64,000 bases of DNA, from positions 3,543,723-3,607,722 of the forward strand of contig CAJINV010000001.1 in assembly GCA_905178155.1 (NCBI GenBank). The letters run 5' to 3'. Of the stretch, positions 1 through 64,000 are shown piece by piece. The position numbers and the translations under genes were made by a program. The notes under the pieces were generated by a model. The model ran no database searches. It was not told where the DNA came from and was given only the letters and a program-made list of their open reading frames with translations. Source of the stretch: Amoebophrya sp. A120 (lineage: Eukaryota > Protista > Dinoflagellata). The first letter of the stretch is position 1; each line of letters starts with the position of its first letter.

Positions 1-2
1 TC

Positions 3-1355
3 GAAAATGATGAAGGACCCTCACCAGTTGCTGACGGCACGTCGCCGGAGGTGGCAGAAGCAGAGGTGTCAAGAGTTGTTACATGCGCTCCACGAGGACA
101 TGAGATGGAGAAGCAGGATCAACGACAGACGAGGACTCCTGAACATAGTCTGGGCGGCCCAGAGAATACACCTGGCAAAAACACAGCGGCGTCCAGTACG
201 AAAGCCACTTCATCCAGTACAACAGAGGGTCAAAACTACTACGTCCATGGTGAGGACGAGAGCGAGGAGGTGGGCGAAACTGCGCTGCGTTTGTTAATCA
301 AGCCCCCGCAGTTTGTGGACAGCGTACCTCCTGCTAGCGACTTTTCCGCGAACGCGCCGCCCATGGCTTTTCTGGACGCGGCCTTCAGCACGACCTATTT
401 GGGGCCGGTCGTGTTGGATTGCAACGCGCTCGAGGCGATGGAGGTGTTTCGCCAGTTCCTGTACTGGTTTCGGGAAGTCGACGACGCCTGCGCTACATCC
501 GTACCGCTGCTGCAGCACGTGGTACAGAATTACGGATCCGAGATGGTCTGCATCATAGTGGAACGTCTCCTGCGGCTCAAGGCACACAGAGTGCTCGGGG
601 ACTACGTAGAACACGGGACCACGAACAGGGGCGGTGAAGAAGAGACCTTTATTTTCAACAGCGCTGCTGCCTCTACGTCTGCTTCCAGGGGCACTACTTC
701 TCCAGCAGCCGCGAGAATAGTAAATGCCTCCTACAACGAAGCAACCGCGTTCGGAGGTGCGTCGGTGCTCCACCTTCTTCTTCGCGGAATCCTGAAGCCC
801 GTGCCGCTGCTGCCGCCAGATCGGAAGCTTACGAGCCAGCTACTCACCTACCTCGAAGCACTTCTCATCCGGGTACTGCGCGAGGCCACGCCGGAGTCGC
901 TGAACACGACCGGGAAATTTGCGGACGAAGAGAAAAACTGGACCAGCCAGGTCTGTGAGCTCTTTGCCAGTGCAATTCTGGGTTTAGAACTCTTAACTCG
1001 CCCGGATCTGGAAGTTTCCACTTTGCTGCAAATCGCGCAGAGCCGGGACCGCTGCTGCACATGCCTTGTGGTCGCCACGGCTAACGGGCATTTAGCGGTG
1101 TGCGAAAAGATCGTCGAGAGACTGGGGAAGCATCTGGATCAGAAGTATCTCCGGGTTCGGTACCCGGTCACGCGGCAGCCGAATGTACTGGGGCAGCTCC
1201 GGAAATCCCTCGGCTACGTGTTCGAGTCTTCCGCGCAGTGCGGGGGAAAGAACGCAGCGGAGATATGCGTACACAACGTGAGCCGGATGGGGGATCAAGC
1301 GGAAGAGTGGCTAGCTCTTTCCGAGCAGCTCAAGCAGCTGGAAAAGAAAGGATAA
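3..1355 (+). CDS. 5'-truncated hypothetical protein with divergent ankyrin-like repeats
   Basis: Frame is open from the window edge (nt 3) to TAA at 1355. Ankyrin-like segments: GASVLHLL, TCLVVATANGHLAVCEKIVE, GGKNAAEIC. Confidence 0.55.
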   Translation, partial: ENDEGPSPVADGTSPEVAEAEVSRVVTCAPRGHEMEKQDQRQTRTPEHSLGGPENTPGKNTAASSTKATSSSTTEGQNYYVHGEDESEEVGETALRLLIKPPQFVDSVPPASDFSANAPPMAFLDAAFSTTYLGPVVLDCNALEAMEVFRQFLYWFREVDDACATSVPLLQHVVQNYGSEMVCIIVERLLRLKAHRVLGDYVEHGTTNRGGEEETFIFNSAAASTSASRGTTSPAAARIVNASYNEATAFGGASVLHLLLRGILKPVPLLPPDRKLTSQLLTYLEALLIRVLREATPESLNTTGKFADEEKNWTSQVCELFASAILGLELLTRPDLEVSTLLQIAQSRDRCCTCLVVATANGHLAVCEKIVERLGKHLDQKYLRVRYPVTRQPNVLGQLRKSLGYVFESSAQCGGKNAAEICVHNVSRMGDQAEEWLALSEQLKQLEKKG

Positions 1356-1892
1356 AAAATCTTCAATGTGTCTGTTGTCGGGACAGTTACGGTAGAAATA
1401 CAAGCGACGCATGATTATATCAGGTGTATGCGGTACGCATCTTCAAAGCGCATCAGATCCTCACAGCCGCGGGCTCGACATGTGTCATCATTTGGAAAAG
1501 ACGTGTTCGTGAATTGCGATCAAGAAGTAAGTAGAAAGAATAAACTTGCTGACGTTCGACAGATCATGCTTAAGTAAGTACTTCTAAGCGACTTAGATCA
1601 ACAAATAGAGCCTAATTTTGCTGATGCTGAATCAATCTGCAATGCTCACACTTTGAACACTATGTAATTGCGCAGGCAGTATATGTGTAAAGTTTGACAG
1701 AGTCAGAATGCTGTTTTTGTCATAGTAGGCCTAGAAAAGGCTTCTATAGGCAAAGGGATGAACTGCATCCCTTAGAAGATCTCCTTATGTCATAGAACGT
1801 AAAACTTTTTAGATGTAGATCATCAGTATTTCGCTTTAGAGGGTGCAGGACATTTTCTGTCTTTGCTACCGGTCTATTAAGGAGAAGAAAAT

Positions 1893-2825
1893 ATGATCAC
1901 CACTTTCAGTGACGACGAGGACGAGGTCGCCGGGTACCAAGTGGAGAGCCTTACGGAAGCGGGCGAAACTACCTTCAGCAAAGGCTACGAGCCGCTGATC
2001 CGCAACACGCCCGCTTTCGAGCAGGGTTTTTTCGAGGATGTGTCCGTGCTCCGGCTGCCGCAAAAGCTGGCCCGCGAAGTCCAGCAACCGGGGGCGCAGC
2101 TCGAGTTTTGCGGCGACTACATCCTTCTAAACGGCATCCGGTACCCGTGCGCCCACCACCAGCTGCCCTACCCGGTGGAAGCGTTCGAGGAGCGGTTTAA
2201 GGTGGCTGATGTGCAACACATATCGGTGGTCGATGGGTCCAGACCAATAATACCAGGGGAAAATCGTAAAAAGAATAAACCGCCACATAAAAGAACTCAA
2301 GCGGGCCGCGAGATGAACAACAGCGCAGATGTGCGCGGAACAGCATCTGGTACTACACCTGGAAGACATAAAAATCCTGCAGATGATGAAAACGTCGACC
2401 TTGATATCGACGAGGAAGGAAATTATGAACCTCCCGGTACATCAACTAAGCAGCCGGGAGATCATGCTGACGACATTGACGAGGAGGGGGCACCTCCTAC
2501 TTTACAGCAGCCCCGACTGCTCGAAAAGGTCCCGGACTGCGTGAGGCCACAGAGCATGGGTCTCACGAACGTGCGACGACCGAAGAAGAAGCCCTCGGGC
2601 TTCACGGACGAACTGTTGCAAGAGGCTTGGGTCGCACTGGAGGAGCTTGCGACAGACGGCGACTACTCGTACTGCGAGGACATTGTCGAACTGGACGAGG
2701 AGGCGTATTTGGAGCTGCGCCAGAGACACCGTGCGCAAGAATGGTTTCCGCCTGACGACAGTGCCTTCGGTAGCGGGGCGGATGAGGATGACACCAGTAG
2801 CTCCGGCTCCGTTGATTCGGACTGA
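1893..2825 (+). CDS. TAF7: TFIID subunit 7-like (TAFII55 N-terminal domain)
   Basis: EDVSVLRLPQKLA resembles EnQFILRLP, YPCAHHQLPYPVE resembles LvdLPc.iE, FKVADVQHISVV resembles YKtADIsQMlv, and MGLTNVRRPKKK resembles HGiT.P.knVRkRRF. Acidic C-terminus. No intron. Confidence 0.65.
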   Translation: MITTFSDDEDEVAGYQVESLTEAGETTFSKGYEPLIRNTPAFEQGFFEDVSVLRLPQKLAREVQQPGAQLEFCGDYILLNGIRYPCAHHQLPYPVEAFEERFKVADVQHISVVDGSRPIIPGENRKKNKPPHKRTQAGREMNNSADVRGTASGTTPGRHKNPADDENVDLDIDEEGNYEPPGTSTKQPGDHADDIDEEGAPPTLQQPRLLEKVPDCVRPQSMGLTNVRRPKKKPSGFTDELLQEAWVALEELATDGDYSYCEDIVELDEEAYLELRQRHRAQEWFPPDDSAFGSGADEDDTSSSGSVDSD

Positions 2826-3064
2826 CCGGAAAATACGAGCAGATGCGATGTCATTTTTTCGACGACTTGAGTGTAGTTTAGTTCACACCACGACATCAAT
2901 AAGGCGACAAGTATCTATTCATATCGGCACCTTGTTTGGGTAGCTTCTAGAATAACAACGCACCTACCTCATGCTGGTTGGAATCTTTTCTAAGCACTAT
3001 CGAATTGTTGTCTCCACAGCAGGTCCTTCTAGTTCTGGGCGACACTTACGACTTGATGGTGTCA

Positions 3065-3121
3065 GCCAGATGCGTTAACGACAAATATCTGCACGGCCGA
3101 TGCGTTAACGAAAAATATCTT
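3065..3121. repeat. Short intergenic tandem duplication (~30 bp period)
   Basis: gatgcgttaacgacaaatatct and gatgcgttaacgaaaaatatct, followed by a decayed third copy (ccgatcgcgtagcgatcaaat). Confidence 0.6.
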
Positions 3122-3735
3122 CCACCGATCGCGTAGCGATCAAATTTGCGTTTCCGCTATAGTTCTGACATTATAATTTGAAATACACCAGATCAGGAGG
3201 AAGATCGTTTTGTATAAATAGGTTTCATCTGTTCCATTGTGCTACTAACGCTCGAGTTGATCTACTATCTTGAAATGATGAAGATCTTTGTGTTGCATGG
3301 ACACGAAATAGCAAGTCGTCGATTCAAAATATCTTTATTGCAGAAACACTCAAAGATAAACTAAAGAACACGATCTCGTCGTTTCCTCGTCTGTTCTGGA
3401 GATAAGACAGTCTTCGATTTGTCATCTGAGCGACAGGTGGGGCTGGCAGAACGAACCGAGAAAGCGACTATTTTTTTGTTGTGGCAGTACGAAAACGACA
3501 GCGACCACCAACAATAACAAATTAATTAACGAAAATGAATGATGTAGAATCCATGAGCCTCTGAACACCTCCAATGAGACCCGTTATGGTAATTGCTTCT
3601 GAAAGTATGTTGTGCGCTCTCTCGACTAGAGAGTTCAGAAAAATATAGCCTTCCCAGCGGGACACGCAGTCGTCTGTGCCGGGACCACGCTAGTGAGTCA
3701 TCCCTCTACAACGAGACCACCACGACTTCGGCAAC

Positions 3736-6700
3736 ATGGCTCCCAAGAAAGCACCACCAGCGAAGGCGAAAGCCGCCGCATCGGCGAAAAGCAAGGCGAT
3801 GAAAGCAGCTCCGCCCCCGGCACCAGCCATGAAGAAGGCGTCCTCGAGCGCGAAAGCCAAGGCGAAACCACCTGCGCCAAAGGGCAAGGCAAAAGCAAAG
3901 GCCGCATCGTCGAAAAAGGTATTCTTGAGTAGATTCACCGTCATTGATTTTTTCAAAAGCAGCGAGACCAATCAAAGTGCTGGTCTCCTAACCTACCTCG
4001 TCGCATGAAAGGAAAATGGCCTGCAGAATTCAAAAATGTACACTGAAAACTCGCAGGCACCGGTCGTGGAAGAAGAAGATGAGGAGGACGAGGATGAAGA
4101 GGATGACGACGACGAAGATGAAGACGATGACGAGCCTATGGAAGACGCAGATCAAGATGAGGACGACGAAGATGAAGATGAGGAGGAAGGTATAATGTTT
4201 TCATTCAACATTAATACGCCTGGTTTCGTGAACTAGCAGTGTCTTGTAGTTTTCTGAAAAGGGCATGACAGAAAAAAAAAGAGCTGTTGTGTTGGGCATT
4301 GTGATGCAGTGCGTTCCATTAGAATGAAACGACGAAATGAACACTACAGAAGACGACGAGGACGAGGATGATGAAGACGAAGACCCAGAAGCAAAAAGGA
4401 GAAAAAAGGACGACGTACGATACGAGTTTTGTTTTCGCAAATTTACTCGTGCTGTTAGTTTGTTTAGGTATCGAAGATGCGAAACCCACTGTGTCATCCT
4501 CAACATCGTTCCATGTTTAACATAGAGAAAATCGTAATCTTAATGAACAGGACGCAAAAAGGGAGTATCGCGGGCTTCGAGACAACTTGGACGACCTGGA
4601 CCTTCTGGGTGAAGACGCGGCAAAAAAGCACGAGGCGGCACAGGCGGAGTTCGAAGAGTTCGAGCACGACGCGGATGCACTGGTGCAGGGTGCGCAAAAG
4701 GCGGGTATCAAACACGGTCACGAGCAAGCCTTCGACGCCAATTTGCTCGGGCAGTTCGAACAGGATCAGGAAATTCTGGACGTAATTGCGGAAAATCTCG
4801 GAGACCAGATACACCTGTATACCATTTATTATTTTACGCTCTTTTTTATAGAAATTTCGATGCTGTAGTACAATCAAGTGATTTCTATGAATATGTGGTG
4901 TGCGTTGTCAACTCCTTGTCGTGTTTCTGCTTCTGCATGACCATCGTCTATCTTCCGGCATAAGTTTTTTAAATTTTGATTGAAAATAACAACTAACAGG
5001 GTGAAGCCGGCTCGTAAGGACGAGGACCAAGAGGAGGAAATCGGGCCCGAAGAGAAGGGGGATATGGACAAGAACATCACGTATCTCTTCATCGAGCCGA
5101 CCGAGTTAGAGAGCGGGTTCGCCAAGACGGTCGCTGTTTACGATCAGATCAACCGATTTTGGAGGTTCAAGACCGACGCGCAGAGTGTCCGAGAGGTCGA
5201 AATGGGACAAGTGCAAGGTGCAAAGATCGTCGAAATGGGCATCGAAGATTACAAAGAGGATCTTCGCGACCGGGCCGAGCAGCGTAGGCTGAACCGACGA
5301 GGGTCCGACCAAAACCGCGTCCCACGCGTACCCGGTGCACCGAAGGAACCCCGTGTGAAACGCGCGGACCGGGAGCCCAAAGAACCGCGTGCCCCAAAGA
5401 AGGAGGTCGTGATATCGGACGTCGCAGGTATTGTTCATTACACAGACGTCCAGACCATTTTTGTTTCAATTTGTACCAATCTCAAGGTTTCTGCTGCGTA
5501 TTGTGCAAGACCATAACGTGTTGGAGCAGAAGGAGTAGACAAGATTTTATGCAAAGGAGCAAAAACTACCTTCTTGACAAACAAAAACCACAGACGTGTC
5601 CGCACTGATGGAAGAACTGAAGATAAATCCTCTGAAATACGGTAAGTTGGACGAGAATTTGCAGCAGCAGGTGCTAGCAAGAGACCCCAACATCGAGATC
5701 GCATTTAAGCAGAAGGAAATGGAGTCCGGCAGAAGGCAAGCCTTCGAAAAGTTGCAAGGCAGCAAGATTGGCAGCATGTTCTTGGAGAAGTTCAAAATGT
5801 TTCAAGAGCTCGCTTATTTGCGGTCGAAGGACCTCACCGGCAAAAGAGAAGGAGAGACGCAGTGGTCGGGTCCGGTATCGCCGGATCAGCCCATGACGAA
5901 AGAGGGATTCGCAGCAGGAAAGTCGCAGCTCGACGGCGTGAAGGCGGAAGTCAACCGCATCAAGGTTAGCGTAGCTGCATCCGAGGAGAACAAGGACGAC
6001 ACCGAGGCAATAAACAAAAAGGTGAACGAAAAGATCGCGCAGCTCGATAAAGAGCGTCAGAGCAAGATAGAAAGTCTCACCAAGAGGCTCACGGCCGCGC
6101 AGCAACACGTCAAGATCGATATGCGGCACTGGCGACTGATGAGGCCAGACCCCGGGTACGATCCGGACAAAAAGGACGACGGCCTCGATCCGGAAAAGAG
6201 GGGCAAGACAGGCTTATGAAGATGAAAGACGCACGCTTCCCTTGCTAGAACTTGCTTGAACTTCCTTCACATAATGGAACGGACCTCCACTCAGTGTCTT
6301 TCTTAGTGGTCTTACTACTGTTAAACTGGTCATGACTTGGATAAGGACCAAGAAACAAAATCGATCCCCCACGTGACTGTTTGTCTCCATGGTGACAGTG
6401 CCCTGACACCAGCACATCTTCACACTGCTATAGAGGCGGGCGCAGATCACGAACTCTCGCTGGAGTTTATTCGCACTCATCCGCAAGAACTTCATTGCAC
6501 CTTGTCCTACTAGGAGACAAAAGGCACCAGCCAAAAATGGCAGAAACAGTATGTATGCAAAGAAATCTAGCGGGGCGGTTGCGCTTTTCACCAGGATGCA
6601 ACTGGGAGGACGTGGATGACGAGCCAAACGAGGCGCTGAGAAAAAGGGCAATCAGGCGGCACCAAACCAGACCCCATCCGGAGGAGTTATTCAAGAACCT

Positions 6701-7487
6701 GTCTCCCGATGAGATGATACACCAGAAGTTGACGTTTATCGGAGTGGAAGCAAACGCGAGGCGTGTCGCGATGGAGGAGCTCGGGCGCCGGCACAAGCTA
6801 GGAAAAGCGATTCGGAGTATAGTTTAGTTTTGTCAACAACCAGTTCATCTTTTTTGTACTGTCCTCACATTCGCCTTCGCATGAACACTGATGAAAATAC
6901 AGTGAATTGCACTGATGGATTGCTTGAGCACGAAGATTTCCCTTTTTTGCACGACAACAGATAAAGACACGACCGCGACGCACAAAGTTTTTGGGACGCA
7001 AATCAAAACCTTTCCGGGGCGCGTGGAGGCACGTGTGGCCCACACGCTGGCCGGTATGGCCACGGTGTACCCGGAGGAGACTCACGTGGACAACCAGCAG
7101 ATCGTGCGCTTGGAAGATGACCGGTTCATGGGCCCCACGCTGAAGGCCCGGGCGACGATGGCGATGCGGTACAACCTGCTGATGGGCGGAAATGTCTCGT
7201 ACACGGGGAAGGGGCTGGAAGACGTCCGCGTTTTGCAGCCGGTGCTCCCCATGGACGAGGCGGGCCGCAGCATGGCGTTCGAAGGAGGCTTAACGGCCGC
7301 GGGCGGTTTCACGCAGGCCGTCGCCGATCATGGCGGCTTCACCGAAATGGGGGGCGGCATGAGTGTGGTGGACGACATGATGGGAGGTGGCGGTGGCATG
7401 ACCGTGCACGGCATGGACGTGGATCAAGGCGACAGCGACGAGGACGAAGATGCGAAGGCTAGAAACGAGAAGTTCGCGCTTTACTAA
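3736..7487 (+). CDS. 8-exon protein: Lys/Ala/Pro-rich basic N-tail, long Asp/Glu tract, coiled coil; probably nuclear
   Basis: Phase-consistent exons 3736-3918, 4057-4189, 4350-4414, 4551-4816, 5000-5427, 5594-6211, 6595-6816, 6961-7487. All introns GT-AG except 6212-6594 (GC-AG). Confidence 0.65.
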
Positions 7488-8733
7488 ATAATGGCGAATA
7501 TGAACCTCGGCTACCGCTGGTGCCACAACCTCCCTGTTAGTCTGCCGGCGGTGTTGATCACTGATTCTGGCGGTTCGAAATTTATTCCACGCAGTTCTTG
7601 AAGTTTTTCTGCGGTGCGACTTTTTCAACTGCTTGTACGTGCGCTTCATCCCTGCTGTGCCAACCGCGGGGTCCAAAGCTGACAAATCATATCACATGTC
7701 CATATGTATCATCGACGAACGAAGAAACAAGAAAAATAAACTTCAAGAACGACAACTACTAGATCTACGACATCCGTGTCCGTGAGTCCGCTTGAGGGCG
7801 AGCTACTCGTCCCCTGGCGTCCGTCTTTCTTGATCTGCAGCAGGTGTTCATCGAAAGAGGGATTTTTCTATACAGTGGTGACAGCCAGTGTCGCGGGCAC
7901 GTGGCGGGCTGCTCCTTTTTATTTTCATCGACATCAAAGCGACTTGAGCTGATTGTTGATTTGTCGATCGTCTTCCCGAGCGACTCTGGACTGTGTATAT
8001 GCTTTCCTCGGAATCTGGCTCAATCAGACTCCGAGCACAATCTGGTTGACACTTATTGAGACTGAGTGTCATCATGGATGAAATCGGAGCATGAGGCGTT
8101 GGACCGGGAGAATTCACTGAACCAAATCTGAGAGATAACTCCGTGCAGCATTCGAGCGCTAAAGACTTAAAAGAATTTTGTCGGAACTCGCATTTGCCAT
8201 TGAGTCGATGGTTTCTTCCCTGCGCGAGTTATTGTTTACCTTCATTCCAGAGTCGAAGCTGGCGCTGGACGATGACAAGTTTATTTGCGTTGCGTCTAAG
8301 TAATGAAAATCAAAATATGGAAATCGAAAACGAAATGGATTTTGATAAAGAACAAGATTTTGGAATTGGAACGTAGAATACCAGTAGAATAATTTCACGC
8401 ACCAGACCAACCGAGATTATAGTGGTTGAAGTAATTGTAGGGAATTTGAATTATACATGGCGATCCTCCGCGGTTGTGCTTTGGGCGCCTGCTTCGGCGG
8501 GGATGCGTAGCCTACCGCGGTGAACCCCGCAAGTTCCGGAGTGAAGGACTAACGCCAACGGGGAGGCTTGACCATCAGAATTTGTACTGCCGACGCTGTG
8601 CCAGGCACGAGCCTTGTCACAGCCTCCGAACGTTCGGTTCCTGTACAGCGAACCTTTGTAGTGTGAGACGCACTGTTGTTCAAACGACGTCCGTGAGTGG
8701 TGTTGGTTGATATCGCAGTGAAGGAGCGCGAAA

Positions 8734-11700
8734 ATGGCGGATCCCACGGAGCCACCACCGGAGATGATGGACGAGGAGGAGGAGGAAATCCCGCTGTTGA
8801 AGCAGGACCACCCGCTGCTGGCGCGCGTGCAGCGCGCTTTGCTCGAGCAGCTCACCGCACAGAAGGACAGGCTAAGGCTACAGCTCTCCGAAAAGCAAGA
8901 AGAGTTGAAAAAGCTCGTGGGCCATCGAGAAAATATCGGTTCCAATTTATTGTTGTTCGCACACGAAGATTATACCCTTTGAAGCTAGTCAATAACAACA
9001 ACTCACTGTCATGAGATGCGAAGAGCTAGAACACGCAAGGAAAAAAGAGCGCTCATGTTTGTACTTATGTTGTCTCGCCGAAAAAACAGGTGTGACCCTC
9101 TACCACGCACAGCAGCAACTTGCAAAACTTCAGCTGTCGCAGGAGGAAATCCAGGATAAGTTCGCCAGCATAGTGCAGTCGAAGGAGGATGAAAACCAGA
9201 AACTCGAGACCACCACTAGCGAGTATATAACTTGATATTGATGAAACTGTGCGGTGTCCAGGTCAAGGTCTTACTTCGTACAGACCACATGCATCGATTC
9301 TCAGACCACCATTTTGGAAAAGCTCATGGACTTTCTTAGCTTTTTTCTTGGTCCATTATCATGTACTTAAAACATCAAACAAAATTTTCTTCCTGTACTC
9401 CAGGTACGAAGTAGTAAAGCGAGACGTTGACAAGCAACTGAAGCAAGTGAACAAAGCCCAGGACGAACTAAATCAGCTGAACACCACCCTGCGGCAGGTG
9501 GAAGAGTACAATGAGCAGATGAAAGGTGAGATTGGCATAACGCGACGCGCGACCTACAAAGCAGAAGACGTAATAAAGAAGAAGGAGAAGGTCAAGAAAA
9601 TGCAGGATGTCGTGATTGACAAGTAAGAAGCCAGTAATTCTCTCAACACTCAATGTTCATGTTGTTGATGCAATAGCAAACGCAATTCTGAGAAAGTGGA
9701 AATATGAATATCGAGATTTGTTACTGATACTGTAGTACAAGACCGCTGATGTGATGTGCAAAATCGAAAAACTTTCAGGATGAATCAAGAGATCCGAAAG
9801 CTGAACGACAGTAAAGCGGTGTATGAAGCACAAATAGTTGCACAACGTGCGGAAACTGAAGCGGCAGTGAAGACGATTCAGGAAGCCGCAAAGGAAATTG
9901 AAGCGGTCTCATTCGAGAAGCGACAATTGGAGCTTTCATGGCGATCCAGTTTGATAGGGATACAAAAGCGGGACGAGGCGTATTGATTCATGCATTTTAT
10001 CCATATGGCGCTGGAATCAAGGAATGTGTATGTCCATGTGCATTGTTGGTAGAACTACTTCGGTATGCTTGAGCTAGTGCTTCGCCGTCACTTGTTTTAA
10101 ACACAAAACTGCTGTGCCGTATACAATGCTACAGGGCCCAAGAGGTGATTTCCGCGACGTCCAAGGTGGAACAGCGGCAGAGCGAAATTCAGAACGAAAT
10201 CCGCGGCCTGCAGAACAGCATTAGAACCGAGCAAGAGCAAAATGAAAAGCTCGCAGCGGTGCAAGATCGCAACATGAAGGAAATCCAGTACCTGCAGTCA
10301 CAAATGACAGTGGTAGAACTGGATGCTCACACAACATTTTTATACCTGGTGACCACACGACATTTTTATACAAAATTTCGTCACAGCACCATTAATCTCC
10401 AGATGCAACAGTTTGGATTCTTTGATGTCGCATGTACTCCCGATCAAGTCGGATTTTTATTCTTGTATGGACCATACAATATCAGGTTCGCGCAGAGCGT
10501 GAAAGACTTGCGGGGCACTACAGCATGCTGAAAAAGTCGCTGGATCACGCACAAACCGAAACCGCGCATTTCGACACCGCCATAGGGACTTGTCAAAACG
10601 AAATCGACATTCTCGAGGGCAAGGTTCAACGGACGTCGAGGCACATATCAGACACCTACAACAAAATCGACGCTTTTGTTTCCGACCAAGTCACGAGCAA
10701 GAGAAACGAGGCAGCCACACTGAAGAATATCAAAAAGGTACCTGTCATAGATGAAGAGACTTCTGAGATCATCGGAGGCGCATTTATTTTTTTACGAGCT
10801 GGTTTAGTAGTACAGGTACAGGATTATCTTCTTTTTTCCATCCGGTAGGATAGGAGCAGAATGTCAAAGTCTTGCAAAAATTATTGTACTGTTTTTCAAC
10901 AGGTTGCCACTGAAGTGGTGACGAAAGAAGAGGAAGCTGCGAAAACGAAGAACGACATCTCGAAGATAAAGATGCAGGTCCTCACAACAAGGTCAAAACT
11001 GAGCGGCCTCGCTGCCCGAGTGAAGGAACTAAACTCCGACCTCGACCAGCGATCGAAGGTGATCGCTTCTCACGAAAGCGAAATCAAGCAGAGGCATCTG
11101 CAAATCGAGAAAAAACAGCTCTTCGTGGACCGGCTTAACCGGGAATACGATGACAAGAGGAGTATCGTCTTTGTTTTGTTGTATACTGCTGTCGTTCTTG
11201 AAGTAGATGTTGACGTAGAAGTTGCCTTGGTCACACAGTAAGAAAGTAAGAGTAACTCGTTTGGAAGCTTCGTCGCACCCCTCCTTTCATTCTCCTGGAA
11301 TTATCGTTTTGGATTTACGATTGAATTTCTATTTCAGGGCGACTGGAGGAGGAGCTCGGAGAGGCCGTAGAGTCTTCGGGACCACTAGAAGCAAAATGCA
11401 AGTCCTTGCGGCGGCAGATAGGAGAAAGATGTAAAACGGATAGCAGAGTTTTTTCATTTGTTTTTGTTCATAGAAGTCTTGCAGCGTGAGTTGTCCCTGC
11501 CTGTCTGTAGTCGTGTTGACCATTGTTCTTTTAGAAATCTAGAAGAAAAATTCCCAGCGGCCGCCTGTGCGTTCCAGCAGAAGGAATGGCTGAAGAAACA
11601 GCACAAGATTTTAGAGGAGCAGGTCACCGCGGATCAAATAAAAGCAACAATCGCAGAAATGAAGCATCGGAAAATTATTCTCGAACAGAAGAAGGTATAA

Positions 11701-13054
11701 TGCACAGTGTTTTTTTCTTGCAACAAGAACAATGACAATCATACTTCTTCAGTGACACCTCGAGTATAGAATGCGTGACACTGCACCGCTACTGACTTGC
11801 ACTTCAGCGTCAATTACTTACAACATGCTGCCAACGATCACAAGCAATTGAAAAAAAAAACAGGTTCGCAGCGAAAAAGAGGTGGAGACACAGCTGCAGG
11901 AAGTAAAGCACTTGGCTATGAATGTGAAGGAGATCAAGCAGGAGATGGACCGGATGAATAGCAACATGGCGAGATACGAGGAGCAAGCAGTGAAGCTCGC
12001 GAATGACGCCGAGTGCAGCGAGAAGGAGTTCGTTGCCAAGCTGAAGGACATCGAGGCTGCCTGCACCAAGATGGAGGGGCACATCGAACAGATCAAGGTC
12101 GAAAAGAGCGATATGGAAGCGGAAACAATAGAAGCAGAGAAACAGGTACGTGCACTTCTATTTCGATACAGAATGCACGAAAACGAACGCGTGGTTGCGA
12201 TTGCTGTATCGGATAAGTGAGTAACTAGAACTACGCCCTATTAACTTTCCGTGCGGGTAATTTTGGTCATTCAGAAAGTATCAAGTGCCAACAAAACGTC
12301 TCGCAGATAATGCTGTGGCAGCGAAAAATCCACTTGGAACAAGAGATGCAGCAGGCTTTGGATCCGAGTGTCGGTGATCTCGAGACCACGGCGATGAAGA
12401 AAGAGATTCATCGGATGCAGCTGCGACTAGAACAGTTGAAGCGGCGACAGGAGCAAATTATCACAGAAATGGAGCGGACAGTGCACAAGCGCGATGTGAT
12501 TCAGCTCAAGTAAGGGCAGCTTCATTTAGATTTTCCATTTCAGAATTCTCACTCGCGAATAAAGTTGTTGTCGTTTTGTCGAAAGATGAGGAGTAGTGGA
12601 AGAACAATCTAATTCCAAATCTCCGCGTTATCCGAGGTATGAGCCAAAGGCGAAAAAGAGCGGCAAGGTCGACACGAAGCGAGAGGTCGAGAGTCTGAAG
12701 CGCGCGTTGAAGACTGCGACGGAGCAGAGGGCCCAGGTGGAAGACGAAATCGGCAAGAAAGAGAAATTGCTCGAGGAATTGCAAACCACCGTGACGGACG
12801 CGCAGCGGGAAGCCTCGAAACTGGAGCACATGACCGTGGACCTGTCGGCCAATATCGCGGTTACCAAGGTCGTGTCCGAGATCACGCACGCCAAGCTCGA
12901 ATCGCACAAGACCCCCGGTCCCGCGGAACCCGCTCCGGAAGACGTCGCGACCAAGGAAAAACTGGAAAAACTCGTGCAGTCTTTCCGGGAGCGTTATCCT
13001 AGCATGGAGCTCTTCCACCCCCAACTTTGGGCCGGGTTCTACGCCACAGCGTGA
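8734..13054 (+). CDS. CCDC40: Coiled-coil domain-containing protein 40 (axonemal 96-nm ruler, FAP172)
   Basis: DHPLLARVQRALLEQL...ENIGVTLYHAQQQLAKLQ, TRRATYKAE, WRSSLIGIQKRDEA, GPLEAK, MKKEIHRMQLRLEQL match CCDC40. Modelled as 12 exons and 11 GT-AG introns (e.g. 8939-9089, 11431-11557, 12146-12306). Confidence 0.9.
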
Positions 13055-14086
13055 GGGGCAAGGACTGCGGGTGGTGCCTGTCTGATGCAGATGTTTTGAA
13101 CCTAGCGCCAGTTTACTGGCGCAACGAAAATTAACGAAGGAAACGAATCAATAGTCCTCCAACGTTTATATCATTATTCAAAAATAGCTGCACAAGCTAA
13201 CAAGATCCAATATTTCAATCAAGTAACAGTAGAACTGCTAGTGCTTGAGCAGTCTACTACCAAAATTCGACATTATTCAGTATAGCGAAAACAAGTACAA
13301 ACGAGTTCCACATGTTCATTGTGGGAAACATCACCAATTCTTTTCGTTTGATTTGACTCATAAGCAGGAGATATGATCGGAAGAAACTATCACTTCCGAG
13401 CGACTGCGGTTGGGAAAGACTTGAAAAATCTTTCCCGCGGGTGAGGTCGAGGATCCGCGCAGGTCGCCGCAGAAGATTATCCCTGAAAACCTGGTCCTTA
13501 ATGACGAAAGCTTAAGCTTGTGAAACACTAACACACACTGTAGTTTTGAATGTAGTTGTGAATGCGATTGTGTCTGTGTCAGCAACAGCACCAAAACGCA
13601 CTTTGCCTCAAAAGATTGTCGAGAGCTGTTGTCGCTTGCAACGGTGGGACGGGAAGATTTCCCGCGCTGCCAGCGTCAGAGCTGCGACAGACAGACTTTC
13701 ACAGGAGGCCTCTTCCAATGTACCAGAAAAAGAACTAAAAAATGCGTTTGGTACGATTCAAAAACGATTTGCGAATGGAAAATTCTTTTGTATGAACAAG
13801 GCTAGTACAAGAAGAAGTTGAAACAGATATACACATCTGCTACCTCGTTTGCAGCTTCAAGGCCACTGTGCCTGCTTGTACACCGCTTACGCTGTTCATG
13901 CGGTGCTTTTTTCGACGCTGCCTTGGCCTCAACTGATGTTTTGTGGATGTGCAATTATTTTTCGCCGCCGGGTATACCTCAGAAGATAGAAAACAAAGCA
14001 AATGTACACTTCTACATACGGCAGTCAATGCAAAATGTAAGACAACGCCGACTACTAACTTGTTCCTGTCCCACGTCGCGTGGGTC

Positions 14087-14467
14087 ATGCTATCGAAAGT
14101 TGCGTGGTCGATCAGAGCATGGTCTCGCCTGTCGTCTTTCCTGCGCATCATGGTGGTCAACACGTGCTTCGTTGTGCGGCGGCAAAATGAAGGATTCTTT
14201 GTCCTAGCCAAGCGTGGCCGCAATCCGACCTACTACACGCAGCACCAGCAGCCGACAAAGCGGCGGGAGTGCGCCCGGACGGAAGCTTGTAAAGCGATAC
14301 ATCCGGAGGAAAACGAGAACTGTTTGGACGAGTGCGTCAGCCCTTTCTGCTTCGACCAGGTCTACGCCGGTGCGGAGAGACTCGAGCCGGGCGAGGTGGA
14401 CCCGCTCAAAAGATCGAAGTTCAACCACTGCATTCTAGAACGGGTAAATCAAAAAATGGAACTGTAG
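14087..14467 (+). CDS. Small Cys-rich DUF4787-like protein
   Basis: C..EC.....NENCLDECVSPFCFDQVY....LEPGEVD...F..C pattern. Start codon uncertain. Confidence 0.6.
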   Translation: MLSKVAWSIRAWSRLSSFLRIMVVNTCFVVRRQNEGFFVLAKRGRNPTYYTQHQQPTKRRECARTEACKAIHPEENENCLDECVSPFCFDQVYAGAERLEPGEVDPLKRSKFNHCILERVNQKMEL

Positions 14468-15375
14468 CGGCCGTGCAGAGATGACCTCTCGCGGTTTTTG
14501 TTCGCCGAGAGTCGGACTGTCGAACTACCAATCGCCCGTTGGGCGCTAGAAGTCCTATAGCCATCGATCCGAAAAGGGGAATGCTAGCTGCTCTGTGGTG
14601 CAAACCATTGAAGATGTTGGAGGTGTGATCTTTTTACGTAGAGCAATTTCGCCTGGGGAATATGAATGCTAGTTAGATTTGACTATCCTTCCATTATGAT
14701 TTTGTGCAGCGGGTCGAGCAGCGCTCCGCACCTCGTTCTCCTTCGGAGAAATAGCATTTTTTTTTCTGATGCATTCATCGATCCCAACCCGCAATCATGT
14801 TCGTCTTCGTTGCTGCCGTTGATCCTTTGTGCATTGCCCATCGTGAAAACCAAGATTAGCTTTGCAGTCTTCTTCGGTTTCGTTCATGATTTAGCCAATA
14901 TCGTGCATCACGTTTACTTTCGTCTTCGTGTGTGTGTCACCGCATTGCCTTCGTGCAAAAGTCGTTCTTGCCGCAGAACGCTGCCCATCGGTCGCGAGTA
15001 TAACGTCCGACATAAAAATCGTAAACTAGTAACATACGATCATTAACTCTGATGGATTCTCAAAAACAGTGCAAGTAGAGTAAAATTAGCCTTTTCCTAT
15101 ACGTATCCCGATGTAAACATGAAAGGTACTAAACTCCCCCGTATGTTTTGACCCTTCTTCTACCAATTTGAATGTGTCTCGCTCCCAGATCGTGAATGTT
15201 TTCAATTACCCCGGTCAGGATCTAATACGTAGACTTTTCTGCTCCAGCACACGACGAAAAATTATCTGCAAAATAAAGCGCACGTACAGTATCGACTGGG
15301 CGTAGTTGCTAATGGTTGCTGCACCAGCAGTCGTAGAACATCTCAGGGGCGATTCGTGAAGGTCTTCATTCTACG

Positions 15376-18300
15376 GTGGAAGGAAAGCTGTTCTACTCTC
15401 GCGGTGAAAGGACCACAAGGGAAGCAATGTGCGGCTTCGCCAGCCGAAGGGTGCTTGCGCGCGCCCTCTATGCCGCAGTGTTGCACTGGAGCGAGCGCGG
15501 GGATTTTGTCTTCGGATTCAACCTCCTGAATAGTCACGGACCGAATAGACGAAGACCGGAGGAGGGAAATAAAGCTAGCGCCGCGAGGGATAACAATATT
15601 CGCGTCGGACAGAAGAGGAGCGCGAGCCTAGGCAGCAAAGATTCGCTCACAAGTGCTAGTACTGTTAAAGTGAAAGCTACAGATGAAGACGACATACCAT
15701 CATATTATGCGTCTGGTGAAGCTGCAACAAGTAGCGTCACAGAGGTCGTCGCAAGAGCTGATGCGGATGAACCCGAACTACGGGCGGGAACCCGTCGGTA
15801 CACGCCACCCAGGCACGAGGATTTTCAAAATTTTCCGAACTCGGAGGAAGATGTCGAAGACGAGGCATTTATCAACTTGTTATCGTCGGACGATGAAATG
15901 GAGGCGATTCACGGACGAGATACATCAACACCACCCGACCGCAGCGGCACAAGCACATGGAAAACAACACTGCTCCCACCTCACGAGGACGAAATCGACA
16001 GCAACAATTCTCATGATGCGGACAGCAGCAGGAGCAGCAGGCCGGTCGGAGCTGCTGCAAAAATAGACCGTGGAGGAGGACGAAGACCAACGACGAGCAG
16101 GCACGCACGGTCAACATCTTCCTCGCGTCGACCTAGTGTAGTGCTATTAGAGACAGAAGGAAAGATGACCACGTCGACCCAGAGAACAGATGATCTCCCT
16201 AATAATCACCAGGATGGAGGAGGACGCACCTCCACGTTGATCACCACGAAGACCATGAACGTTCTGTGTATGGCGGTGTTGTTCACCATCCTGCCGTGCT
16301 TGGTGTTCATCCTGATCATGTGCGTGGATACGGAGCGCATCTCCGTGAAGGAGACCGAGAAGCTGTTTGGCACGGTGTGCCCCGGGTTCGAGGCCTTCAC
16401 CGACAGCACGCAACGGTTCACGTTCGCGGACCAAAACACGCAAACCACCACGACGAAGGCCGAGGAGGCGGCACGGCACATCATTTGCTCCGACGCGGAC
16501 GGCGAGCCCCTGTGCTACGCGCTGGTGAACTTCCAACAGGGTGCCCTGGTCGCGCTGGTCGAGGATTTCCTGGACGAGTTTGGCGGCGACGGGGCGGACC
16601 CGGACGCCATAGACACCGGCATGTTGTTCGACCGAATCGACGCCTACCTGGACGAGGGGGTGGGCACCGGGCACGGGCCCGCCGCGCCGGAGATGACGCC
16701 GGCGGAAAAAGAGAAGATGAAGAAGACGTTTTTCGGGCGGAAAAACCCGAAGGGTCGGCAGGGTGCAGCCGCAGCGAAGGACCAGCAAGCCGCGCAGCTC
16801 GTCGGCAGCATCCGACGCAGTCTCGACAAGATGGCCGCGGAAGGCAAGAAGAGCGGCATGCGCGTGGAGAAGTCCGGGGTTCTTCGCTCCGAAAAGAGCG
16901 GAGTCATGCATGGCGGGCTCCTGCTTCCGGGGGACCAACAAAGGGGCGGAAGCAGACATGTGAATTTTGCAAGTAGCAACAAAACGATCAACCAGACCCT
17001 GGCGCCAGAAAGAATGAATGCGTCCGCGGCGTCGAAGAACTCGAAAAATAGTCTTCAGATCAATCCTAACATCCCACCGGGCGCGGGCGGCGGACAAATC
17101 TTTCGCATAACGCACGACGAGGATAACGAACGCGCGACCGAGGGTCACTTTGGTCGCGGGGAGGAAGACGAGGCGGACCCCCTGGCCGCTGACGACCCCC
17201 TGGCGGAAGGGGAAGGCGAGTCTACTCGTAGTTTAGCGCTGCTTTCTGGCATTGATGAGGACCACGCCAGCGACGGAGAATCTTTCACGAGCGAGATCGA
17301 AGAGCTCATTGACGAGGCAGAAGAGCTGCCGATTGCGTTGGCTCTGCAACAGGAGTTTCAGGGATCTTCACGAGAAGCCACGACCCCTGCGTCCTCGGGC
17401 AGAGGTACAACAACTCCCCGGCGGGACCACCGGCGGGCCGAAGGCAGCGCGACAAAGACGTATGGGCGAAATTCTACGCAGGAATTTTTACTGTTGTCAG
17501 CTTCGGGAGATCCTGCCACGTTCCCGCCGGACGGCCTCACTCCAGCTGCGAGAGGCGGTGCGCACATGACTGATCTATCCGCAGGCGCCCGCGAACGGGG
17601 GAAGGCGAACTTCCGACGCATTGTGCGGAAGCTGATCGCCATTCAGCAGGGCGATTTTGCGCAGCTTAGTTGGCGTGACGTGGCTCTCCACGGCCGGGGT
17701 GCGCTTGGGGAGTCGATTCTGCACATCTGCCTGTTCCTGAACACGCCCGCCCACCGCGTGCTGGTGCACTACCTGGTGGTGAAACTCGGACACCGCGTAT
17801 GCTGGCAACGCGAGTTCCAGGCCACCACCCTGCGGGAAAAGAAGGACGACGACCCGAACGACTTAGAATACCGCAAGGGAACCGAGAAGGATGAGCAGGG
17901 CCACGCGTCGCCGGAAGATTCCGGCCTCTACGGGTCCCTGCACAAAGGCAAACGCGCGGGGAAGCGGAAGCGCCCCCCCGCCCAACCGCGGCCGGAGGGG
18001 GAGCAGCTCCCCGGGGCGAACCCGCTGGTGCTGGCGGAGGGCGAAAAATCGGGCCGGGGAAGACCTCGGATCGAGGAAGGAGCAGCTGAGGACAACAACG
18101 AGGCGCAAATTCCGACGCGGGATCTGGCGAGTGGCCAGGATGTGGGGAACGTGAAAAAGCGTGCCATTGCGTACGTGAGCGCGGCCTACACGGTGCGCGC
18201 CTACCGGGGGGAGACCGCGCTGCACATCGCCATCATGAACGACGACCTGCTGTCGGTCGAGCTGCTGATCGACCACGGGGCGGACCTCACCGCGCAGGTG

Positions 18301-20595
18301 ACCGGGTCGTTTTTCACGGGCCGGCTGTACAGCGGGGCGCTGCCGCTGTCGTGCGCCGCGGTGCACGCGAGCACGGAGATGGCGGTGCTGCTGATCGCCC
18401 GGAATGCCAACCCGCTGCTGGGGGACGTGTACGGCAACACGTTCCTGCACATCGCGGTGCTGCACGGCCGCGAGGACCACTGCCGGTCCTTCCACGAGTT
18501 CTTCCCCGACCTGTTTCACCGGTCCATGCGATCGCGCAACGGCTCGGCCCTCACGCCGCTGGCGCTCTCCGTGTGCACGGGGCAGGCGTCGCTCTTTTCG
18601 GTCTTGTTGGAATTAGACAGTGAAATCGTCTGGTCCTACGGGCCCATGACCTGCCGAAAAATCCCTCTGCTCGTGCTGGACTCCCTGCTCGCCAAGCAGG
18701 TGCCCAACGAGGCAAATTTCGAGGATTTCGAAGAGGTGGACTACAACGAACACGACGGCGCCCTCGTCCCCGGCTCCGTGCGGACCACAGCGGCTTCGCA
18801 GGCCGTCTCCGCGGCGAAGGGACAAAGGATTGGGGGCGAGGACACGTTAACCGCTTCGGAGGACGAGCTGGAGGTGAGCTTTTCGCTCTTCAAAAAGAAA
18901 AAGAAAAAAACCACCGCCGCGGAACAACAACAAGCCGGCGATGCCAAGAACAAGGTGAAGGACAACTTCGGAGGCGTGGCGGTTACGACGGCAGCGAAGA
19001 GCTTGGCGCCGGTGAAAGACTACGGCGGCAAGGGGAAGCAACGGGACTCCGTCGTGGAGACGGTTCTGCGGTTCCGGAAAAAGCCCATGCTGTCCGCGTT
19101 GGAGATCTTGTCGACACTGCGGCTCTCGTCGCTGTGCGGCACGCCCATCATCGTCGAGCTGCAGATGGGTAAGTGGGACCAGTACGCGCGGAAGCTGAAC
19201 TACGCGTACCTGTTTGTGGACCTGATCATTTTATTCCTGCTGGTTCTCAGCCTGTCCCACGTGGTGCCCGCGGCGGTGTCGCTCTTTACGCTGATCGGGT
19301 TCGCCGTGCTCGAGATATCGGTGCAGATGCACTTTCGGGGGTGGAAGAAAATGATTCGGTCCTACCCTACCTCCGGGCTCGTAGCCAAGTTCGTGTTCTC
19401 CGCGCTGCTGACCGTAGGGTACGTGTTGGAGCTGGTGGGGGGGGATGAGGAGAACGCGTACAAAGTGTCCACTAGCACCTACTTGTACGCGATTGCGTCC
19501 ATCATCGGGATGCTCAAGTTTATGGTGTACCTGCGCCCGTTCCGGCTGATCGGGCCCTTTATTGTGATCATCGAAAAGATTCTGGTACACGACTTCTTGA
19601 TCTTTATGGTCATCTACCTGGTATTCACGATTGGCTTCCTGGCGTACTTTATCGCTGTCATAACGCACGGCGGTCTCACACTCGCCGGAGGCGATAATAC
19701 CGCGCTTGGGTCGAGAGGATCTGGGTCCACAGGCCAGCACCTTGATTTTTCGAATGCGAGCAATGGAACTACAGCAGGAACATCAAGCGCGGCCGCGTCA
19801 GCACTAGTACAGTTGCAAGTCGATGAGGGGCGCGGAAGAAGAATTTCGGATAGTAATTTCCCCAGAATACATCCGGCGCCGTTTGACCATCTGTTGGGTG
19901 GGGGTGCACCGCATGAAGATCTTCTGGGCACGTCTAGTACATCAGACCCGACCACCCCCACACCGTCCGCGCACCCGTCGCTTCCCACCGGCCCGTTTGA
20001 GGTGTGGCACTTTCTGTTCGCTGCCAGTCTGGGGGAGCTCAGTGACCAGATTCACAACGCGGAGTGGCCGATCACCACCTTGATGTTGTACGAGTGTTAC
20101 GTGTTCCTTTCGGCGTTGCTGGCCATGCCCCTGCTGATTTCTATGATGTCGGATACTTACTCCCGTATCCGGGTGGACGCGCGCAACGAGTGGGTGCTCG
20201 AGCGGATAAAGACGATCCTGACCGTGGAACGGTCCGCCCTGGCAAACTTCCTGCCGCTCAGTAAGATGCGGCCCAAGCACCAGGAGCGGACGAACGACCT
20301 GGTGTTGAGCAACGGGCGACGGGTGGAGAACTGGGTCCTGCTCATGCAGGAGTTCAACGACCCGTATGCGAACGCTGCCGGACCGGTGATCGCCGAAGAC
20401 CCGATCACGCAGCAGCCGATCACGCAACCGCAGACCCAGCAGATTCAGATTCAAAATGGCCCGGACGCGTTCTCGTCGTTCAATCCGGCTGCCATGTCGA
20501 TGACGATGAACAGATTCACCAGGGCCTCGACCACCCACGTCGGCGGGGCTCCTGGAGCCGCGGCGAAGAGCTTCAGAAGCCACAAACTGGTCTGA
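15376..20595 (+). CDS. TRPV-like ankyrin-repeat cation channel
   Basis: Ankyrins GESILHI, GETALHIAI, LYSGALPLSCAA, GNTFLHIAV, LTPLALS. WSYGP linker. Six TM segments with S4-S5 IGPFIVIIEKILVHDFLIFMVIYLVF, S6 LLISMMSDTYSRI and a TRP-box-like EWVLER. First ATG at 15427; true start uncertain. Confidence 0.85.
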   Translation: MEGKLFYSRGERTTREAMCGFASRRVLARALYAAVLHWSERGDFVFGFNLLNSHGPNRRRPEEGNKASAARDNNIRVGQKRSASLGSKDSLTSASTVKVKATDEDDIPSYYASGEAATSSVTEVVARADADEPELRAGTRRYTPPRHEDFQNFPNSEEDVEDEAFINLLSSDDEMEAIHGRDTSTPPDRSGTSTWKTTLLPPHEDEIDSNNSHDADSSRSSRPVGAAAKIDRGGGRRPTTSRHARSTSSSRRPSVVLLETEGKMTTSTQRTDDLPNNHQDGGGRTSTLITTKTMNVLCMAVLFTILPCLVFILIMCVDTERISVKETEKLFGTVCPGFEAFTDSTQRFTFADQNTQTTTTKAEEAARHIICSDADGEPLCYALVNFQQGALVALVEDFLDEFGGDGADPDAIDTGMLFDRIDAYLDEGVGTGHGPAAPEMTPAEKEKMKKTFFGRKNPKGRQGAAAAKDQQAAQLVGSIRRSLDKMAAEGKKSGMRVEKSGVLRSEKSGVMHGGLLLPGDQQRGGSRHVNFASSNKTINQTLAPERMNASAASKNSKNSLQINPNIPPGAGGGQIFRITHDEDNERATEGHFGRGEEDEADPLAADDPLAEGEGESTRSLALLSGIDEDHASDGESFTSEIEELIDEAEELPIALALQQEFQGSSREATTPASSGRGTTTPRRDHRRAEGSATKTYGRNSTQEFLLLSASGDPATFPPDGLTPAARGGAHMTDLSAGARERGKANFRRIVRKLIAIQQGDFAQLSWRDVALHGRGALGESILHICLFLNTPAHRVLVHYLVVKLGHRVCWQREFQATTLREKKDDDPNDLEYRKGTEKDEQGHASPEDSGLYGSLHKGKRAGKRKRPPAQPRPEGEQLPGANPLVLAEGEKSGRGRPRIEEGAAEDNNEAQIPTRDLASGQDVGNVKKRAIAYVSAAYTVRAYRGETALHIAIMNDDLLSVELLIDHGADLTAQVTGSFFTGRLYSGALPLSCAAVHASTEMAVLLIARNANPLLGDVYGNTFLHIAVLHGREDHCRSFHEFFPDLFHRSMRSRNGSALTPLALSVCTGQASLFSVLLELDSEIVWSYGPMTCRKIPLLVLDSLLAKQVPNEANFEDFEEVDYNEHDGALVPGSVRTTAASQAVSAAKGQRIGGEDTLTASEDELEVSFSLFKKKKKKTTAAEQQQAGDAKNKVKDNFGGVAVTTAAKSLAPVKDYGGKGKQRDSVVETVLRFRKKPMLSALEILSTLRLSSLCGTPIIVELQMGKWDQYARKLNYAYLFVDLIILFLLVLSLSHVVPAAVSLFTLIGFAVLEISVQMHFRGWKKMIRSYPTSGLVAKFVFSALLTVGYVLELVGGDEENAYKVSTSTYLYAIASIIGMLKFMVYLRPFRLIGPFIVIIEKILVHDFLIFMVIYLVFTIGFLAYFIAVITHGGLTLAGGDNTALGSRGSGSTGQHLDFSNASNGTTAGTSSAAASALVQLQVDEGRGRRISDSNFPRIHPAPFDHLLGGGAPHEDLLGTSSTSDPTTPTPSAHPSLPTGPFEVWHFLFAASLGELSDQIHNAEWPITTLMLYECYVFLSALLAMPLLISMMSDTYSRIRVDARNEWVLERIKTILTVERSALANFLPLSKMRPKHQERTNDLVLSNGRRVENWVLLMQEFNDPYANAAGPVIAEDPITQQPITQPQTQQIQIQNGPDAFSSFNPAAMSMTMNRFTRASTTHVGGAPGAAAKSFRSHKLV

Positions 20596-21374
20596 TAATG
20601 CGCCGGTCGGGTGCTCGGAATCACTTATTTTGATGTATGATGATTTATTTTTTAACATTTACTTTTTCTACACTACAGGTCACTAGCTATTTCTGGAAAT
20701 TTTTATTTTGCACGGCTACGTGTCGGAGCTTCAGCTTCAGCTTTTCTTTTTACGAGGAGCTCCATTTTCTGGTACTGGTTGAGGAAAATAGAGGAGATAA
20801 GCGCAACGCTTTTAGCTTTGTTTTTCGCCAAATACCTACTACAGTTTTGAAATTTAAAATTTTCTTTTATCTAGTACTAGTTTGTCGGCAGGAGCCGACT
20901 GTTACTAGCTTTTTACCCACGCTACTAACTACCATCATGCTAAGCGAAGCGAAGCTTCTCGCAAGGAGCAGCGTAGCAACAACATTTCTAGACCCTTTCA
21001 ATTCCATTTATTACGGTTTCCAACATTGCAGCGCCCTCGCATAGGCCGTTCAAAGACCCAAAGTCTACGGGGTTGAGTGCCTGTTCGGTTCGTATTCGCT
21101 CGTCGTCGTCGTCGTCGTTGTCGTCGGGCGTACTTCATCTCCTCGCCCCCTTGATATTGCCATATCTTGCAGCTTCTTGAGTCTGCTTCGTCTTCGCCAA
21201 GGATCCACTCGCCAGAGACGAGAGAGTCGCACGAGCGTGAGTCAGAGTTCGTTTGCACAAGAGTTCGTAGTTGCCTTGTAACGGGCGGCTGCTCCTTGAA
21301 TTTTTGATCATCCGCCGACTAGGCAGACCAGGAGCAAATAATTTTCATGTGAGCGAGGGCGAGCACGCCATGGT

Positions 21375-22243
21375 GTGAAGACTATGGGCTGGTTTGGTAG
21401 CATCTTCGACGTTCTTTCAGGCCCAGCTAATCTTGACGATGGGCGCGACCACCATCAGGAGATTACGCGCTCAGGGGCCCCCGAGTTGGCGCACTTGCAC
21501 CAACAGCAGCTTCCGGGTGCCCGGTCGCGCAACTATCTGGGCAGCCGACGACATCAGCTTTTTTCGCAGGTACAATTGCGCAGTGGCACCAACATCAAGA
21601 CCTCGTTCGGCACGCAGGACGATTACTACTGGTACTTTTTTCCGGATAAAGATCGACAGTCGCTGCTCGAGCGTGTTCCGTTGTTCAGTGAGATTGACAA
21701 TCTCGGTTTCGTGCCGCAGAAGCTGGACTCCATCGCGCGGCAACAGGGTATGTTCAGCGATGGCGGAGAGTTCACGACGTGCTTCCGCCGTCCCCTGGCG
21801 CAGCGCCGCCCCGGCAAGGGCCAGCCGATGGTATATCCAAGCTTTCGGCAAGTGCACGCGGCCGGGTTCGAAACGGCTACGGGGAGCAAGTTGGTGCGGT
21901 ACCTACTGCCGTCCACAACCTATGCAAAGCTTCCCGGTGATCGAGACCGCGCCATCGGGGCCCGATTTAACCAGGGCACGGCGGATTCGCCGGACTGGAT
22001 CTGGTGTCTGTGGAACAATATGCATTGCAAAAGTATCGTACTACGTATAAATTGCATTACAAATTTTCCCAAGAAAAAAACTCAATTTGTCATGCTATTT
22101 CAGGTAGAAATTTGGATTTATCATGCATATCTGCAATTAGTACGAGTGCAATACTTTTGCACAGGATAAGCAAGGTGTACAAGGACGATGTCAAGACCTC
22201 AGACTTCATTCGGAAAGACACACCTGGGCTATGGATACTGTAA
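21375..22243 (+). CDS. Hypothetical protein interrupted by a TIR-bounded intron
   Basis: The ORF from 21375 joins the 22004..22243 frame when 22019-22173 is removed (CLWNKVYKDDVKTSDFIRKDTPGLWIL*). Confidence 0.5.
22019..22168. mobile_element. Introner/MITE-like element 1 (150 nt)
   Basis: Left end tatgcattgcaaaagtatcgtactacgtataaattgca vs reverse complement of right end tatcctgtgcaaaagtattgcactcgtactaattgca. Flanks aacaa/agcaa (5 bp, 1 mismatch). Confidence 0.6.
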
Positions 22244-23117
22244 CAGTGTTGACCGTGTTCACGTGGTGGTACGGCTTTTGCTGTTAATAGCTGCAGACGA
22301 GATCGAGAAGAGAGCTCTCATGTTGTCAGGGCCAGATAATGAACATGAACTGTTGATGTGGACTTGGAATGTTTGCGAGCGAATGAGCCCATTAAAGAGA
22401 CGGCTGTCCTCGGTGGACAGAAGAGCTTCGACGGAAAAGAGTCATACTTTTTTGGTGTCCGTGTTTCATGTCAAATGACCCAGGAGAAGATCGAGCTTCA
22501 TTTGAGTTGATATACTTGTGTTCACCACCAGGATTGGAAAACTTCGGTTCTTCGTGATCGGTCTAGCAGAAGTAGGAACGTGTACATGATTGGGGAACTA
22601 AGAAGTACTGGCTCGACAGGGAAAAAAGTACATCGGTGTCTTTATTTCTGTTGCAACGAGCAGATTGAAGATTATGATTAAGGTCAAGTTCATGATAGAA
22701 GATCGGGCGCTTTGATCGCCGGGCCTGAAACCCGAGCGCACGAATCGCAATCGCGTAGGTGATGTCGTTGTTGCCTTTCATCTTTTAAGTTGTGTCTTCA
22801 AAATCTATCTTCGACCGTTCTAGTACCTGGCTATAATTCTGTGTTTATTTTTGGCAGGACTTGAAGCAACGGCAACGCCCAAGAGACGTCGTTCCCCTGG
22901 TAGCAGATAGGCAATTGACAGTCATTGCAGCTATTGCTATTAGTGCTTGACTCGCTCGGTATTCAGGAAGGCGAAGGAGAGGTCGCACAACGACATAATA
23001 ATTCAGTAGATCGAAGATCTCGCGGCTGCATAGCAGGATCGATTTTTACTTTGCCGAGTGTACAAATACACACACAGGATCGGGTTCTTCTTGAGAAGGT
23101 TTCAGATGTTTTCTTAA

Positions 23118-25354
23118 ATGCCCGACAGGGCTTCCATAATGCCCGAGGACGAAGAGAACAACCCTGTAGTTGTAACTGCATCGGCGGAGCAAGGCGCAGG
23201 AGGCCTCTCACAATCGGAAATGGCGGAACAGGTGACCCCGGAGAAGCCCAAAGACGCAGGAGCCTCGACTTCCGCCCCGCCCGAGGATGCGGACCAAGCG
23301 CCGACGCCGCCGCGCCTGTATTGGCTGGATTGGTGCCGCACCCAGAGCGTGTGGAACGTGGTATGCGGCCATGTGTGGTGGACGATAAGTGACGAGACGG
23401 AGTTCGCGCAGAGTCAAAACGAGACGTACCGGTTTGCGGATTTGGGAAACAACAAGATTCCGAAGCCCGGCAAGGTGTTGACAAACAAGGTCACCGACCG
23501 GGTGTGGAAGAACAACGTGATGTTTAGCAATGTGTATATGACGTACACGAACAACGGGAGCGTCGCGCTCACCGAGTCCATGGCCCGCCAGCGCGAAAAC
23601 AGCAACATGTGGGAGTACGTCGTGGAGCAGGGCACGCTGCACACCATCCCGCTCTTTTTCCTACTGTCCGGCTACATCAGTGCGGCGGTTTCCGGGTTCA
23701 AGGGGCGGAACACAGTCGCTCCGGTCCTGGATCAGTACCTCGACAAAACGCCGGATAGTACCACAGGAGGAGCAGAATTTCCGAAACTCGAGAAGTACGT
23801 GGAAAAGCTGAGTTCGAAGGTGGGCGAAGACGCCTTCCACCACTTTTGCGCCCGCCGGTTCAAGCGGTTGATACTTCCGTTTATTTTCGGGTCCGTGTGC
23901 AGCGTGATCCCCCGGTCTCTGATGCGAGACGAATTCGGGGCGCTCACTGTGATCGAGTCAGAAATGTGGTTCTTGTACGCGCTCTGGGGCTTCGCGTGCG
24001 CCAACTACGCCTGGGGCCAGTACGCGCACTACTACAAGGCGTTATTCGAAATGGACTACGTGAAAGCCGGACAGAGGTGCATACTGGGCGAGGGTACTTG
24101 ATTTTTGAAACCGCAACGTGAATTTGTTCCATTTTTTTTGCAACACTCTCCATGCTGGATCAGAGTTGTTCCAAAGGCTATTTTTGAGAACTTTGATGTT
24201 CATAGAGCAGGTGGCTATGGAAAAAGAAATAAAAACCTAATTATGCATTGCAGTTGCCGCTCCGGCCTCCGATGCTTTCAAAGAGCAGCGTGGAATGGTG
24301 CAAAAGTGGTGCTTGATCTACGGCGTCGTGGCGCAGCTGGTGAACTGGGTGATTCCGGTGGTCGCAAACGTGGTCTTTAATTCGGACGGCATGAAGACCT
24401 GGTGGTGGTTGACGCTGGGCGTCACCTGCCTGATAACCATGGTCCTGCAGTTCTTTGCGCTCTTCATGCTTTCCGGATCGCAGAAGGGTATGCACCTGCT
24501 CGCGACGCAGTGCGTCGTGCTGTTTTCCATCGTGATGTTTATCCCGATGACCTTCGTGCTGGCGGCACCGCGCCTGAAGGAAGACGCCGAGTCGGACTTT
24601 TTGAGCGTGAACATGTGGTTCGTCATGATGCTGTTTGAGATGCTGTACATGTTCGGCTACTTCCTCGCCCTCTTCCAGTCGCACCTGTCCCACGTGCGGC
24701 GAATGCTGCTGCCGAACCACACCTTTGGCGTCGTTATCCTGCTTTTGTCGGCCATATGGCCGGTCGCCACCTTCTGGGGGGCGCGGTCGGCACGACGGGT
24801 CGGGCCGTTTCTGACCTTCTACGACGACCAACAAAGACTCCTTGGACTGCTCAGGAGCTGGCTCTGGATGGCCGTGCTCGCAGGTAAGTAGTTAATATGC
24901 TGGTTAGGTGGAAGGATAAGTTTGTTGCATTGATCTGTTTCGGTTACCATCTGTGAATGCTTTTTTCCAGTGATTTTAGTCTTTCTTTCGCCGTAGTTCG
25001 TTGTGGAATAGTGATATACGCATGGGTCATGTGGTCGTGATTGCGCGGCAAATTTAGCGGACCGAAAATATCCAAAACAAAACAAAACGACCAGCCTTCG
25101 CCTACTATTTCGCAAACGGGACGGTGACACCTGCGGTCCACAAACACATCACGCAGAGTGCAATGGTGGTGTACGTTTTTCACCGGTTCGCTGAGGAGCT
25201 GTGGTTGCGGGCCCTGCTGGAAAAGGACAGCAATCGGGACGAGATTGCCGCTAGCACGATAGTGCTGGTGCTGCTCAGCTGCATGGGGTTATACGCGATC
25301 TTACAATCCAATTGGGTCACCCGACTGATGTTCGGATTAACCAAAATCGCCTAG
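23118..25354 (+). CDS. Acyltransferase family 3 (OpgC/MdoC-like) multi-pass membrane protein
   Basis: RLYWLDWCR, IPLFFLLSGY, RRFKRLILPFIFG, MWFLYAL, VYVFH. Exons 23118-24093, 24254-24883, 25095-25354 (GT-AG, phase 1). Confidence 0.8.
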
Positions 25355-26059
25355 AGGGTTGCATTTCCTGTCTCTCGGTGATTTGCCCCTGGAGAACTGT
25401 CTCTACTAAAAACCTGCAAAGGTTTTTACGAGCGTTTTTTACAACATTATGCGCACTCGTTTTCCACACTACACTACTTATTACAACATTATCGCTTTAT
25501 TTTGTGGAGAAGTTTGAGTGTCACATCGATAAACAGATAATTTTGCTAGTTCATCCTACCCCCGCTCCACAGCGAGCTCCTTGTGTATTAAAGGTAAAGA
25601 CTCATGATCTCGACGCAGACTCTCATTGTAAAGATGGGTAGACTTCTGCCAACCACTTTATGTGACCGCTTGGTCAACATCCCATCTGCCGCACGGATTT
25701 CTAAATGACTCCCCATCCTGTATTTGGCTGTACTGTGCTACTGCCCCGCATCAGACGCAAAAATTGTTCGTGCATCTTCGGGAGGTATTCCCTTATACCC
25801 GTGGGCTTTGATGTCCGTGTTCGAGCCGGTGCAAAATGCCATTTGCAGGAGCTTTCGTTTTGTATAGTAAAGCAAAACAAGGAAAACTTTGATACTCGGC
25901 TTTGGATTTCTTTCGTTAGACAGGTTTCTTGGCTCGCTACAGGAAGAGGAGACGAGTCAGCGATATTACCAGCATCAATTTTGCCGCGGCCTAGGCGTAA
26001 GGCATCGGAGATTGTTTTTTTCCGAAGACAAAACTAACGTGTCTTCAGTCGCCGAAATT

Positions 26060-29000
26060 ATGGAAAGTCGGCGACGATTGCTTCGGTGCAGCAGCACATT
26101 TACCTCGGTCCACATGTGGCAGCTCTCGTGCAGCTTGCGGTTCGTGGGAAAAAAACTTCGCATCATCTGTACTCTTTCTCACCTCCTGCTCCTCTGTCTG
26201 CTGTTTCTTCTCCATGCGGGTGAAGCTGCAGAAGGTAAAAAACCAAGCGCCGAAATAAAATACGGAAATGTGAAGCAGGTGTACGTGGTGATGAGCAGCC
26301 ATTTTGACGAGGGGTACACCGATTTTGCCGTGCCGGTTCTGAACCGGTACTTTCAAGAGTTTTTTCCCGCTGCGGTGAAAACGGTGGAGTTGCTGAAAAA
26401 ACGACACCCGAAAACGGAACACACTCGCAACCCACCACGGTTGGTCTACACCTTGGACGGACCTTGGCTCGCTAGCATGTACCTGCAGGACTGTGCCTTT
26501 TTGCAGAAAAAGGGCGTCATTCCGGGTTTAAGTTGTCCGACGGAAGCAGAGCAGTACCAGTTTCGCCAAGCGTTAAAAGACGGCGACATAGCCCTCACGG
26601 CTAGTCCCTTCAACGCGCAAGTGGAACATGGGAGCGGTTTTCTGTTCAGGTACGGATTAGAGCTCGTGCGGGGCTTGGCCGGTGAAGTCGGAATATCGCG
26701 CAGTCGTGGGCGCGTCACTTTCAGTCAGCGCGACGTGCCCTTCACGACCGTTGCTGCGCTGCCGATACTGCGCGAGTACGGTGTTCGTTTGGTCAGCATC
26801 GGCGAGAATATTTTTTCTTCGGTCCCGAAAATTCCGGCGCCAATTTTTCTCTGGAGAGAAAGGGAGCAGACGAAGAAATTACACGGCGGAGTGAAAGCTG
26901 AACAGGCTGGCCAAAAAAAATCCGACACGGACGAGAATGAGCAGGGATTCGTGACTATTTGGAACCGAAATTATGGGAACTTCGAGCTTCTTCCCTCCGG
27001 CAAATGGGAGTTCACGAGCGAGCCCTTCCTTCTGGCTGACACCGCCTTGGTGATCGCCTTCAAGAACGATAATCAAGGCCCTTTCAATGCGACCGAAGTG
27101 GAGCAAATTTTCGGTGCGTTACAAATCTTCTTCCCGACCGCAGCACGCCTGGAAAACGGGATCGTTTCGACCAGTTACGACACTTTTGCGGAAAAGATTT
27201 GGCCGCGCCGGCACTCGCTTCCCGTAGTTTCGCGAGAAATCGGGGACATCTGGCTTTATGGCGTGCAAAGTGACTTCTTGAAGTCTGCCAGCACACGAAT
27301 CGTGATGCGCGAGGCTGAGAAGTTCATTTGCGGGAAGACCTCGCAAACAACTTCTACAGAAACACAACCAGGTCTAGAATTCGATGACGACGGGGGCGAG
27401 GCAAAGTCGAAACACGACACCACGTCCTGTTTTGACCATTTCTATTTCAGTAAAAGAGTCGCCGACCTGCAAAAAAACGACCCCGCGCTCTGGCATTTCA
27501 TGCGGCTCTTCATTGGCAGCACCGAGCACACCTGGGGGCTAGCAGGTAACGCCCGGGTTGAGGCAGCGAACAAAACAAACTTGTGGAGCAATGCGGGTTT
27601 TGATAACGACCGGAAAAGCAACAAGACCTCTGTCTTCAACGAAGTGGACGCCGCCTACCTAGAACAGCGAAACTTGCACTTGTTCTGGCCGTTGCTGCGC
27701 ATTTTGAAACGGGACGCGCATCCACTGGGGGATATCCTTCTAGAGCGCCTACGAGCTGAGCTTGGGCTCTCCCTGGACGAAGATCTTCACGTCGGAAAAG
27801 GGGAAAGAACAAAGAGAACCGAAGACGCCAGCCAGCTTGGCGGGCCGTCAGGGGAACCACGCGCGAAGATGCTGCCGCCCGCAAAGGACATCTTGTTACG
27901 CGCGGACCTCAACGCGCATTTTTGGTCAGAAGTCACAGTTTCCACCCAATCTGGTGAACTACTACCCGCAGCCTTCTCGGTGTTGATTCCAGAAAGCGAA
28001 TTGTTAGCATCCGGCCACCTCGTACTTCGAAAAAACTTCAAAAAGACTTCAAAGATGAGTTCAGTGCGAGTTCAATACGAACGCCGACAAAATCCTATAT
28101 TTATCATAAAGTCACTTGACCTGTTGCAAAATCGAAGAGAGCCAGCGTTTCTGTCGAAAGTCAGCTGACTTTGCGTGGAGTTTGCAATAACTCAAATGAC
28201 TTTTTGCGGAATTTGCACCAAAAAAAGTCAATTGACTTTGTGCTAATTTCAAGAAAAGCCAAATGCCTTTTCCTGAATTCGGCTCATTTCACAGACAGGC
28301 AGCAAAAGTTTGAAGAATGTGCCCAATTTTTTTGCAGAAGTCAGTTGACTTTTCTGGGAATTAGCATAAAGTCAATTGACTTTTTTTGATGCAAATTCCG
28401 CACAAAGTCATTTGACCTTGCCTGGAAGTTGTCAAAAGTCAGGCGACCTGTGCCCTTTTTGAAGTCAACGGATTTGGGCAAATTATTGAACTCGGATTAA
28501 ACTCGTAATGAGCTCGCTTTTGAACTCGTGCTCCGGTCTTTTTGAAAACTCTAAAAGTACGAGGTGGTCCCGTGCTAAGAATTGCTGGTCTGTTTTGATT
28601 ACCACGGCGCGTTGCGCGGGGTGTTTCAACATCGGGCAACATCGACTGGACGACAGACAAGTACAGAAGGAAGCAAACAATACGAGCCAAAAATCTGCAC
28701 GAATTGTCCACCCGAACTTGAGCCGGGGTACAAAATTGGGCAATATGTTTACCAAGCGTTGAGTGCGGCAAACATGACACAGTTTGTCGAGGAATTCGGG
28801 ACCACCGACGCTTTTGATTTCAGCAAGCCCGGGCTAAAGAAGCATCAAGCAAATTACACAGAGTACTTGCCGCGCGTGCGGGAAGTGATTGTTTCCATCG
28901 ACAGAGGCGGGAGGGGTAGCACGAGCAAGGAAGCAGAAGACGAAAGTGGTGAAGAGGAAAATTATGGGACATCGACCACAAGAAAAAAGAATTCCATCAC

Positions 29001-29880
29001 GCTTGTTTTGGACTGGGCGGTCGACTGCAAGTTGACAATGTCACGACATTGTCTCAGAAGCGACGCGCCTCTTCCATTCGAGGAATACGGGGCGCCTCAG
29101 CAAGTCGTGACGCGTTTCGCAATTTCAATTCCTGAAAGGTTTGACAAGAAAGCGGATACGGCTGCGGAAAAAGCGCACATCAAACAAGACACGGCTGCCG
29201 AGATTAAGCTGGATGTGCTTCTGCAAGACAAAAGACCGACCCGCCTTCCCGAGGTTTCCTGGATTCTGTTCTCTGCGGGGGTTCCTACAGTGCAACAACA
29301 TGGTGCAAGCACATCACGCTGCCGGGGCCGAAAGTTAGGCCGCTACGTGGACCTGTGTGAAGGTGGAGCTGACGACAGTACTATTCCAGGCTCTTTTGCT
29401 CTTGCAAGTCCGCACCAGCACGGAGTTTACAGCGAAAGGCCAGAGAAACATCCCGCGATCGTCTGTGAAAGGACGACCGTAGAGCAGGCCGCCAGTTCTG
29501 ACACGACCTCCGCAAAAGTTAATAGCTACCACGCACTCGGCGTGTCTCCACTGCACACAACACTTGTAGTGTTGTGGGACAAGAAGAAGGAAACGGCATT
29601 ACTTCCGCCCGCTTTCCCGACCCCGTATAATCCACCCGAATGCTCGCCACGATTCGGCTTTGTCATTCACGACAATTTGTGGAACACAAATTATCCAGCC
29701 TGGTACCCGATCGGCGGCCCTTTTCGCGCAGATGAAAAAAGAGACCAAAACCTCCGCGCATCCTGGCAAATTTCAACGCAAATAATCCACGAGGCGGTCG
29801 GGGAAGATGCAGCAGTTCCTGCGGAACGAAAGCTGCTGCCCGACGGTAATATGGCGGACACCACGGCGGTCTTTGTGTAA
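26060..29880 (+). CDS. Secreted GH38-like / DUF5054-type glycoside hydrolase
   Basis: Hydrophobic leader LLLLCLLFLLHA; VYVVMSSHFDEGYTD, RDVP, DNQGP, EIGDIWLYGVQSD, EHTWG, KRPTRLPE, HDNLWNTNYPAWYP. Two exons join across 28004-28584 (PESEL|LVCFDY). Confidence 0.75.
28004..28578. mobile_element. Introner/foldback element 2 (575 nt)
   Basis: Direct repeat gaattg at 27998-28003 and 28579-28584. Ends ttagcatccggccacctcgtactt ... aagtacgaggtggtcccgtgctaa. Internal ~90-bp inverted arms. Confidence 0.85.
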
Positions 29881-30375
29881 GGGATATACTGAGATTAACT
29901 TTAACATCGCCAAAAGCATTTCGCGATTTTTCGTTCCATCTACAAATAAAAGTTTCGTTTCGGACGGATCCTATTATGTTTCCAATGGCGTTGTACAGCA
30001 TCGAGTTACAGGGTTGCGGACCTACAGGGCATTTTCTCTGCCTTCCAGCGTGCGTTTGAGTTAGCACGTATCATGGACATTGTTCCCCACTGATTATAGT
30101 TCTTGAGTATACGAGTGCAAGATGTTCTTGAGGGACACCAAAACATGTCAGTGCGGATTTTTAGCTGAGAATGAGTTTTGTGAGAGTTGTCGTTCAAATC
30201 TATCTCGTCGGAAAGTAGAGAGAACGACACAAACGGAAAAATAAGCGGGCTTACCTCATCAACGTGTCACGTTTCCTTTGTCTATACTAGACTTGCACTC
30301 TCAAGCTACTAGAACTTTAACCACTGGCTCCTTACTGCAAGAAGCAAACCAAAAGTTCAGATCGTGCCTGCAAAA

Positions 30376-31677
30376 ATGTCTTTCTTCAATTGCCGGATTT
30401 GCACCGGTTCGCTTTGGGGAGAGCCGATCAAGCAGCCAGAGCCGAAACCGCGAGCGGATTTGAACAAGGCAGCAAAAAAGCCCGGAAAAGCAAGTATAGG
30501 TCGCATGGTGTGACAAAGATTTAGTTTGTTTTTGATGTAGAGTTGGGCATCGTTTGCACGCAGGCATGAATTGGATCGCCGGTTATGGAGTGTTGCACAC
30601 AAATGTTCCACATCATTCTTACAGAATTCACAAAACGGGATGCGAACGAGATACAGGCAGATTTGGCGAAATGGATCGACTTCTTGCATCCGCGCGCGCT
30701 CTATCAAATGCAAAAATGTCTGGGTCTGGAAGAATGCAAGATTTGTCATGCATATTTCTCATGACCCATGATGCCTGTAATGCATGACCTAGCATCGCAG
30801 ACTTGTAGAGGGCTTCCTGATGCACCTTCCGCATGAGAAATGCCCTGCCCGTGTAGCACAAACTGCACCCCTCTTGCTGGTCATGTAATACAAATTTTTT
30901 TAGATTCCAAAAACAGCATGACAAGTTGCAATCTTCCAGACCCAGACATTTTTGCATTTGATACGCTCGACTTTTTCCCAGACCAGGAGGCTGTGAAGAA
31001 GGTAGGACTGCTGTATAGCAAGTTCGCATGAAGATGAAGCCGTGATAAAAAAAAAAAATGAATATGATAGACTCTTTATCAAGAATAAATCTTGGTCTTC
31101 AAGAAATTGCTGCAACAACTTTCAGGTTTTATCCGAAATCCTGAAGAACATCGACAAGAAGGATGATCCGATTTTGGGGAGCGACGAAAAATGCGTGATG
31201 TGGCACGGCGACTCGACGAAGGTTAACAACGACGGCGAGGAAAGCCAAGCAGTTGTGCGGATAGTCAAACCCGGTATCATTTTTTTGCGACGAGAGAGAA
31301 TGAAATTGAATCAATGCAACTTTCATGCGATAGAGGCTTACTGGTTGTGGTTTGCATGCTGCGTAGCGCACACACTTTCGTCCTTATTTGATTTCCTAGA
31401 GCACCAGACCGGCAAGCAAGGTTGTATCAAAAATTCGACAGGTGACACGCTCGAGAGTGTGACTTTCGTGAACCGCGTGCTGCCCTTCATCTTCGCGGAC
31501 GACGAGTCGTTTGAGGAGCTGATGCAATTGCCCAAGGAGCCCTTTGCCATGTGCTGCGGCAACCAGCTCTGCGTGAACATGTCCCACATCTCGTTCCAGA
31601 AGCGCCGCAACTCCAAGGTGGCCGAAGAAGCCGGAGAGCAGGGCGAGGGAACATCGTTCACCGCACAGGCGAAGTAG
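30376..31677 (+). CDS. His-Me finger (HNH / zinc-binding loop)-like protein, 5 exons
   Basis: Exons 30376-30507, 30657-30701, 30969-31001, 31126-31273, 31442-31677 give ...GRMADLAKWIDFLHPRALDFFPDQEAVKKVLSEILKNID...CVMWHG...FVNRVL...CCGNQLCVNMSHI. Confidence 0.7.
30702..30963. mobile_element. Introner/MITE element 3 (262 nt)
   Basis: Perfect 32-bp TIR tatcaaatgcaaaaatgtctgggtctggaaga (30702-30733 / 30932-30963), imperfect out to ~50 bp. Direct repeat cgctc at 30697-30701 and 30964-30968. Confidence 0.9.
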
Positions 31678-32514
31678 CTCGGCGAGGTAGTGCAGTTGTA
31701 AACCCGGAATTAGTTTTTTGTCATTGCCAGCCAAATAAGTTTTTCTTTTTTCTGAACTATCTGATTTTTTTGTTTCGCTTTTCTGAGTCTGCCTTTATAC
31801 GATGGATTCTTTCCGGCTTCGACCGATCCAGGTTGATACACTAAATGAGTTAAGAATTACAGTGCCTCCAGTTTCCTAGAACTTAAAATTATTTTCTCGA
31901 TGAAGTCGGCCACTTACTGTGTGTCAGTAGTCGCTTGACAGCTGTGCCTTCTTTTGCAGAGCCGCAACAGGCTTCCTTTTGTATTTGATTCTTGTGACAG
32001 CGGAGGCGGACATCAAGTTAGACTTAGAGCATCGCTATTTCAATATTTTGTACTTTTGCGACGTCTATACCTTTTTGCAAAGTATTAGATATGACATCTG
32101 ACGAGCAGAGCGAAATCGTTTCTGGCGCGCGATTCTCTTGCGAATAGTTTTCAGAGCTGCTTTCTTGTAGGGAATTGATACTAAATCGCTCGATTTATTT
32201 CCAGGGTTGAAATAAAAAACACTGAGCCGGAACTTAAGAACTTCTTCGGGCACATAATAGTCCGATATTTTGAGAGCTTCTTTTGAAACCAAAAAACATC
32301 AATGTCACTGATCTCCGCGGGAATTGCCGGCCTTTGTGTTGTTCGTCTGTAGTTTGTTATAGGTCGCAAAGAACCACGACTGTGGTCTCAGGCGTAAGGA
32401 CAGCAGGTTTCATCAAGACGAGAGCGAAAGACAACTCAAGGCGGTGGTATACTGTGCAGATGATATGCAGTTAGTGCTAGAGATGGTACCTCTACCGTGC
32501 AACAAGGACGTGAT

Positions 32515-34086
32515 ATGGCATTCAAGACACCCGGCGTTCTAGCTGCATCTTCGTCGCTGTTCATCAATGCCTATCTCGACCGACAGCGACCCCGCGATGG
32601 TGTCTGGAGCTTCTCGAACGGCCCAGAGCGACGGCGCATCAAGAGCCGTGCTTTGGTTGTGTGCGAACAGCGGCAGAAACAGATGGACTCGTCCTGGCGC
32701 AAGCAGGATTCCGGACTCGAGCCGAAGCCGCGCGTCCTGTTCCTCGTACGTGCGGTTTGTCCAACCCACGCACAATTGCGACGCATGCTTCAATGGCGCC
32801 AAGATTGCAAGACATGTACTGCACTAGATGTTGACTTTGTGTGCAGCGTTGATGTCACGCACAACCGGTTGTTTCGTGCGGCGCGAGCGGAGCGCTTGCG
32901 CGAGGATCCGATACAAGCAGAGTACTACAGACCAAAGCAAGCCGCGGCAGGCGGGTCAGGAAGTGAAAAACCAGCAGAAACTGCAAGTGATGTGAAAAAG
33001 CAGAATGGCGAGGAGAAGCCTCCTGTCGTGCTTCCTCCTCAGCATCAACTGCAGGGATTTCCCCATCAAGAAATCGCAAAAACCACAAAAGATCAAGAGG
33101 AAAAAAGTGGTCAAGACTCCGAAGACGAAGATCGAGATTTCACTACCGACATTCTTCCGAGCCACGCGCAGCTGCGGTGTGTGTTAGGGAAAGATTTGCA
33201 CGAGTACAACTGTATCGACATCGAATTTGGGACCTCGTACGGCCACGGCTGGACTGAGATGCGCCGGCACATTCACGGGTTTCAGGGCACGGTTCCAGGA
33301 CGCCGAGGCTGCTGTTCCTGGGCCTGGGGCATGCACAACGAGTGCGTCCTAGACGCGATTAGGTGGCGGGTGGGGGAGAAGGGCCGTGCGGGGAAGCTGG
33401 GTGGGGCGGTTCTGCCTGTTGCGCACCTCAGGGATTTAGCATCACCACGGACCTCCAACACGCAAGCTAAGTCTACCGCTAATCCTGGTACACGACCAGT
33501 GGAAGGTCTTTCGTTCCAAGAAGCAGCTACCAAACGCAGCACCACCGATCTGTCCGAAGCAGTACTCACGTATTACGACCAGATTTGGCTCTTCGAGGAG
33601 GACGTTGGCTGGTCGGGCGAAAACGTCGTGCGGGACTTGATTGAAAAGTACTACGAAGACCCATCGGATTTGCTCACCGCGTGGTACGAATACTACGAAG
33701 AGCAGACGCCGCCAAAGTGGTGCTGGCGCACCTCCCGGACCGCCGCGTTCACGCGCCGCACGGACGGTCTCCACCGCGGCCGGGCCTCGTCCTGCGAGCA
33801 CGTGCAGCGCTTCAGCAAACGCTTTCTGCAGGAACTGGCGGAGTGGGCGGCCGCCGGGGCCGTCGCGTGGAGCGAGATGAGTACGCCCACGGTGTGTCTG
33901 GCGGGCATGGAAAGGAAAGAGAAACCGCTGCTGTGTGGTCTCTTCGGGCACGACACCGTTGGAGAGGTTTTCAGCTGGGACGGGCGGTTGTCCGAAGCCG
34001 CCTGGAAAAACGTGGTCGAACGCGACGCGAAAAAGGGCTCCGGGTATGATGGCAAGGGGAAAATGTACCACGCGCTGAAGTGGTGA
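32515..34086 (+). CDS. DUF3405-like putative glycosyltransferase
   Basis: YDQIWLFEEDVGWSG, DLL, W.W, VQRFSKRFL, SE...PTVC and terminal MYHALKW resemble the DUF3405/GT-A-like pattern. Start uncertain. Confidence 0.5.
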   Translation: MAFKTPGVLAASSSLFINAYLDRQRPRDGVWSFSNGPERRRIKSRALVVCEQRQKQMDSSWRKQDSGLEPKPRVLFLVRAVCPTHAQLRRMLQWRQDCKTCTALDVDFVCSVDVTHNRLFRAARAERLREDPIQAEYYRPKQAAAGGSGSEKPAETASDVKKQNGEEKPPVVLPPQHQLQGFPHQEIAKTTKDQEEKSGQDSEDEDRDFTTDILPSHAQLRCVLGKDLHEYNCIDIEFGTSYGHGWTEMRRHIHGFQGTVPGRRGCCSWAWGMHNECVLDAIRWRVGEKGRAGKLGGAVLPVAHLRDLASPRTSNTQAKSTANPGTRPVEGLSFQEAATKRSTTDLSEAVLTYYDQIWLFEEDVGWSGENVVRDLIEKYYEDPSDLLTAWYEYYEEQTPPKWCWRTSRTAAFTRRTDGLHRGRASSCEHVQRFSKRFLQELAEWAAAGAVAWSEMSTPTVCLAGMERKEKPLLCGLFGHDTVGEVFSWDGRLSEAAWKNVVERDAKKGSGYDGKGKMYHALKW

Positions 34087-34370
34087 AAAAAACGACAACG
34101 TGCTAATGCGAAAGTGAAATATGCGCGCATAAAAAGTTGACAACCGGGATGCGATATTTATCACGGTTGTAAAAGAGCAACTCTGAGTAGTTTTCGCCTG
34201 AGGGGCAGTTACTAACTTCCTTGTCGGTCTTCACCAAACTGGACGAACCTTTGTTGCCACAAAATGGCGGTTTGTGTTGATTTGTTGTTGGAAGCGAAGT
34301 AGTTGGTCGAGACGCAGCTCGTTTATTAAATGCTGAGCGCGGATTTTCGTGTACGACTAAAAGAAAAAGA

Positions 34371-36745
34371 ATGTCTAAGTCATCTTCTGTCTCCTCCCAC
34401 AAGATGCAGGGGTTCCAGCCAAACGAGCGCGCAGCGGCTTCGCCGACGCCGCGAACGCAGTCGAACAGCGGCAACGACGGTCGACAGCTCAATGCGGGGG
34501 ATTCGTCAGTGGCGGACCCGTCAGGTAAAACCGGATCCGTGTTTCTTTTGCCGAATGCACAGAGAACGCACTCCTCGCGTGGGGCATTGCACCGGCTAAA
34601 TGAGAAAGGCATGACTAAATGCGCATGATCAACAAATACTACCAGGGTGTTCCAGTGGCAGTGAGCAAAGCGGGACATTGGAGTGCCCGGAAGAAAAACA
34701 GCATATGCGGTCGTTTTTGGCGCGCGCTTTACCACCGCAAACAAGTCGTGTAGACGTTGGCACGCTCGCAGCCCCCTCCGGTAAATTGATTCGGTGAGAA
34801 GCCCCGTTTTTGTTTGGGGACAGATGCTCATGTATGGATGTCGGTCCTCGTCAGGGGAATGTTTATTTCCCTTTTGGACGACCACGCACCACCCAAAACA
34901 GGTATCGTCGCTAGCACAGAGGACATTGACGCAACGCTTGCGAAAACAGTTAAAGCAGCCAAAAGCGCGGCCCAAACGGTAAAGGCGTTCGCGAGCAAGA
35001 AAGTAGAGCCCGAAAAAATTCACTGGGACGAACTGTCTGGCGAAATTGATCTCTCTGTCATTCCTTCCGCGAAAGACGGGACATTACCAGTGCAACTGCT
35101 AAAAATCGATCGCGCCACGAGTTCTGCCTCGTCCTCTTCAAATTCGAGTGCGATCACGAGGCAGGTCGCTGCCGGCGGCCTGTCCCTCCCTTCCGTCGGA
35201 GACGACTTGATGCTGAGTGAGCGAGACAGCACTCGTAGAAGCTCGGCTCCTTCAGCTGACGCCGAGAAAGCAAACACGACGAGAGGCTCCCGGCAAACAA
35301 GCAGCAGTGCGGCTCGCGTTGTTTCATCAAACGGGGATGCTATGTACTCCGTACACAGTTTCGCTTCCTTTGCCTCGGAGCAGCCAGGGCCGACGCTCAA
35401 GGAACAAACCGCGAGAATGAGGTTGCGACACGCGACCGCGTCAGCGGTGCGGAGCGCGGAGGAGGAATTAGGCAAAATCGGTCGACCAAGTACGAGCAAA
35501 ACCGCAACAGACATTCCGCCGGGCAGCAGCAGAAACGATGAGCCAGCGAGTAGCAGTACAAAAGAATTATCATCCGACTGTTTCGTTGAGTACGGCGGGA
35601 CGACAAGAAGTGCAGCTTCCCCGAGCCGCGATGCACTGCTGTGCCGCACCTCATCTTACGACCTGGGCCTCAACAACAGTTACGAGAACAATTTTAGCAC
35701 GGCCGGCTCGCTGTCACCGTTTCGGCGGGGCTTGTTATTCGAGACGCAGACCCCCACGCCCGACAGAGAAATCCAGGACGCCCAAGGACGGCTCGGCGGC
35801 GTGGCGTGCGGTTTGCGGGCCACCGCGCGGGCGTTGAGTTGGGACAGCATGTCGGACCACACCTACGTTTCGAGCTCCACGGACGTGTCCCCAGTTTTAA
35901 CGGAAAATTCGCCAAACAAGCGGTCGACAATCCACACGCAGAACCCCCTGGACGAAGCCCGACCCGTTCCCCTCAACCGAAACATGCGCCGAATTCACGC
36001 CGCGAACACGATCTCCGGCGACGTAGTGGCAGTCGCGCGGGGCAAGCACGACGGCCGTTGTAGTTTGCCGAACGGGACGGCGGCGGCGATCCCGTTGCGG
36101 GCCTTGCTTTCGCCGCGCCACCGTGCGCAGTTTGGGCCAGATGACTTCACGGAAACAACAGGAGAGCTGTTGGGCGACCAGAAAAGTATCTTAGCTGTTT
36201 GCGATCGGAGTGTTAAAGAGGAAATGTGTTTCTAGTTCGTTTGCCGAAACAGGCCGAGATGAAGATGCCCCCGTCTCGTGTCGAATTTCGATTTCAACTA
36301 TGTTTAGGAAGAAGTTTCAGTTTCGGTTTGAAATCTTTTACCGTGTTCGCATGCGCAAGAAAAAAAAAACGCAAAAAAAAAAAAAAACAGAAGCAGCGGA
36401 GGGCGTCGCACTTCTGCGACAACTGAAGAGCGGCCTCGGCAGCGGCACGGTGGGGCGGTGGGAGCCGCAACCTGTGGCGCCGATTGACGAACAAAGACAA
36501 ATGCGATTTCGGCGCCACGTGAAAGACGACGGCTCTAGGGATCGTGTGCGTTCCCCGAGCAGAGACTCAAAATCAGGATCGGTTTCCATCTCTCTGTCAT
36601 CCTGCTCAGGAAACTCCTCATCTGCAAAAGGTGAAAAGCAAGGACCGAAAAATGTTTCAGTGTAGTTTTTCTTGTGTTTCAGCCTGTATTCATAGAGATA
36701 GTTTCAGCCGCAGGACTGCCTGGACAAGCAGAAGAACTTGAGTGA
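34371..36745 (+). CDS. Ser-rich low-complexity hypothetical protein (multi-exon)
   Basis: Phase-1 GT-AG introns 34525-34901 and 36210-36390 link the ORFs. Last exon and stop are tentative. Confidence 0.45.
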
Positions 36746-37356
36746 CGAGCTAGTGAAGAAGAGTGAATGCATGATTATCTGTTTCCATTTCAATCTGTGC
36801 TGTCACGCATGCAGTTATGACTCAAAAAAAGAATAGTGGTTTCACAGAACTCGACGAATGCAGCCTTCTCCACCTGTGTTGTACGAAAAACTTGTACTTG
36901 AAGTCAAAGCGAATAAAAGGAGTGTATAGATAGTTTCAGTCAGTTGACTGACTACAATGTGTAAGATCTCGCAGAGAGTTTTCTTTACCATCGGAGGAAC
37001 CCCAACATTGTCCAGTAAGGACGAGCGCAGGAATCCATTATTGTTTCTACCAGGCCGCTTGTCATCAAGATCAAGCGATAGCGACTTGAATCGCTTTCTC
37101 GGTCTCCTCTAGTTTGCCGCGACAAATTGACCATGACACTAGCATCGGGATCGGTTTCGTGGATGACGTGCCACTAGTAAGATCTTCGCAGGCTCTGGCT
37201 CAGTAGAAACTATCGTCGGGGATCCGTAAGAGCATCCGGCATGGTCAATCCAGGGCTTGGTTCTCTAGAAGTCGGGTGAGCATGTATGGCCGATCTTCTG
37301 TGCAGCAGGCTTGCGCTTAGATACAGCTTGCCAGATCGAGCTATAAACATTTCTTC

Positions 37357-39747
37357 TCCACCGCAAGACAGTACGCGCGCGCTTCTGTTTCGACATACTT
37401 ACAGACGAGTACGTCGATGACGCGGGCGCCGAAGCAGCAGGCCAACCAGAACCGGGGGCGGAGCGCCGCTTCCCCCCGCTGCCCTACCGCCAGGTCACCC
37501 AAGGGCGCCTCCTTGGCATCCATTTTGACGAGGACGGGTGCTTCGCAGACCACTGCGACAAACTGGTGGACAAGAGCACAAAGCGCCTCGCACTCATAAA
37601 AAGGAGGTACCGGCACAAAGCCGACACCGTGACACTGCGCGCACTATACCTCGGGCTTGTGGGTTCCCTCGTTCGGTTCACGCTCTCGGTGTTGGGGCCC
37701 TACCTCCCCGAGCAGGCGATGAAGCGGCTTGACACGCGCATCCTACATAAGGGCGCGCGACTCATCACGGGGGCCCTACAACACACCCGGATAGAGGTCC
37801 TCCTCGCTTCCGCGTGCCTGTTCAACGCGCACACCCTGGCAACCATCGAGGTCGCGCTCTGGTTCGATAGGTTCGCGCGCGAAGGCCAAGCCCTCCCGGC
37901 CACCACGGCATTACAAAGTGGCATCGCAGCAGAAGCAGGCGCGCCTGGGGCGCGTGGGTCCGCGCCGTGGCGGTGCAACACCCTGCCATCCCGCACAGAC
38001 GTTGTCGAGGCGCTCAGCCGCTTCCCCAGCCTGCCACAAACACTAGGTGGCAACTTCGTCCTGCGGTATGTGATCCACACCGGCACCCGTGCAACCCGGG
38101 TGGAAGGGCGCCCCCTGTGGGAATACAACGCTATCGACTTACGCGAAACCAAGCGCGCCACCTGGGCCGGGAGACGCGCGGGTGACCAAGCCCACCGGGT
38201 TTTGGAGGCCATCGGCGTGAGCAACACCCACCGAGAATCCTACAGCCCGCGACCTCGCCTCTCCCGCGAGATCAGGTGGGAAATCAACCCGGGCGAGAGC
38301 TACCCGACAAGGGATGCAAACACAGCGCCTGCGAACGAGCGATGGGCGGCGCCGTTCGATGAGGACGCGACCCAACCGGACGCGGCCTGGCAGAACGACC
38401 GCTTCCGCCAAGAGCTTGAGCAGGGGGCGGCTGTGTCCTTCTGTGATGGCTCCCTCGTGGGGGCGGTCATAGATGGGGACCGCCGCAGGCACGGCCGCAT
38501 CCTCGGGGGCTCGGTTCTATTCGCGCAAAACGCTCTACAGGCTGTGGAAATACATCTGTATGGCATCGGGCCATCCGCGTATCCCGGGGAAACAGGGGGA
38601 GCCCAGGTAGGGGCACAGCAGTTGGCGGGCGTCCACGCCACCCGTGCGAGGCTGGTGGGTGACTGCAGGGGGTGGATGACCGCGGCGGCGAGTGGAAACC
38701 GGCTCGAACCCCAACTGTGCACGGTCCTCACCGCCCTGGACCGCATCCCCGCAGCCGAAGCACTCGTCACCCACGTATACGCCCATACGGGCGTCGCGGG
38801 CAACGAATTCATAGATACGTTGTTGGGACTCGTGGCCCCGGCCGCCCGGCGAGTGGACATGCGGGAACTCCCGTCCCTCCCCGTCCCCCACGCAGCGGTG
38901 AAGCAGCTCCTCCTGCGGGAAATAGAAGCACAAGAAGAGGTAGGGATCCTGTCCCTGGGGCTAACCAGAAGCATCAGTGGGCGAGACTGGGCGGCCAGAC
39001 AATGGTCGCGCGACTTCGTCTGGGGCGTCACCAAATATCTCCGTGGCGCGCGGCTGGTTCAACGCCTCTGGCTGTCCACGGTCAGTGGAAGTCAGAGTAG
39101 ATCCTTCGGCAACGAGTTGCACTGCGACTACTGCGGGACCCCGTTGACACCGGGCCACATACTCGAAGAATGCGAGGCGCTGGAAAGCTGGAGACAGTAC
39201 GTCCGGGACACCGGCCCTACACATCAACCAACAGGAATCGGCGACCGGATCACGCAGATGGGGAGACTGTGCGCAGCGGTGCTCCCCCTCACATCAGAGC
39301 GCGCATGGCCCCACGGCTGGCAAGAGCGCCCTGACTACAGATCCATGACCGAACTGGGCACCCACAATGCCCACGAATAAACGGCCCGCTAGGGCGTGCA
39401 ACGCCGCGTCCGCGGCGCGAGCGCTTATGTTCCGTACAATGAAACCAACCTACACTAACGGCGCGCGAGGGGGCTCAGTGGTGTTCCGCACACACGTGGT
39501 TGGCACTGAGTCTGAGCCGTGAGACCGTGGGAAGGTAAACGGGACACCGGGGCACACCCCCGCCCCACCGGAGAGATCTTGTGAGAGACTGAGAGTGTGG
39601 AACCGCACTACAGCGGCGACAAATCCAAAGATCCCGCGAGATCCCACATCACAGCACCACCGCAAGATCTTGCAACCTTCCGCTCTCGTACATTCGTTGT
39701 GGTCACCTCGGGCACAAACCCCAGTAGGGCTTCGATAATAATAATAA
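37357..39747 (+). mobile_element. 5'-truncated non-LTR retrotransposon (RNase H-containing, I/Ingi-like)
   Basis: Perfect 15-bp TSD tataaacatttcttc (37342-37356, 39748-39762) and a (TAA)4 tail at 39736-39747. Confidence 0.9.
37482..39380 (+). CDS. LINE ORF2 remnant: RT C-terminus/thumb, RNase H, CCHC zinc knuckle
   Basis: RLLGIHFDEDGCFADHCDKLVDKSTKRL (RT domain 7, upstream of the listed GTG). RNase H motifs FCDGS, GE, GDC, HVYAHTGVAGNEFID. Knuckle CDYCGTPLTPGHILEEC. Confidence 0.85.
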   Translation, partial: PYRQVTQGRLLGIHFDEDGCFADHCDKLVDKSTKRLALIKRRYRHKADTVTLRALYLGLVGSLVRFTLSVLGPYLPEQAMKRLDTRILHKGARLITGALQHTRIEVLLASACLFNAHTLATIEVALWFDRFAREGQALPATTALQSGIAAEAGAPGARGSAPWRCNTLPSRTDVVEALSRFPSLPQTLGGNFVLRYVIHTGTRATRVEGRPLWEYNAIDLRETKRATWAGRRAGDQAHRVLEAIGVSNTHRESYSPRPRLSREIRWEINPGESYPTRDANTAPANERWAAPFDEDATQPDAAWQNDRFRQELEQGAAVSFCDGSLVGAVIDGDRRRHGRILGGSVLFAQNALQAVEIHLYGIGPSAYPGETGGAQVGAQQLAGVHATRARLVGDCRGWMTAAASGNRLEPQLCTVLTALDRIPAAEALVTHVYAHTGVAGNEFIDTLLGLVAPAARRVDMRELPSLPVPHAAVKQLLLREIEAQEEVGILSLGLTRSISGRDWAARQWSRDFVWGVTKYLRGARLVQRLWLSTVSGSQSRSFGNELHCDYCGTPLTPGHILEECEALESWRQYVRDTGPTHQPTGIGDRITQMGRLCAAVLPLTSERAWPHGWQERPDYRSMTELGTHNAHE

Positions 39748-39873
39748 TATAAACATTTCTTCACCCAGACCCAAATAAGTATCTGTAAACGCTGTTCTTT
39801 CATTCCGTATTCCACTCTATGGCAATTTTTGAAAATAATTCGCCGCGCGCACGACAACTGTAAAGCAGAAAAT

Positions 39874-40848
39874 ATGGGCAACGGTTCTTCTAGCAGCACT
39901 GCAGCACCAGTAGCTCCGGCACGCCAGGGCGGAAGTGCGAGCGATCCAGGTTTCAAGTTTTTGATTTGTGGGATTGAGAATGCACTGGCAGTGGCGACGC
40001 GCGACGTGATCGGGGATCTTGGAAACAATCACTCTAATGATGAACATGAATTTTTTTCGACGCGGCAGTTTTCCCATAGTCTCATGGGCATTTTAGAGGG
40101 AATCTTTTCCTGGCCTCCAGCAGATGAACATCAAGCAGCGTTGTCCACCGGCGCTGAGGCTAAACCTCGGCTGACTCTGCATTTTTTTTCCGTGTGTGGT
40201 GGGGCGAAAATCTACCCGCTGTGGCAGCACTGTCACATGGACGAGCCGGCCGACGGGCTTCTGTACATCTACCCGGGCGGCCACGCAGGGACGCGGTGCT
40301 CAAAGTACAGCTGGTTTACGAAACCGGAAAAGAGGGAACAAGAGCCGCTCATGACACACCCCGTGAAGTACCTGCGCTACCATCTCGGCGAACAGGTGCG
40401 CGATGGCGGGAATCCCGACTCGCAGGTAGTAAGCCTCCTACGTGAGGACGTCAAGGGGAGGACGTCTGCCGAGACGACAGAGGAGCAAAAGGACTACAAC
40501 GACAGGATACGAACGATGCCGGTTTTGCTTTACGTCGAGCTCAGCAGGGCCGTATTAGTGGAAATGGCCCTTCGAGAACATGAGGAGGAACAACCAAGCC
40601 GTGATGCAGCAGCGAAAGTGCAGCCCGAAGCAGATCAGCAAGAGGTGCTGCTAGATAAACTTGCCCAGGCTGAGGCGGCTCGCATCGCAACGGAAAATGG
40701 GCTTCAGGAGATTGTGGCATCTAGCGGGCGAGCGTGGGTTCTCATGCCACTGGTTTTAGAAGACCCCGGGCGCAATTACAAAGCGAGTGCGCAGATAAAG
40801 ACTGGGATTGACTGGCTCGTGAAGACGGCTGAAACAAGAAGAAGATAG
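39874..40848 (+). CDS. Highly degenerate ARF/ARL-like protein (probable pseudo-GTPase)
   Basis: MGNGSS myristoylation-type start. LHFFSVCGGAKIYPLWQH resembles FTVWDVGGQDKIRPLWRH, DGLLYIY resembles QGLIFVV, RAWVL...IKTGIDWL resembles RNWYI...LYEGLDWL. Confidence 0.6.
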   Translation: MGNGSSSSTAAPVAPARQGGSASDPGFKFLICGIENALAVATRDVIGDLGNNHSNDEHEFFSTRQFSHSLMGILEGIFSWPPADEHQAALSTGAEAKPRLTLHFFSVCGGAKIYPLWQHCHMDEPADGLLYIYPGGHAGTRCSKYSWFTKPEKREQEPLMTHPVKYLRYHLGEQVRDGGNPDSQVVSLLREDVKGRTSAETTEEQKDYNDRIRTMPVLLYVELSRAVLVEMALREHEEEQPSRDAAAKVQPEADQQEVLLDKLAQAEAARIATENGLQEIVASSGRAWVLMPLVLEDPGRNYKASAQIKTGIDWLVKTAETRRR

Positions 40849-41716
40849 TGACGCAGTGGATGAACATGCAGGCGCGGTATCAGAAATCACTGGCATTACT
40901 TTACGAATTTTATCCGCTTCGGCGCTTTGGCTTTTGCTGTTCGTGCGCGCCATCAAGCACACCCATCATGTGTTGGCCACTTAGAGCGTACGTGTTGATG
41001 TCACTTTTTTACTTTTCTACGCAATCACAGCCTCATCGGTAACCTAGTGTATGCATACAACTGCATCGGTTTTATGTTTCACTTCACACTACCGAGCCAA
41101 AAAGAAAAGGTCGTAATGGAAAAGATTGGAAAGTCAGAATTCATCGGTCTCGTGCATCAGCCAAAATCACGGTCTCGGTTTCGTGCAACAAAGACGTACT
41201 TACATTTTACCGTCTGCACATGCAGCGTGCTCGGTTCCGTGCACGGACTGTTTCCGGTCCTGAAAATGTCGGTTTCGTGCAGTGTAACGAACGTCCTCTT
41301 ACCCTTTTCGTTCAACCTCGAAAAATCGCGTTCTCGGTGTAGACAATCGTACAAAGATAGAAGTGGGAGCAAGGGATCTGCTTTCGGTTTCGCGTCGTGT
41401 GTGACATTCGTAGCAGTTAAAACTGCTTGTTGGTGTAGGAAAGGACCGCTATGGTGCCACACATTGGTTTGCTTGCCTTATGAATGCCCCAGGACCTCAT
41501 TTTGATTTTTCTACTTCATCCATGACGATATTTCACATTTTTACACCAAGAAATCTTTTTTTATCCCGTCGGGCTCGGGTGGGCCGCTAAGAACGACCAG
41601 ATGCATAGAACCGGAAGAACGATCGTCTTAGCTTCATCACTAGTGTTACCCACCCGCCCGCCTAATCCTTTCTCATACATTTTCCTCGAATTTTGTTTCT
41701 TCTTTTTGCATTGAAA

Positions 41717-44700
41717 ATGCCGCCTAGTATGTTGGATGTTCGTTTAACCATAAAGGTCTTCCTACTGGCCGTGGTAGGACAGCTTGGAGTTGTAGTGACG
41801 AGCAGCGAACCCGGACCTACAACTTTCAGGGTGCAGAGCGCGAGCCATCATGACGGCGCAACTCACCCCGACCCGCGGCAGGGCACACTCGGGTCCCTGG
41901 GTGCAACGATGCAGACCCACGACGCGCCTTTCAACGTATGCTTTGGCTTTTTTGGATTCTTTCAGTTATAATTTTCGCCATCGCAGCTTTTCCAGTGGGG
42001 CGTTTGATTACAACTCGATTTTGAAAGTGATTATGGCGAGGGCGACTCTATTCGTTTTCATGAAATCTAACGAACTATTTATTTGAACCTGAAAACCAAC
42101 CAACCACAGATGCACTTCGACGCTCCGGGTTTTCTGGCTCTGTACTTCTGGACCGGGCTTCTCTTCGTCATCACGCTGGTGTACCGCCTCGTCATGTGGG
42201 GCGCGTGCCGCCGGGACATGGTGCGCGAGCGCGTTTCAGAGAACCAACGAGAGAACCTGCTCAAGCAGGGCTACCAGGACGTCAAGGGGGGCGTGTACGG
42301 AACACTTGCGACCACGTACGCGGCCACTTTTGCCAAGGTATCCGAAGAGGTGATTGACCACGGGGGCCGGAGCGGCATCGTGCGTAAGCAAGTAGTCTAC
42401 CAGTTCGGCTACGGCTACACGTTTTTCGGGTCCGTGCTGTACTTTTTCTACATGCTGTGGCTCTGCGCCGTTTCTGCTACGTTGTTGCTGTGCCTGCTCA
42501 CCGTCAGCATACCCGACCACTTTCTCTGGTTCGCAAACGGCTTCTTCAACCTGTCGCTGTGTCCGGAATCGGTTTGGGACAACATGGACAGGAGAGCGTA
42601 CAATATTGATACCTTTGTTGTTTGGCTTTTTCTTTTGTCTGTGATAAACAACTTTTCCAACACCATTACCATCGTTTGAAACTCTATCTTTTCTTTGAAG
42701 AAGTAAAAAAAGAGGTTTGCGCCGTGGTATTCTATCCGTTTCATCAAATACTTTACCTCAGGCAAAACTGCTCCCTCGGGATGACGGACGACGCCTACAT
42801 GAAGGCCAACCTTGGCGGCGTCTTCCTGATCTTCTTCGTGATTTCCTTCTTCATGTGGTTGCTTTACCTGAAGAACAGCAACGCGATCTTCAACTTTTTC
42901 ATGCGGCAGATGTCGCTCCGCGAGGCCGAGTACGTCTCGATCGAGGAGCGCATCGTGGAACAGTCGCAAGACGACGCGCGCTACGAGAACGAAATCAGCC
43001 GCACGGTCGTGGACAACGTGCAAGTCATGGTCGAGGACATCAACGGCATTACCTACCGTTATTTCGTCTTCCAGTCCACGCGTCTGACCTACGACCACAC
43101 CGCGAAAATCTTCGCTGCGCCCCGCAACGAGGTGGTGGACCGGAACACGCTGAACGCCCTGCATCTGTACAAGCAGGAACCTCTAACCGTCGATGCTGTG
43201 TCGGTGGATATTCTGCTGCGCGGGAAGAACAAGATCGACGTGCGGGTCCCGAGCTTCTTCTGGTTTGCGGCGCAGGAGCTGGGGAACGCGGTGAACCTGT
43301 GGCAGATTTTCCAAGCCGTCACGCTCGCGTTCTTCTGGCAGGTGGCCGCGGGCGCCGTGCTGTTCTTCGTGTTCCTCATCCAGCTCTACCTCGCCGCCAT
43401 GGCGCGGAAGCGCGTGATGCAGAACGTGGAGCAGACGGCGCGGATCCAGGGGATTCGGTTGCTCGTTTACCGGGACGAGCGCCGGGACAAGTACCTGGAA
43501 TTTGGAAAACCCGTGGACATGTCGCGGATGGATTTGAACCGCCGCGCGAACCAACGGGACACGCGGCACCCGACCTTGTCGAAGATTGTCGAGGCGGACG
43601 ACGAGGAGTCCGAGTCCGAGGGCAGCTCCATGTCCGACGGACACATGCTGCAGTCCAGCGGGGGCCACAAGAGCGACAACACGTTCACATACATCGCCGA
43701 CATGAAGGTATTAAGACCTACTTTGCCGTTTTCTAAAGTTGTGGATTTTGATTAAGACCTTAGGTTAGGAGTTTCAGTTTGTGTTTAAGCGCTTTGTTTC
43801 ATTCTCTATCATTCAAACACAACTTCTCAGAATGGGAACGCGCAGGCCAAGGACGCGCCAAAGGATGCGGACGGGGCTCTTGCTTTCAAGCGGCTGAATG
43901 CGGGCACTGGCGCACTTGCCGCGGCCCGAACGGGGACCAGCACTCCGTCGACCTCTGCCGGCCCCTCGCGCGACAACTCCGACAGCAATAGTGAGGAGGG
44001 CGACCGCGGGCTGCAAACGCTGAGCGGCATCCAGTCCCTGAACGCGCGCTCCAAGCTCCGGAACGGTACGTTCCGCAGCGTGCACTCGGCGGAGCTGGTC
44101 CCGGGTGACCTGATCGAGATCCCGGAGGGGGTCGTGATCCCCTGCGACTGCGTGTTGCTCGAGGGCCACGCGCTGGTGAACGAGGCGGATCTGACCGGTG
44201 AGCCGATGCCGGTGACCAAATACCCGATCGAGCGCCGCGGGCGCGCCGCCAACGAGGACCGGCTGGACGTGGTCGCGCACGGCAAGAAGCACTACCTGCA
44301 CTGCGGAACGACGGTGCTCCAGTCCCTCGGTTCGCAGCGCAGCAAGCGCAACCTGAAGGCCATCGGGCTCGTCGTGCAGACCGGTACGGCGACCATGAAG
44401 GGCAACATGATCCGGCGCATTCTGTACCCGAGTCCCGTGTACTACCGGTTCACCGACCAGCTCGGGCCGTTCGTGTTCACCATGGTCTTTCTGCTGCAGC
44501 TCGGCTCGACGATCCCCTTGCTGGTGTACGGCGCGAACGACGGGCGGGGCTTCTTCCAGATCCTCGTGATGGCCTGCTTCGAGGCGATCTCGCTGTCCAC
44601 GCAGGTCGCGAGCCCGCTGATGCTGCTCGGGCTCACCCAAGCGCAGCAGAGCGCTGCGGACCGGCTCAAGAACTCCCCCTCGACCACACAGACGCTCTCC

Positions 44701-47700
44701 CCCGAGCGCATGATCATGGCCGGGGAGATCAAGGTGCAGTGCCTGGACAAGACGGGCACGATCACGGAAGAGGGCCTGCAGCTCCACGGCATCCGGCCGG
44801 TAACCGCAGGGCTGCAACCGTCCTCCTTTCCGGCCGCCCCTCCAGCGAGTGGGATGAACACTTTTCTCGAGGACTCGAACCCCAGCAGCCAAACGCAAAC
44901 CACCCCGCCGATCAGCCAGGGGGCCAACTCGCACTCGTCCTCCGGGTCCTTCTCGGACAGCAACTCTGGCGGCGAGGGGTCCGCGGACGCGCGAACCACC
45001 GCGTCCAGTACGAACAAGGCCAACGCGCGCGCCGCGAACAAGATCTTTGAGAAGAAGTTCGAACCGCTGAACCGCACGTTGGCGGAGAGTCTCCACGGCC
45101 CGACCGTGAAGTTTGGCCCCCTGGTGTCCGTGCGCGACACCCCGGACCAGCCGATGGACAAGGCGAACCTGTTGGAGGTCGCAATGGCCACCTGCCACAC
45201 CGTGACGAAGGTGGACGGAAATCTGTACGGGAACTCCGTGGAGCGCGAGATGGTGCGGGTGCTGAACGTGGACTTCGCCGCCCGGATCGGCGAGGGCGTG
45301 GAGTACTTCCGGCCGAAGCGCCACCCCGGCGGCGGCGAGTTGCTGTTCAAGACCGTGCGGCAGTTCGAGTTTGACCAGGGCACGCAGATGCAGTCGGTCG
45401 TCGTGGACATGCGCGGCGAAAACGCCCGCGCGCGCGGCGCGCGGAACTCCCGCTCCAACGACAGTGCCTCCTTCCGGTCCGGAACCTCCTCCGACGCCTC
45501 CGTGCACAGTCACCGCAGCAGTTTGTCCACGGGTTTGTCCTCCTCCCTGTCCGGTACGGGGTACGGCCGCTCCTCGCCCCAGCACTCGCACGTGCTCTTT
45601 TCCAAGGGCAGCTTCGACGCGATCTCGAAGCGGTGCCTGCCGCACACACTTCCGGTGGACGCGGAGCAGCTGACGAAGTCCCTTGCGGTCGAGGGGTACT
45701 ACGTGATTGCCATCGCGTACCGCCCGGTCGACGAGTCCTCGCAGAACAAAGCGAACGGGCAGAAGGTCGTGCGGTGGCACACCAGCTCGCGGGTGGATCT
45801 CGAAACGGACATGATCTTTCTCGGGCTGATCTATTTCCTGAACGAGCTCAAGTCCGACAGCGCGGCCGCGATCGCCGAGCTGCGCCACGGCAACGTCGAC
45901 CCGGTGATGCTGACGGGAGACAACCTGTGGACCGGCATCCACGTGGCGGAGAAAGTCGGGATGCTGCCCAGGAACGCCGTCATTTTGGGCGCTGACGTGG
46001 AGAAGATCCTGGACCGCGAGGGGCGCCGGAACTCGAGTAGCTTTCCCGACGAACTGCACTGGCAGTTCTTGCGCAAAACGGACAACAAGCACCTCCCGGT
46101 CTGGATGAACCTGCTCGCGGAGCCCGGGGCCCGGTACAGCTCGCGCATCTCCTTCTTCGGTACCGACGTCACGGGCCCGTCCGCGGCCGAGGCGCGCAAG
46201 CGCACGGGCAACGGGGCCTTCTACCGGAAAAAGGGAGCCAGGTTCGGCGGCGCGGGCGCGGCCTCGGACATCGAGCTCGAAGCGCACACGTCGACGCTGT
46301 ACCCGACGCGTGGCGGCGAGCCGCCCGTCTCAATCGCGCAGGCGGTGAAGGCCACGCAGGAGGGTGCGGTCCACCTGAGTCCGTCGCCCATGTTCTCGCC
46401 CACCAACCGCAGCCTACTCTTCGAGCACTTCTACTTCGACGGTCAGGGCGTGGACGACCGCAAGTTGCTGCGGCTCATCGAGCAGATGGAGCTGTTCGCC
46501 GAAACTATGGAGGACAACGGCCACGCAGCCATGGTCGTGCCAAAATACAACTCGACTGCTCCCGCGGCGCCGACGAACGCGCTGGAACTGGCGGGCTTGT
46601 CCGATGCTGACGACTCCATCAGCGACGCCTGCGAGTCGGAGAGGCAGCGACTGCTCGACCGTGACCTGGACGTGGAGGGCGGCGCGTTTCCGACGGCCCG
46701 GTCGCTCCCGCGCGTGAGCGCGCAGTACCGACCGACTCTGCTGTCCAAGGAGCTGCAGGCGGCGGCCCGGAGCGACGACGAGCACGAGTTGAAGGCAGCG
46801 GTGCGCGCGCCCGTCGCGATTAGTTCCAAGCGGCCGAAGTACTACTTCGCGCTCACCGAGGCGGCCTACCGGTTCCTCGCAGACCACGATCCGCGGTTGC
46901 TGGAGAAGATCTTCCCGCGGGTCATCGTGTTTGGGCGCATGACGCCGAACGGCAAGGTCGACGTGGTGCGCCGCACCCAGTCCACCGGCATGGTGGTCGG
47001 CATGTGCGGCGACGGCGGCAACGACTGCGGCGCGCTGCGAGCCAGTCACGCCGGGGTGGCACTCGCGGACGGCGAGGCCAGCATTGTGGCGCCCTTCTCG
47101 TCAACGTCAAAGTCGCTCTTCGCGGTGGTCGAGACGATCCGCCAGGGCCGCTGCTGCCTGCGCGTTTCCACCGCGCTGCTCGAGTTCCACGTGATTGTCG
47201 GCATTGCGTCCGCGATTTTCAAGGTCGCAATTCTGTCGCAGAAGGCGTACCCGTCGGAGCTGATGTACCTGCTGAAGGACTCCTTGGTTCCCTGTTTGAT
47301 CGTCACTGCGCTGGTCGCCGCCACCCCGCCGCTCCACCTCGGGTTCAAACGGGGCGGCTGGTGCAGCTGCTGCCGCCGCGAGCAGTGGGGCACGAAGAAC
47401 GGGATGTGGCTGATGTTGGACAGCGAGCGGCCGACCGGCAACCTGATCGCGAAGCCGCGGCTGTTCCTGATCGTGATGGCGGGTTTGATCTTCGGGTCGT
47501 TCGTCTACCTCACCTGGTTTTTCACCACGTCCACCATCGCGAACCCGTGGTACCACTCGATCGACCTGTACGCTTTGCGCGGCGAGGGCCAGCTGATCGC
47601 CCCCTGGACCAGCAACCTGCTCAGTCCGGTGATGATCGGCGCCATCGTGCTGTTCAGCTTCGTGGTGTTCGTCACCGTCTCCATCGACGGGAAGTTCCGC

Positions 47701-49269
47701 AACAACGTGTTCAGCCAGTGCTGGGTGTACCTGCTGTTACTCGCCGTGTTCGCGCCGGTCTTGTTGATCTACTTCATGTGCAACTCGCCGATCCACGCCC
47801 TGCTCCGCACCAACGTGGACAACATGCACTCCTGGCAGCACGCGTCCATCACCGCCCCGGCGACCCGCGCCGTCGCGTTCTCCAACGCGGACGTGCTCAG
47901 TCCCAACTTTTGGTTCACCCGCCCGGACGCGTCGCTGTTCAGCGGGCAGGAGGACGTGTTCTCCTACGCTTTGAACACAGCGGAAAGCTTCCCGGACATC
48001 AGCACCCCAGCCCCGGTCCACTGGTCGTCCGGCAGTAGTAGAGTGGGCGCGGAAGCAGCAATGGAAAATGAACAAGGTGCCGAGAGTACGACAGCGGCTC
48101 GCAGCAGCAGAAAGGCCGCCGGCGCGCAGAGCACGCCGCCGCCGAGCGACGCGCGCGGGGAGGAACTGTTGCAAAGACAGGTCGACCAGGCGGACAAGTT
48201 CATGCACAACGAGATGAGCGCGGCGCTGACCGGGTGGCGGGCGAACTTGCTGACCAAGATGGACAAGGGCAGTGAGCAGACCGCCATGTCCGCCACCGAT
48301 TTTCGGGTTTTATTCCCCGCGGTCGGCGGCGGCGCCGCCACCCCCGCGAGCGCGGTGATGGTGGAAGTGAAGACGGATTTCATCACGCAGGACGCCACGG
48401 TGAAGCAGTGGGTGAAGAGCCTGCACGAGGCGAGTCAGGTCACCTTCGCGGACCTGCGGGTGTCGCGCCGCAACAAGGCGTTGGAGCCGCTGCCGGAGCC
48501 GCAGATGATTGCGGACATCGCCGCGCACGCGTGCCAGAAGATGTGCGCCGCGAGCTGGACCGCGGGCCGGGGCCAGAACGTGCCGGACCGCGAGCGGTTC
48601 TACTGCTGGTGGGTGGCCGTGTCCGCCGAGCGGTGCGTGCTGATGCCGCGCACGGACGTGGGCACCACCGTCGCCCTGGGCCCGGACTACTTCAACTACG
48701 TCTCCACGGAGCTGCTGCCGAAGCACAGCGGGGTTGGCGTGGACGCGATCTACAACACGCCGAATTTGAATGTGCAGGTGGTGGGAGGAGGTACCACTAC
48801 CAACAACGCCGGGGGGTCGTCTTTGGTCAACAACGTGGTTCTGTACCCATCGAAAGACGCCCAGGAGCCGTTCACCGCCTACCAGCTGAACCGGCACAAC
48901 GTGCTCTCCTGGCGGTCGCAGAACTACAAGAGCGAGGGCGGCTACGACGACTGGCTGCAAGAGGCGCTGCCCTCCTTTTACCCGCGCCAGGATTTCTACA
49001 TGCCCCGAAACGGCTTCACGGACGACCACTCACGGTGGTTCCCGGAGGTGTACGAAAATTACCCGGCCAGCTTTGTGCCCTCGTTTTCCATGGTGTTCGC
49101 CGGGTTCGTCGTCGTGCTATGCGCTACGATGGGCTTCCTCACCTGGCTGGTGCTCAAGTTCTGGGCAATAGGCTACGAGCCGCCGCACCGGGTGCACCAG
49201 TTCCACATGCGCGGCGCGCCGATGCCGCCCAGTCCGGACTCGAACACGTCTGGGTCCCCGCTGGAGTAA
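41717..49269 (+). CDS. P5-type (ATP13A-like) P-type ATPase, 4 exons
   Basis: ELVPGD, PCDCVLL, NEADLTGEPMPVTK, CLDKTGTIT, SKGS, MLTGDN, RMTPNGK, MCGDGGNDCGAL, ASIVAPFSS. Exons ~41717-41935, 42110-42597, 42762-43707, 43831-49269. Confidence 0.9.
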
Positions 49270-49891
49270 AAGCGGATGGAGGACGAGGACGAAATTAGTC
49301 GAAAAAGAAACAAAATTCGAGAATTTTTTACCGAAGATCTGAATTTTTTAAGGCGTGGAAGAAAAATTAACGCACGTTCTGTCTTTATGGAAGATTACGC
49401 CAATGTGTATCGTCTTGTTTTAACCAATCTTACAATTACTTCACAAAATAGAGAGGCTTGAGCGCCTATCTCTTCCAATTCCCTACTTGCTTTAACTGTT
49501 TCTGTTTTCTCATATTTTTGTACTTGAAGCTTTGTTCAATTTGTACCAATTGTTCCTCTGTTACTGTTTTCAAATGTACCTGATGTATCATTCTAGCCTC
49601 ATGCCTCGTGGTTACTCTTACGCACACAGTATTTTTGCATTTTTATTCGGCACAGCCCGAATCAAAAATTAGAATCTTGAGCGGCATTTTTGTAGCGAAC
49701 TGAGGGCATCAGCATCACTTCCCCACTGCGATTTTCGCCAACAGGAAAGCATAGCCTTGGGGTCATTCCGAGTGCCTTACATAATTTCTGTTGAACGCTA
49801 TGAAACAAGAACACACAATCGCCGCTTCGCAGTGGTGGAACCTTCAGTCGCAGTTTTTTCCAAGAAACCACATGGAATAAGTTTTTGTCGT

Positions 49892-50063
49892 CATTGTAGC
49901 GAAATTGAATCACATTTACAACACATTGCAAGAGCCTGTGCTTGCATCTTCTAAAAATTCCTGATGTGACATGATCAGCAGCTCCTGGAGCTGCATGATC
50001 ATCTCGTGTTCGTACGGAAAAACAAATGGCAACTAGCAGCAAAGGCCTGGTTTCCTCATCGAG
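49892..50063 (+). repeat. Upstream copy of a degenerate direct repeat (partner 51791-51952)
   Basis: cattgtagcgaaattgaatcacatttac...gcaagagcctgtgcttgcatcttcta...ttcctgatg..catgatcagcagct...gtgttcgtac is shared with the downstream copy. Confidence 0.8.
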
Positions 50064-50287
50064 TGTGGTCAAAAAGCAAAACGTATTGTGGAGAGGCGAT
50101 GAAAATTAAGCAGGAGTGCAAGCGTGCCAATTATCAGGGTTGCATCAATCGCACGCAAGATACCGATAGAGCTATGTATTGGATCTATCATCATGTGATA
50201 CATAGAAGTGCGACTGCGAGCGCGGGAGAGAACAACGCACGGAGTGCGGTGTAGATCGACAGAGTAAAAAACGTCACCGGCACGACA

Positions 50288-51781
50288 ATGGAGAGCATTT
50301 ATGACATCAAACGGCGCATGGAGTGGATTCTCCAGGAATCCGCCTACGTATTCTCACCAGCATACGAGGTCCGCAACAGCAGCCTCTGGCTGTACAACAC
50401 AGACGTGGAGGCGGAGGACGCAGAAGGCTTTTCGCCAAGAAGCGAGTCCCTGGAGTCCTGGGATGGCGCAGAGGGCTTGCCCCCGGCTGCGCGGAACAGC
50501 GCGCTCCTTTTTCTCATCGGGGACTACATGGGCTTAGGCTACGGCGTTGGGGAGGCTTGGATGTCCGTGTACAACATGCCACTTGCTTTCTGGGCGGTGC
50601 TGATTTTGTTGCTCGTGCTGATCATTCACAGCGTTCACACCTTCGTTTTGGTCCTAGTCGACAGCATCATCTCACACTTTGGTGTGGTGGGCATGATTCT
50701 CCTGTCCTCCACTACCTGGGCGACCTGGCCGCAATTTCTGCGCACCGTTTTGCGGGCCTTGCGCAGCGTTGATGCCATCGTGGAGCGGCGACTGCGGACG
50801 CTGACGGTGTGCGATATTCCCACCTCAGTAGTGCTGATGTCTCCTGTCGCCTCCCCCGGCAAAGAAGCAAGCGGCAGCAAACCGCAAGCCCGGGCCGGTG
50901 TCGTCAAGGGTGGACCAGCGAAAGCGTCTCCGACATCTCCCAGCGCAAGCAGACCCCGTGCGTCCGCTGCGGTGGACGAGGGCAGTGCTGTCGGAGTCGC
51001 GAGTCCGCGGACGATGTTGAGTAGCTTCCTACCTGGCAGCGGGGTCGTGGCTGGATCAGAAGTAGATGGAGCTGCTGCGGCTGGGGCCACCAACAAGTCT
51101 AGCACAACTACGGGCACCACCAACGAGTTCAGACGGAAAGCCGCAGTGTCGCGGGAAGACGTGGCGGAATTTTTCCAAGAGAAGCTGAGTCTGTTAGGTA
51201 TTCGATTCCGGGTGTCAGACATGCGCAATCGTGGAGAACATGCAGAGTGCGACGTGCAGTTCATCGACGCAGATTTTCAGACCGTGCTCCGCGCTTGCTC
51301 TCTACATACCCCCACGCAATGGGGATCATGGGCGGTGATCAAGCGACAGACCGTCCGCATTCGGCCAAAGCTCGGCGAAGTAACTGCTGGCGTCGAGTAC
51401 TTCACGCATTTTCTCTGCTACCTCTACAACGCATTTGAGACGCGGTACTGGATTCAGCTCAGTATCTCCATCTACTTGTCTCTTGCGATGACGGAATTGT
51501 TGGTTCCAAAGATGCTAGCTCTCTGCAAAGACGTCTTGCACAGCGCTGTCTCCGCATCTGGCGACCACCTTTTAGATCCTGCCGCAGACGCGCGGATCGT
51601 GTTTGTGCAACTGCTGGAGTGGGCCAACGTTGCGTGGCACGCTTTCTTGCTAGCCCTGATCGTTTCTTTCTGTGGCTACCAGTCCTGGGCCGACAGCAAA
51701 GACGTGCAGAGCCATCTGGAGAAAAACTCTTTTTCTGTGAAGTCTAGACCATCTCCTGTGCGAACGACGCCTGGGCGATAG
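50288..51781 (+). CDS. Intronless hypothetical multi-pass membrane protein
   Basis: 497-aa ORF with N- and C-terminal hydrophobic segments around a Ser/Ala-rich linker. Confidence 0.65.
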   Translation: MESIYDIKRRMEWILQESAYVFSPAYEVRNSSLWLYNTDVEAEDAEGFSPRSESLESWDGAEGLPPAARNSALLFLIGDYMGLGYGVGEAWMSVYNMPLAFWAVLILLLVLIIHSVHTFVLVLVDSIISHFGVVGMILLSSTTWATWPQFLRTVLRALRSVDAIVERRLRTLTVCDIPTSVVLMSPVASPGKEASGSKPQARAGVVKGGPAKASPTSPSASRPRASAAVDEGSAVGVASPRTMLSSFLPGSGVVAGSEVDGAAAAGATNKSSTTTGTTNEFRRKAAVSREDVAEFFQEKLSLLGIRFRVSDMRNRGEHAECDVQFIDADFQTVLRACSLHTPTQWGSWAVIKRQTVRIRPKLGEVTAGVEYFTHFLCYLYNAFETRYWIQLSISIYLSLAMTELLVPKMLALCKDVLHSAVSASGDHLLDPAADARIVFVQLLEWANVAWHAFLLALIVSFCGYQSWADSKDVQSHLEKNSFSVKSRPSPVRTTPGR

Positions 51782-51790
51782 TGCCTTGGG

Positions 51791-51952
51791 CATTGAAGCG
51801 ATATTGAACCACATTTACGTACACCACATCGCAAGAGCCTGTGGGTGCTTGCATCTTCTAATTCCTGATGCGGCATGATCAGCAGCTGCGTGATCGCGTG
51901 TTCGTACTGTCTAGAATGAAAAAGGTAACGCTAGAACTGGCATTTCCATCGA
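51791..51952 (+). repeat. Downstream copy of the direct repeat (partner 49892-50063)
   Basis: Starts 10 nt after the stop codon of 50288..51781 and is colinear with the upstream copy apart from indels. Confidence 0.8.
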
Positions 51953-52073
51953 GCGGGATGGCGATGTCGTATGCTCACCAGATTTCAAGTAAACGTATTT
52001 CGGAGCAGCGATGGAAATTCAACAACAACATTGCTGTTTGTAGGAAGAAAAATGTGCCCCGCCCCCGTCCGTT

Positions 52074-53594
52074 ATGGAGACCGGGGTAGTGCAAGCGAGC
52101 TCCCGGCTCGGCTGGGTCGCGCGGCTCTCGACGATGGGCGGGCGGTCTTCGTCCACGAGATCAGCTGGGTGGTCTGATCATTCCGCGGCAGTCGTGGCCA
52201 ATGACCACCAGCAGTACGCCAGAGGCAGCTTCGGAGGTCCACATACAACTCGGACTTCGAGAACTTCCTCGCGGGCGGGCAGCGTATCAACAGGGTATCC
52301 CCTGTTCTCTTCGGTCGGCGCTTTCTTTGATGCCGTGCTACTCAAAATCCGCGGGAGCGGGAGGGCGGACGGGCAAACAATCAAACTCTTCCAGAAGCGA
52401 AAAGGCAGCGCAGGTAAGGCAGTTTCAGGACTTTATCTAACTGGCTCGCATCGTTCATGAAAAGCGAGAATTCGCGCTAGCGAACTTGGTTCGTTCTACT
52501 TTGATTTTGCTGCTGTTTCGAGCATACGCTTTTTATGATGATGCTTGAACTTATCGTCATCGCATATATACTTCGGATTCGCAGACTCGGTGCGCTCCTT
52601 CGGGGCAGGGGACTCCGGAACATCAAGCGCAGACACCAGTAAGCAAAGTGACTCTTTCGACATACCGCTGCCGCGTCTGCTGCGCGGAAACGGGCTTGAC
52701 TGCGCGACGGTGAAATTTCAGGCCTTTAGCTTTCGCCTGCCAGAGACGCCCGCACCGAGACGGCGGTCGAGCCTCGGTTCCATTACCAACAGCGGAAATC
52801 TCAAGGAACCGTTCGTCGCACCCGTGGGCGAGGCTTTCGAGCCGGTACTCGTACGCAGTGTTGTTGGGCACAAACAATGACAAGATTACAACAATGTCAT
52901 AAATTTCTCTTTCTTCTCTGAAGTGTGGCCCTTGGATGTTTTTCTGTCTGCGTACGAATTTTCATATTCATTTTGTGCTTTCTGTTTGAGTAAAAACACG
53001 AACTCCTCGTCCCAGGCGCGTCGCGGTCTGCAACTGGACAAGCAGCGGAACCTGTTCCAGGTGTGTTCCACGAAGTCCGCTGTCTTTCGCCGCGGCGCTT
53101 TCGAATTGTACGTTCTCGCCTTCGAGAACACCCGTTGGGTCGCGCTTACCGCCACAAAGCAAAACGAAGACACGGACCACTTTCTGATCGAGGCCACCTG
53201 CAAGCTGTGGACACTGCGGCGCAAAACGCTCCTGGTTGAGGCGGTGAAGAGCAAGGCGCTGCTGCTGTGCGTGCAGCTTCTCGAGGACGACACCCGCTTG
53301 ATCAAGCCGGATGAGGACGCTGGTGCAAACGGAGGAAAGATAAAGTTGCCGTGGCCGGAGTCCCTGCCCGAATGTCCCGTCTTGTTGCCCGCTGTCGGAA
53401 CTAAGCTGAATTCGCTGGGGTCCGTGGACGAGAAGCGCCGCGGGTCCTCCACGGGCCCCGGTCCCATGGACTCGGTGCTTCAGCAGCGCCGGCGCAGCTC
53501 CACGGGTTTGGATCGGTCCGCGCTGCGCCCGACATTGCAACAAGCGGAGCAAATGTTGCTCACAACTCGCTCGGGAAGCAAGGGAAGAAGGTAA
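52074..53594 (+). CDS. Hypothetical multi-exon protein
   Basis: ORF pieces 52074-52412, 52584-~52843 and ~53016-53590 can be joined by GT-AG introns. A strong donor (ag|gtaagt) at 53591 leaves the 3' end unresolved. Confidence 0.4.
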
Positions 53595-54398
53595 GTAAGG
53601 AACAGTAGTGCACCGCGTCCGCGGGTGATGTTGCACCACATGTAGCCATTTGCCACAAATGAACTTGCAAAAAGTCAAATTGTGGTACGCATGACATACA
53701 AGTAAAAATCGCACAGTCGCGCGGAAGACGTCCGGAAGCAAGTGAAAGTTGCCCCCATTTCTGTTTCTGAAACAAAGAAGTAGTTGTGAAGATACTTACA
53801 TCAACATCATTTCATAGTACTAACTTTGCGGATGCTATTGCTAGCTAATGCTGGCTTAGTTCGAAGGTTCCTTTGTGGAGCTGTGGCTCTCGTTGTCGTT
53901 CCGAGATTGATCCGAGCAGGCATAGGCATGCGCATGATGTACGCATGCTCCTTTAGTATTACAGATCCATTGTAGTAGTTCTGTTCAGCCAAGCATATGC
54001 GTATGCGAGCGCGGATTCGGCAGCAACGATAGATCCATCCATGATCTCAGATTAGAGAAAGTGAGGATCTTTCTGAAGATCCTTCTGGTCCTTTCCTAAG
54101 CTGTTGTAAAGCTGTAGAGATATTTTTGTCTCTGTTTTTGTTGATCACTTTAACTTTTCACGCTAGAGTACAAGAACGATTTTTGGTTTGTTTACCGCAT
54201 TTTTTTGTCACCAGTTTGTGAATTTGTGTTTCTATTTACTGCAGTGGTACGGGAGAAGTAAGTTAAGCTTAAGAGCAACTATGGGCCTCATGAAGAAAGC
54301 GCCGCAGTGTTTTTACATTTTTGAAGAGTAATACCTCTTGTAAGAAAGTAGTCACTCACTTCTTGCCTTTTTTCTTCATAGGGTAGCAGAACAGTATC

Positions 54399-57300
54399 AT
54401 GGAGGACGGCGGCGCCGCGCCCCCGGAGGCCCCGCAGCCGGGCGTGGTGGTGGCTGAGCCAACTGGGCCGTCCACCGCGAGCAACGACCCGGTCGCGCCA
54501 GCTGCAACAACGAGCAACGACCCTGCAGGGTCTGGTGATGACCCGATGGCGATGGAGGTCGAGCAGGACGACGCAGGTATGCAGCAGGACCCAAGTGCGG
54601 TCTTCAGCGCCCTGGATTCGCTCGGGCCACCACAGGGTTCTCCGCCGCAGGGGTCACCGAAACTCGACGCAGCCTTCGAAGCGATGGGGATGACCATGGG
54701 CATGCCGGTAAAAAGATGACACGCACAAATGATGTTGCAGCCGCTCTGTATGTATTGTACATTGTTATCTTTCATATTTCATTGCATGGAGTCATCAACA
54801 TTCGCATCGCGGCTGATCATGTGAAATCCGTCTGTCATGCGCCACCACTCTGTTGTATAACTACAATCGCACATCTTACAGGTCCAACAAGACTACGCCC
54901 GGCGCGCCATGCACCCGATGAAGGTTTCCTTTTACGAGTTGATAATTCGCCAGCTCGCGGACGATGAATTTCTGGACGAGGCGTTGTCGCTGAAAAATCG
55001 TTCCGGGTTGAAAGAGGCCGGCCACGTGGAATCGAACTGGCTTTTCCGTCTGTACGAGGAGAATTTTGGCAAGCACTTCAGCGACCAAAACAAGTGGACC
55101 GACATGGGGCTCACACCCATGCCTAAGCTGGAAAGCGGGGAGAGGTGTCTGGACGTAGAAGAGCCGAGGTTTGACCTAGACGGCTTGGACAAAATAACCT
55201 ACACCGACAGTTACAAAAACGTCATCGCTGACGACGATCCGGAAAGTATAGCAAAAGGCGAGGGGAAGGGGCAAAGGGACGGCAAAGGTAGAGGAGTTTT
55301 TGTTCATTAGCGAAGGAGTTTTATGAGATTCATCTTGGAATGTGTCGACGGAGTGCGGAAACTAGAATTTTGATGAGAACAGACACAAAATAAAACCTCC
55401 AGATCGGGACGGAAAGGACGCCAAGGATCATCAACAAGAGCCCCCCGTTGCCAAGGCGCGACCCCTTCACAGGAAGAAAGCAAATATCTTCAATAAAGTC
55501 CATTACAACACGGCGCACAAACAGATGGTGCGAGCAGTGGCTTTTAGTCCGGACGGCAGGTGCAACTTATGTGGCGCTTTTTGCGAGTCACAAATGACTT
55601 CGAAATTGTTTGTACTTACGGCGAATGTAACCGCGATTCAATCATTTGAACGATCGATCCACGATGTGCGAGCAGCAGTCCAATGTACAACTTCCGTCAA
55701 AACAGGTTCGCAGCGAGCGGAAGCCACGATACCACGGTGAAAGTGCTGGACGTCAACAAAATGTTTCACTACGGGTCGCAAAACGCGGGCGAGAGGCGTG
55801 ACCAGGGGTCCGATGTACGACCCGTGATGCGCACCCTATACGACCACCAGGGCCCGTATGGGAGTGTCAGGATCGAAATCGACAAAATCGAAAAACTTGT
55901 GATGCAGAAAATGTAGGACACTGAAGGCCTGTATTGGGGAGCTGGCAAATGAGACAGATTGTAAGCCTGTTTAGGGTAAGACGCTGTGCTGTCAGAGTAG
56001 CATGACAGGAGCAGTCTTCTTTGCCGTAACAGCATGACAGACTGGATTTTGGTGCTCTCGAAATTTGTCATGCGCCACTTGGAAACTGAGGCTCCAACTG
56101 GTATCTTTTTATGCATCACAAATCATTTCGATTTTGTCAATTTCGATTCTGATGCTTCCATAGCCCGGTGAACTCCCTCTGTTTCCACCCACATCTCGCC
56201 TACCTCTTCACCGCAAGTGCCGACAAGACCGTGAAGGTCTTCGATCTAACTCGCCCCCAGACGCAATTGAAGTCCCTATCCAGCATCCCCGATAGCAGTA
56301 TGGTCCAGACCATGGCAGTGCACCCCAGTGGCGACTACCTCTACGTCGGCACCGCCCACCCGACAATCCGGCTGTACGATCTCACAAGGCTGGAGTGCTT
56401 CACAGGCCCAAATCCCAACGACGTACTGCTTCATTCGTGTTGCGCTGATCTATTTTCATTTTTGGCGACGATTGTTGGGATGTTATGTAGACATTGGCAG
56501 TTTTGTTCCATATGATAAATGTATCATCATAAAATATCAGTACCACACCGGTATGATAAACGACCTGGCTGTGACCAGCGATGGCAAGGTTCTGGCATCA
56601 GCGAGCTCGGACGGTGAAGTGAAGTTGTGGGACGTTGTCGCCAACCGAGTAGTGAATAGCATGAGCAAGGCACATCACGGCGCCAGCGTCTGTAGCGTGA
56701 AATGGAGCAGAAACCTGAGGTAGAAACGCGGTTCAGTAGTCTTTTTGATCTGCCCCCCGCTAAGCATTGGGATGCTGTATTGCTAAGTTTGTTTTCGAGC
56801 TTTCCCTTTCTCATTTTTCACTCATCCACAACCACATAAAACAGGTATTTCCTTACCGCGGGTTGTGACGGTAAAGCAAAACTTTGGGATGCCCGAAAGG
56901 GAGGCAACGAGCCGGTCCACAATATGAATGTTTGCGCCGCAAGGAATCTCGAGTACGCGCGAGCAGCCTTCATCGGCCAGGAGCGTTTCATCGCTGTGGC
57001 GTCGTCTGGGAACGACCTTTGCATTCTCGACGCGCAAACTGGAGAATACCTGCAAGGAGGTATTTAAACTGTGACTCTTTTTCTTCTTGCGATGTGCTGT
57101 TACTCATTTTGTCAAGAAAGACACGAATAGCTGCATAGGAAAACAAGGGCAACTACGAGTCACCATACCAACATAAAGTTTGGCGTGTTCGTTGCTCTGA
57201 TCCCTGTTCCCCAACGTTAAATCAAAATTTCTCATCCCTTGAAAACAGCGGTAGCCCGTGGCGGTTACCACCACCACACCTCCCACCACCAGCACAGCAA

Positions 57301-57709
57301 CCCGGTTTTCTGTATAGCTGCTCACCCCAATGACACGAAATTCCTGACTGGCTCCGACGACCACAAAGTGCGGTATTGTGAGATTTTGAACCGACCTGAG
57401 GACTGGGTGAACTACCGGGACCGGCAGCGCGAAAGGCACGCGCACAAGGGCCACGGGCACGGCGCCAACGCGCAGCCCATCTTGTCGGGACCAAACAGCG
57501 CCCCGGTGATGCCGCCTCCGACGGAGTGGTGGCAACACACAGCCAACACTGGCGAAAACATGGTCGCGGACGGGACCAACTACCCGGATGTGGTCAACCA
57601 ACCAGGGGGAGAGGGCATGGGGAGCGGGAACGAGGAGCACATGGACGGCGACGTCGGTGTAGATCCCGACGCCGCGCCTGTCTTGGGCGAAGGGGATGTT
57701 GAGTACTAG
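54399..57709 (+). CDS. CSTF1: Cleavage stimulation factor 50-kDa subunit (WD40)
   Basis: N-terminal dimer motif FYELIIRQLADD; HKQMVRAVAFSPDGRFAASGSHDTTVKVLDV; RPVMRTLYDH; HPSGDYLYVGTAHPTIRLYD; AHHGASVCSVKWSRNLRYFLTAG. Eight exons, one junction at the TIR element 55857-56162. Confidence 0.85.
55857..56162. mobile_element. Introner/MITE element 4 (306 nt)
   Basis: Left tatgggagtgtcaggatcgaaatcgacaaaatcgaaa vs reverse complement of right tatggaagcatcagaatcgaaattgacaaaatcgaaa, extending to ~55 bp. Direct repeat gcccg at 55852-55856 and 56163-56167. Confidence 0.9.
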
Positions 57710-58567
57710 CTATAAAACTCAGTTTCACCGAGGCGCGCGGACGTTCGGCGTGTGCTGTTTGAAGATTATCTACTAGTCCATTTATCAGAACAACTTCGAG
57801 AATACAGTCTATCAGACGGTGTGCATTGGTCACTTGAATAAGTAAACGACCTGTCCGCGTAGGGTCGGGGTTTTTGAGTGGAGCAACTTCAGCGACAAAA
57901 ATAACGACAAATTGATAGTCCTACAACCAGAGCTAATTTGTTGTGGCGGTGCGTCCAGTTTCGGAATAAACTTAGCTAGCTCGTCGCTGCAGCAGTGTCT
58001 GTTCTTCTATTGATTGCACATCTTCTAGGTCTACTTTCAAATTTTGGAGAGAGCGAGAGTTTCAGTTCGTGTACACCTCTTCAATGTCATCGTATGGTTA
58101 TTTTTATTTCTCGTCGCTCTCGCTATAGCTTTTGCGCAGAAACAGCGAATCTCGCAATGAATCGACGACGACGAACAAAATCGTAGTCGTTTTCGCAATC
58201 CGCATCGTCTTGTGTCGTAGTCGCTAGTCGTCGCTCGTCGTTTCGTACTCTGCGCAGTCGTTATATCCGCCCTTGGCGGGCAGAATAGAAGTAATCCCTT
58301 GTGATGGACTGGAAGGCACGGGAAATCAATGTTTGAGCTACAATTGACGGTTCTCATCCGATCAAGAGAGCTTTCACTTCTCATGGTCTTTCATTCTGTT
58401 GCTGCTTCTGGAACTGTGGCATTACGTACGGTATAGCCCTTCTAGACCTGGAGACGACGAGTTATTGAACCTTGATGCGGGCGCACTCGAATGATCCCGT
58501 GCTCAGGCGCTAATTGTCTTTATGCCAAGAAAAGTAGCGAAGATAGCGGGGGCGTTGGCTTGATAAA

Positions 58568-61500
58568 ATGGGTGGCGAAGAAAGCAAGGAAGAGGAGCCG
58601 CCAGCTCCCCCAAAGCGCGCGAGCAGCGGTAGAAAAAGTGGCCAAAAAAAGGCACCTAGACGGATACGAATCTCAGAGAGGGCCTCAGAGACGAGGTCTT
58701 CTGAAGACTACGATGCTCCGGGTCGAGGGAGTCGTCACGAATTGCTCAGTTCAGGCGGCCTTGAACTGCGCTCCCAGAACGAGGAATCCGAGGCTTTCGT
58801 TAACCCTGCCGCACCGCCGCCACGAGCTGTCTCAAGGCCGCAATCTGGCGGCCAACAGGCCGCGCCGTCTTCCTTCGACAGTGGCGCGGCACGGACGCGC
58901 GTCATTGCGGTACGGAACTCGCGCACCAACCACGAGCACATCGGAATCGCTCCAGGCATGATGCCAACGAGTGCGCCGGGATCTCTTCTGGACTCTCCTT
59001 CCGCGGCGAGCGCGCCCGTCGGCTACAACGCACCAGTCAGCGATACCCCTGCTGCTCGCCCAGCGTCGTCGAGCAACCCGCCACCTTCGAGCAACGAGCC
59101 CCCGTCGAAGCCACCCCCGGCGGGGCGCGGCGGCCTCCCGTCCATGATGCCCCAAAGCGAAGAGCGCATGCAGAGTGCAGCGTACGAAGAGAACGTGTAC
59201 TCCACAGGGGGCAGTGCGGCGGAAGAATTTCCGCCGCCGAGCAGCGCGGCCGAAGCTGCACCGCCCCCGGAACCGGTGCACCAGGCCGCCGACCTGGGGG
59301 GCGCGGGCAAAGTGCAAATGCCGCAGGTCGTGGACGACAGCCCGTTACTGCCGCCGTCGCACAGCCGGGACCTGGCGGAACACGTTTACATCTCGCGGGA
59401 GATGCAACTGGTCGAGGAAACGATCCACTTCGTGCACCAGGCGTCTTCCACGCGCGTGTCGCAGTTTTGCATCGACAGCTACATCGCCTACCTTGCCGTG
59501 ATGGTGAAGAGCGGGCGGCTGCTGAAGATCGTGTCCCGGTGGCGGAAGGTCCGGGTGCTGATCAAGATGATGCAGCTGGCCGAAAGCCCCCGGCCGAAGA
59601 CGGAGCAGGTCGACGCGGCGATCCTGGACCACGAGATTGCCACGCAGTACGACCTGGACTTCGCCCTGTTTCTGGCCGCCGAGCAGTGCTTCTGGCGCGG
59701 CACGCCGGCGCTGGGTAGTTCGGACGGGAACGAGGCCGTACGCGCCCACGGGCAGACGCACCTGATCAGCAACCCGCGAAACTGGGAGGCGCTGCTGATC
59801 ACACTGAAGTTTCTCGCGATTCTGCTCCCGAACACGTCGCTGATGCGGAGCAAGAGCATGCAGGAGCTGTCGGACCTGCCGCCGGACTACGGCGCCTATT
59901 GGAGCGCGCCCAGCATCTCCCTGCTGAACCCCGAGGAGGAGGACATTTTGAACGCGAACCCCTGGTACCAGGTGATGCTGCGCGTGCTGGAGGCCAGCGA
60001 CGGCACGTCGGTGACGACCAAGGTGACGACGGACCAACTGAACGCGATGTCCAGCGCGCGCGACGTGGCCATGCGGGTCACAAAGGAACTTCGGGTGATC
60101 AACCTGATCGTAAAGATGCGGCAGGGCGACGACGGCGCCTTCCACCGGCTCGGGCAGCTGCCCATGTCCGACTCGCGGCACCTGGGCGCGGACGAAATCA
60201 TCCAGGCCATCGCGCCGCCGAAGAAAGCCGGGCTGGGCGCCAACAAGTCGTCGCGTGCCGACCCGCTCGGTATGGACTACGAAGAGGAGGAGAAAGGTCG
60301 GGAACGCGGCGAGGCGCAGCGGGTGATCAATGGCGCGGTGCGGGAGCTGCGCGCGGCGCAGAAAGAGCGGAAGGAGGAACAGGCCCGAGTCATGCGCACG
60401 GAACGGGGCATGGCTCCCTCGAAGGGCCGCCGCATCCAAGTGCTCCGCACCGGGAACCAGAAGATGACTACCGTCAACGCGGGCCGGCTGCGCAGTTACG
60501 TCACTTTGATCAACTACAACTTGGCGCAAGCGGGAAAGCCCGGCGCCAAGAACCACGTCTACACGCCCGAAGACATTCGAGCTTTGAATTACCTGCAACA
60601 CATGGCGCACCACGTACTGATTCTTGCGTGTGGACATGCGACAGTCATTTTTGTTTGTTTGGGTTCGAACGAGTCTTGTATATGCAACGCGAGCTACTTG
60701 TTGAAAACCAATGTCCGGCGTATGACTATGATCTTCTAGGTCTAGGTGTAGAAAGCTAGGACTTTCATTTTGATACTGCAAAGGAAATTCAGTTCTCGCA
60801 TCGATCTGTATCCGGTGTTTATCGAAACACAAACAGATTGATCCAGCACAAGCGATGGCAATGCATCGGATGAGCGAAGGAGAGGCGGATAGGCACGCGG
60901 GCGGCTACAAGAAGCAAGTAGCACAAGATCGGTGGAAGAAGATATGCGGCTTCGGGGAGGTGATGGGTCGGTCTTCATTGGAAATGCGGCGGTTTTCCGA
61001 ATTGGGTGGATCGCAAATATCGTCGGTCGGAGGTAGCGGCGGCAGAAGGTCTCGCGCAAGCGAAGCTTTCCAGCCACAGAACGCGGAAGAGGCTCGCGCG
61101 ATGTCCGACCTCCACTTTCGGCAATCCGCAAACGCCTTGCAGAACGCCGGCATGTTGCCCCTGCAGGGGCGAGGCTCCACGGCGCACGAGGTAAATTCGG
61201 CACTCAGCAACGAGCGGAAACGGCGGAGCATGGGATACGACGACGGCCGGGACTCGACAGGCTCAATAGAACGTGGGCCCGCAGTGACCGGCGCTCTTAT
61301 GCAGCGACCGCGGGGGGAGCCGGTACACGGCACCACAGGCATGAACGTCAATGCGCAGCTGCAGCAACAGCAGCAGCAGCCTGCGCAACAACAGGAGCTG
61401 GCGCCGGCGGAGGAGCCCGGGTTTTTGCAGAAACTGTTTGGCGGAGGGACGACCAAGCCTTCCGGCAGCGAGAAAAGCACCCCACGCGAACAAACTCCAC

Positions 61501-63165
61501 CGATCGACAACGGGGATGACGACGAGGATCTGAGCGACACGCCCGGTTTTTTCGAAAACCTTTTTGGCCGGGGCGGAGACGAAAAGCCGCGCCCGAGCGG
61601 AACGTCCGGCGGTCTACCGAACTTGGCCGGGGGTCCGCCAGCGCGCCTCTCCGCCGGTCCAGCATCCGCAGGGCCAAAAGCCGCTCCCCCGAGGAACGCG
61701 CCCGCCAGTCCGCCTCGTGGGCAGCCGAAAGAGGAACCCAGCCCCACTCCGCAGTCGAGCGCCCGCGAGTCCGGAGGTCCCGGGAGCCGACCGCGCGAGC
61801 TGCGCGGAATCGTTCGCGCCTCCATGGCTCTGAACCGGTCTTTCGGCACAGCAAAAGGCAACAACTTGCCTTCCGGGATAACCAGCTCGCAGCAGGCGTA
61901 CCCAGCAAGTTCCCAAGGGCCAGGGTCGCGAGCTCCGCAGAGCGGCAAGCCGGCGACTGGCGGGAAAGGAGCCGGGGCTGGTCTGAAGCAGAATCCCAAT
62001 AATCGGAACCAGGGGACTGGTATCAAGGACTTTCTCGGTTCGGCACATACTGACGGTGGGGAGGATGAACAAGAGCCGGAAGAAGACGAGCCGGAAGAGG
62101 AGGAGGAGGAGGTGGGCTTTTTCGGCAGGTTGTTTGGGTGGGGAACGCCCAGCGGGAGTGAGAAAAGCACGCCCCGAAAGAAGTCGAAGGCTGAAGCGGC
62201 TCCTCCAAAGTCGAACGAAAAGAAACGGGGCGAGCGGGCGAATACGCGAGACTCGAGCCAGCTGGAAAGCGGCGCGCGGGACTCGAAGCCGCCGGCCGAA
62301 GAGGACGAAGAGCCCGGATTTTTCGCCAATGCGTGGAATTGGCTAACCGGCCAAGAATCGCCAAAGACGTCAGCGCGCAGCGAAAGCACCGCCACCGGCG
62401 CCGCGGACAACTCTGCAAAAGGGAAGGGAAAGGGGATGGGGTCAAATCTGCAGCGACCGTCGGGTAGTGAAAGAGCAGGTACTTATTGAACTTGTTTCGT
62501 GATGAATTACTTGTCTGGGTGGCATCCTGTTCGTTGGAGGAAAAGAGACCGACATGAGACTTCGCAATTGCAAATTGCAAAGGGGAGCAGTGTCATGAAA
62601 CACATTTTCACAGGTCCGTCGTCACCAGGGGAACCCAAAAGCTACAATGCTTTGCAGGAGCTCAGCATGCCATCCCGCAGACGCCCCAGCTACGCACCTT
62701 GGTCTGAAGCAGAATTTTGGTGGGAAGGACCGCTCGAGGACGAAGAGGACCCCTGGGAATATATGCGGCAGATGTGTGCTGTGCAGGTAAAAGTACTACG
62801 TGCAATACTTACAACCAGTAAGAAAGCATGTGAGTTCAGAATCAATTATCGTCGTGCTCGTTTTTCATTTTTTATTCTGTTTCGCGGTGTTTTGGGTTTC
62901 TCTTTCTGTCTCGGATGTGAACGAATTTCATCTGCAAATAATATTTGATCCCAGTGGCTAGCCCATCACCGCAATGAGGAAGACGAACTGTTTCCGCCCC
63001 CTGAGGAAGTCGACGAGGTCACGTACCGCATTGCGACGCACGGAAAAACCGATGGAGCAGATCCCCTTGCACTTCTGAATGCAAAAATTCCTACGAGCGC
63101 GGGAGGTGGAGGTATAAGGAGCGGCCTCCAGCGACAGAATTCTCCAGCGAGCAGAGGGCCTGCAA
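58568..63165 (+). CDS. Large hypothetical protein, 3'-incomplete
   Basis: Exons 58568-60613, 60837-~62479, 62614-62786, ~62955-63165 with GT-AG introns. Pro/Ser-rich ends, a helical middle, and repeated EPGFF..LFG motifs. Confidence 0.65.
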
Positions 63166-63344
63166 GTATATTTATTAGATGAAGTCTTGGTTGAGTCACC
63201 GTGCAAACGCAATAACAAGTGTCTTTTTCAGTACTGCTGGCGCTCTCAGCTGTTACTCTACGCGCACAAGAGATTGCATACAAGTCGGCAGGTTATGTCG
63301 CCACAGTGTGTCGATCAACGAGAATCAGGAAAGCGAGGGCCCGC

Positions 63345-64000
63345 GAAACCGAGAAAGCCGAAAGGCCGAGAAAGAGCCGAAAGGCCGAGAAAGAGCCGAA
63401 AGGCCGAGAATGAGCCGGAAGACCGAGAAAGAGCCGAAGGGCCGAGAAGGGGCCGAAAGGCCGGGGAAGGGCCGAAAGGCTGAGAAAGCCGAGAAAGAGC
63501 CGAAAGGCCGGGAAAGAGCCGAAAGGTCGAGAAATGCATGGCCGAAAGGCCGGAAAAGAGCCGAAAGGCCGGAAAAGAGCCAAAAGGCCGGAAAAAAGCC
63601 GAAAGGCCGGAGAAGAGCCGAAAGGCCGGGAAAGAGCCGAAAGGCCGGAAAAGAGCCGAAAGGCCGCAAAAGAGCCGAAAGGCCGGAAAAGAGTCGAATG
63701 GCCGGAAAAGAGTCGAAAGGCCGGAAAAGAGGCGGGAAGGCCGAGAAAGCCGAAAGGCCGAGAAAGTAAGCCGAAAGGCCGAGAACGCCGGGAAAGAACC
63801 GAAAGGCCGGAAAAGAGCCGAAAGGCCGGAAAAGAGCCGAAAGGCCGAAAAAGAGCCGGGAAGGCCGGGAAAGCCGAAAGGCCGAGAAAGTAAGCCGGAA
63901 GGCCGAGAACGCCGAAAGGCCGAGAAAGCCGAAAGGCCGAGAAAGCCGAAAGGCCGAGAAAGAGCCGAAAGGCCGGAAAAGAGCCGAAAGGCCGGAAAAG
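63345..64000. repeat. Purine-rich minisatellite, ~19-nt unit gccgaaaggccggaaaaga, runs off the window
   Basis: More than 30 degenerate units; T is rare on the + strand. Confidence 0.9.

Follow-up and report, generated by a model that had tools for sequence, protein, structure and literature searches.

Inverted-repeat elements that interrupt protein-coding genes of Amoebophrya sp. A120 and their absence from assembled transcripts

Four genes in a 64,000-nt stretch of the Amoebophrya sp. A120 genome (hereafter the window) have coding exons interrupted by elements with terminal inverted repeats and short flanking direct repeats. The locus raises the question of whether such insertions leave the mRNA exactly and, if so, by what route.

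Anatomy and copy number of the four elements

The positions assigned to the four insertions by an earlier sequence-only reading proved correct on re-checking; all features are given on the forward strand unless stated otherwise. E1 (22019..22168, 150 nt) has TAT...ATA ends and imperfect arms of ~24 nt, and the same ends delimit E3 (30702..30963, 262 nt, ~50-nt arms) and E4 (55857..56162, 306 nt, ~55-nt arms). E2 (28004..28578, 575 nt) ends in TTAG...CTAA, with ~25-nt arms and an internal 224-nt palindrome. The long terminal inverted repeats proposed for all four are borne out by arm identities over the first 20 nt of 20/20 in E3 and 16/20 in each of the others. Flanking direct repeats of 5-6 bp are exact at E2 (6 bp, 27998..28003 and 28579-28584), E3 (5 bp, 30697..30701 and 30964-30968), and E4 (5 bp, 55852..55856 and 56163-56167); at E1 the upstream (22014..22018) and downstream (22169..22173) copies agree at only four of five positions, the mismatch lying at position 2. 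The idea that every element carries an in-frame stop needs amending for E1, whose host frame can be read through the element as far as a stop at 22167-22169, which spans its right edge.

A strict scan of the window (arms of at least 16/20, an exact 5-6 bp repeat, 80-1000 nt) returned four matches, namely E2, the palindrome internal to it, E3, and E4, compared with none in each of 20 block shuffles. Because a looser scan that admits E1 gives 28 matches against a shuffle mean of 20, the case for E1 rests on its orthologs and family copies; its anatomy by itself is not beyond chance. All four elements fold end to end (z = -5.0 for E1, -15.8 for E2, -13.5 for E3, and -6.3 for E4). Self-alignment for whole-element palindromes detected no element in the window beyond those already known and missed E1 too, and Rfam gave no match within the window. 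E1, E2, E3, and E4 are confirmed as real elements.

The expectation that the inverted repeats are multi-copy holds at high copy number for E1, E3, and E4, and at low copy number for E2. Joined to foreign flanks at 22019, E1 occurs in 114 contigs of the DNA run, with 43 full-length matches in a set of 125 related loci; for E4 the corresponding figures are 114 and 14. E3 has a very high copy number, with 131 full-length matches in the same set and many different flanks. E2 has no match there, and its DNA-run depth of 119-134, compared with ~27, indicates a few copies.

The four had been described as unrelated, and this does not stand: E1, E3, and E4 have in common, as the same reading had also observed, their TAT...ATA ends and 5-bp duplication, and in addition a subterminal word, TT(G/A)T(C/G)ATGC. 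The word lies ~41 nt from either end in E3 (30743..30751 on the forward and 30916-30924 on the reverse strand) and E4 (55897-55905 forward, 56113-56121 reverse) and deeper in E1 (22087 and 22118); E1-family arms seldom have it in their first 60 nt (2 of 72), and it is absent from E2, which is separate from the group. Long TAT...ATA pairs that might have been autonomous copies resolved into cross-pairings or nested inserts, in which four reading frames lacked any transposon domain. No transposase-coding copy with the same ends was present among 12 candidates of at least 400 nt in 383 kb, a very small fraction of a genome.

Transcript joints, host proteins, and related loci

The RNA evidence consists of assembled contigs, not reads, from one sample, in putative RNA-type runs; none of the runs listed as containing the sequence is catalogued as RNA. 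The contigs pass from 27997 to 28579 at E2 (run X1; 581 nt skipped), from 30696 to 30964 at E3 (X1 and X2; 267 nt), and from 55851 to 56163 at E4 (X1 and X3; 311 nt). At these three loci the element and exactly one copy of its repeat are removed from the transcripts, and ordinary GT-AG introns are spliced in the same contigs, as had been proposed. E1 is the indirect case: a mismatch-free contig piece ends at 22015, and this end together with the orthologs makes removal of E1 likely. Across the four skips there are 23 possible registers, of which none is GT-AG; a single register per skip ends in AG or AC, and it lies one base inside the repeat at E2-E4 but two at E1. An in-frame GT...AG pair does exist at the edges of E4 (55856..56163, 308 nt; its use would add one residue), and the contigs ignore it; likewise unused are in-frame alternatives at E1 (GT-AG, 155 nt) and E2 (the element only, 575 nt).

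The DNA-type run X5, whose long contigs continue into the elements, contains no joined form among the matches listed. The RNA-type runs contain element sequence of these families, so copies are transcribed. Since matches in the raw RNA runs X9 and X10 are confined to element sequence, with no host gene covered at 90% or 82% likeness, these runs are uninformative on splicing. The observations that the sequence-only reading had named as fatal to it, namely transcript retention, use of nearby GT-AG sites, and single-copy inverted repeats, were looked for, and none was encountered (E2 is low copy, not single).

Taking out the element and one repeat restores sensible proteins, as anticipated: the E1, E3, and E4 hosts have orthologs colinear with the skipped forms, and the E2 product is a public model. 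The E1 host frame (21345..22243) encodes a small conserved Amoebophrya protein that has no Pfam family, in agreement with its earlier label of unknown; orthologs P0001 and P0002 are colinear with it across the 155-nt skip and reach the same C-terminus. They carry Asn or Asp at repeat position 2, where the upstream copy holds the ancestral, retained letter; the downstream copy would thus fall within the removed part. The E2 host frame (25874..29880) had been called a glycosidase, which survives as a lead to a GH38-N-like protein (Atlas 0.95) with weak DUF5054 likeness. P0003, the public A120 model GSA120T00012727001, agrees at every residue with the final 664 aa of the frame obtained by splicing E2; E2 has therefore already been annotated as an intron, and the source is Amoebophrya sp. 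A120. The E3 host gene (30376..31677) has three GT-AG introns besides E3 and encodes a conserved alveolate-type protein of 203 aa, to which 83 of 96 junction-covering homologs align without a gap. Its His-Me-finger label is a lead only: Atlas clusters carry PF05551 on 25-67% of members, and Pfam gives no such match. For the E4 host (54399..57709; six GT-AG introns besides E4) the label CstF-50, a WD40 protein, is secure, as residues 51-100 and 105-186 of human CstF-50 match the two exons around E4 and the four intervening residues are accounted for. We regard this descriptive account of anatomy, copies, joints, and restored proteins as nearly certain.

Further counts come from the DNA sequence of the 125 related loci, where orientation to the gene was judged by frame restoration. 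The duplication is 5 bp long in 249 of 597 pairs, with at most 9 for lengths of 3, 4, or 6-9 bp, and its base content is unbiased; cut sites inside it can therefore carry no consensus. The elements show what marks a non-autonomous MITE, namely a target duplication of constant length but varying sequence, arms, and no coding capacity. In restored reading frames, family copies lie in the same orientation 30 times and in the opposite one 31 times, and 8 of 42 frames contain one family in both orientations, which suggests from frame restoration that the orientation of insertion is immaterial. Keeping the elements would disrupt all 114 of 114 junctions. Where the two repeats differ by a single letter, each of the five positions is represented (5, 7, 3, 4, and 6, in order), and 11 of 19 mismatches are synonymous, too few to fix the register. 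A homolog search at L056 for the kept repeat copy at positions 1, 2, and 4 found nothing; among L063, L067, L001, and L038, homology supports the strand of L063 only, Pfam giving no confirmation for the other three. The sharp 5-bp duplication and the both-orientation copies in restored frames (30:31) are additions of this work, and we did not find the latter in print.

Possible routes of removal

The elements are likely to be non-autonomous DNA transposons with short terminal inverted repeats in A120 coding exons, and a machine directed by the terminal stem, and not by GT-AG, is likely to cut them from the pre-mRNA. In the mechanism that we propose, E1, E3, and E4 would have been inserted by a DDE transposase of one superfamily, probably integrase-related, with a 5-bp staggered cut, and E2 by way of a 6-bp staggered cut. 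On the pre-mRNA the arms would pair and bring the two repeats together, and both cuts would then fall within the repeats, outside the stem; judging by E1, the 5′ cut would come 0-3 nt ahead of the stem and the 3′ cut 2-5 nt beyond it. Such cuts would rebuild the pre-insertion sequence, so that an insertion would be nearly harmless either way round. The catalyst would be a Euglena-like route without dependence on U1, in favor of which we count that Farhat et al. (2021; PMC7789003) did not find U1 in A120. We give the full mechanism a probability of about 0.5. Against it stand the want of a transposase-coding copy among the 12 candidates and a figure from the first pass described in that paper, in which a recognizable inverted repeat was present in 30% of A120 non-canonical introns, most having none.

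Two features of the elements also sit awkwardly with the mechanism. Symmetric 50-nt arms could present identical spliceosomal signals whichever way round an element lies, and a fixed ruler measured from the stem leaves the loss of 6 nt at E2, against 5 nt at the others, unaccounted for.

A serious though doubtful alternative is that, once U1 had been lost or had diverged, the core of the major spliceosome (U2/U5/U6) acquired new targets and now takes the elements out as lariats through signals symmetric in the arms. A120 has almost the full set of spliceosomal proteins, together with U2, U4, U5, and U6, according to Farhat et al. (PMC7789003), and a review reports that Fritillaria applies the U2 spliceosome to MITE-derived introns. 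The distance of the subterminal word from the ends of E3 and E4 resembles that of a branch site, yet the same word is scarce in E1-family arms and missing from E2. Similarly, the single AG- or AC-ending register of each skip would suit a spliceosome, but its offset into the repeat varies between E1 and the others, the duplication is random sequence, and the good in-frame GT-AG at E4 is passed over.

Skipping might instead occur before or during transcription: the polymerase could realign at the direct repeat and so leap over a hairpin in the template, or excision could take place at the DNA level in an unsampled life stage. Repeats that are identical, not complementary, would be sensed more readily by way of a template than on RNA; the loss is of exactly one repeat at both lengths, 5 and 6 bp, despite shorter in-frame removals; and retention of the upstream E1 copy fits. 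[quoted passage not shown] Still less probable is that the joints are reverse-transcriptase template switches, with the true mRNA retaining the element or using other sites. This artefact is known to be marked by a hairpin together with a direct repeat (Parada 2014), all of the RNA evidence is presumably cDNA, and the main text of Farhat et al. (PMC7789003) contains none of the terms "template switch," "artifact," or "direct RNA." Yet the skipped form, at full gene depth (46.8 and 260), is the only path in the assembly; at 55943, 55992, and 56027 within E4 the letter of the window occurs in no X1 contig; and retention would place stops inside conserved proteins, including CstF-50, whereas orthologs are colinear with the skipped form.

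Stem-guided removal could be taken further, and here we are tentative, rating the extension below the mechanism itself: besides the spliceosome, A120 may have an independent machine for mRNA splicing that takes out every terminal-stem element plus exactly one target duplication, regardless of orientation and of GT-AG sites. It would thereby license one integrase-like TAT...ATA superfamily (at least 15 families with common ends, many of which also have the subterminal word) to spread en masse through coding exons. Should such a separate machine exist, euglenids would no longer be alone in neutralizing transposon insertions exactly by nuclear mRNA splicing. The A120 loci sharpen the question of excision mechanism: E4 is a built-in control in which a GT-AG pair is present yet ignored, the E1 repeat mismatch brackets the cut sites, E2 demonstrates that the removed repeat can be 6 bp, and the related loci suggest indifference to orientation.

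Comparison with known systems

Spliceosomal GT/GC...AG ends are put to use at none of the four loci. In work of 2016 by Huff, elements with terminal inverted repeats and duplications in Micromonas and Aureococcus are said to have turned into introns, with spliceosomal ends drawn from arm plus duplication. Elements of this build likewise became introns in Fritillaria, according to a review; in all of these cases the spliceosomal ends of arm and duplication are used, whereas E4 has such a GT-AG and leaves it unused.

The four elements belong to the published A120 introner system (Farhat 2021; Gozashti 2025). They occur in A120, have non-GT-AG intron joints (E2-E4; E1 indirectly), carry inverted plus direct repeats, and recur in the genome, and since the class was published for Amoebophrya A120 itself they are a rediscovery. 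As in the text of Farhat et al. (PMC7789003), inverted and direct repeats flank non-canonical introns in the same organism, and the legend of their Fig. S19 gives 5-bp repeats, as at E1, E3, and E4. Their A120 end motif (TAT, then seven bases, then at least three A) matches E1 and E3 at both ends but not E2 or E4, E4 lacking the A-run. The arms here are 24-55 nt, compared with the 8-20 stated there, and E2 departs both in its 6-bp repeat, above the 3-5 nt of their text, and in its TTA ends, which are tied there to A25. The orientation, the unused GT-AG sites, and the cross-family subterminal word are absent from that paper's text as far as it was accessible.

The accessible parts of Gozashti et al. 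(2025; PMC12130899) list 58 A120 families, and most of the 21 rows examined in full carry the label "TIR DNA, Unknown" with mixed splice sites. Four short words from the elements do not occur in their Dataset S2, which gives no sequences. The transposase had been called unresolved; a lead for TA/TA, 5-bp elements (Ginger-like) is in print there, and what holds is that our 12 candidates included no coding copy. Their family 38 ("Ginger, 5-bp TSD, TA/TA termini," ~50-nt arms) is ~810 nt long with integrase-like homology, unlike the four non-coding elements here, the comparison being by description only. Matches to families 17, 21, and 100 are agreements in size alone and identify nothing. The IS3EU/GingerRoot and IS481EU groups (PMC10045372, PMC6839031), which are integrase-related, have TA...TA or TNT...AYA termini, and E1, E3, and E4 have TA...TA termini; their 5-bp duplication differs from the usual 6 bp of IS3EU/GingerRoot and the ~4/15/25 bp of the IS481EU group.

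A parallel in behavior is offered by the nonconventional introns of euglenids (PMC12501133; PMC11282704), where ends pair, direct repeats allow the joint to slide, and GT-AG introns occur alongside, as would hold here. In Euglena the introns follow a defined CAG/CTG code and are released as circles; that code does not appear in the end sequences of the four elements, which terminate in TAT...ATA or TTAG...CTAA.

Removal of the elements from transcripts

The four terminal-inverted-repeat elements lie in coding exons, at the positions that the sequence-only reading had correctly given for them: E1 at 22019-22168, E2 at 28004-28578, E3 at 30702-30963, and E4 at 55857-56162. Joints were sought in three of the four contig runs flagged "RNA?", all from one sample; since their contigs lack ordinary GT-AG introns, we take them to be transcript-derived, noting that assembled contigs omit rare forms and are possibly not independent of the published annotation. 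E3 is lost together with 5 nt (30696 joined to 30964; runs X1 and X2), E2 with 6 nt (27997 to 28579; X1 only), and E4 with 5 nt (55851 to 56163; X1 and X3), the last on one contig that also carries six GT-AG joints. For E1, an 827-nt contig matches 21327-22015 with zero mismatches, and its remaining 138 nt fits a 155-nt skip; the orthologs from strains A25 and AT5.2 align through this skip to the same C-terminus, with scores of 547-550 vs. 440-455 for the alternatives. The proposed removal of an element plus one repeat copy is thus borne out by contig joints for E2, E3, and E4, and supported indirectly, by orthologs and the contig end, for E1.

In the raw RNA run X9, 131 reads fall on the E3 3′ arm (30915-30963), 72 of them with one common foreign flank, and the host genes are uncovered; these reads perhaps come from an E3-family copy kept in abundant RNA, possibly of another strain.

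Element anatomy and host genes

A flanking direct repeat of 5-6 bp, proposed for all four, is exact for E2 (6 bp), E3, and E4 (5 bp each) and imperfect for E1 (a single mismatch, position 2). The strict arm-plus-repeat scan of the window returned E2, E3, E4, and one palindrome inside E2, and none of 20 shuffles gave a match; with criteria relaxed enough to admit E1, the scan was at chance level (28 matches vs. a shuffle mean of 20). On folding, all four form end-to-end stems far beyond shuffles. Retention introduces a stop in every host frame, as had been claimed, for E1 at the right edge only. The palindrome in E2 spans 224 nt (28192-28415) with repeated AAGTCAATTGACTT-like units, and the TTA ends of E2 partially resemble the A25 motif.

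A search with the E2-flanking exon returned a protein under the name Amoebophrya sp. A120. Over the final 664 of its 1141 residues, the E2-spliced frame is identical to this protein, so the window belongs to A120 and E2 at least is already annotated as an intron. The first residue of this public model is number 478 in the open frame, and the GH38-N-like part (25874-27304) is missing from it; a transcript contig reaches upstream to 26769. In A25, orthologs of the E1 and E3 genes carry close gene numbers (32 and 28). For the E1 gene (21345-22243), A25 and AT5.2 orthologs were returned and no A120 protein of 123-394 aa, so the gene may be absent from the public A120 annotation.

All four host genes and the long frames checked (15340-62486) are on the + strand, among them Pfam-matched ankyrin repeats (15340-20592), an acyltransferase-like frame (23121-24098), and a P-type ATPase (43792-49266). 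Across the 11 GT-AG introns at 24094-57248, A predominates in the 20-nt stretch that precedes the last three bases (A 0.44, C 0.23, T 0.25, G 0.08), and this stretch shows no polypyrimidine tract, which may bear on acceptor recognition by the A120 spliceosome.

Copy number and kinship

In the DNA-type run X5, where depth on the host genes is ∼25-fold, 86-114 contigs exit the ends of E1, E3, and E4 into foreign flanks, and some pass from one element end via 22-40 nt straight into the next element. An exact search of metagenome contigs with a 31-nt E3 arm gave at least 125 loci, the 80 listed forming one record set; this choice favors the E3 family. Full-length matches (overlapping loci unmerged) number at least 131 E3-like, 43 E1-like, and 14 E4-like, and no E2-like among the at least 125 loci. 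High copy number holds for E1, E3, and E4 and fails for E2, which has few copies in X5.

Nor are the four mutually unrelated, as had been thought: E1, E3, and E4 have 9-mers in common (0, 1, and 0 of 300 shuffles reach the count), and E2, with no such sharing seen, alone stands apart. The 320 elements detected in the related loci fall into 39 clusters, 15 with at least two members. The subterminal word T(G/A)T(C/G)ATGC, expected 0.04 times per arm, occurs in the first 60 nt of 168/214 and 64/82 arms in two E3-type clusters and 10/16 E4-type arms, in only 2/72 E1-type arms, and not at all in several small clusters. A DNA-run joint ties the E3 5′ arm (30755) to the E1 3′ part (22131), which suggests chimeric or mixed-arm elements. 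Nested in TAT...ATA elements are inserts of 310-370 nt (L036:957-1306, L012:3185-3549, and L077:1699-2089), SINE-like by look, which lack inverted ends and lie between direct repeats of 12-19 nt; two of these inserts are related, and the CATG core of the word is part of their repeats.

Duplication, orientation, and excision

The related loci yielded 597 TAT...ATA pairs when flanks were ignored in the search. A perfect repeat of 5 bp borders 249 of them, and for each of the lengths 3, 4, and 6-9 bp there are at most nine; many of the remaining pairs are cross-pairings. Of 320 sites, 113 are continuous in coding once the element plus 5 nt is taken out, vs. 16-22 for out-of-frame removals. Taking out 2 nt instead of 5 keeps the frame and yields 110, so frames alone do not discriminate 5 from 2.

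Orientation in related loci, judged from DNA frames, appears balanced. A codon model gives 23 same to 23 opposite, leaving out every unassigned element and 10 rows whose strand calls disagreed. When only long frames are used, 42 of them contain 114 junctions (controls gave 28-42 junctions), and the 61 orientable ones divide 30:31. One family is present both ways in eight long frames. At L063, an aldo-keto reductase domain spans an E1-type copy of opposite orientation (upstream match weak, E 0.03). L056:233-5627 carries ten elements in 6 kb, leaving exons of 18-60 nt; the gene has two internal repeats, and no homolog was found.

What the joints reveal is which stretch goes and which in-frame sites stay unused. 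None of the 23 possible skip registers of the four elements is GT-AG, and in-frame GT...AG pairs at E4 (55856-56163) and E1 (22010-22164) are passed over, as is in-frame element-only removal at E2. Nearby GT-AG use, which the sequence-only reading had named as refuting it, was thus not found. At roughly even odds (about 0.5), we favor a route guided by the stem and separate from the reading of sites through U1: Insertion would be by a staggered cut, the arms would pair on the pre-mRNA, and cuts would fall inside the repeats, which E1 brackets to 0-3 nt upstream of the stem and 2-5 nt downstream of it. Because the duplication is random in sequence and the interior reversible, nothing but the arms can mark out the intron. 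A fixed ruler gives no account of the 5- vs. 6-nt loss.

Next in our ranking, and rather doubtful, is a retargeted spliceosome removing the elements. Skipping at the transcription or DNA level appears improbable. Last comes a reverse-transcriptase artefact, which we consider very improbable: Human CstF-50 is colinear with the host protein across E4, and the E3 junction aligns without gaps in 83 of 96 covering homologs (141 found).

The introners of A120, 29,850 in number, are described in the accessible text of Farhat (2021; PMC7789003) together with their TAT end motif and the absence of U1; the mechanism is left unresolved there. Most rows examined in Dataset S7 of Gozashti (2025; PMC12130899) are classed as TIR DNA elements; family 38 is noted there as Ginger with a 5-bp duplication and TA/TA termini, although according to the main text the element has neither the termini nor the duplications that Ginger should show. 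Opposite-orientation insertion is allowed for in general (Gozashti 2022); a statement for Amoebophrya was not found in the accessible literature text and may stand in figures or subscription papers (further related literature: PMC11282704, PMC12501133, PMC12005148, PMC4176328, PMC10045372, PMC6839031, PMC11453091, PMC9860276). The four-element observation is well supported as real and already known; what this rediscovery contributes is a set of testable limits on a splicing mechanism that is still open. Aureococcus introners reportedly likewise insert in both orientations.

Follow-up and report, generated by a model that had tools for sequence, protein, structure and literature searches.

Positions 28004–28578 of the analyzed DNA can be assigned, with an estimated probability of about 0.93, to an Amoebophrya introner: a palindromic element, likely a transposon, that sits in an exon and is removed from the transcript together with one copy of its flanking direct repeat, which restores the reading frame. 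The window, to which all coordinates refer, is a stretch of 64,000 nucleotides from the genome of Amoebophrya sp. A120, a marine parasite of dinoflagellates (GCA_905178155.1, contig CAJINV010000001.1, positions 3,543,723 to 3,607,722, forward strand). The element, its flanks and the coding parts of its host gene are as follows.

26060..27997, + strand: coding part of exon 1, 646 codons from the ATG at 26060 (putative start), with a hydrophobic segment followed by a GH38-like N-terminal domain
27998..28578, + strand: removed segment of 581 nt, i.e. the element plus one repeat copy; joint 27997 to 28579 in runs X3 and X4
27998..28003, + strand: 5' copy of GAATTG, a 6-bp direct repeat and likely target-site duplication, which fits either side of the joint
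28004..28578, no strand assigned: palindromic, non-coding element of 575 nt, bounded by the repeat; a copy in run X6 stops at 28004 and one in run X1 at 28578
28004..28027, + strand: core of the left terminal inverted repeat, starting TTAGCA and complementary to the right end at 20 of 24 positions
28157..28419, no strand assigned: 16-nt near-palindromic sub-repeat in five dispersed copies (starts 28157, 28224, 28337, 28368 and 28404)
28192..28415, no strand assigned: inner arms 28192–28269 and 28338–28415, 78 nt each and 90% complementary, around a 68-nt centre
28555..28578, - strand: core of the right terminal inverted repeat, ending TGCTAA on the + strand (from sequence and pairing)
28579..28584, + strand: 3' copy of GAATTG, from the sequence
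28579..29880, + strand: coding part of exon 2, 433 codons plus stop, with the C-terminal DUF5054-like part; RNA-type contigs continue to ~30015

A preliminary description of this DNA had placed a GAATTG-flanked element of 575 nt at 27998..28584, and its coordinates were correct. An exact 6-nt repeat around a given pair of ends is expected by chance in about 3 of 10,000 cases. Because copies with other flanks end at the same positions, the bounds of the element can be set at 28004–28578 and GAATTG can be regarded as the likely target duplication, the length of 6 bp resting on the single copy at this locus. The copies were found in contigs of the runs X1 and X6. The final 78 nt of the element, at 6 differences, form the end of an X1 contig of 24,223 nt, X1 contigs depart from the window sequence at 28578 (two contigs), 28582 (two) and 28572 (one), an X6 contig enters the element at 28004 from another flank, and one X6 contig bears a shorter, unspliced copy. 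The summed X1 depth over the four bins of the element was 3–8 times that of the flanks, a value that is not a copy number. The element thus belongs to a small repeated family. Within the window, the terminal 13-mer occurs exactly at the two ends of the element only; at 2 mismatches it gave 4 matches against 1.04 expected, and as many were obtained in 5 of 100 shuffles. The terminal patterns had 0 matches in each of two scans of one collection of metagenome contigs. A loose scan for a repeat plus hairpin yielded 291 matches compared to 190–208 in shuffled sequences and was uninformative, with the element absent among the matches listed.

The terminal inverted repeats contain a perfect 13-nt core. 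Aligned as an inverted repeat, the two halves of the element share 197 identities in 252 aligned columns, with a score of 145 versus −50.6 ± 12.2 in 200 shuffles. RNA folding of the intron, which had been proposed as a check, resulted in an end-to-end structure of −249.9 kcal/mol (z −18.8; 0 of 20 shuffles folded as well). In the predicted fold, ~151 of the 287 nt that make up the 5' half find a partner in the 3' half. The inverted repeat is thus real, and the earlier wording that "most" of the element is an imperfect palindrome was slightly generous. When the exon flanks were included in the fold, T28004 paired with A28578 (p 0.99) and the end pairing across 28004–28009 had p 0.99–1.0. In this fold G28003 lies unpaired opposite G28579, forming a G.G mismatch at the edge of the element, and the predicted pairing extends beyond it into both GAATTG copies (28001 with 28581, p 0.97). 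The GC content of the element is 40.5%, compared to ~53% in the exons, and its longest stop-free frame has 89 codons. The 16-nt sub-repeats do not form tandem arrays, of which the element has only two, built of 11-nt units in 2–3 copies; they could possibly serve as transposase binding sites. No transposase linked to the element was found, and the element is likely a non-autonomous DNA transposon of the terminal-inverted-repeat type.

Removal of the element from transcripts was assessed in contigs from 8 of 11 runs (X2, X10 and X11 were left out). Contigs of runs X3 and X4 join 27997 directly to 28579 and thus skip exactly 581 nt, with a 6-nt ambiguity in the placement of the joint. The bridging contig of X3 consists of 26769–27997 plus 28579–30015 and matches the window without a difference across 2,666 nt. 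Such contigs were present in two of the four RNA-type runs, all of which come from one sample (S2); in the other two, X5 and X6, none of the listed contigs crosses the joint, and one X5 contig begins exactly at 28579. The filled form is documented by the DNA-type run X1, in which one contig (24000–28032, 0 differences) passes through two canonical introns and enters the element, and a second contig (28551–30200, 0 differences) leaves it, so that both exon–element junctions are covered. X1 is possibly the source of the window, in which case it is not independent. No joined, element-free form occurs among the contigs listed for the DNA-type runs X1, X7 and X8. Contig-level data of this kind do not reveal rare junctions or splicing efficiency. 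In addition, X9, which comprises raw RNA reads from another sample, covered 4 of 30 bins, and the host gene was not among them.

The assignment of runs to RNA or DNA is an automated guess, with RNA on record for no run, and the two types derive from different samples. For the RNA type it is backed by joints at other introns of the window (listed below) and by a loose poly-A end at 32299. Since skips of GT-AG introns and of two hairpin introns of the TAT type occur in the X3 and X4 contigs too, we regard these contigs as spliced RNA.

22016–22170: TAT-type hairpin intron; joints in X3, X4 and X5 skip it
24094–34901: seven canonical introns of 121–211 nt, all seen as joints and all GTA...CAG, with 3' ends that are A-rich, not pyrimidine-rich
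30697–30963: TAT-type hairpin intron, direct repeat of 5 nt; joints in X3, X4 and X5 skip it; many related contigs
55852–56162: TAT-type element with a 5-nt repeat; its 311-nt removal would open a frame resembling WD40 repeats

The 581-nt removal creates an open frame of 1,079 aa from the ATG at 26060. The A120 protein GSA120T00012727001.1 (CAD7923738.1; 664 aa) is an exact substring of this product (residues 416–1079), and since it encodes the same junction, the public gene model already has the 581-nt intron. The preliminary description had proposed that removing 581 nt fuses ORFs of 759 and 432 aa. The fusion is indeed in frame, whereas the product has 1,079 aa and not the sum of both, because 56 codons of the 759-aa ORF lie within the element and the "starts" of both ORFs are TTG calls of the bacterial code. 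GSA120T00012727001.1 starts at 27305, and the GH38-like domain lies in the 415 residues upstream of it (26060–27304). The frame is open from the ATG at 26060 and the X3 contig reaches back to 26769, and it seems that the public model is missing the first 415 residues of the host protein.

The host protein, which has a hydrophobic segment at residues 33–51, is likely a glycosidase of the GH38-like type, as predicted from its relatives and from structure models, and the earlier description of the gene as a glycosidase gains support from the same data. Six proteins were retrieved with exon 1 as the query, GSA120T00012727001.1 at the top with 100% identity. The other five relatives, from ENA, JGI or Logan, share 28–29% identity, and the clusters matched in the ESM Atlas are mostly bacterial. 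Four relatives of 666–888 aa bear DUF5054, three of them with additional weak GH38 N-terminal matches (PF01074 and PF16477 in the relatives), and a profile built from these four matched both exons colinearly, with E 2e-49 for exon 1 and E 2e-12 (Z=1) for exon 2. The ESM Atlas comparison gave 0.94 to PF01074 (GH38-N) clusters, and in Foldseek searches with the exon 1 model (pLDDT 55.6, low confidence) GH38 alpha-mannosidases ranked best (E 2e-6, TM 0.36). Direct Pfam scans of both ORFs detected no family at E 0.01. Sequence searches of the PDB gave 0 matches at E ≤ 1 with the single protein and no meaningful match with the profile. Among proteins of 355–1162 aa, no ortholog lacking the element or stemming from other Amoebophrya strains was present, and a literature query for "DUF5054" retrieved nothing.

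The cut can slide by 0–6 nt, which results in seven registers (GA..AA, AA..AG, AT..GA, TT..AA, TG..AT, GT..TT and TT..TG) that mRNA alone cannot tell apart. None of the seven is GT-AG; the AA..AG register keeps an AG and the GT..TT register a GT, i.e. one canonical site each. If the GT at 28003–28004 and the AG at 28578–28579 were used together, 577 nt would be removed and a stop would follow residue 653, in agreement with the frameshift anticipated for this pair in the preliminary description; if the element were left unspliced, translation would stop after residue 702. The seven canonical introns all read GTA...CAG, and the candidate sites at the element read GTT and AAG. Element 30697–30963, whose removal RNA confirms, offers no GT and no AG in its 6 registers, so that both dinucleotides are dispensable in A120. 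No dinucleotide is common to the hairpin introns that RNA confirms in the window. The proposal of an intron with a non-canonical junction was thus borne out by the 581-nt skip in the X3 and X4 contigs and by the public A120 protein.

We took the three other elements mentioned in the preliminary description to be the inverted-repeat elements at 22016–22170, 30697–30963 and 55852–56162. As it had claimed, the element differs from these in its 6-bp repeat and its TTA ends, since they begin with TAT and their repeats measure 3, 5 and 5 nt, respectively. The value for 22016–22170 stems from the comparison of the three elements and becomes 5 nt if one mismatch is allowed. This 5-nt duplication (AACAA, AGCAA) carries its mismatch where it creates a 3' AG, and judged from the sequence, 22016–22170 may be on its way to acquiring a canonical acceptor. 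Nearly all of 143 X9 reads mapped to the right end of 30697–30963 with 90–95% identity, which hints that this family could be common to another strain. The frame opened by removing 55852–56162 presumably resembles CstF-50.

Elsewhere in the window, uninterrupted ORFs encode an ankyrin-repeat protein (15376–20595; 1,739 aa) and a P-type ATPase (44080–49269; PF00122; 1,729 aa), and a purine-rich 19-bp tandem array occupies 63300–64000, up to the window end. All identified genes lie on the + strand; same-strand gene clusters are expected in dinoflagellates. Diverged short direct repeats at 49917–50005 and 51820–51904, ~1.9 kb apart, flank a 497-aa ORF (50288–51781) for which Pfam gave no match, a small palindrome lies at 49968–50005, and the region 49917–51904 is possibly another mobile element.

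Insertion of the 28004–28578 element would have been catalyzed by a transposase acting in trans through a 6-bp staggered cut. The pre-mRNA would then form a long stem in which the two GAATTG copies come to lie opposite each other, and this stem, not GT/AG, would pick the cut sites. Excision is probably carried out by a relaxed U2-type spliceosome, with the stem replacing the recognition of the 5' site by U1. We favour the spliceosome because its proteins are nearly all retained in A120, as are U2, U4, U5 and U6, while U1 is described as undetected in the available text of the A120 genome paper (PMC7789003).

Excision outside the spliceosome, in which a structure-guided nuclease would cut across the stem, for example in the TT..AA register, in which 28001 is paired to 28581, and a ligase would join the exons, is a tenable though rather unlikely reading of the same data. 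The undetected U1 snRNA fits this reading as well, and the retained set of spliceosomal proteins and snRNAs speaks against it (PMC7789003). The lack of a common dinucleotide among the RNA-confirmed hairpin introns, the strong end pairing and the G.G mismatch at the element edge would suit a nuclease that recognizes structure, but the AA..AG and GT..TT registers would each retain one canonical site. A similar route is suspected for the nonconventional introns of euglenids, which leave as circles without lariats (PMC11282704), but the Euglena signature is missing in all seven registers at the element. Somewhat less likely still is the extended proposal that the TTA-ended family with its 6-bp duplication represents an uncatalogued A120 introner lineage and that its removal would bypass the spliceosome, with a nuclease guided by the stem and a ligase acting across the paired copies of the repeat.

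The skip could alternatively reflect DNA, namely an empty allele or a precise excision in the RNA sample, and not splicing. This is very unlikely, even though the RNA-type and DNA-type runs come from different samples and a joint lacking one repeat copy looks identical to an empty site. The bridging X3 contig has no difference from the window along its entire length, no joined form is listed for the DNA-type runs X1, X7 and X8, and the public model, which was built on the same assembly, has the intron. The X5 contig start at 28579 provides a weak hint in the same direction, as filled and spliced paths would coexist in one sample.

Conventional spliceosomal removal through a GT-AG or GC-AG pair that lies farther away but in frame, or the presence of two separate genes, is refuted as the main form and is extremely unlikely overall. 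Seven in-frame candidate pairs exist within a summed offset of 90 nt from the ends, such as the GC-AG pair 27996–28579 (584 nt), but none of the seven was seen as a joint; the sole joint across the element is that of 581 nt, which the public protein also has. The preliminary description had named separate transcripts and a distant in-frame GT-AG pair as outcomes that would overturn its interpretation, and neither was observed, as one contig spans both exons. Finally, there is practically no chance that the intron holds a microRNA precursor or another structured RNA gene, since all 10 matches to Rfam at E ≤ 1, most of which are to plant MIR families, score far below gathering (best 58.7 vs 211 bits), the shape of a long hairpin produces matches to such models, and the terminal repeats and dispersed copies indicate a transposon.

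As a single case the element is of minor weight, its junction being present in a public model and its class having been described in the A120 genome in 2021. Because it differs from its TAT-type neighbours in ends, repeat length and size and is nevertheless removed with equal precision, it supports the view that end pairing, not sequence, defines these introns. More than 60% of the A120 introns form a class whose excision chemistry the element can serve to probe, and an intron of 581 nt offers sufficient length to map lariats or circles. In the Amoebophrya literature on introns and splicing, as judged by titles and the openings of abstracts, no test of this chemistry was found. If removal without the spliceosome were true, alveolates would possess a second pathway of nuclear splicing, one that converged with that of euglenids, and any palindromic transposon could become a harmless intron regardless of its end sequence.

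The element resembles several known systems to different degrees. The "foldback-type" label of the preliminary description holds for its shape. Foldback elements such as Drosophila FB and Tetris, which mostly belong to the Mutator superfamily (PMC4079207), are likewise non-autonomous and have long inverted repeats, internal sub-repeats and a short non-coding middle. According to the available text of that study, they differ in their 8–10-bp duplications, whereas the element has a 6-bp duplication and is spliced out, and the label does not extend to the duplication length of Mutator-type foldbacks. A further difference may lie in the sub-repeats, which are tandem in foldbacks, as those of 16 nt in the element are dispersed. 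A 6-bp duplication is shared with the IS3EU DNA transposons, but their fungal families, as far as described in the available text, end in TAYGG..CCRTA (PMC12730594) and the element in TTAGC..GCTAA, which places it outside these families. The nonconventional introns of euglenids also have paired ends, non-canonical borders, junction repeats and a likely MITE origin (PMC12501133, PMC11282704). They belong to an unrelated lineage, and their signature N3CDG...CHG N5-6|R (PMC12501133) is the one missing in all seven registers.

The closest match is the introner class of Amoebophrya itself. Farhat et al. (2021; PMC7789003) reported 66,565 RNA-supported introns in A120, more than 60% of them non-canonical. 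They grouped 29,850 introner elements into 1,954 families; these elements have inverted repeats at their ends and direct repeats of 3–5 nt, and the same description of the class is given in PMC11453091. Typical ends start TAT in A120 and consist of TTA plus two purines in A25, and the legends of Figs S20–S21 cover direct repeats of 3–8 nt (PMC7789003, available text). The full A120-type end motif (TAT followed by 7 nt and at least three A) is present in two of the three other elements of the window, the third of which starts TAT. The 28004–28578 element lacks it, starting TTAGCA, and it also deviates from the A25-type motif, taken from its description and not from A25 sequences, since its TTA is followed by G and C, a single purine. 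As its ends fit neither strain's typical motif in full, its family may be uncatalogued, a minor point in view of the 1,954 families. Compared to typical A120 introners, it has a direct repeat of 6 nt instead of 3–5 nt, TTA instead of TAT ends, an intron of 581 nt instead of 240 nt on average, and pairing far beyond 8–20 nt (PMC7789003).

Among the 58 A120 families in the available part of dataset sd07 of Gozashti et al. (2025; PMC12130899), 3 are flagged as palindromic like the element, and ~19 (hand count) have a TIR call over at least 90% of the element length. By our reading of unlabelled columns, an automated 6-nt duplication is given for two of them, fam60 and fam293, which measure ~147 and 250–271 nt, respectively, compared to the 575 nt of the element. 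None of the 58 families, compared by listing and not by sequence, has a TIR element of 560–590 nt. The 13-mer of the element and the name of the host gene were not found in 12 of the 14 supplementary files of this study, in which cells of more than 400 characters were visible in part. With the introners described for A120 (PMC7789003), the element shares the host genome, an RNA-supported non-GT-AG intron, inverted repeats of at least 8–20 nt at its ends that form a hairpin, a direct repeat over the exon–intron borders, repeated copies, and the lack of an internal transposase. It is a member of this published class, and both the class and the junction were already known.

Follow-up and report, generated by a model that had tools for sequence, protein, structure and literature searches.

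A non-canonical intron with terminal inverted repeats in Amoebophrya sp. A120 and evidence suggesting a fixed register for its removal from RNA

A 262-nt element with terminal inverted repeats (positions 30702–30963) interrupts a protein-coding gene in the 64,000-nt stretch of Amoebophrya sp. A120 DNA analyzed here (hereafter the window), and it lies in a true non-canonical intron. The element is precisely removed from RNA together with one copy of a 5-bp duplication, the host protein is restored, and the element belongs to a family whose members are found in host genes in both orientations. By itself, it adds nothing, as it is one among the ∼30,000 introners described from A120, in which introns without GT-AG borders were already known. 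What is new is that our results suggest a fixed register of removal and a conservation of the element ends that depends on the direction of transcription. We lean, if only slightly, toward the view that this A120 introner is removed at a fixed register by a relaxed, U1-less spliceosome that would read the ends of the element and measure the 3' cut.

The element starts with TAT and ends with ATA, and its arms (left, 30702–30733, forward strand; right, 30932–30963, reverse strand) form the perfect 32-bp inverted repeat that an earlier note on this DNA had described, extending to 38 nt at 97%. Arms like these have a chance expectation of ∼1e-11 in the window. The sequence equally bears out three other statements of that note: CGCTC is duplicated on both flanks (left copy, 30697–30701; right copy, 30964–30968), 267 nt are removed, and the element, if retained, brings in an in-frame TGA, with a stop after 85 residues. 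No frame of the element is free of stops on either strand. The span of 30697–30968 given in the note includes both duplications and measures 272 nt, whereas the piece removed measures 267 nt. Six 267-nt removals are equivalent (CG..TA, GC..AC, CT..CG, TC..GC, CT..CT, and TA..TC); as had been claimed, GT and AG occur at none of them, but GC, also said to be absent, is present in the second slide (30698–30964, GC..AC). The termini are thus not those of a U2-type GT/GC-AG intron. Folding prediction gives a stem that joins the two ends of the element RNA (z = −13.5; other strand, −11.1).

The host gene is read from the forward strand and consists of coding exon 1 (30376–30493), exon 2 (30625–30701; 77 nt if the left duplication is counted in full, or 76 nt under the register inferred below), exon 3 (30969–31001; 33 nt, or 34 nt in that register), exon 4 (31126–31273), and a last coding exon (31442–31677). 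Three canonical GT-AG introns at 30494–30624 (131 nt), 31002–31125 (124 nt), and 31274–31441 (168 nt) are joined in RNA contigs, and the 267-nt skip is found as a joint from 30696 to 30964 in contigs of RNA runs X3 and X4, which represent one sample. The RNA joint from 30493 to 30625 replaces the upstream intron of the earlier note (30508–30656), and the upstream exon, given there as 45 nt, is actually the 77-nt exon 2; its 33-nt downstream exon agrees with both RNA and coding sequence. RNA support for this copy consists of assembled contigs; in a raw-read run (X13), two reads match, both on the arms, and the host gene is uncovered. The spliced frame from 30376 to 31677 is identical to P0001, a 203-amino acid protein of Amoebophrya sp. 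A120. The A25 orthologue of P0001 is 72% identical, and the motif HPRA-x-[DE]FFPD across the insertion site is present in this orthologue and in one metagenome protein, a fourth protein being too short to reach it. The whole of P0001 has no Pfam match; language-model features, at a high score, provide as a lead only that it may be His-Me finger-like, of a family also present in Apicomplexa.

Searching with the exact 22-base arm pattern yielded at least 129 loci in one metagenome assembly, 80 of them with flanks, and the family figures given here rest on these loci; the one host protein tested from them was 98% identical to an A120 protein. BLAST in the 129 loci returned 416 matches to the element, 130 of at least 200 nt. 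When copies were paired by their arms alone (n = 117), the 5-bp duplication was perfect in 99, matched at 4 of 5 bases in 14, and at fewer in 4. A wider scan recovered 419 TA..TA elements, with one false call in 146 kb of shuffled sequence; of 219 cases in which strand calls could be compared within a locus, 218 agreed, and 352 elements could be oriented. Relative to their host genes, 32 elements lay in the same orientation and 39 were flipped. Removal of the element and one duplication restored the frame at 86 of 100 callable junctions (386 examined). A GT..AG register was possible in 13 of 296 copies in the sense direction and in 11 of 296 in the antisense direction, in 95 of the 296, GT and AG were both absent from every slide, and no register showed a dinucleotide preference beyond base composition. 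Judged from these copies, absence of GT..AG is the norm for the family. The description of 30702–30963 as the cleanest case therefore holds for its arms (at least 30 perfect bp in 5 of 352 copies; median perfect arm, 4 bp) but not for its lack of GT and AG, which is ordinary in this family. The clean arms likewise speak for a young insertion, as the note had proposed, but the closest full-length sister found, which is in another assembly, is 93.9% identical, so that youth is plausible rather than demonstrated; within the family, differences between arms often reflect subfamily arm types and not age.

The family has the features of a MITE, namely short length, terminal inverted repeats, a target-site duplication (TSD) of constant length, no coding capacity, and many copies. 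In DNA run X1, 5743 contigs match a 2.3-kb stretch, with depth concentrated on the arms. No transposase was detected in 92 ORFs scanned (83 of 331 long ORFs and 9 within long elements), and no autonomous partner sharing the ends was detected among 10 long candidates and these 92 ORFs, flanks being available for 80 of the 129 loci. A long candidate of 6.2 kb (locus L028) appears to be two elements paired by chance. In locus L044 (476–2934), a family element reaches 2459 nt through a nested insert and still has a perfect duplication; the 415-amino acid ORF of the insert has no Pfam match. The arm sequence has no match in viral contigs. Our best lead to a mobilizing enzyme, by analogy, may be A120 family 38 of Gozashti et al. 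2025 (PMC12130899, Dataset S2, row 580; 38 of 58 A120 rows), a Ginger family with a 5-bp TSD and TA/TA termini. The two, likened by description, have in common TA..TA termini, a 5-bp TSD, terminal inverted repeats, and the generation of introns, but family 38 measures ∼810 bp and has homology to an integrase-like ORF, whereas the element here is 262 nt and has no ORF. IS3EU/GingerRoot elements also have TA..TA termini but a usual TSD of 6 bp rather than 5 bp, and the 4–5-bp TSD of Ginger2 is in line with that of our element (PMC10045372); the family differs from IS3EU and Ginger2 in that no transposase is linked to it here.

In A120, Farhat et al. 2021 (PMC7789003) described 29,850 repeated introns with no clear splice signature, the border position being left undefined in the available part of that paper, and introners with inverted repeats of TAT, seven variable bases, and at least three A, flanked by direct repeats of 3–5 nt. 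The element at 30702–30963 fits every introner feature that we tested: it shares the organism (by protein identity), the TAT-N7-AAA pattern (in the left arm), a 5-nt repeat, a length of ∼260 nt, non-canonical borders, repetition, and a position inside coding sequence. It differs in its 32-bp arm, the reported motifs being 8–20 nt, and the fixed register and polar end conservation inferred here contrast with the undefined border of that account. The literature searched contained no paper that defines the register of A120 introners or suggests a branch point for them, and the logos in Fig. 3 and Figs. S19–S25 of Farhat et al. may show part of what follows.

We define the register k as the number of left-duplication bases retained in RNA. 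The copy at 30702–30963, whose RNA junction is ambiguous over 5 nt, is itself uninformative for k. Six junctions in other copies are informative, and all six are compatible with one register; five of them come from another assembly, where proteins 96–98% identical stand in for mRNA. The sixth belongs to a second TAT..ATA introner of the window (22019–22168, 150 nt), of which RNA skips 155 nt: its duplication is mismatched at base 2, and RNA retains the left base, giving k ≥ 2. In locus L039, the duplications of two elements differ at base 5, and agreement with the A120 protein there requires the right base (k ≤ 4). Comparison of locus L074 with the 96%-identical protein P0007 showed the left base at position 3 and the right base at position 5, giving k = 3 or 4; the predictions for this locus (k ≥ 3 and k ≤ 4) had been written before the result. 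In locus L059, the host protein has three internal repeats in which a residue needing left base 4 is present (k ≥ 4), and locus L078, with 1 of 14 junctions matched to the database protein P0006, gives a weak hint toward k = 4. In L074, the junction peptides of all 10 elements match a database protein, as do those of 10 of the 15 elements in L039. Further, in Table S4 of PMC7789003, whose junctions were placed by an aligner, the predominant non-canonical motifs begin with N-T in 9 of 9 cases for A120, as k = 4 requires, and with TT in 9 of 9 cases for A25. For 42 mismatches, the outcome of a likelihood test varied with the model: empirical rates favored k = 4–5 by 2–4 log units, and an AT-biased model showed no preference. 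Overall, in those sister copies that are informative, the cut falls after duplication base 3 or 4, with k = 4 the likely register and k = 3 the runner-up; the choice of 4 over 3 comes from the single paralog-repeat case of L059, the weak hint of L078, and the junctions of Table S4. With k = 4, the intron of the present gene would run from 30701 to 30967 (267 nt, CT..CT; runner-up, 30700–30966), and the GC..AC slide would be excluded.

The two ends of the family members are conserved differently when read in the direction of transcription. End position 3 deviates in 12 of 352 5' arms compared with 1 of 352 3' arms (Fisher p = 0.003; post hoc, with one or two pairs doubtful). The single 3' deviation occurs in a symmetric element; thus, the 3' A never varies alone, whereas its 5' mirror does so in 11 of 352. 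End position 1, for which a difference was predicted after position 3 had been seen, deviates in 0 of 290 elements at the 5' end and in 5 of 290 at the 3' end (p = 0.06), and four of these five deviations could also be U·G wobbles. Because a transposase sees both ends alike, differences that depend on direction must come from the RNA level or from transcription itself. This polar conservation, observed in sequence, is consistent with a donor U that does not vary and with a branch-like A, for which the candidate at our site is the first A of the terminal ATA (30961, position −7). All seven canonical donors confirmed in the window begin with GTA, and branch points known from Yarrowia, Trichomonas, and Giardia lie 6–8 nt before the end of the intron (converted from the branch point-to-AG spacing in PMC2483917). 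Wobble counts over the terminal 20 bp (G·U, 204; A·C, 286; per element, 95 versus 132) and at 21–30 bp (86 versus 82) show no selection for RNA pairing of the ends, so that a bridging role of the stem is argued from the folding prediction.

We propose the following mechanism. The element would be a non-autonomous DNA transposon, probably inserted by a transposase related to integrases (Ginger/IS3EU-like) and supplied in trans, that duplicates 5 bases upon insertion. From RNA, the element and 5 bases would be removed by cuts 1 base before TAT and 4 bases after ATA. The first two bases of the element, T1 and A2, may supply the +2 U and the +3 A of a donor whose +1 is relaxed; the branch point may be the first A of the terminal ATA, the 3' cut being measured 7 nt on; and the sub-terminal stem may bridge the ends in place of U1. 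Since the ends are inverted repeats, the splicing signals would be present in either landing orientation. In the available part of the A120 report, nearly all spliceosome proteins and U2, U4, U5, and U6 are listed, and U1 was not found (PMC7789003). The polarity, an indirect observation, points to a relaxed spliceosome that reads the ends of the element; a lariat with a branch adenosine and dependence on U2, U5, and U6 would then be expected. In its general form, which we hold tentatively and with a little less confidence than the reading for this introner, the tens of thousands of A120 introners would share one positional code, with a 5' border N|UAU and a 3' border AUA-NNNN|, in which a U1-less spliceosome would find its +2 U, its +3 A, and, at −7, its branch A. 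Under such a code, G+1 and the 3' AG would be ignored, and an insertion in either orientation would be a working intron at birth.

The same element could be removed at a similar register without the spliceosome, by an endonuclease and ligase or a separate machinery measuring its cuts from the terminal stem. This explanation, which we regard as rather unlikely although it deserves weight, draws on the strong end-to-end stem predicted for both strands, on the lack of dinucleotide preference in any register and the independence from orientation, and on the U1 that was not found in A120 (available part of PMC7789003). A route of this kind has been proposed for the nonconventional introns of euglenids, in which the cuts keep a set distance from a paired motif; these introns reportedly yield circular products and share with our element non-GT-AG borders, paired ends, and TSD-like repeats (PMC12501133, PMC11282704); they differ in their CAG/CTG (CDG..CHG) motif and exon-start purine preference, the ends here being TAT..ATA. 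Against it, the polar conservation matches a donor +2 U and a branch-like A, G·U is not favored over A·C in the stem, the median perfect arm is short, and the more weakly stemmed element at 22019–22168 is spliced as well. Fritillaria offers another comparison: its non-canonical introns are MITE-derived, with terminal inverted repeats and a TSD as here, and are removed by an adapted spliceosome, but they retain preferred dinucleotides (AG-AC, AG-AT), whereas +1, −2, and −1 appear free in our family (PMC11282704). PMC11453091 was also used. A relaxed spliceosome might instead cut at variable places within the duplications, with no single register and the wobble hidden by the duplication. The Fig. 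3 legend of Farhat et al. gives splice sites as variable relative to the hairpin (PMC7789003), and of the mismatches at duplication positions 1 and 5, 20 of 23 occupy the third base of a codon, compared with 6 of 19 of those at positions 2–4 (p = 0.0004, post hoc), as though positions 1 and 5 were at times translated from both copies. At position 5, though not at position 1, a constraint on the +1 base could account for this pattern. The agreement of the six informative junctions on one register and the frequent non-synonymous mismatches at positions 2–4 (12 of 19) make variable cutting improbable.

Two further accounts would deny the intron altogether. A hairpin with direct repeats is a classic substrate for template switching, and the RNA evidence is cDNA-based, so the joined form might be a reverse-transcriptase product or a DNA-level excision. 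We consider this very improbable: a single 1333-nt RNA contig traverses all four junctions unbroken, and the joined form is absent from DNA runs X1 and X7, in which contigs span both borders, although contigs drop rare variants. Moreover, retention of the element would truncate a conserved protein at 85 residues, and across the family, element length plus 5 is spread evenly over the three frames (116/102/134), so that unremoved copies would break most host genes. The region could also be skipped within one canonical intron at 30508–30986, which keeps the reading frame open and which the earlier note had raised as the alternative to be checked by RNA and orthologues. Both checks came out in favor of the non-GT-AG intron: the joint from 30507 to 30987 is absent among six RNA joints, and because the peptide that this intron would delete is conserved in the A25 orthologue and the metagenome homologue, we reject such skipping as scarcely tenable.

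A fixed register, together with an invariant +2 U and a candidate for the branch A, makes the question of how introners are cut directly testable. Should the spliceosomal reading hold, it would illustrate how G+1 and the 3' AG can be dispensed with by a spliceosome, suggest why a transposon family could spread cheaply through coding exons, and settle exon borders across the A120 annotation. The database protein P0006, compared with L078 (558–1019), begins with translated introner sequence, likely an annotation error from an unrecognized non-canonical intron.

Several other features of the window and the family were observed. In the introner at 22019–22168, the base-2 mismatch creates an AG just after the element. 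A third TAT..ATA introner (55857–56162, 306 nt, 5-bp duplication) leaves the frame open after removal and has sisters in four loci that are 75–88% identical. An 8-base sub-terminal motif and its complement recur at 30744, 30916, 22088, and 56000–56066, in three otherwise different elements, and might be a transposase binding site. Copies with ∼90–98% similarity to the element at 30702–30963 were also present in a differently labeled RNA run and an estuary metagenome (X9 and X10), in which only repeated elements are covered. A different element, with TTAGC..GCTAA ends, a 6-bp duplication, and a long internal inverted repeat, occupies 28004–28578; a 581-nt removal gives a 1027-codon open frame, and an RNA contig begins exactly at 28579, a weak hint of splicing, with no corresponding joint among those listed. 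A 677-amino acid ORF at 37347–39380, in a GC-rich stretch, has no Pfam match and looks, by eye, like the 3' part of a non-LTR retroelement; a short AAT run follows near 39740. Finally, positions 63319–64000 hold a tandem array of ∼19-nt purine-rich units.
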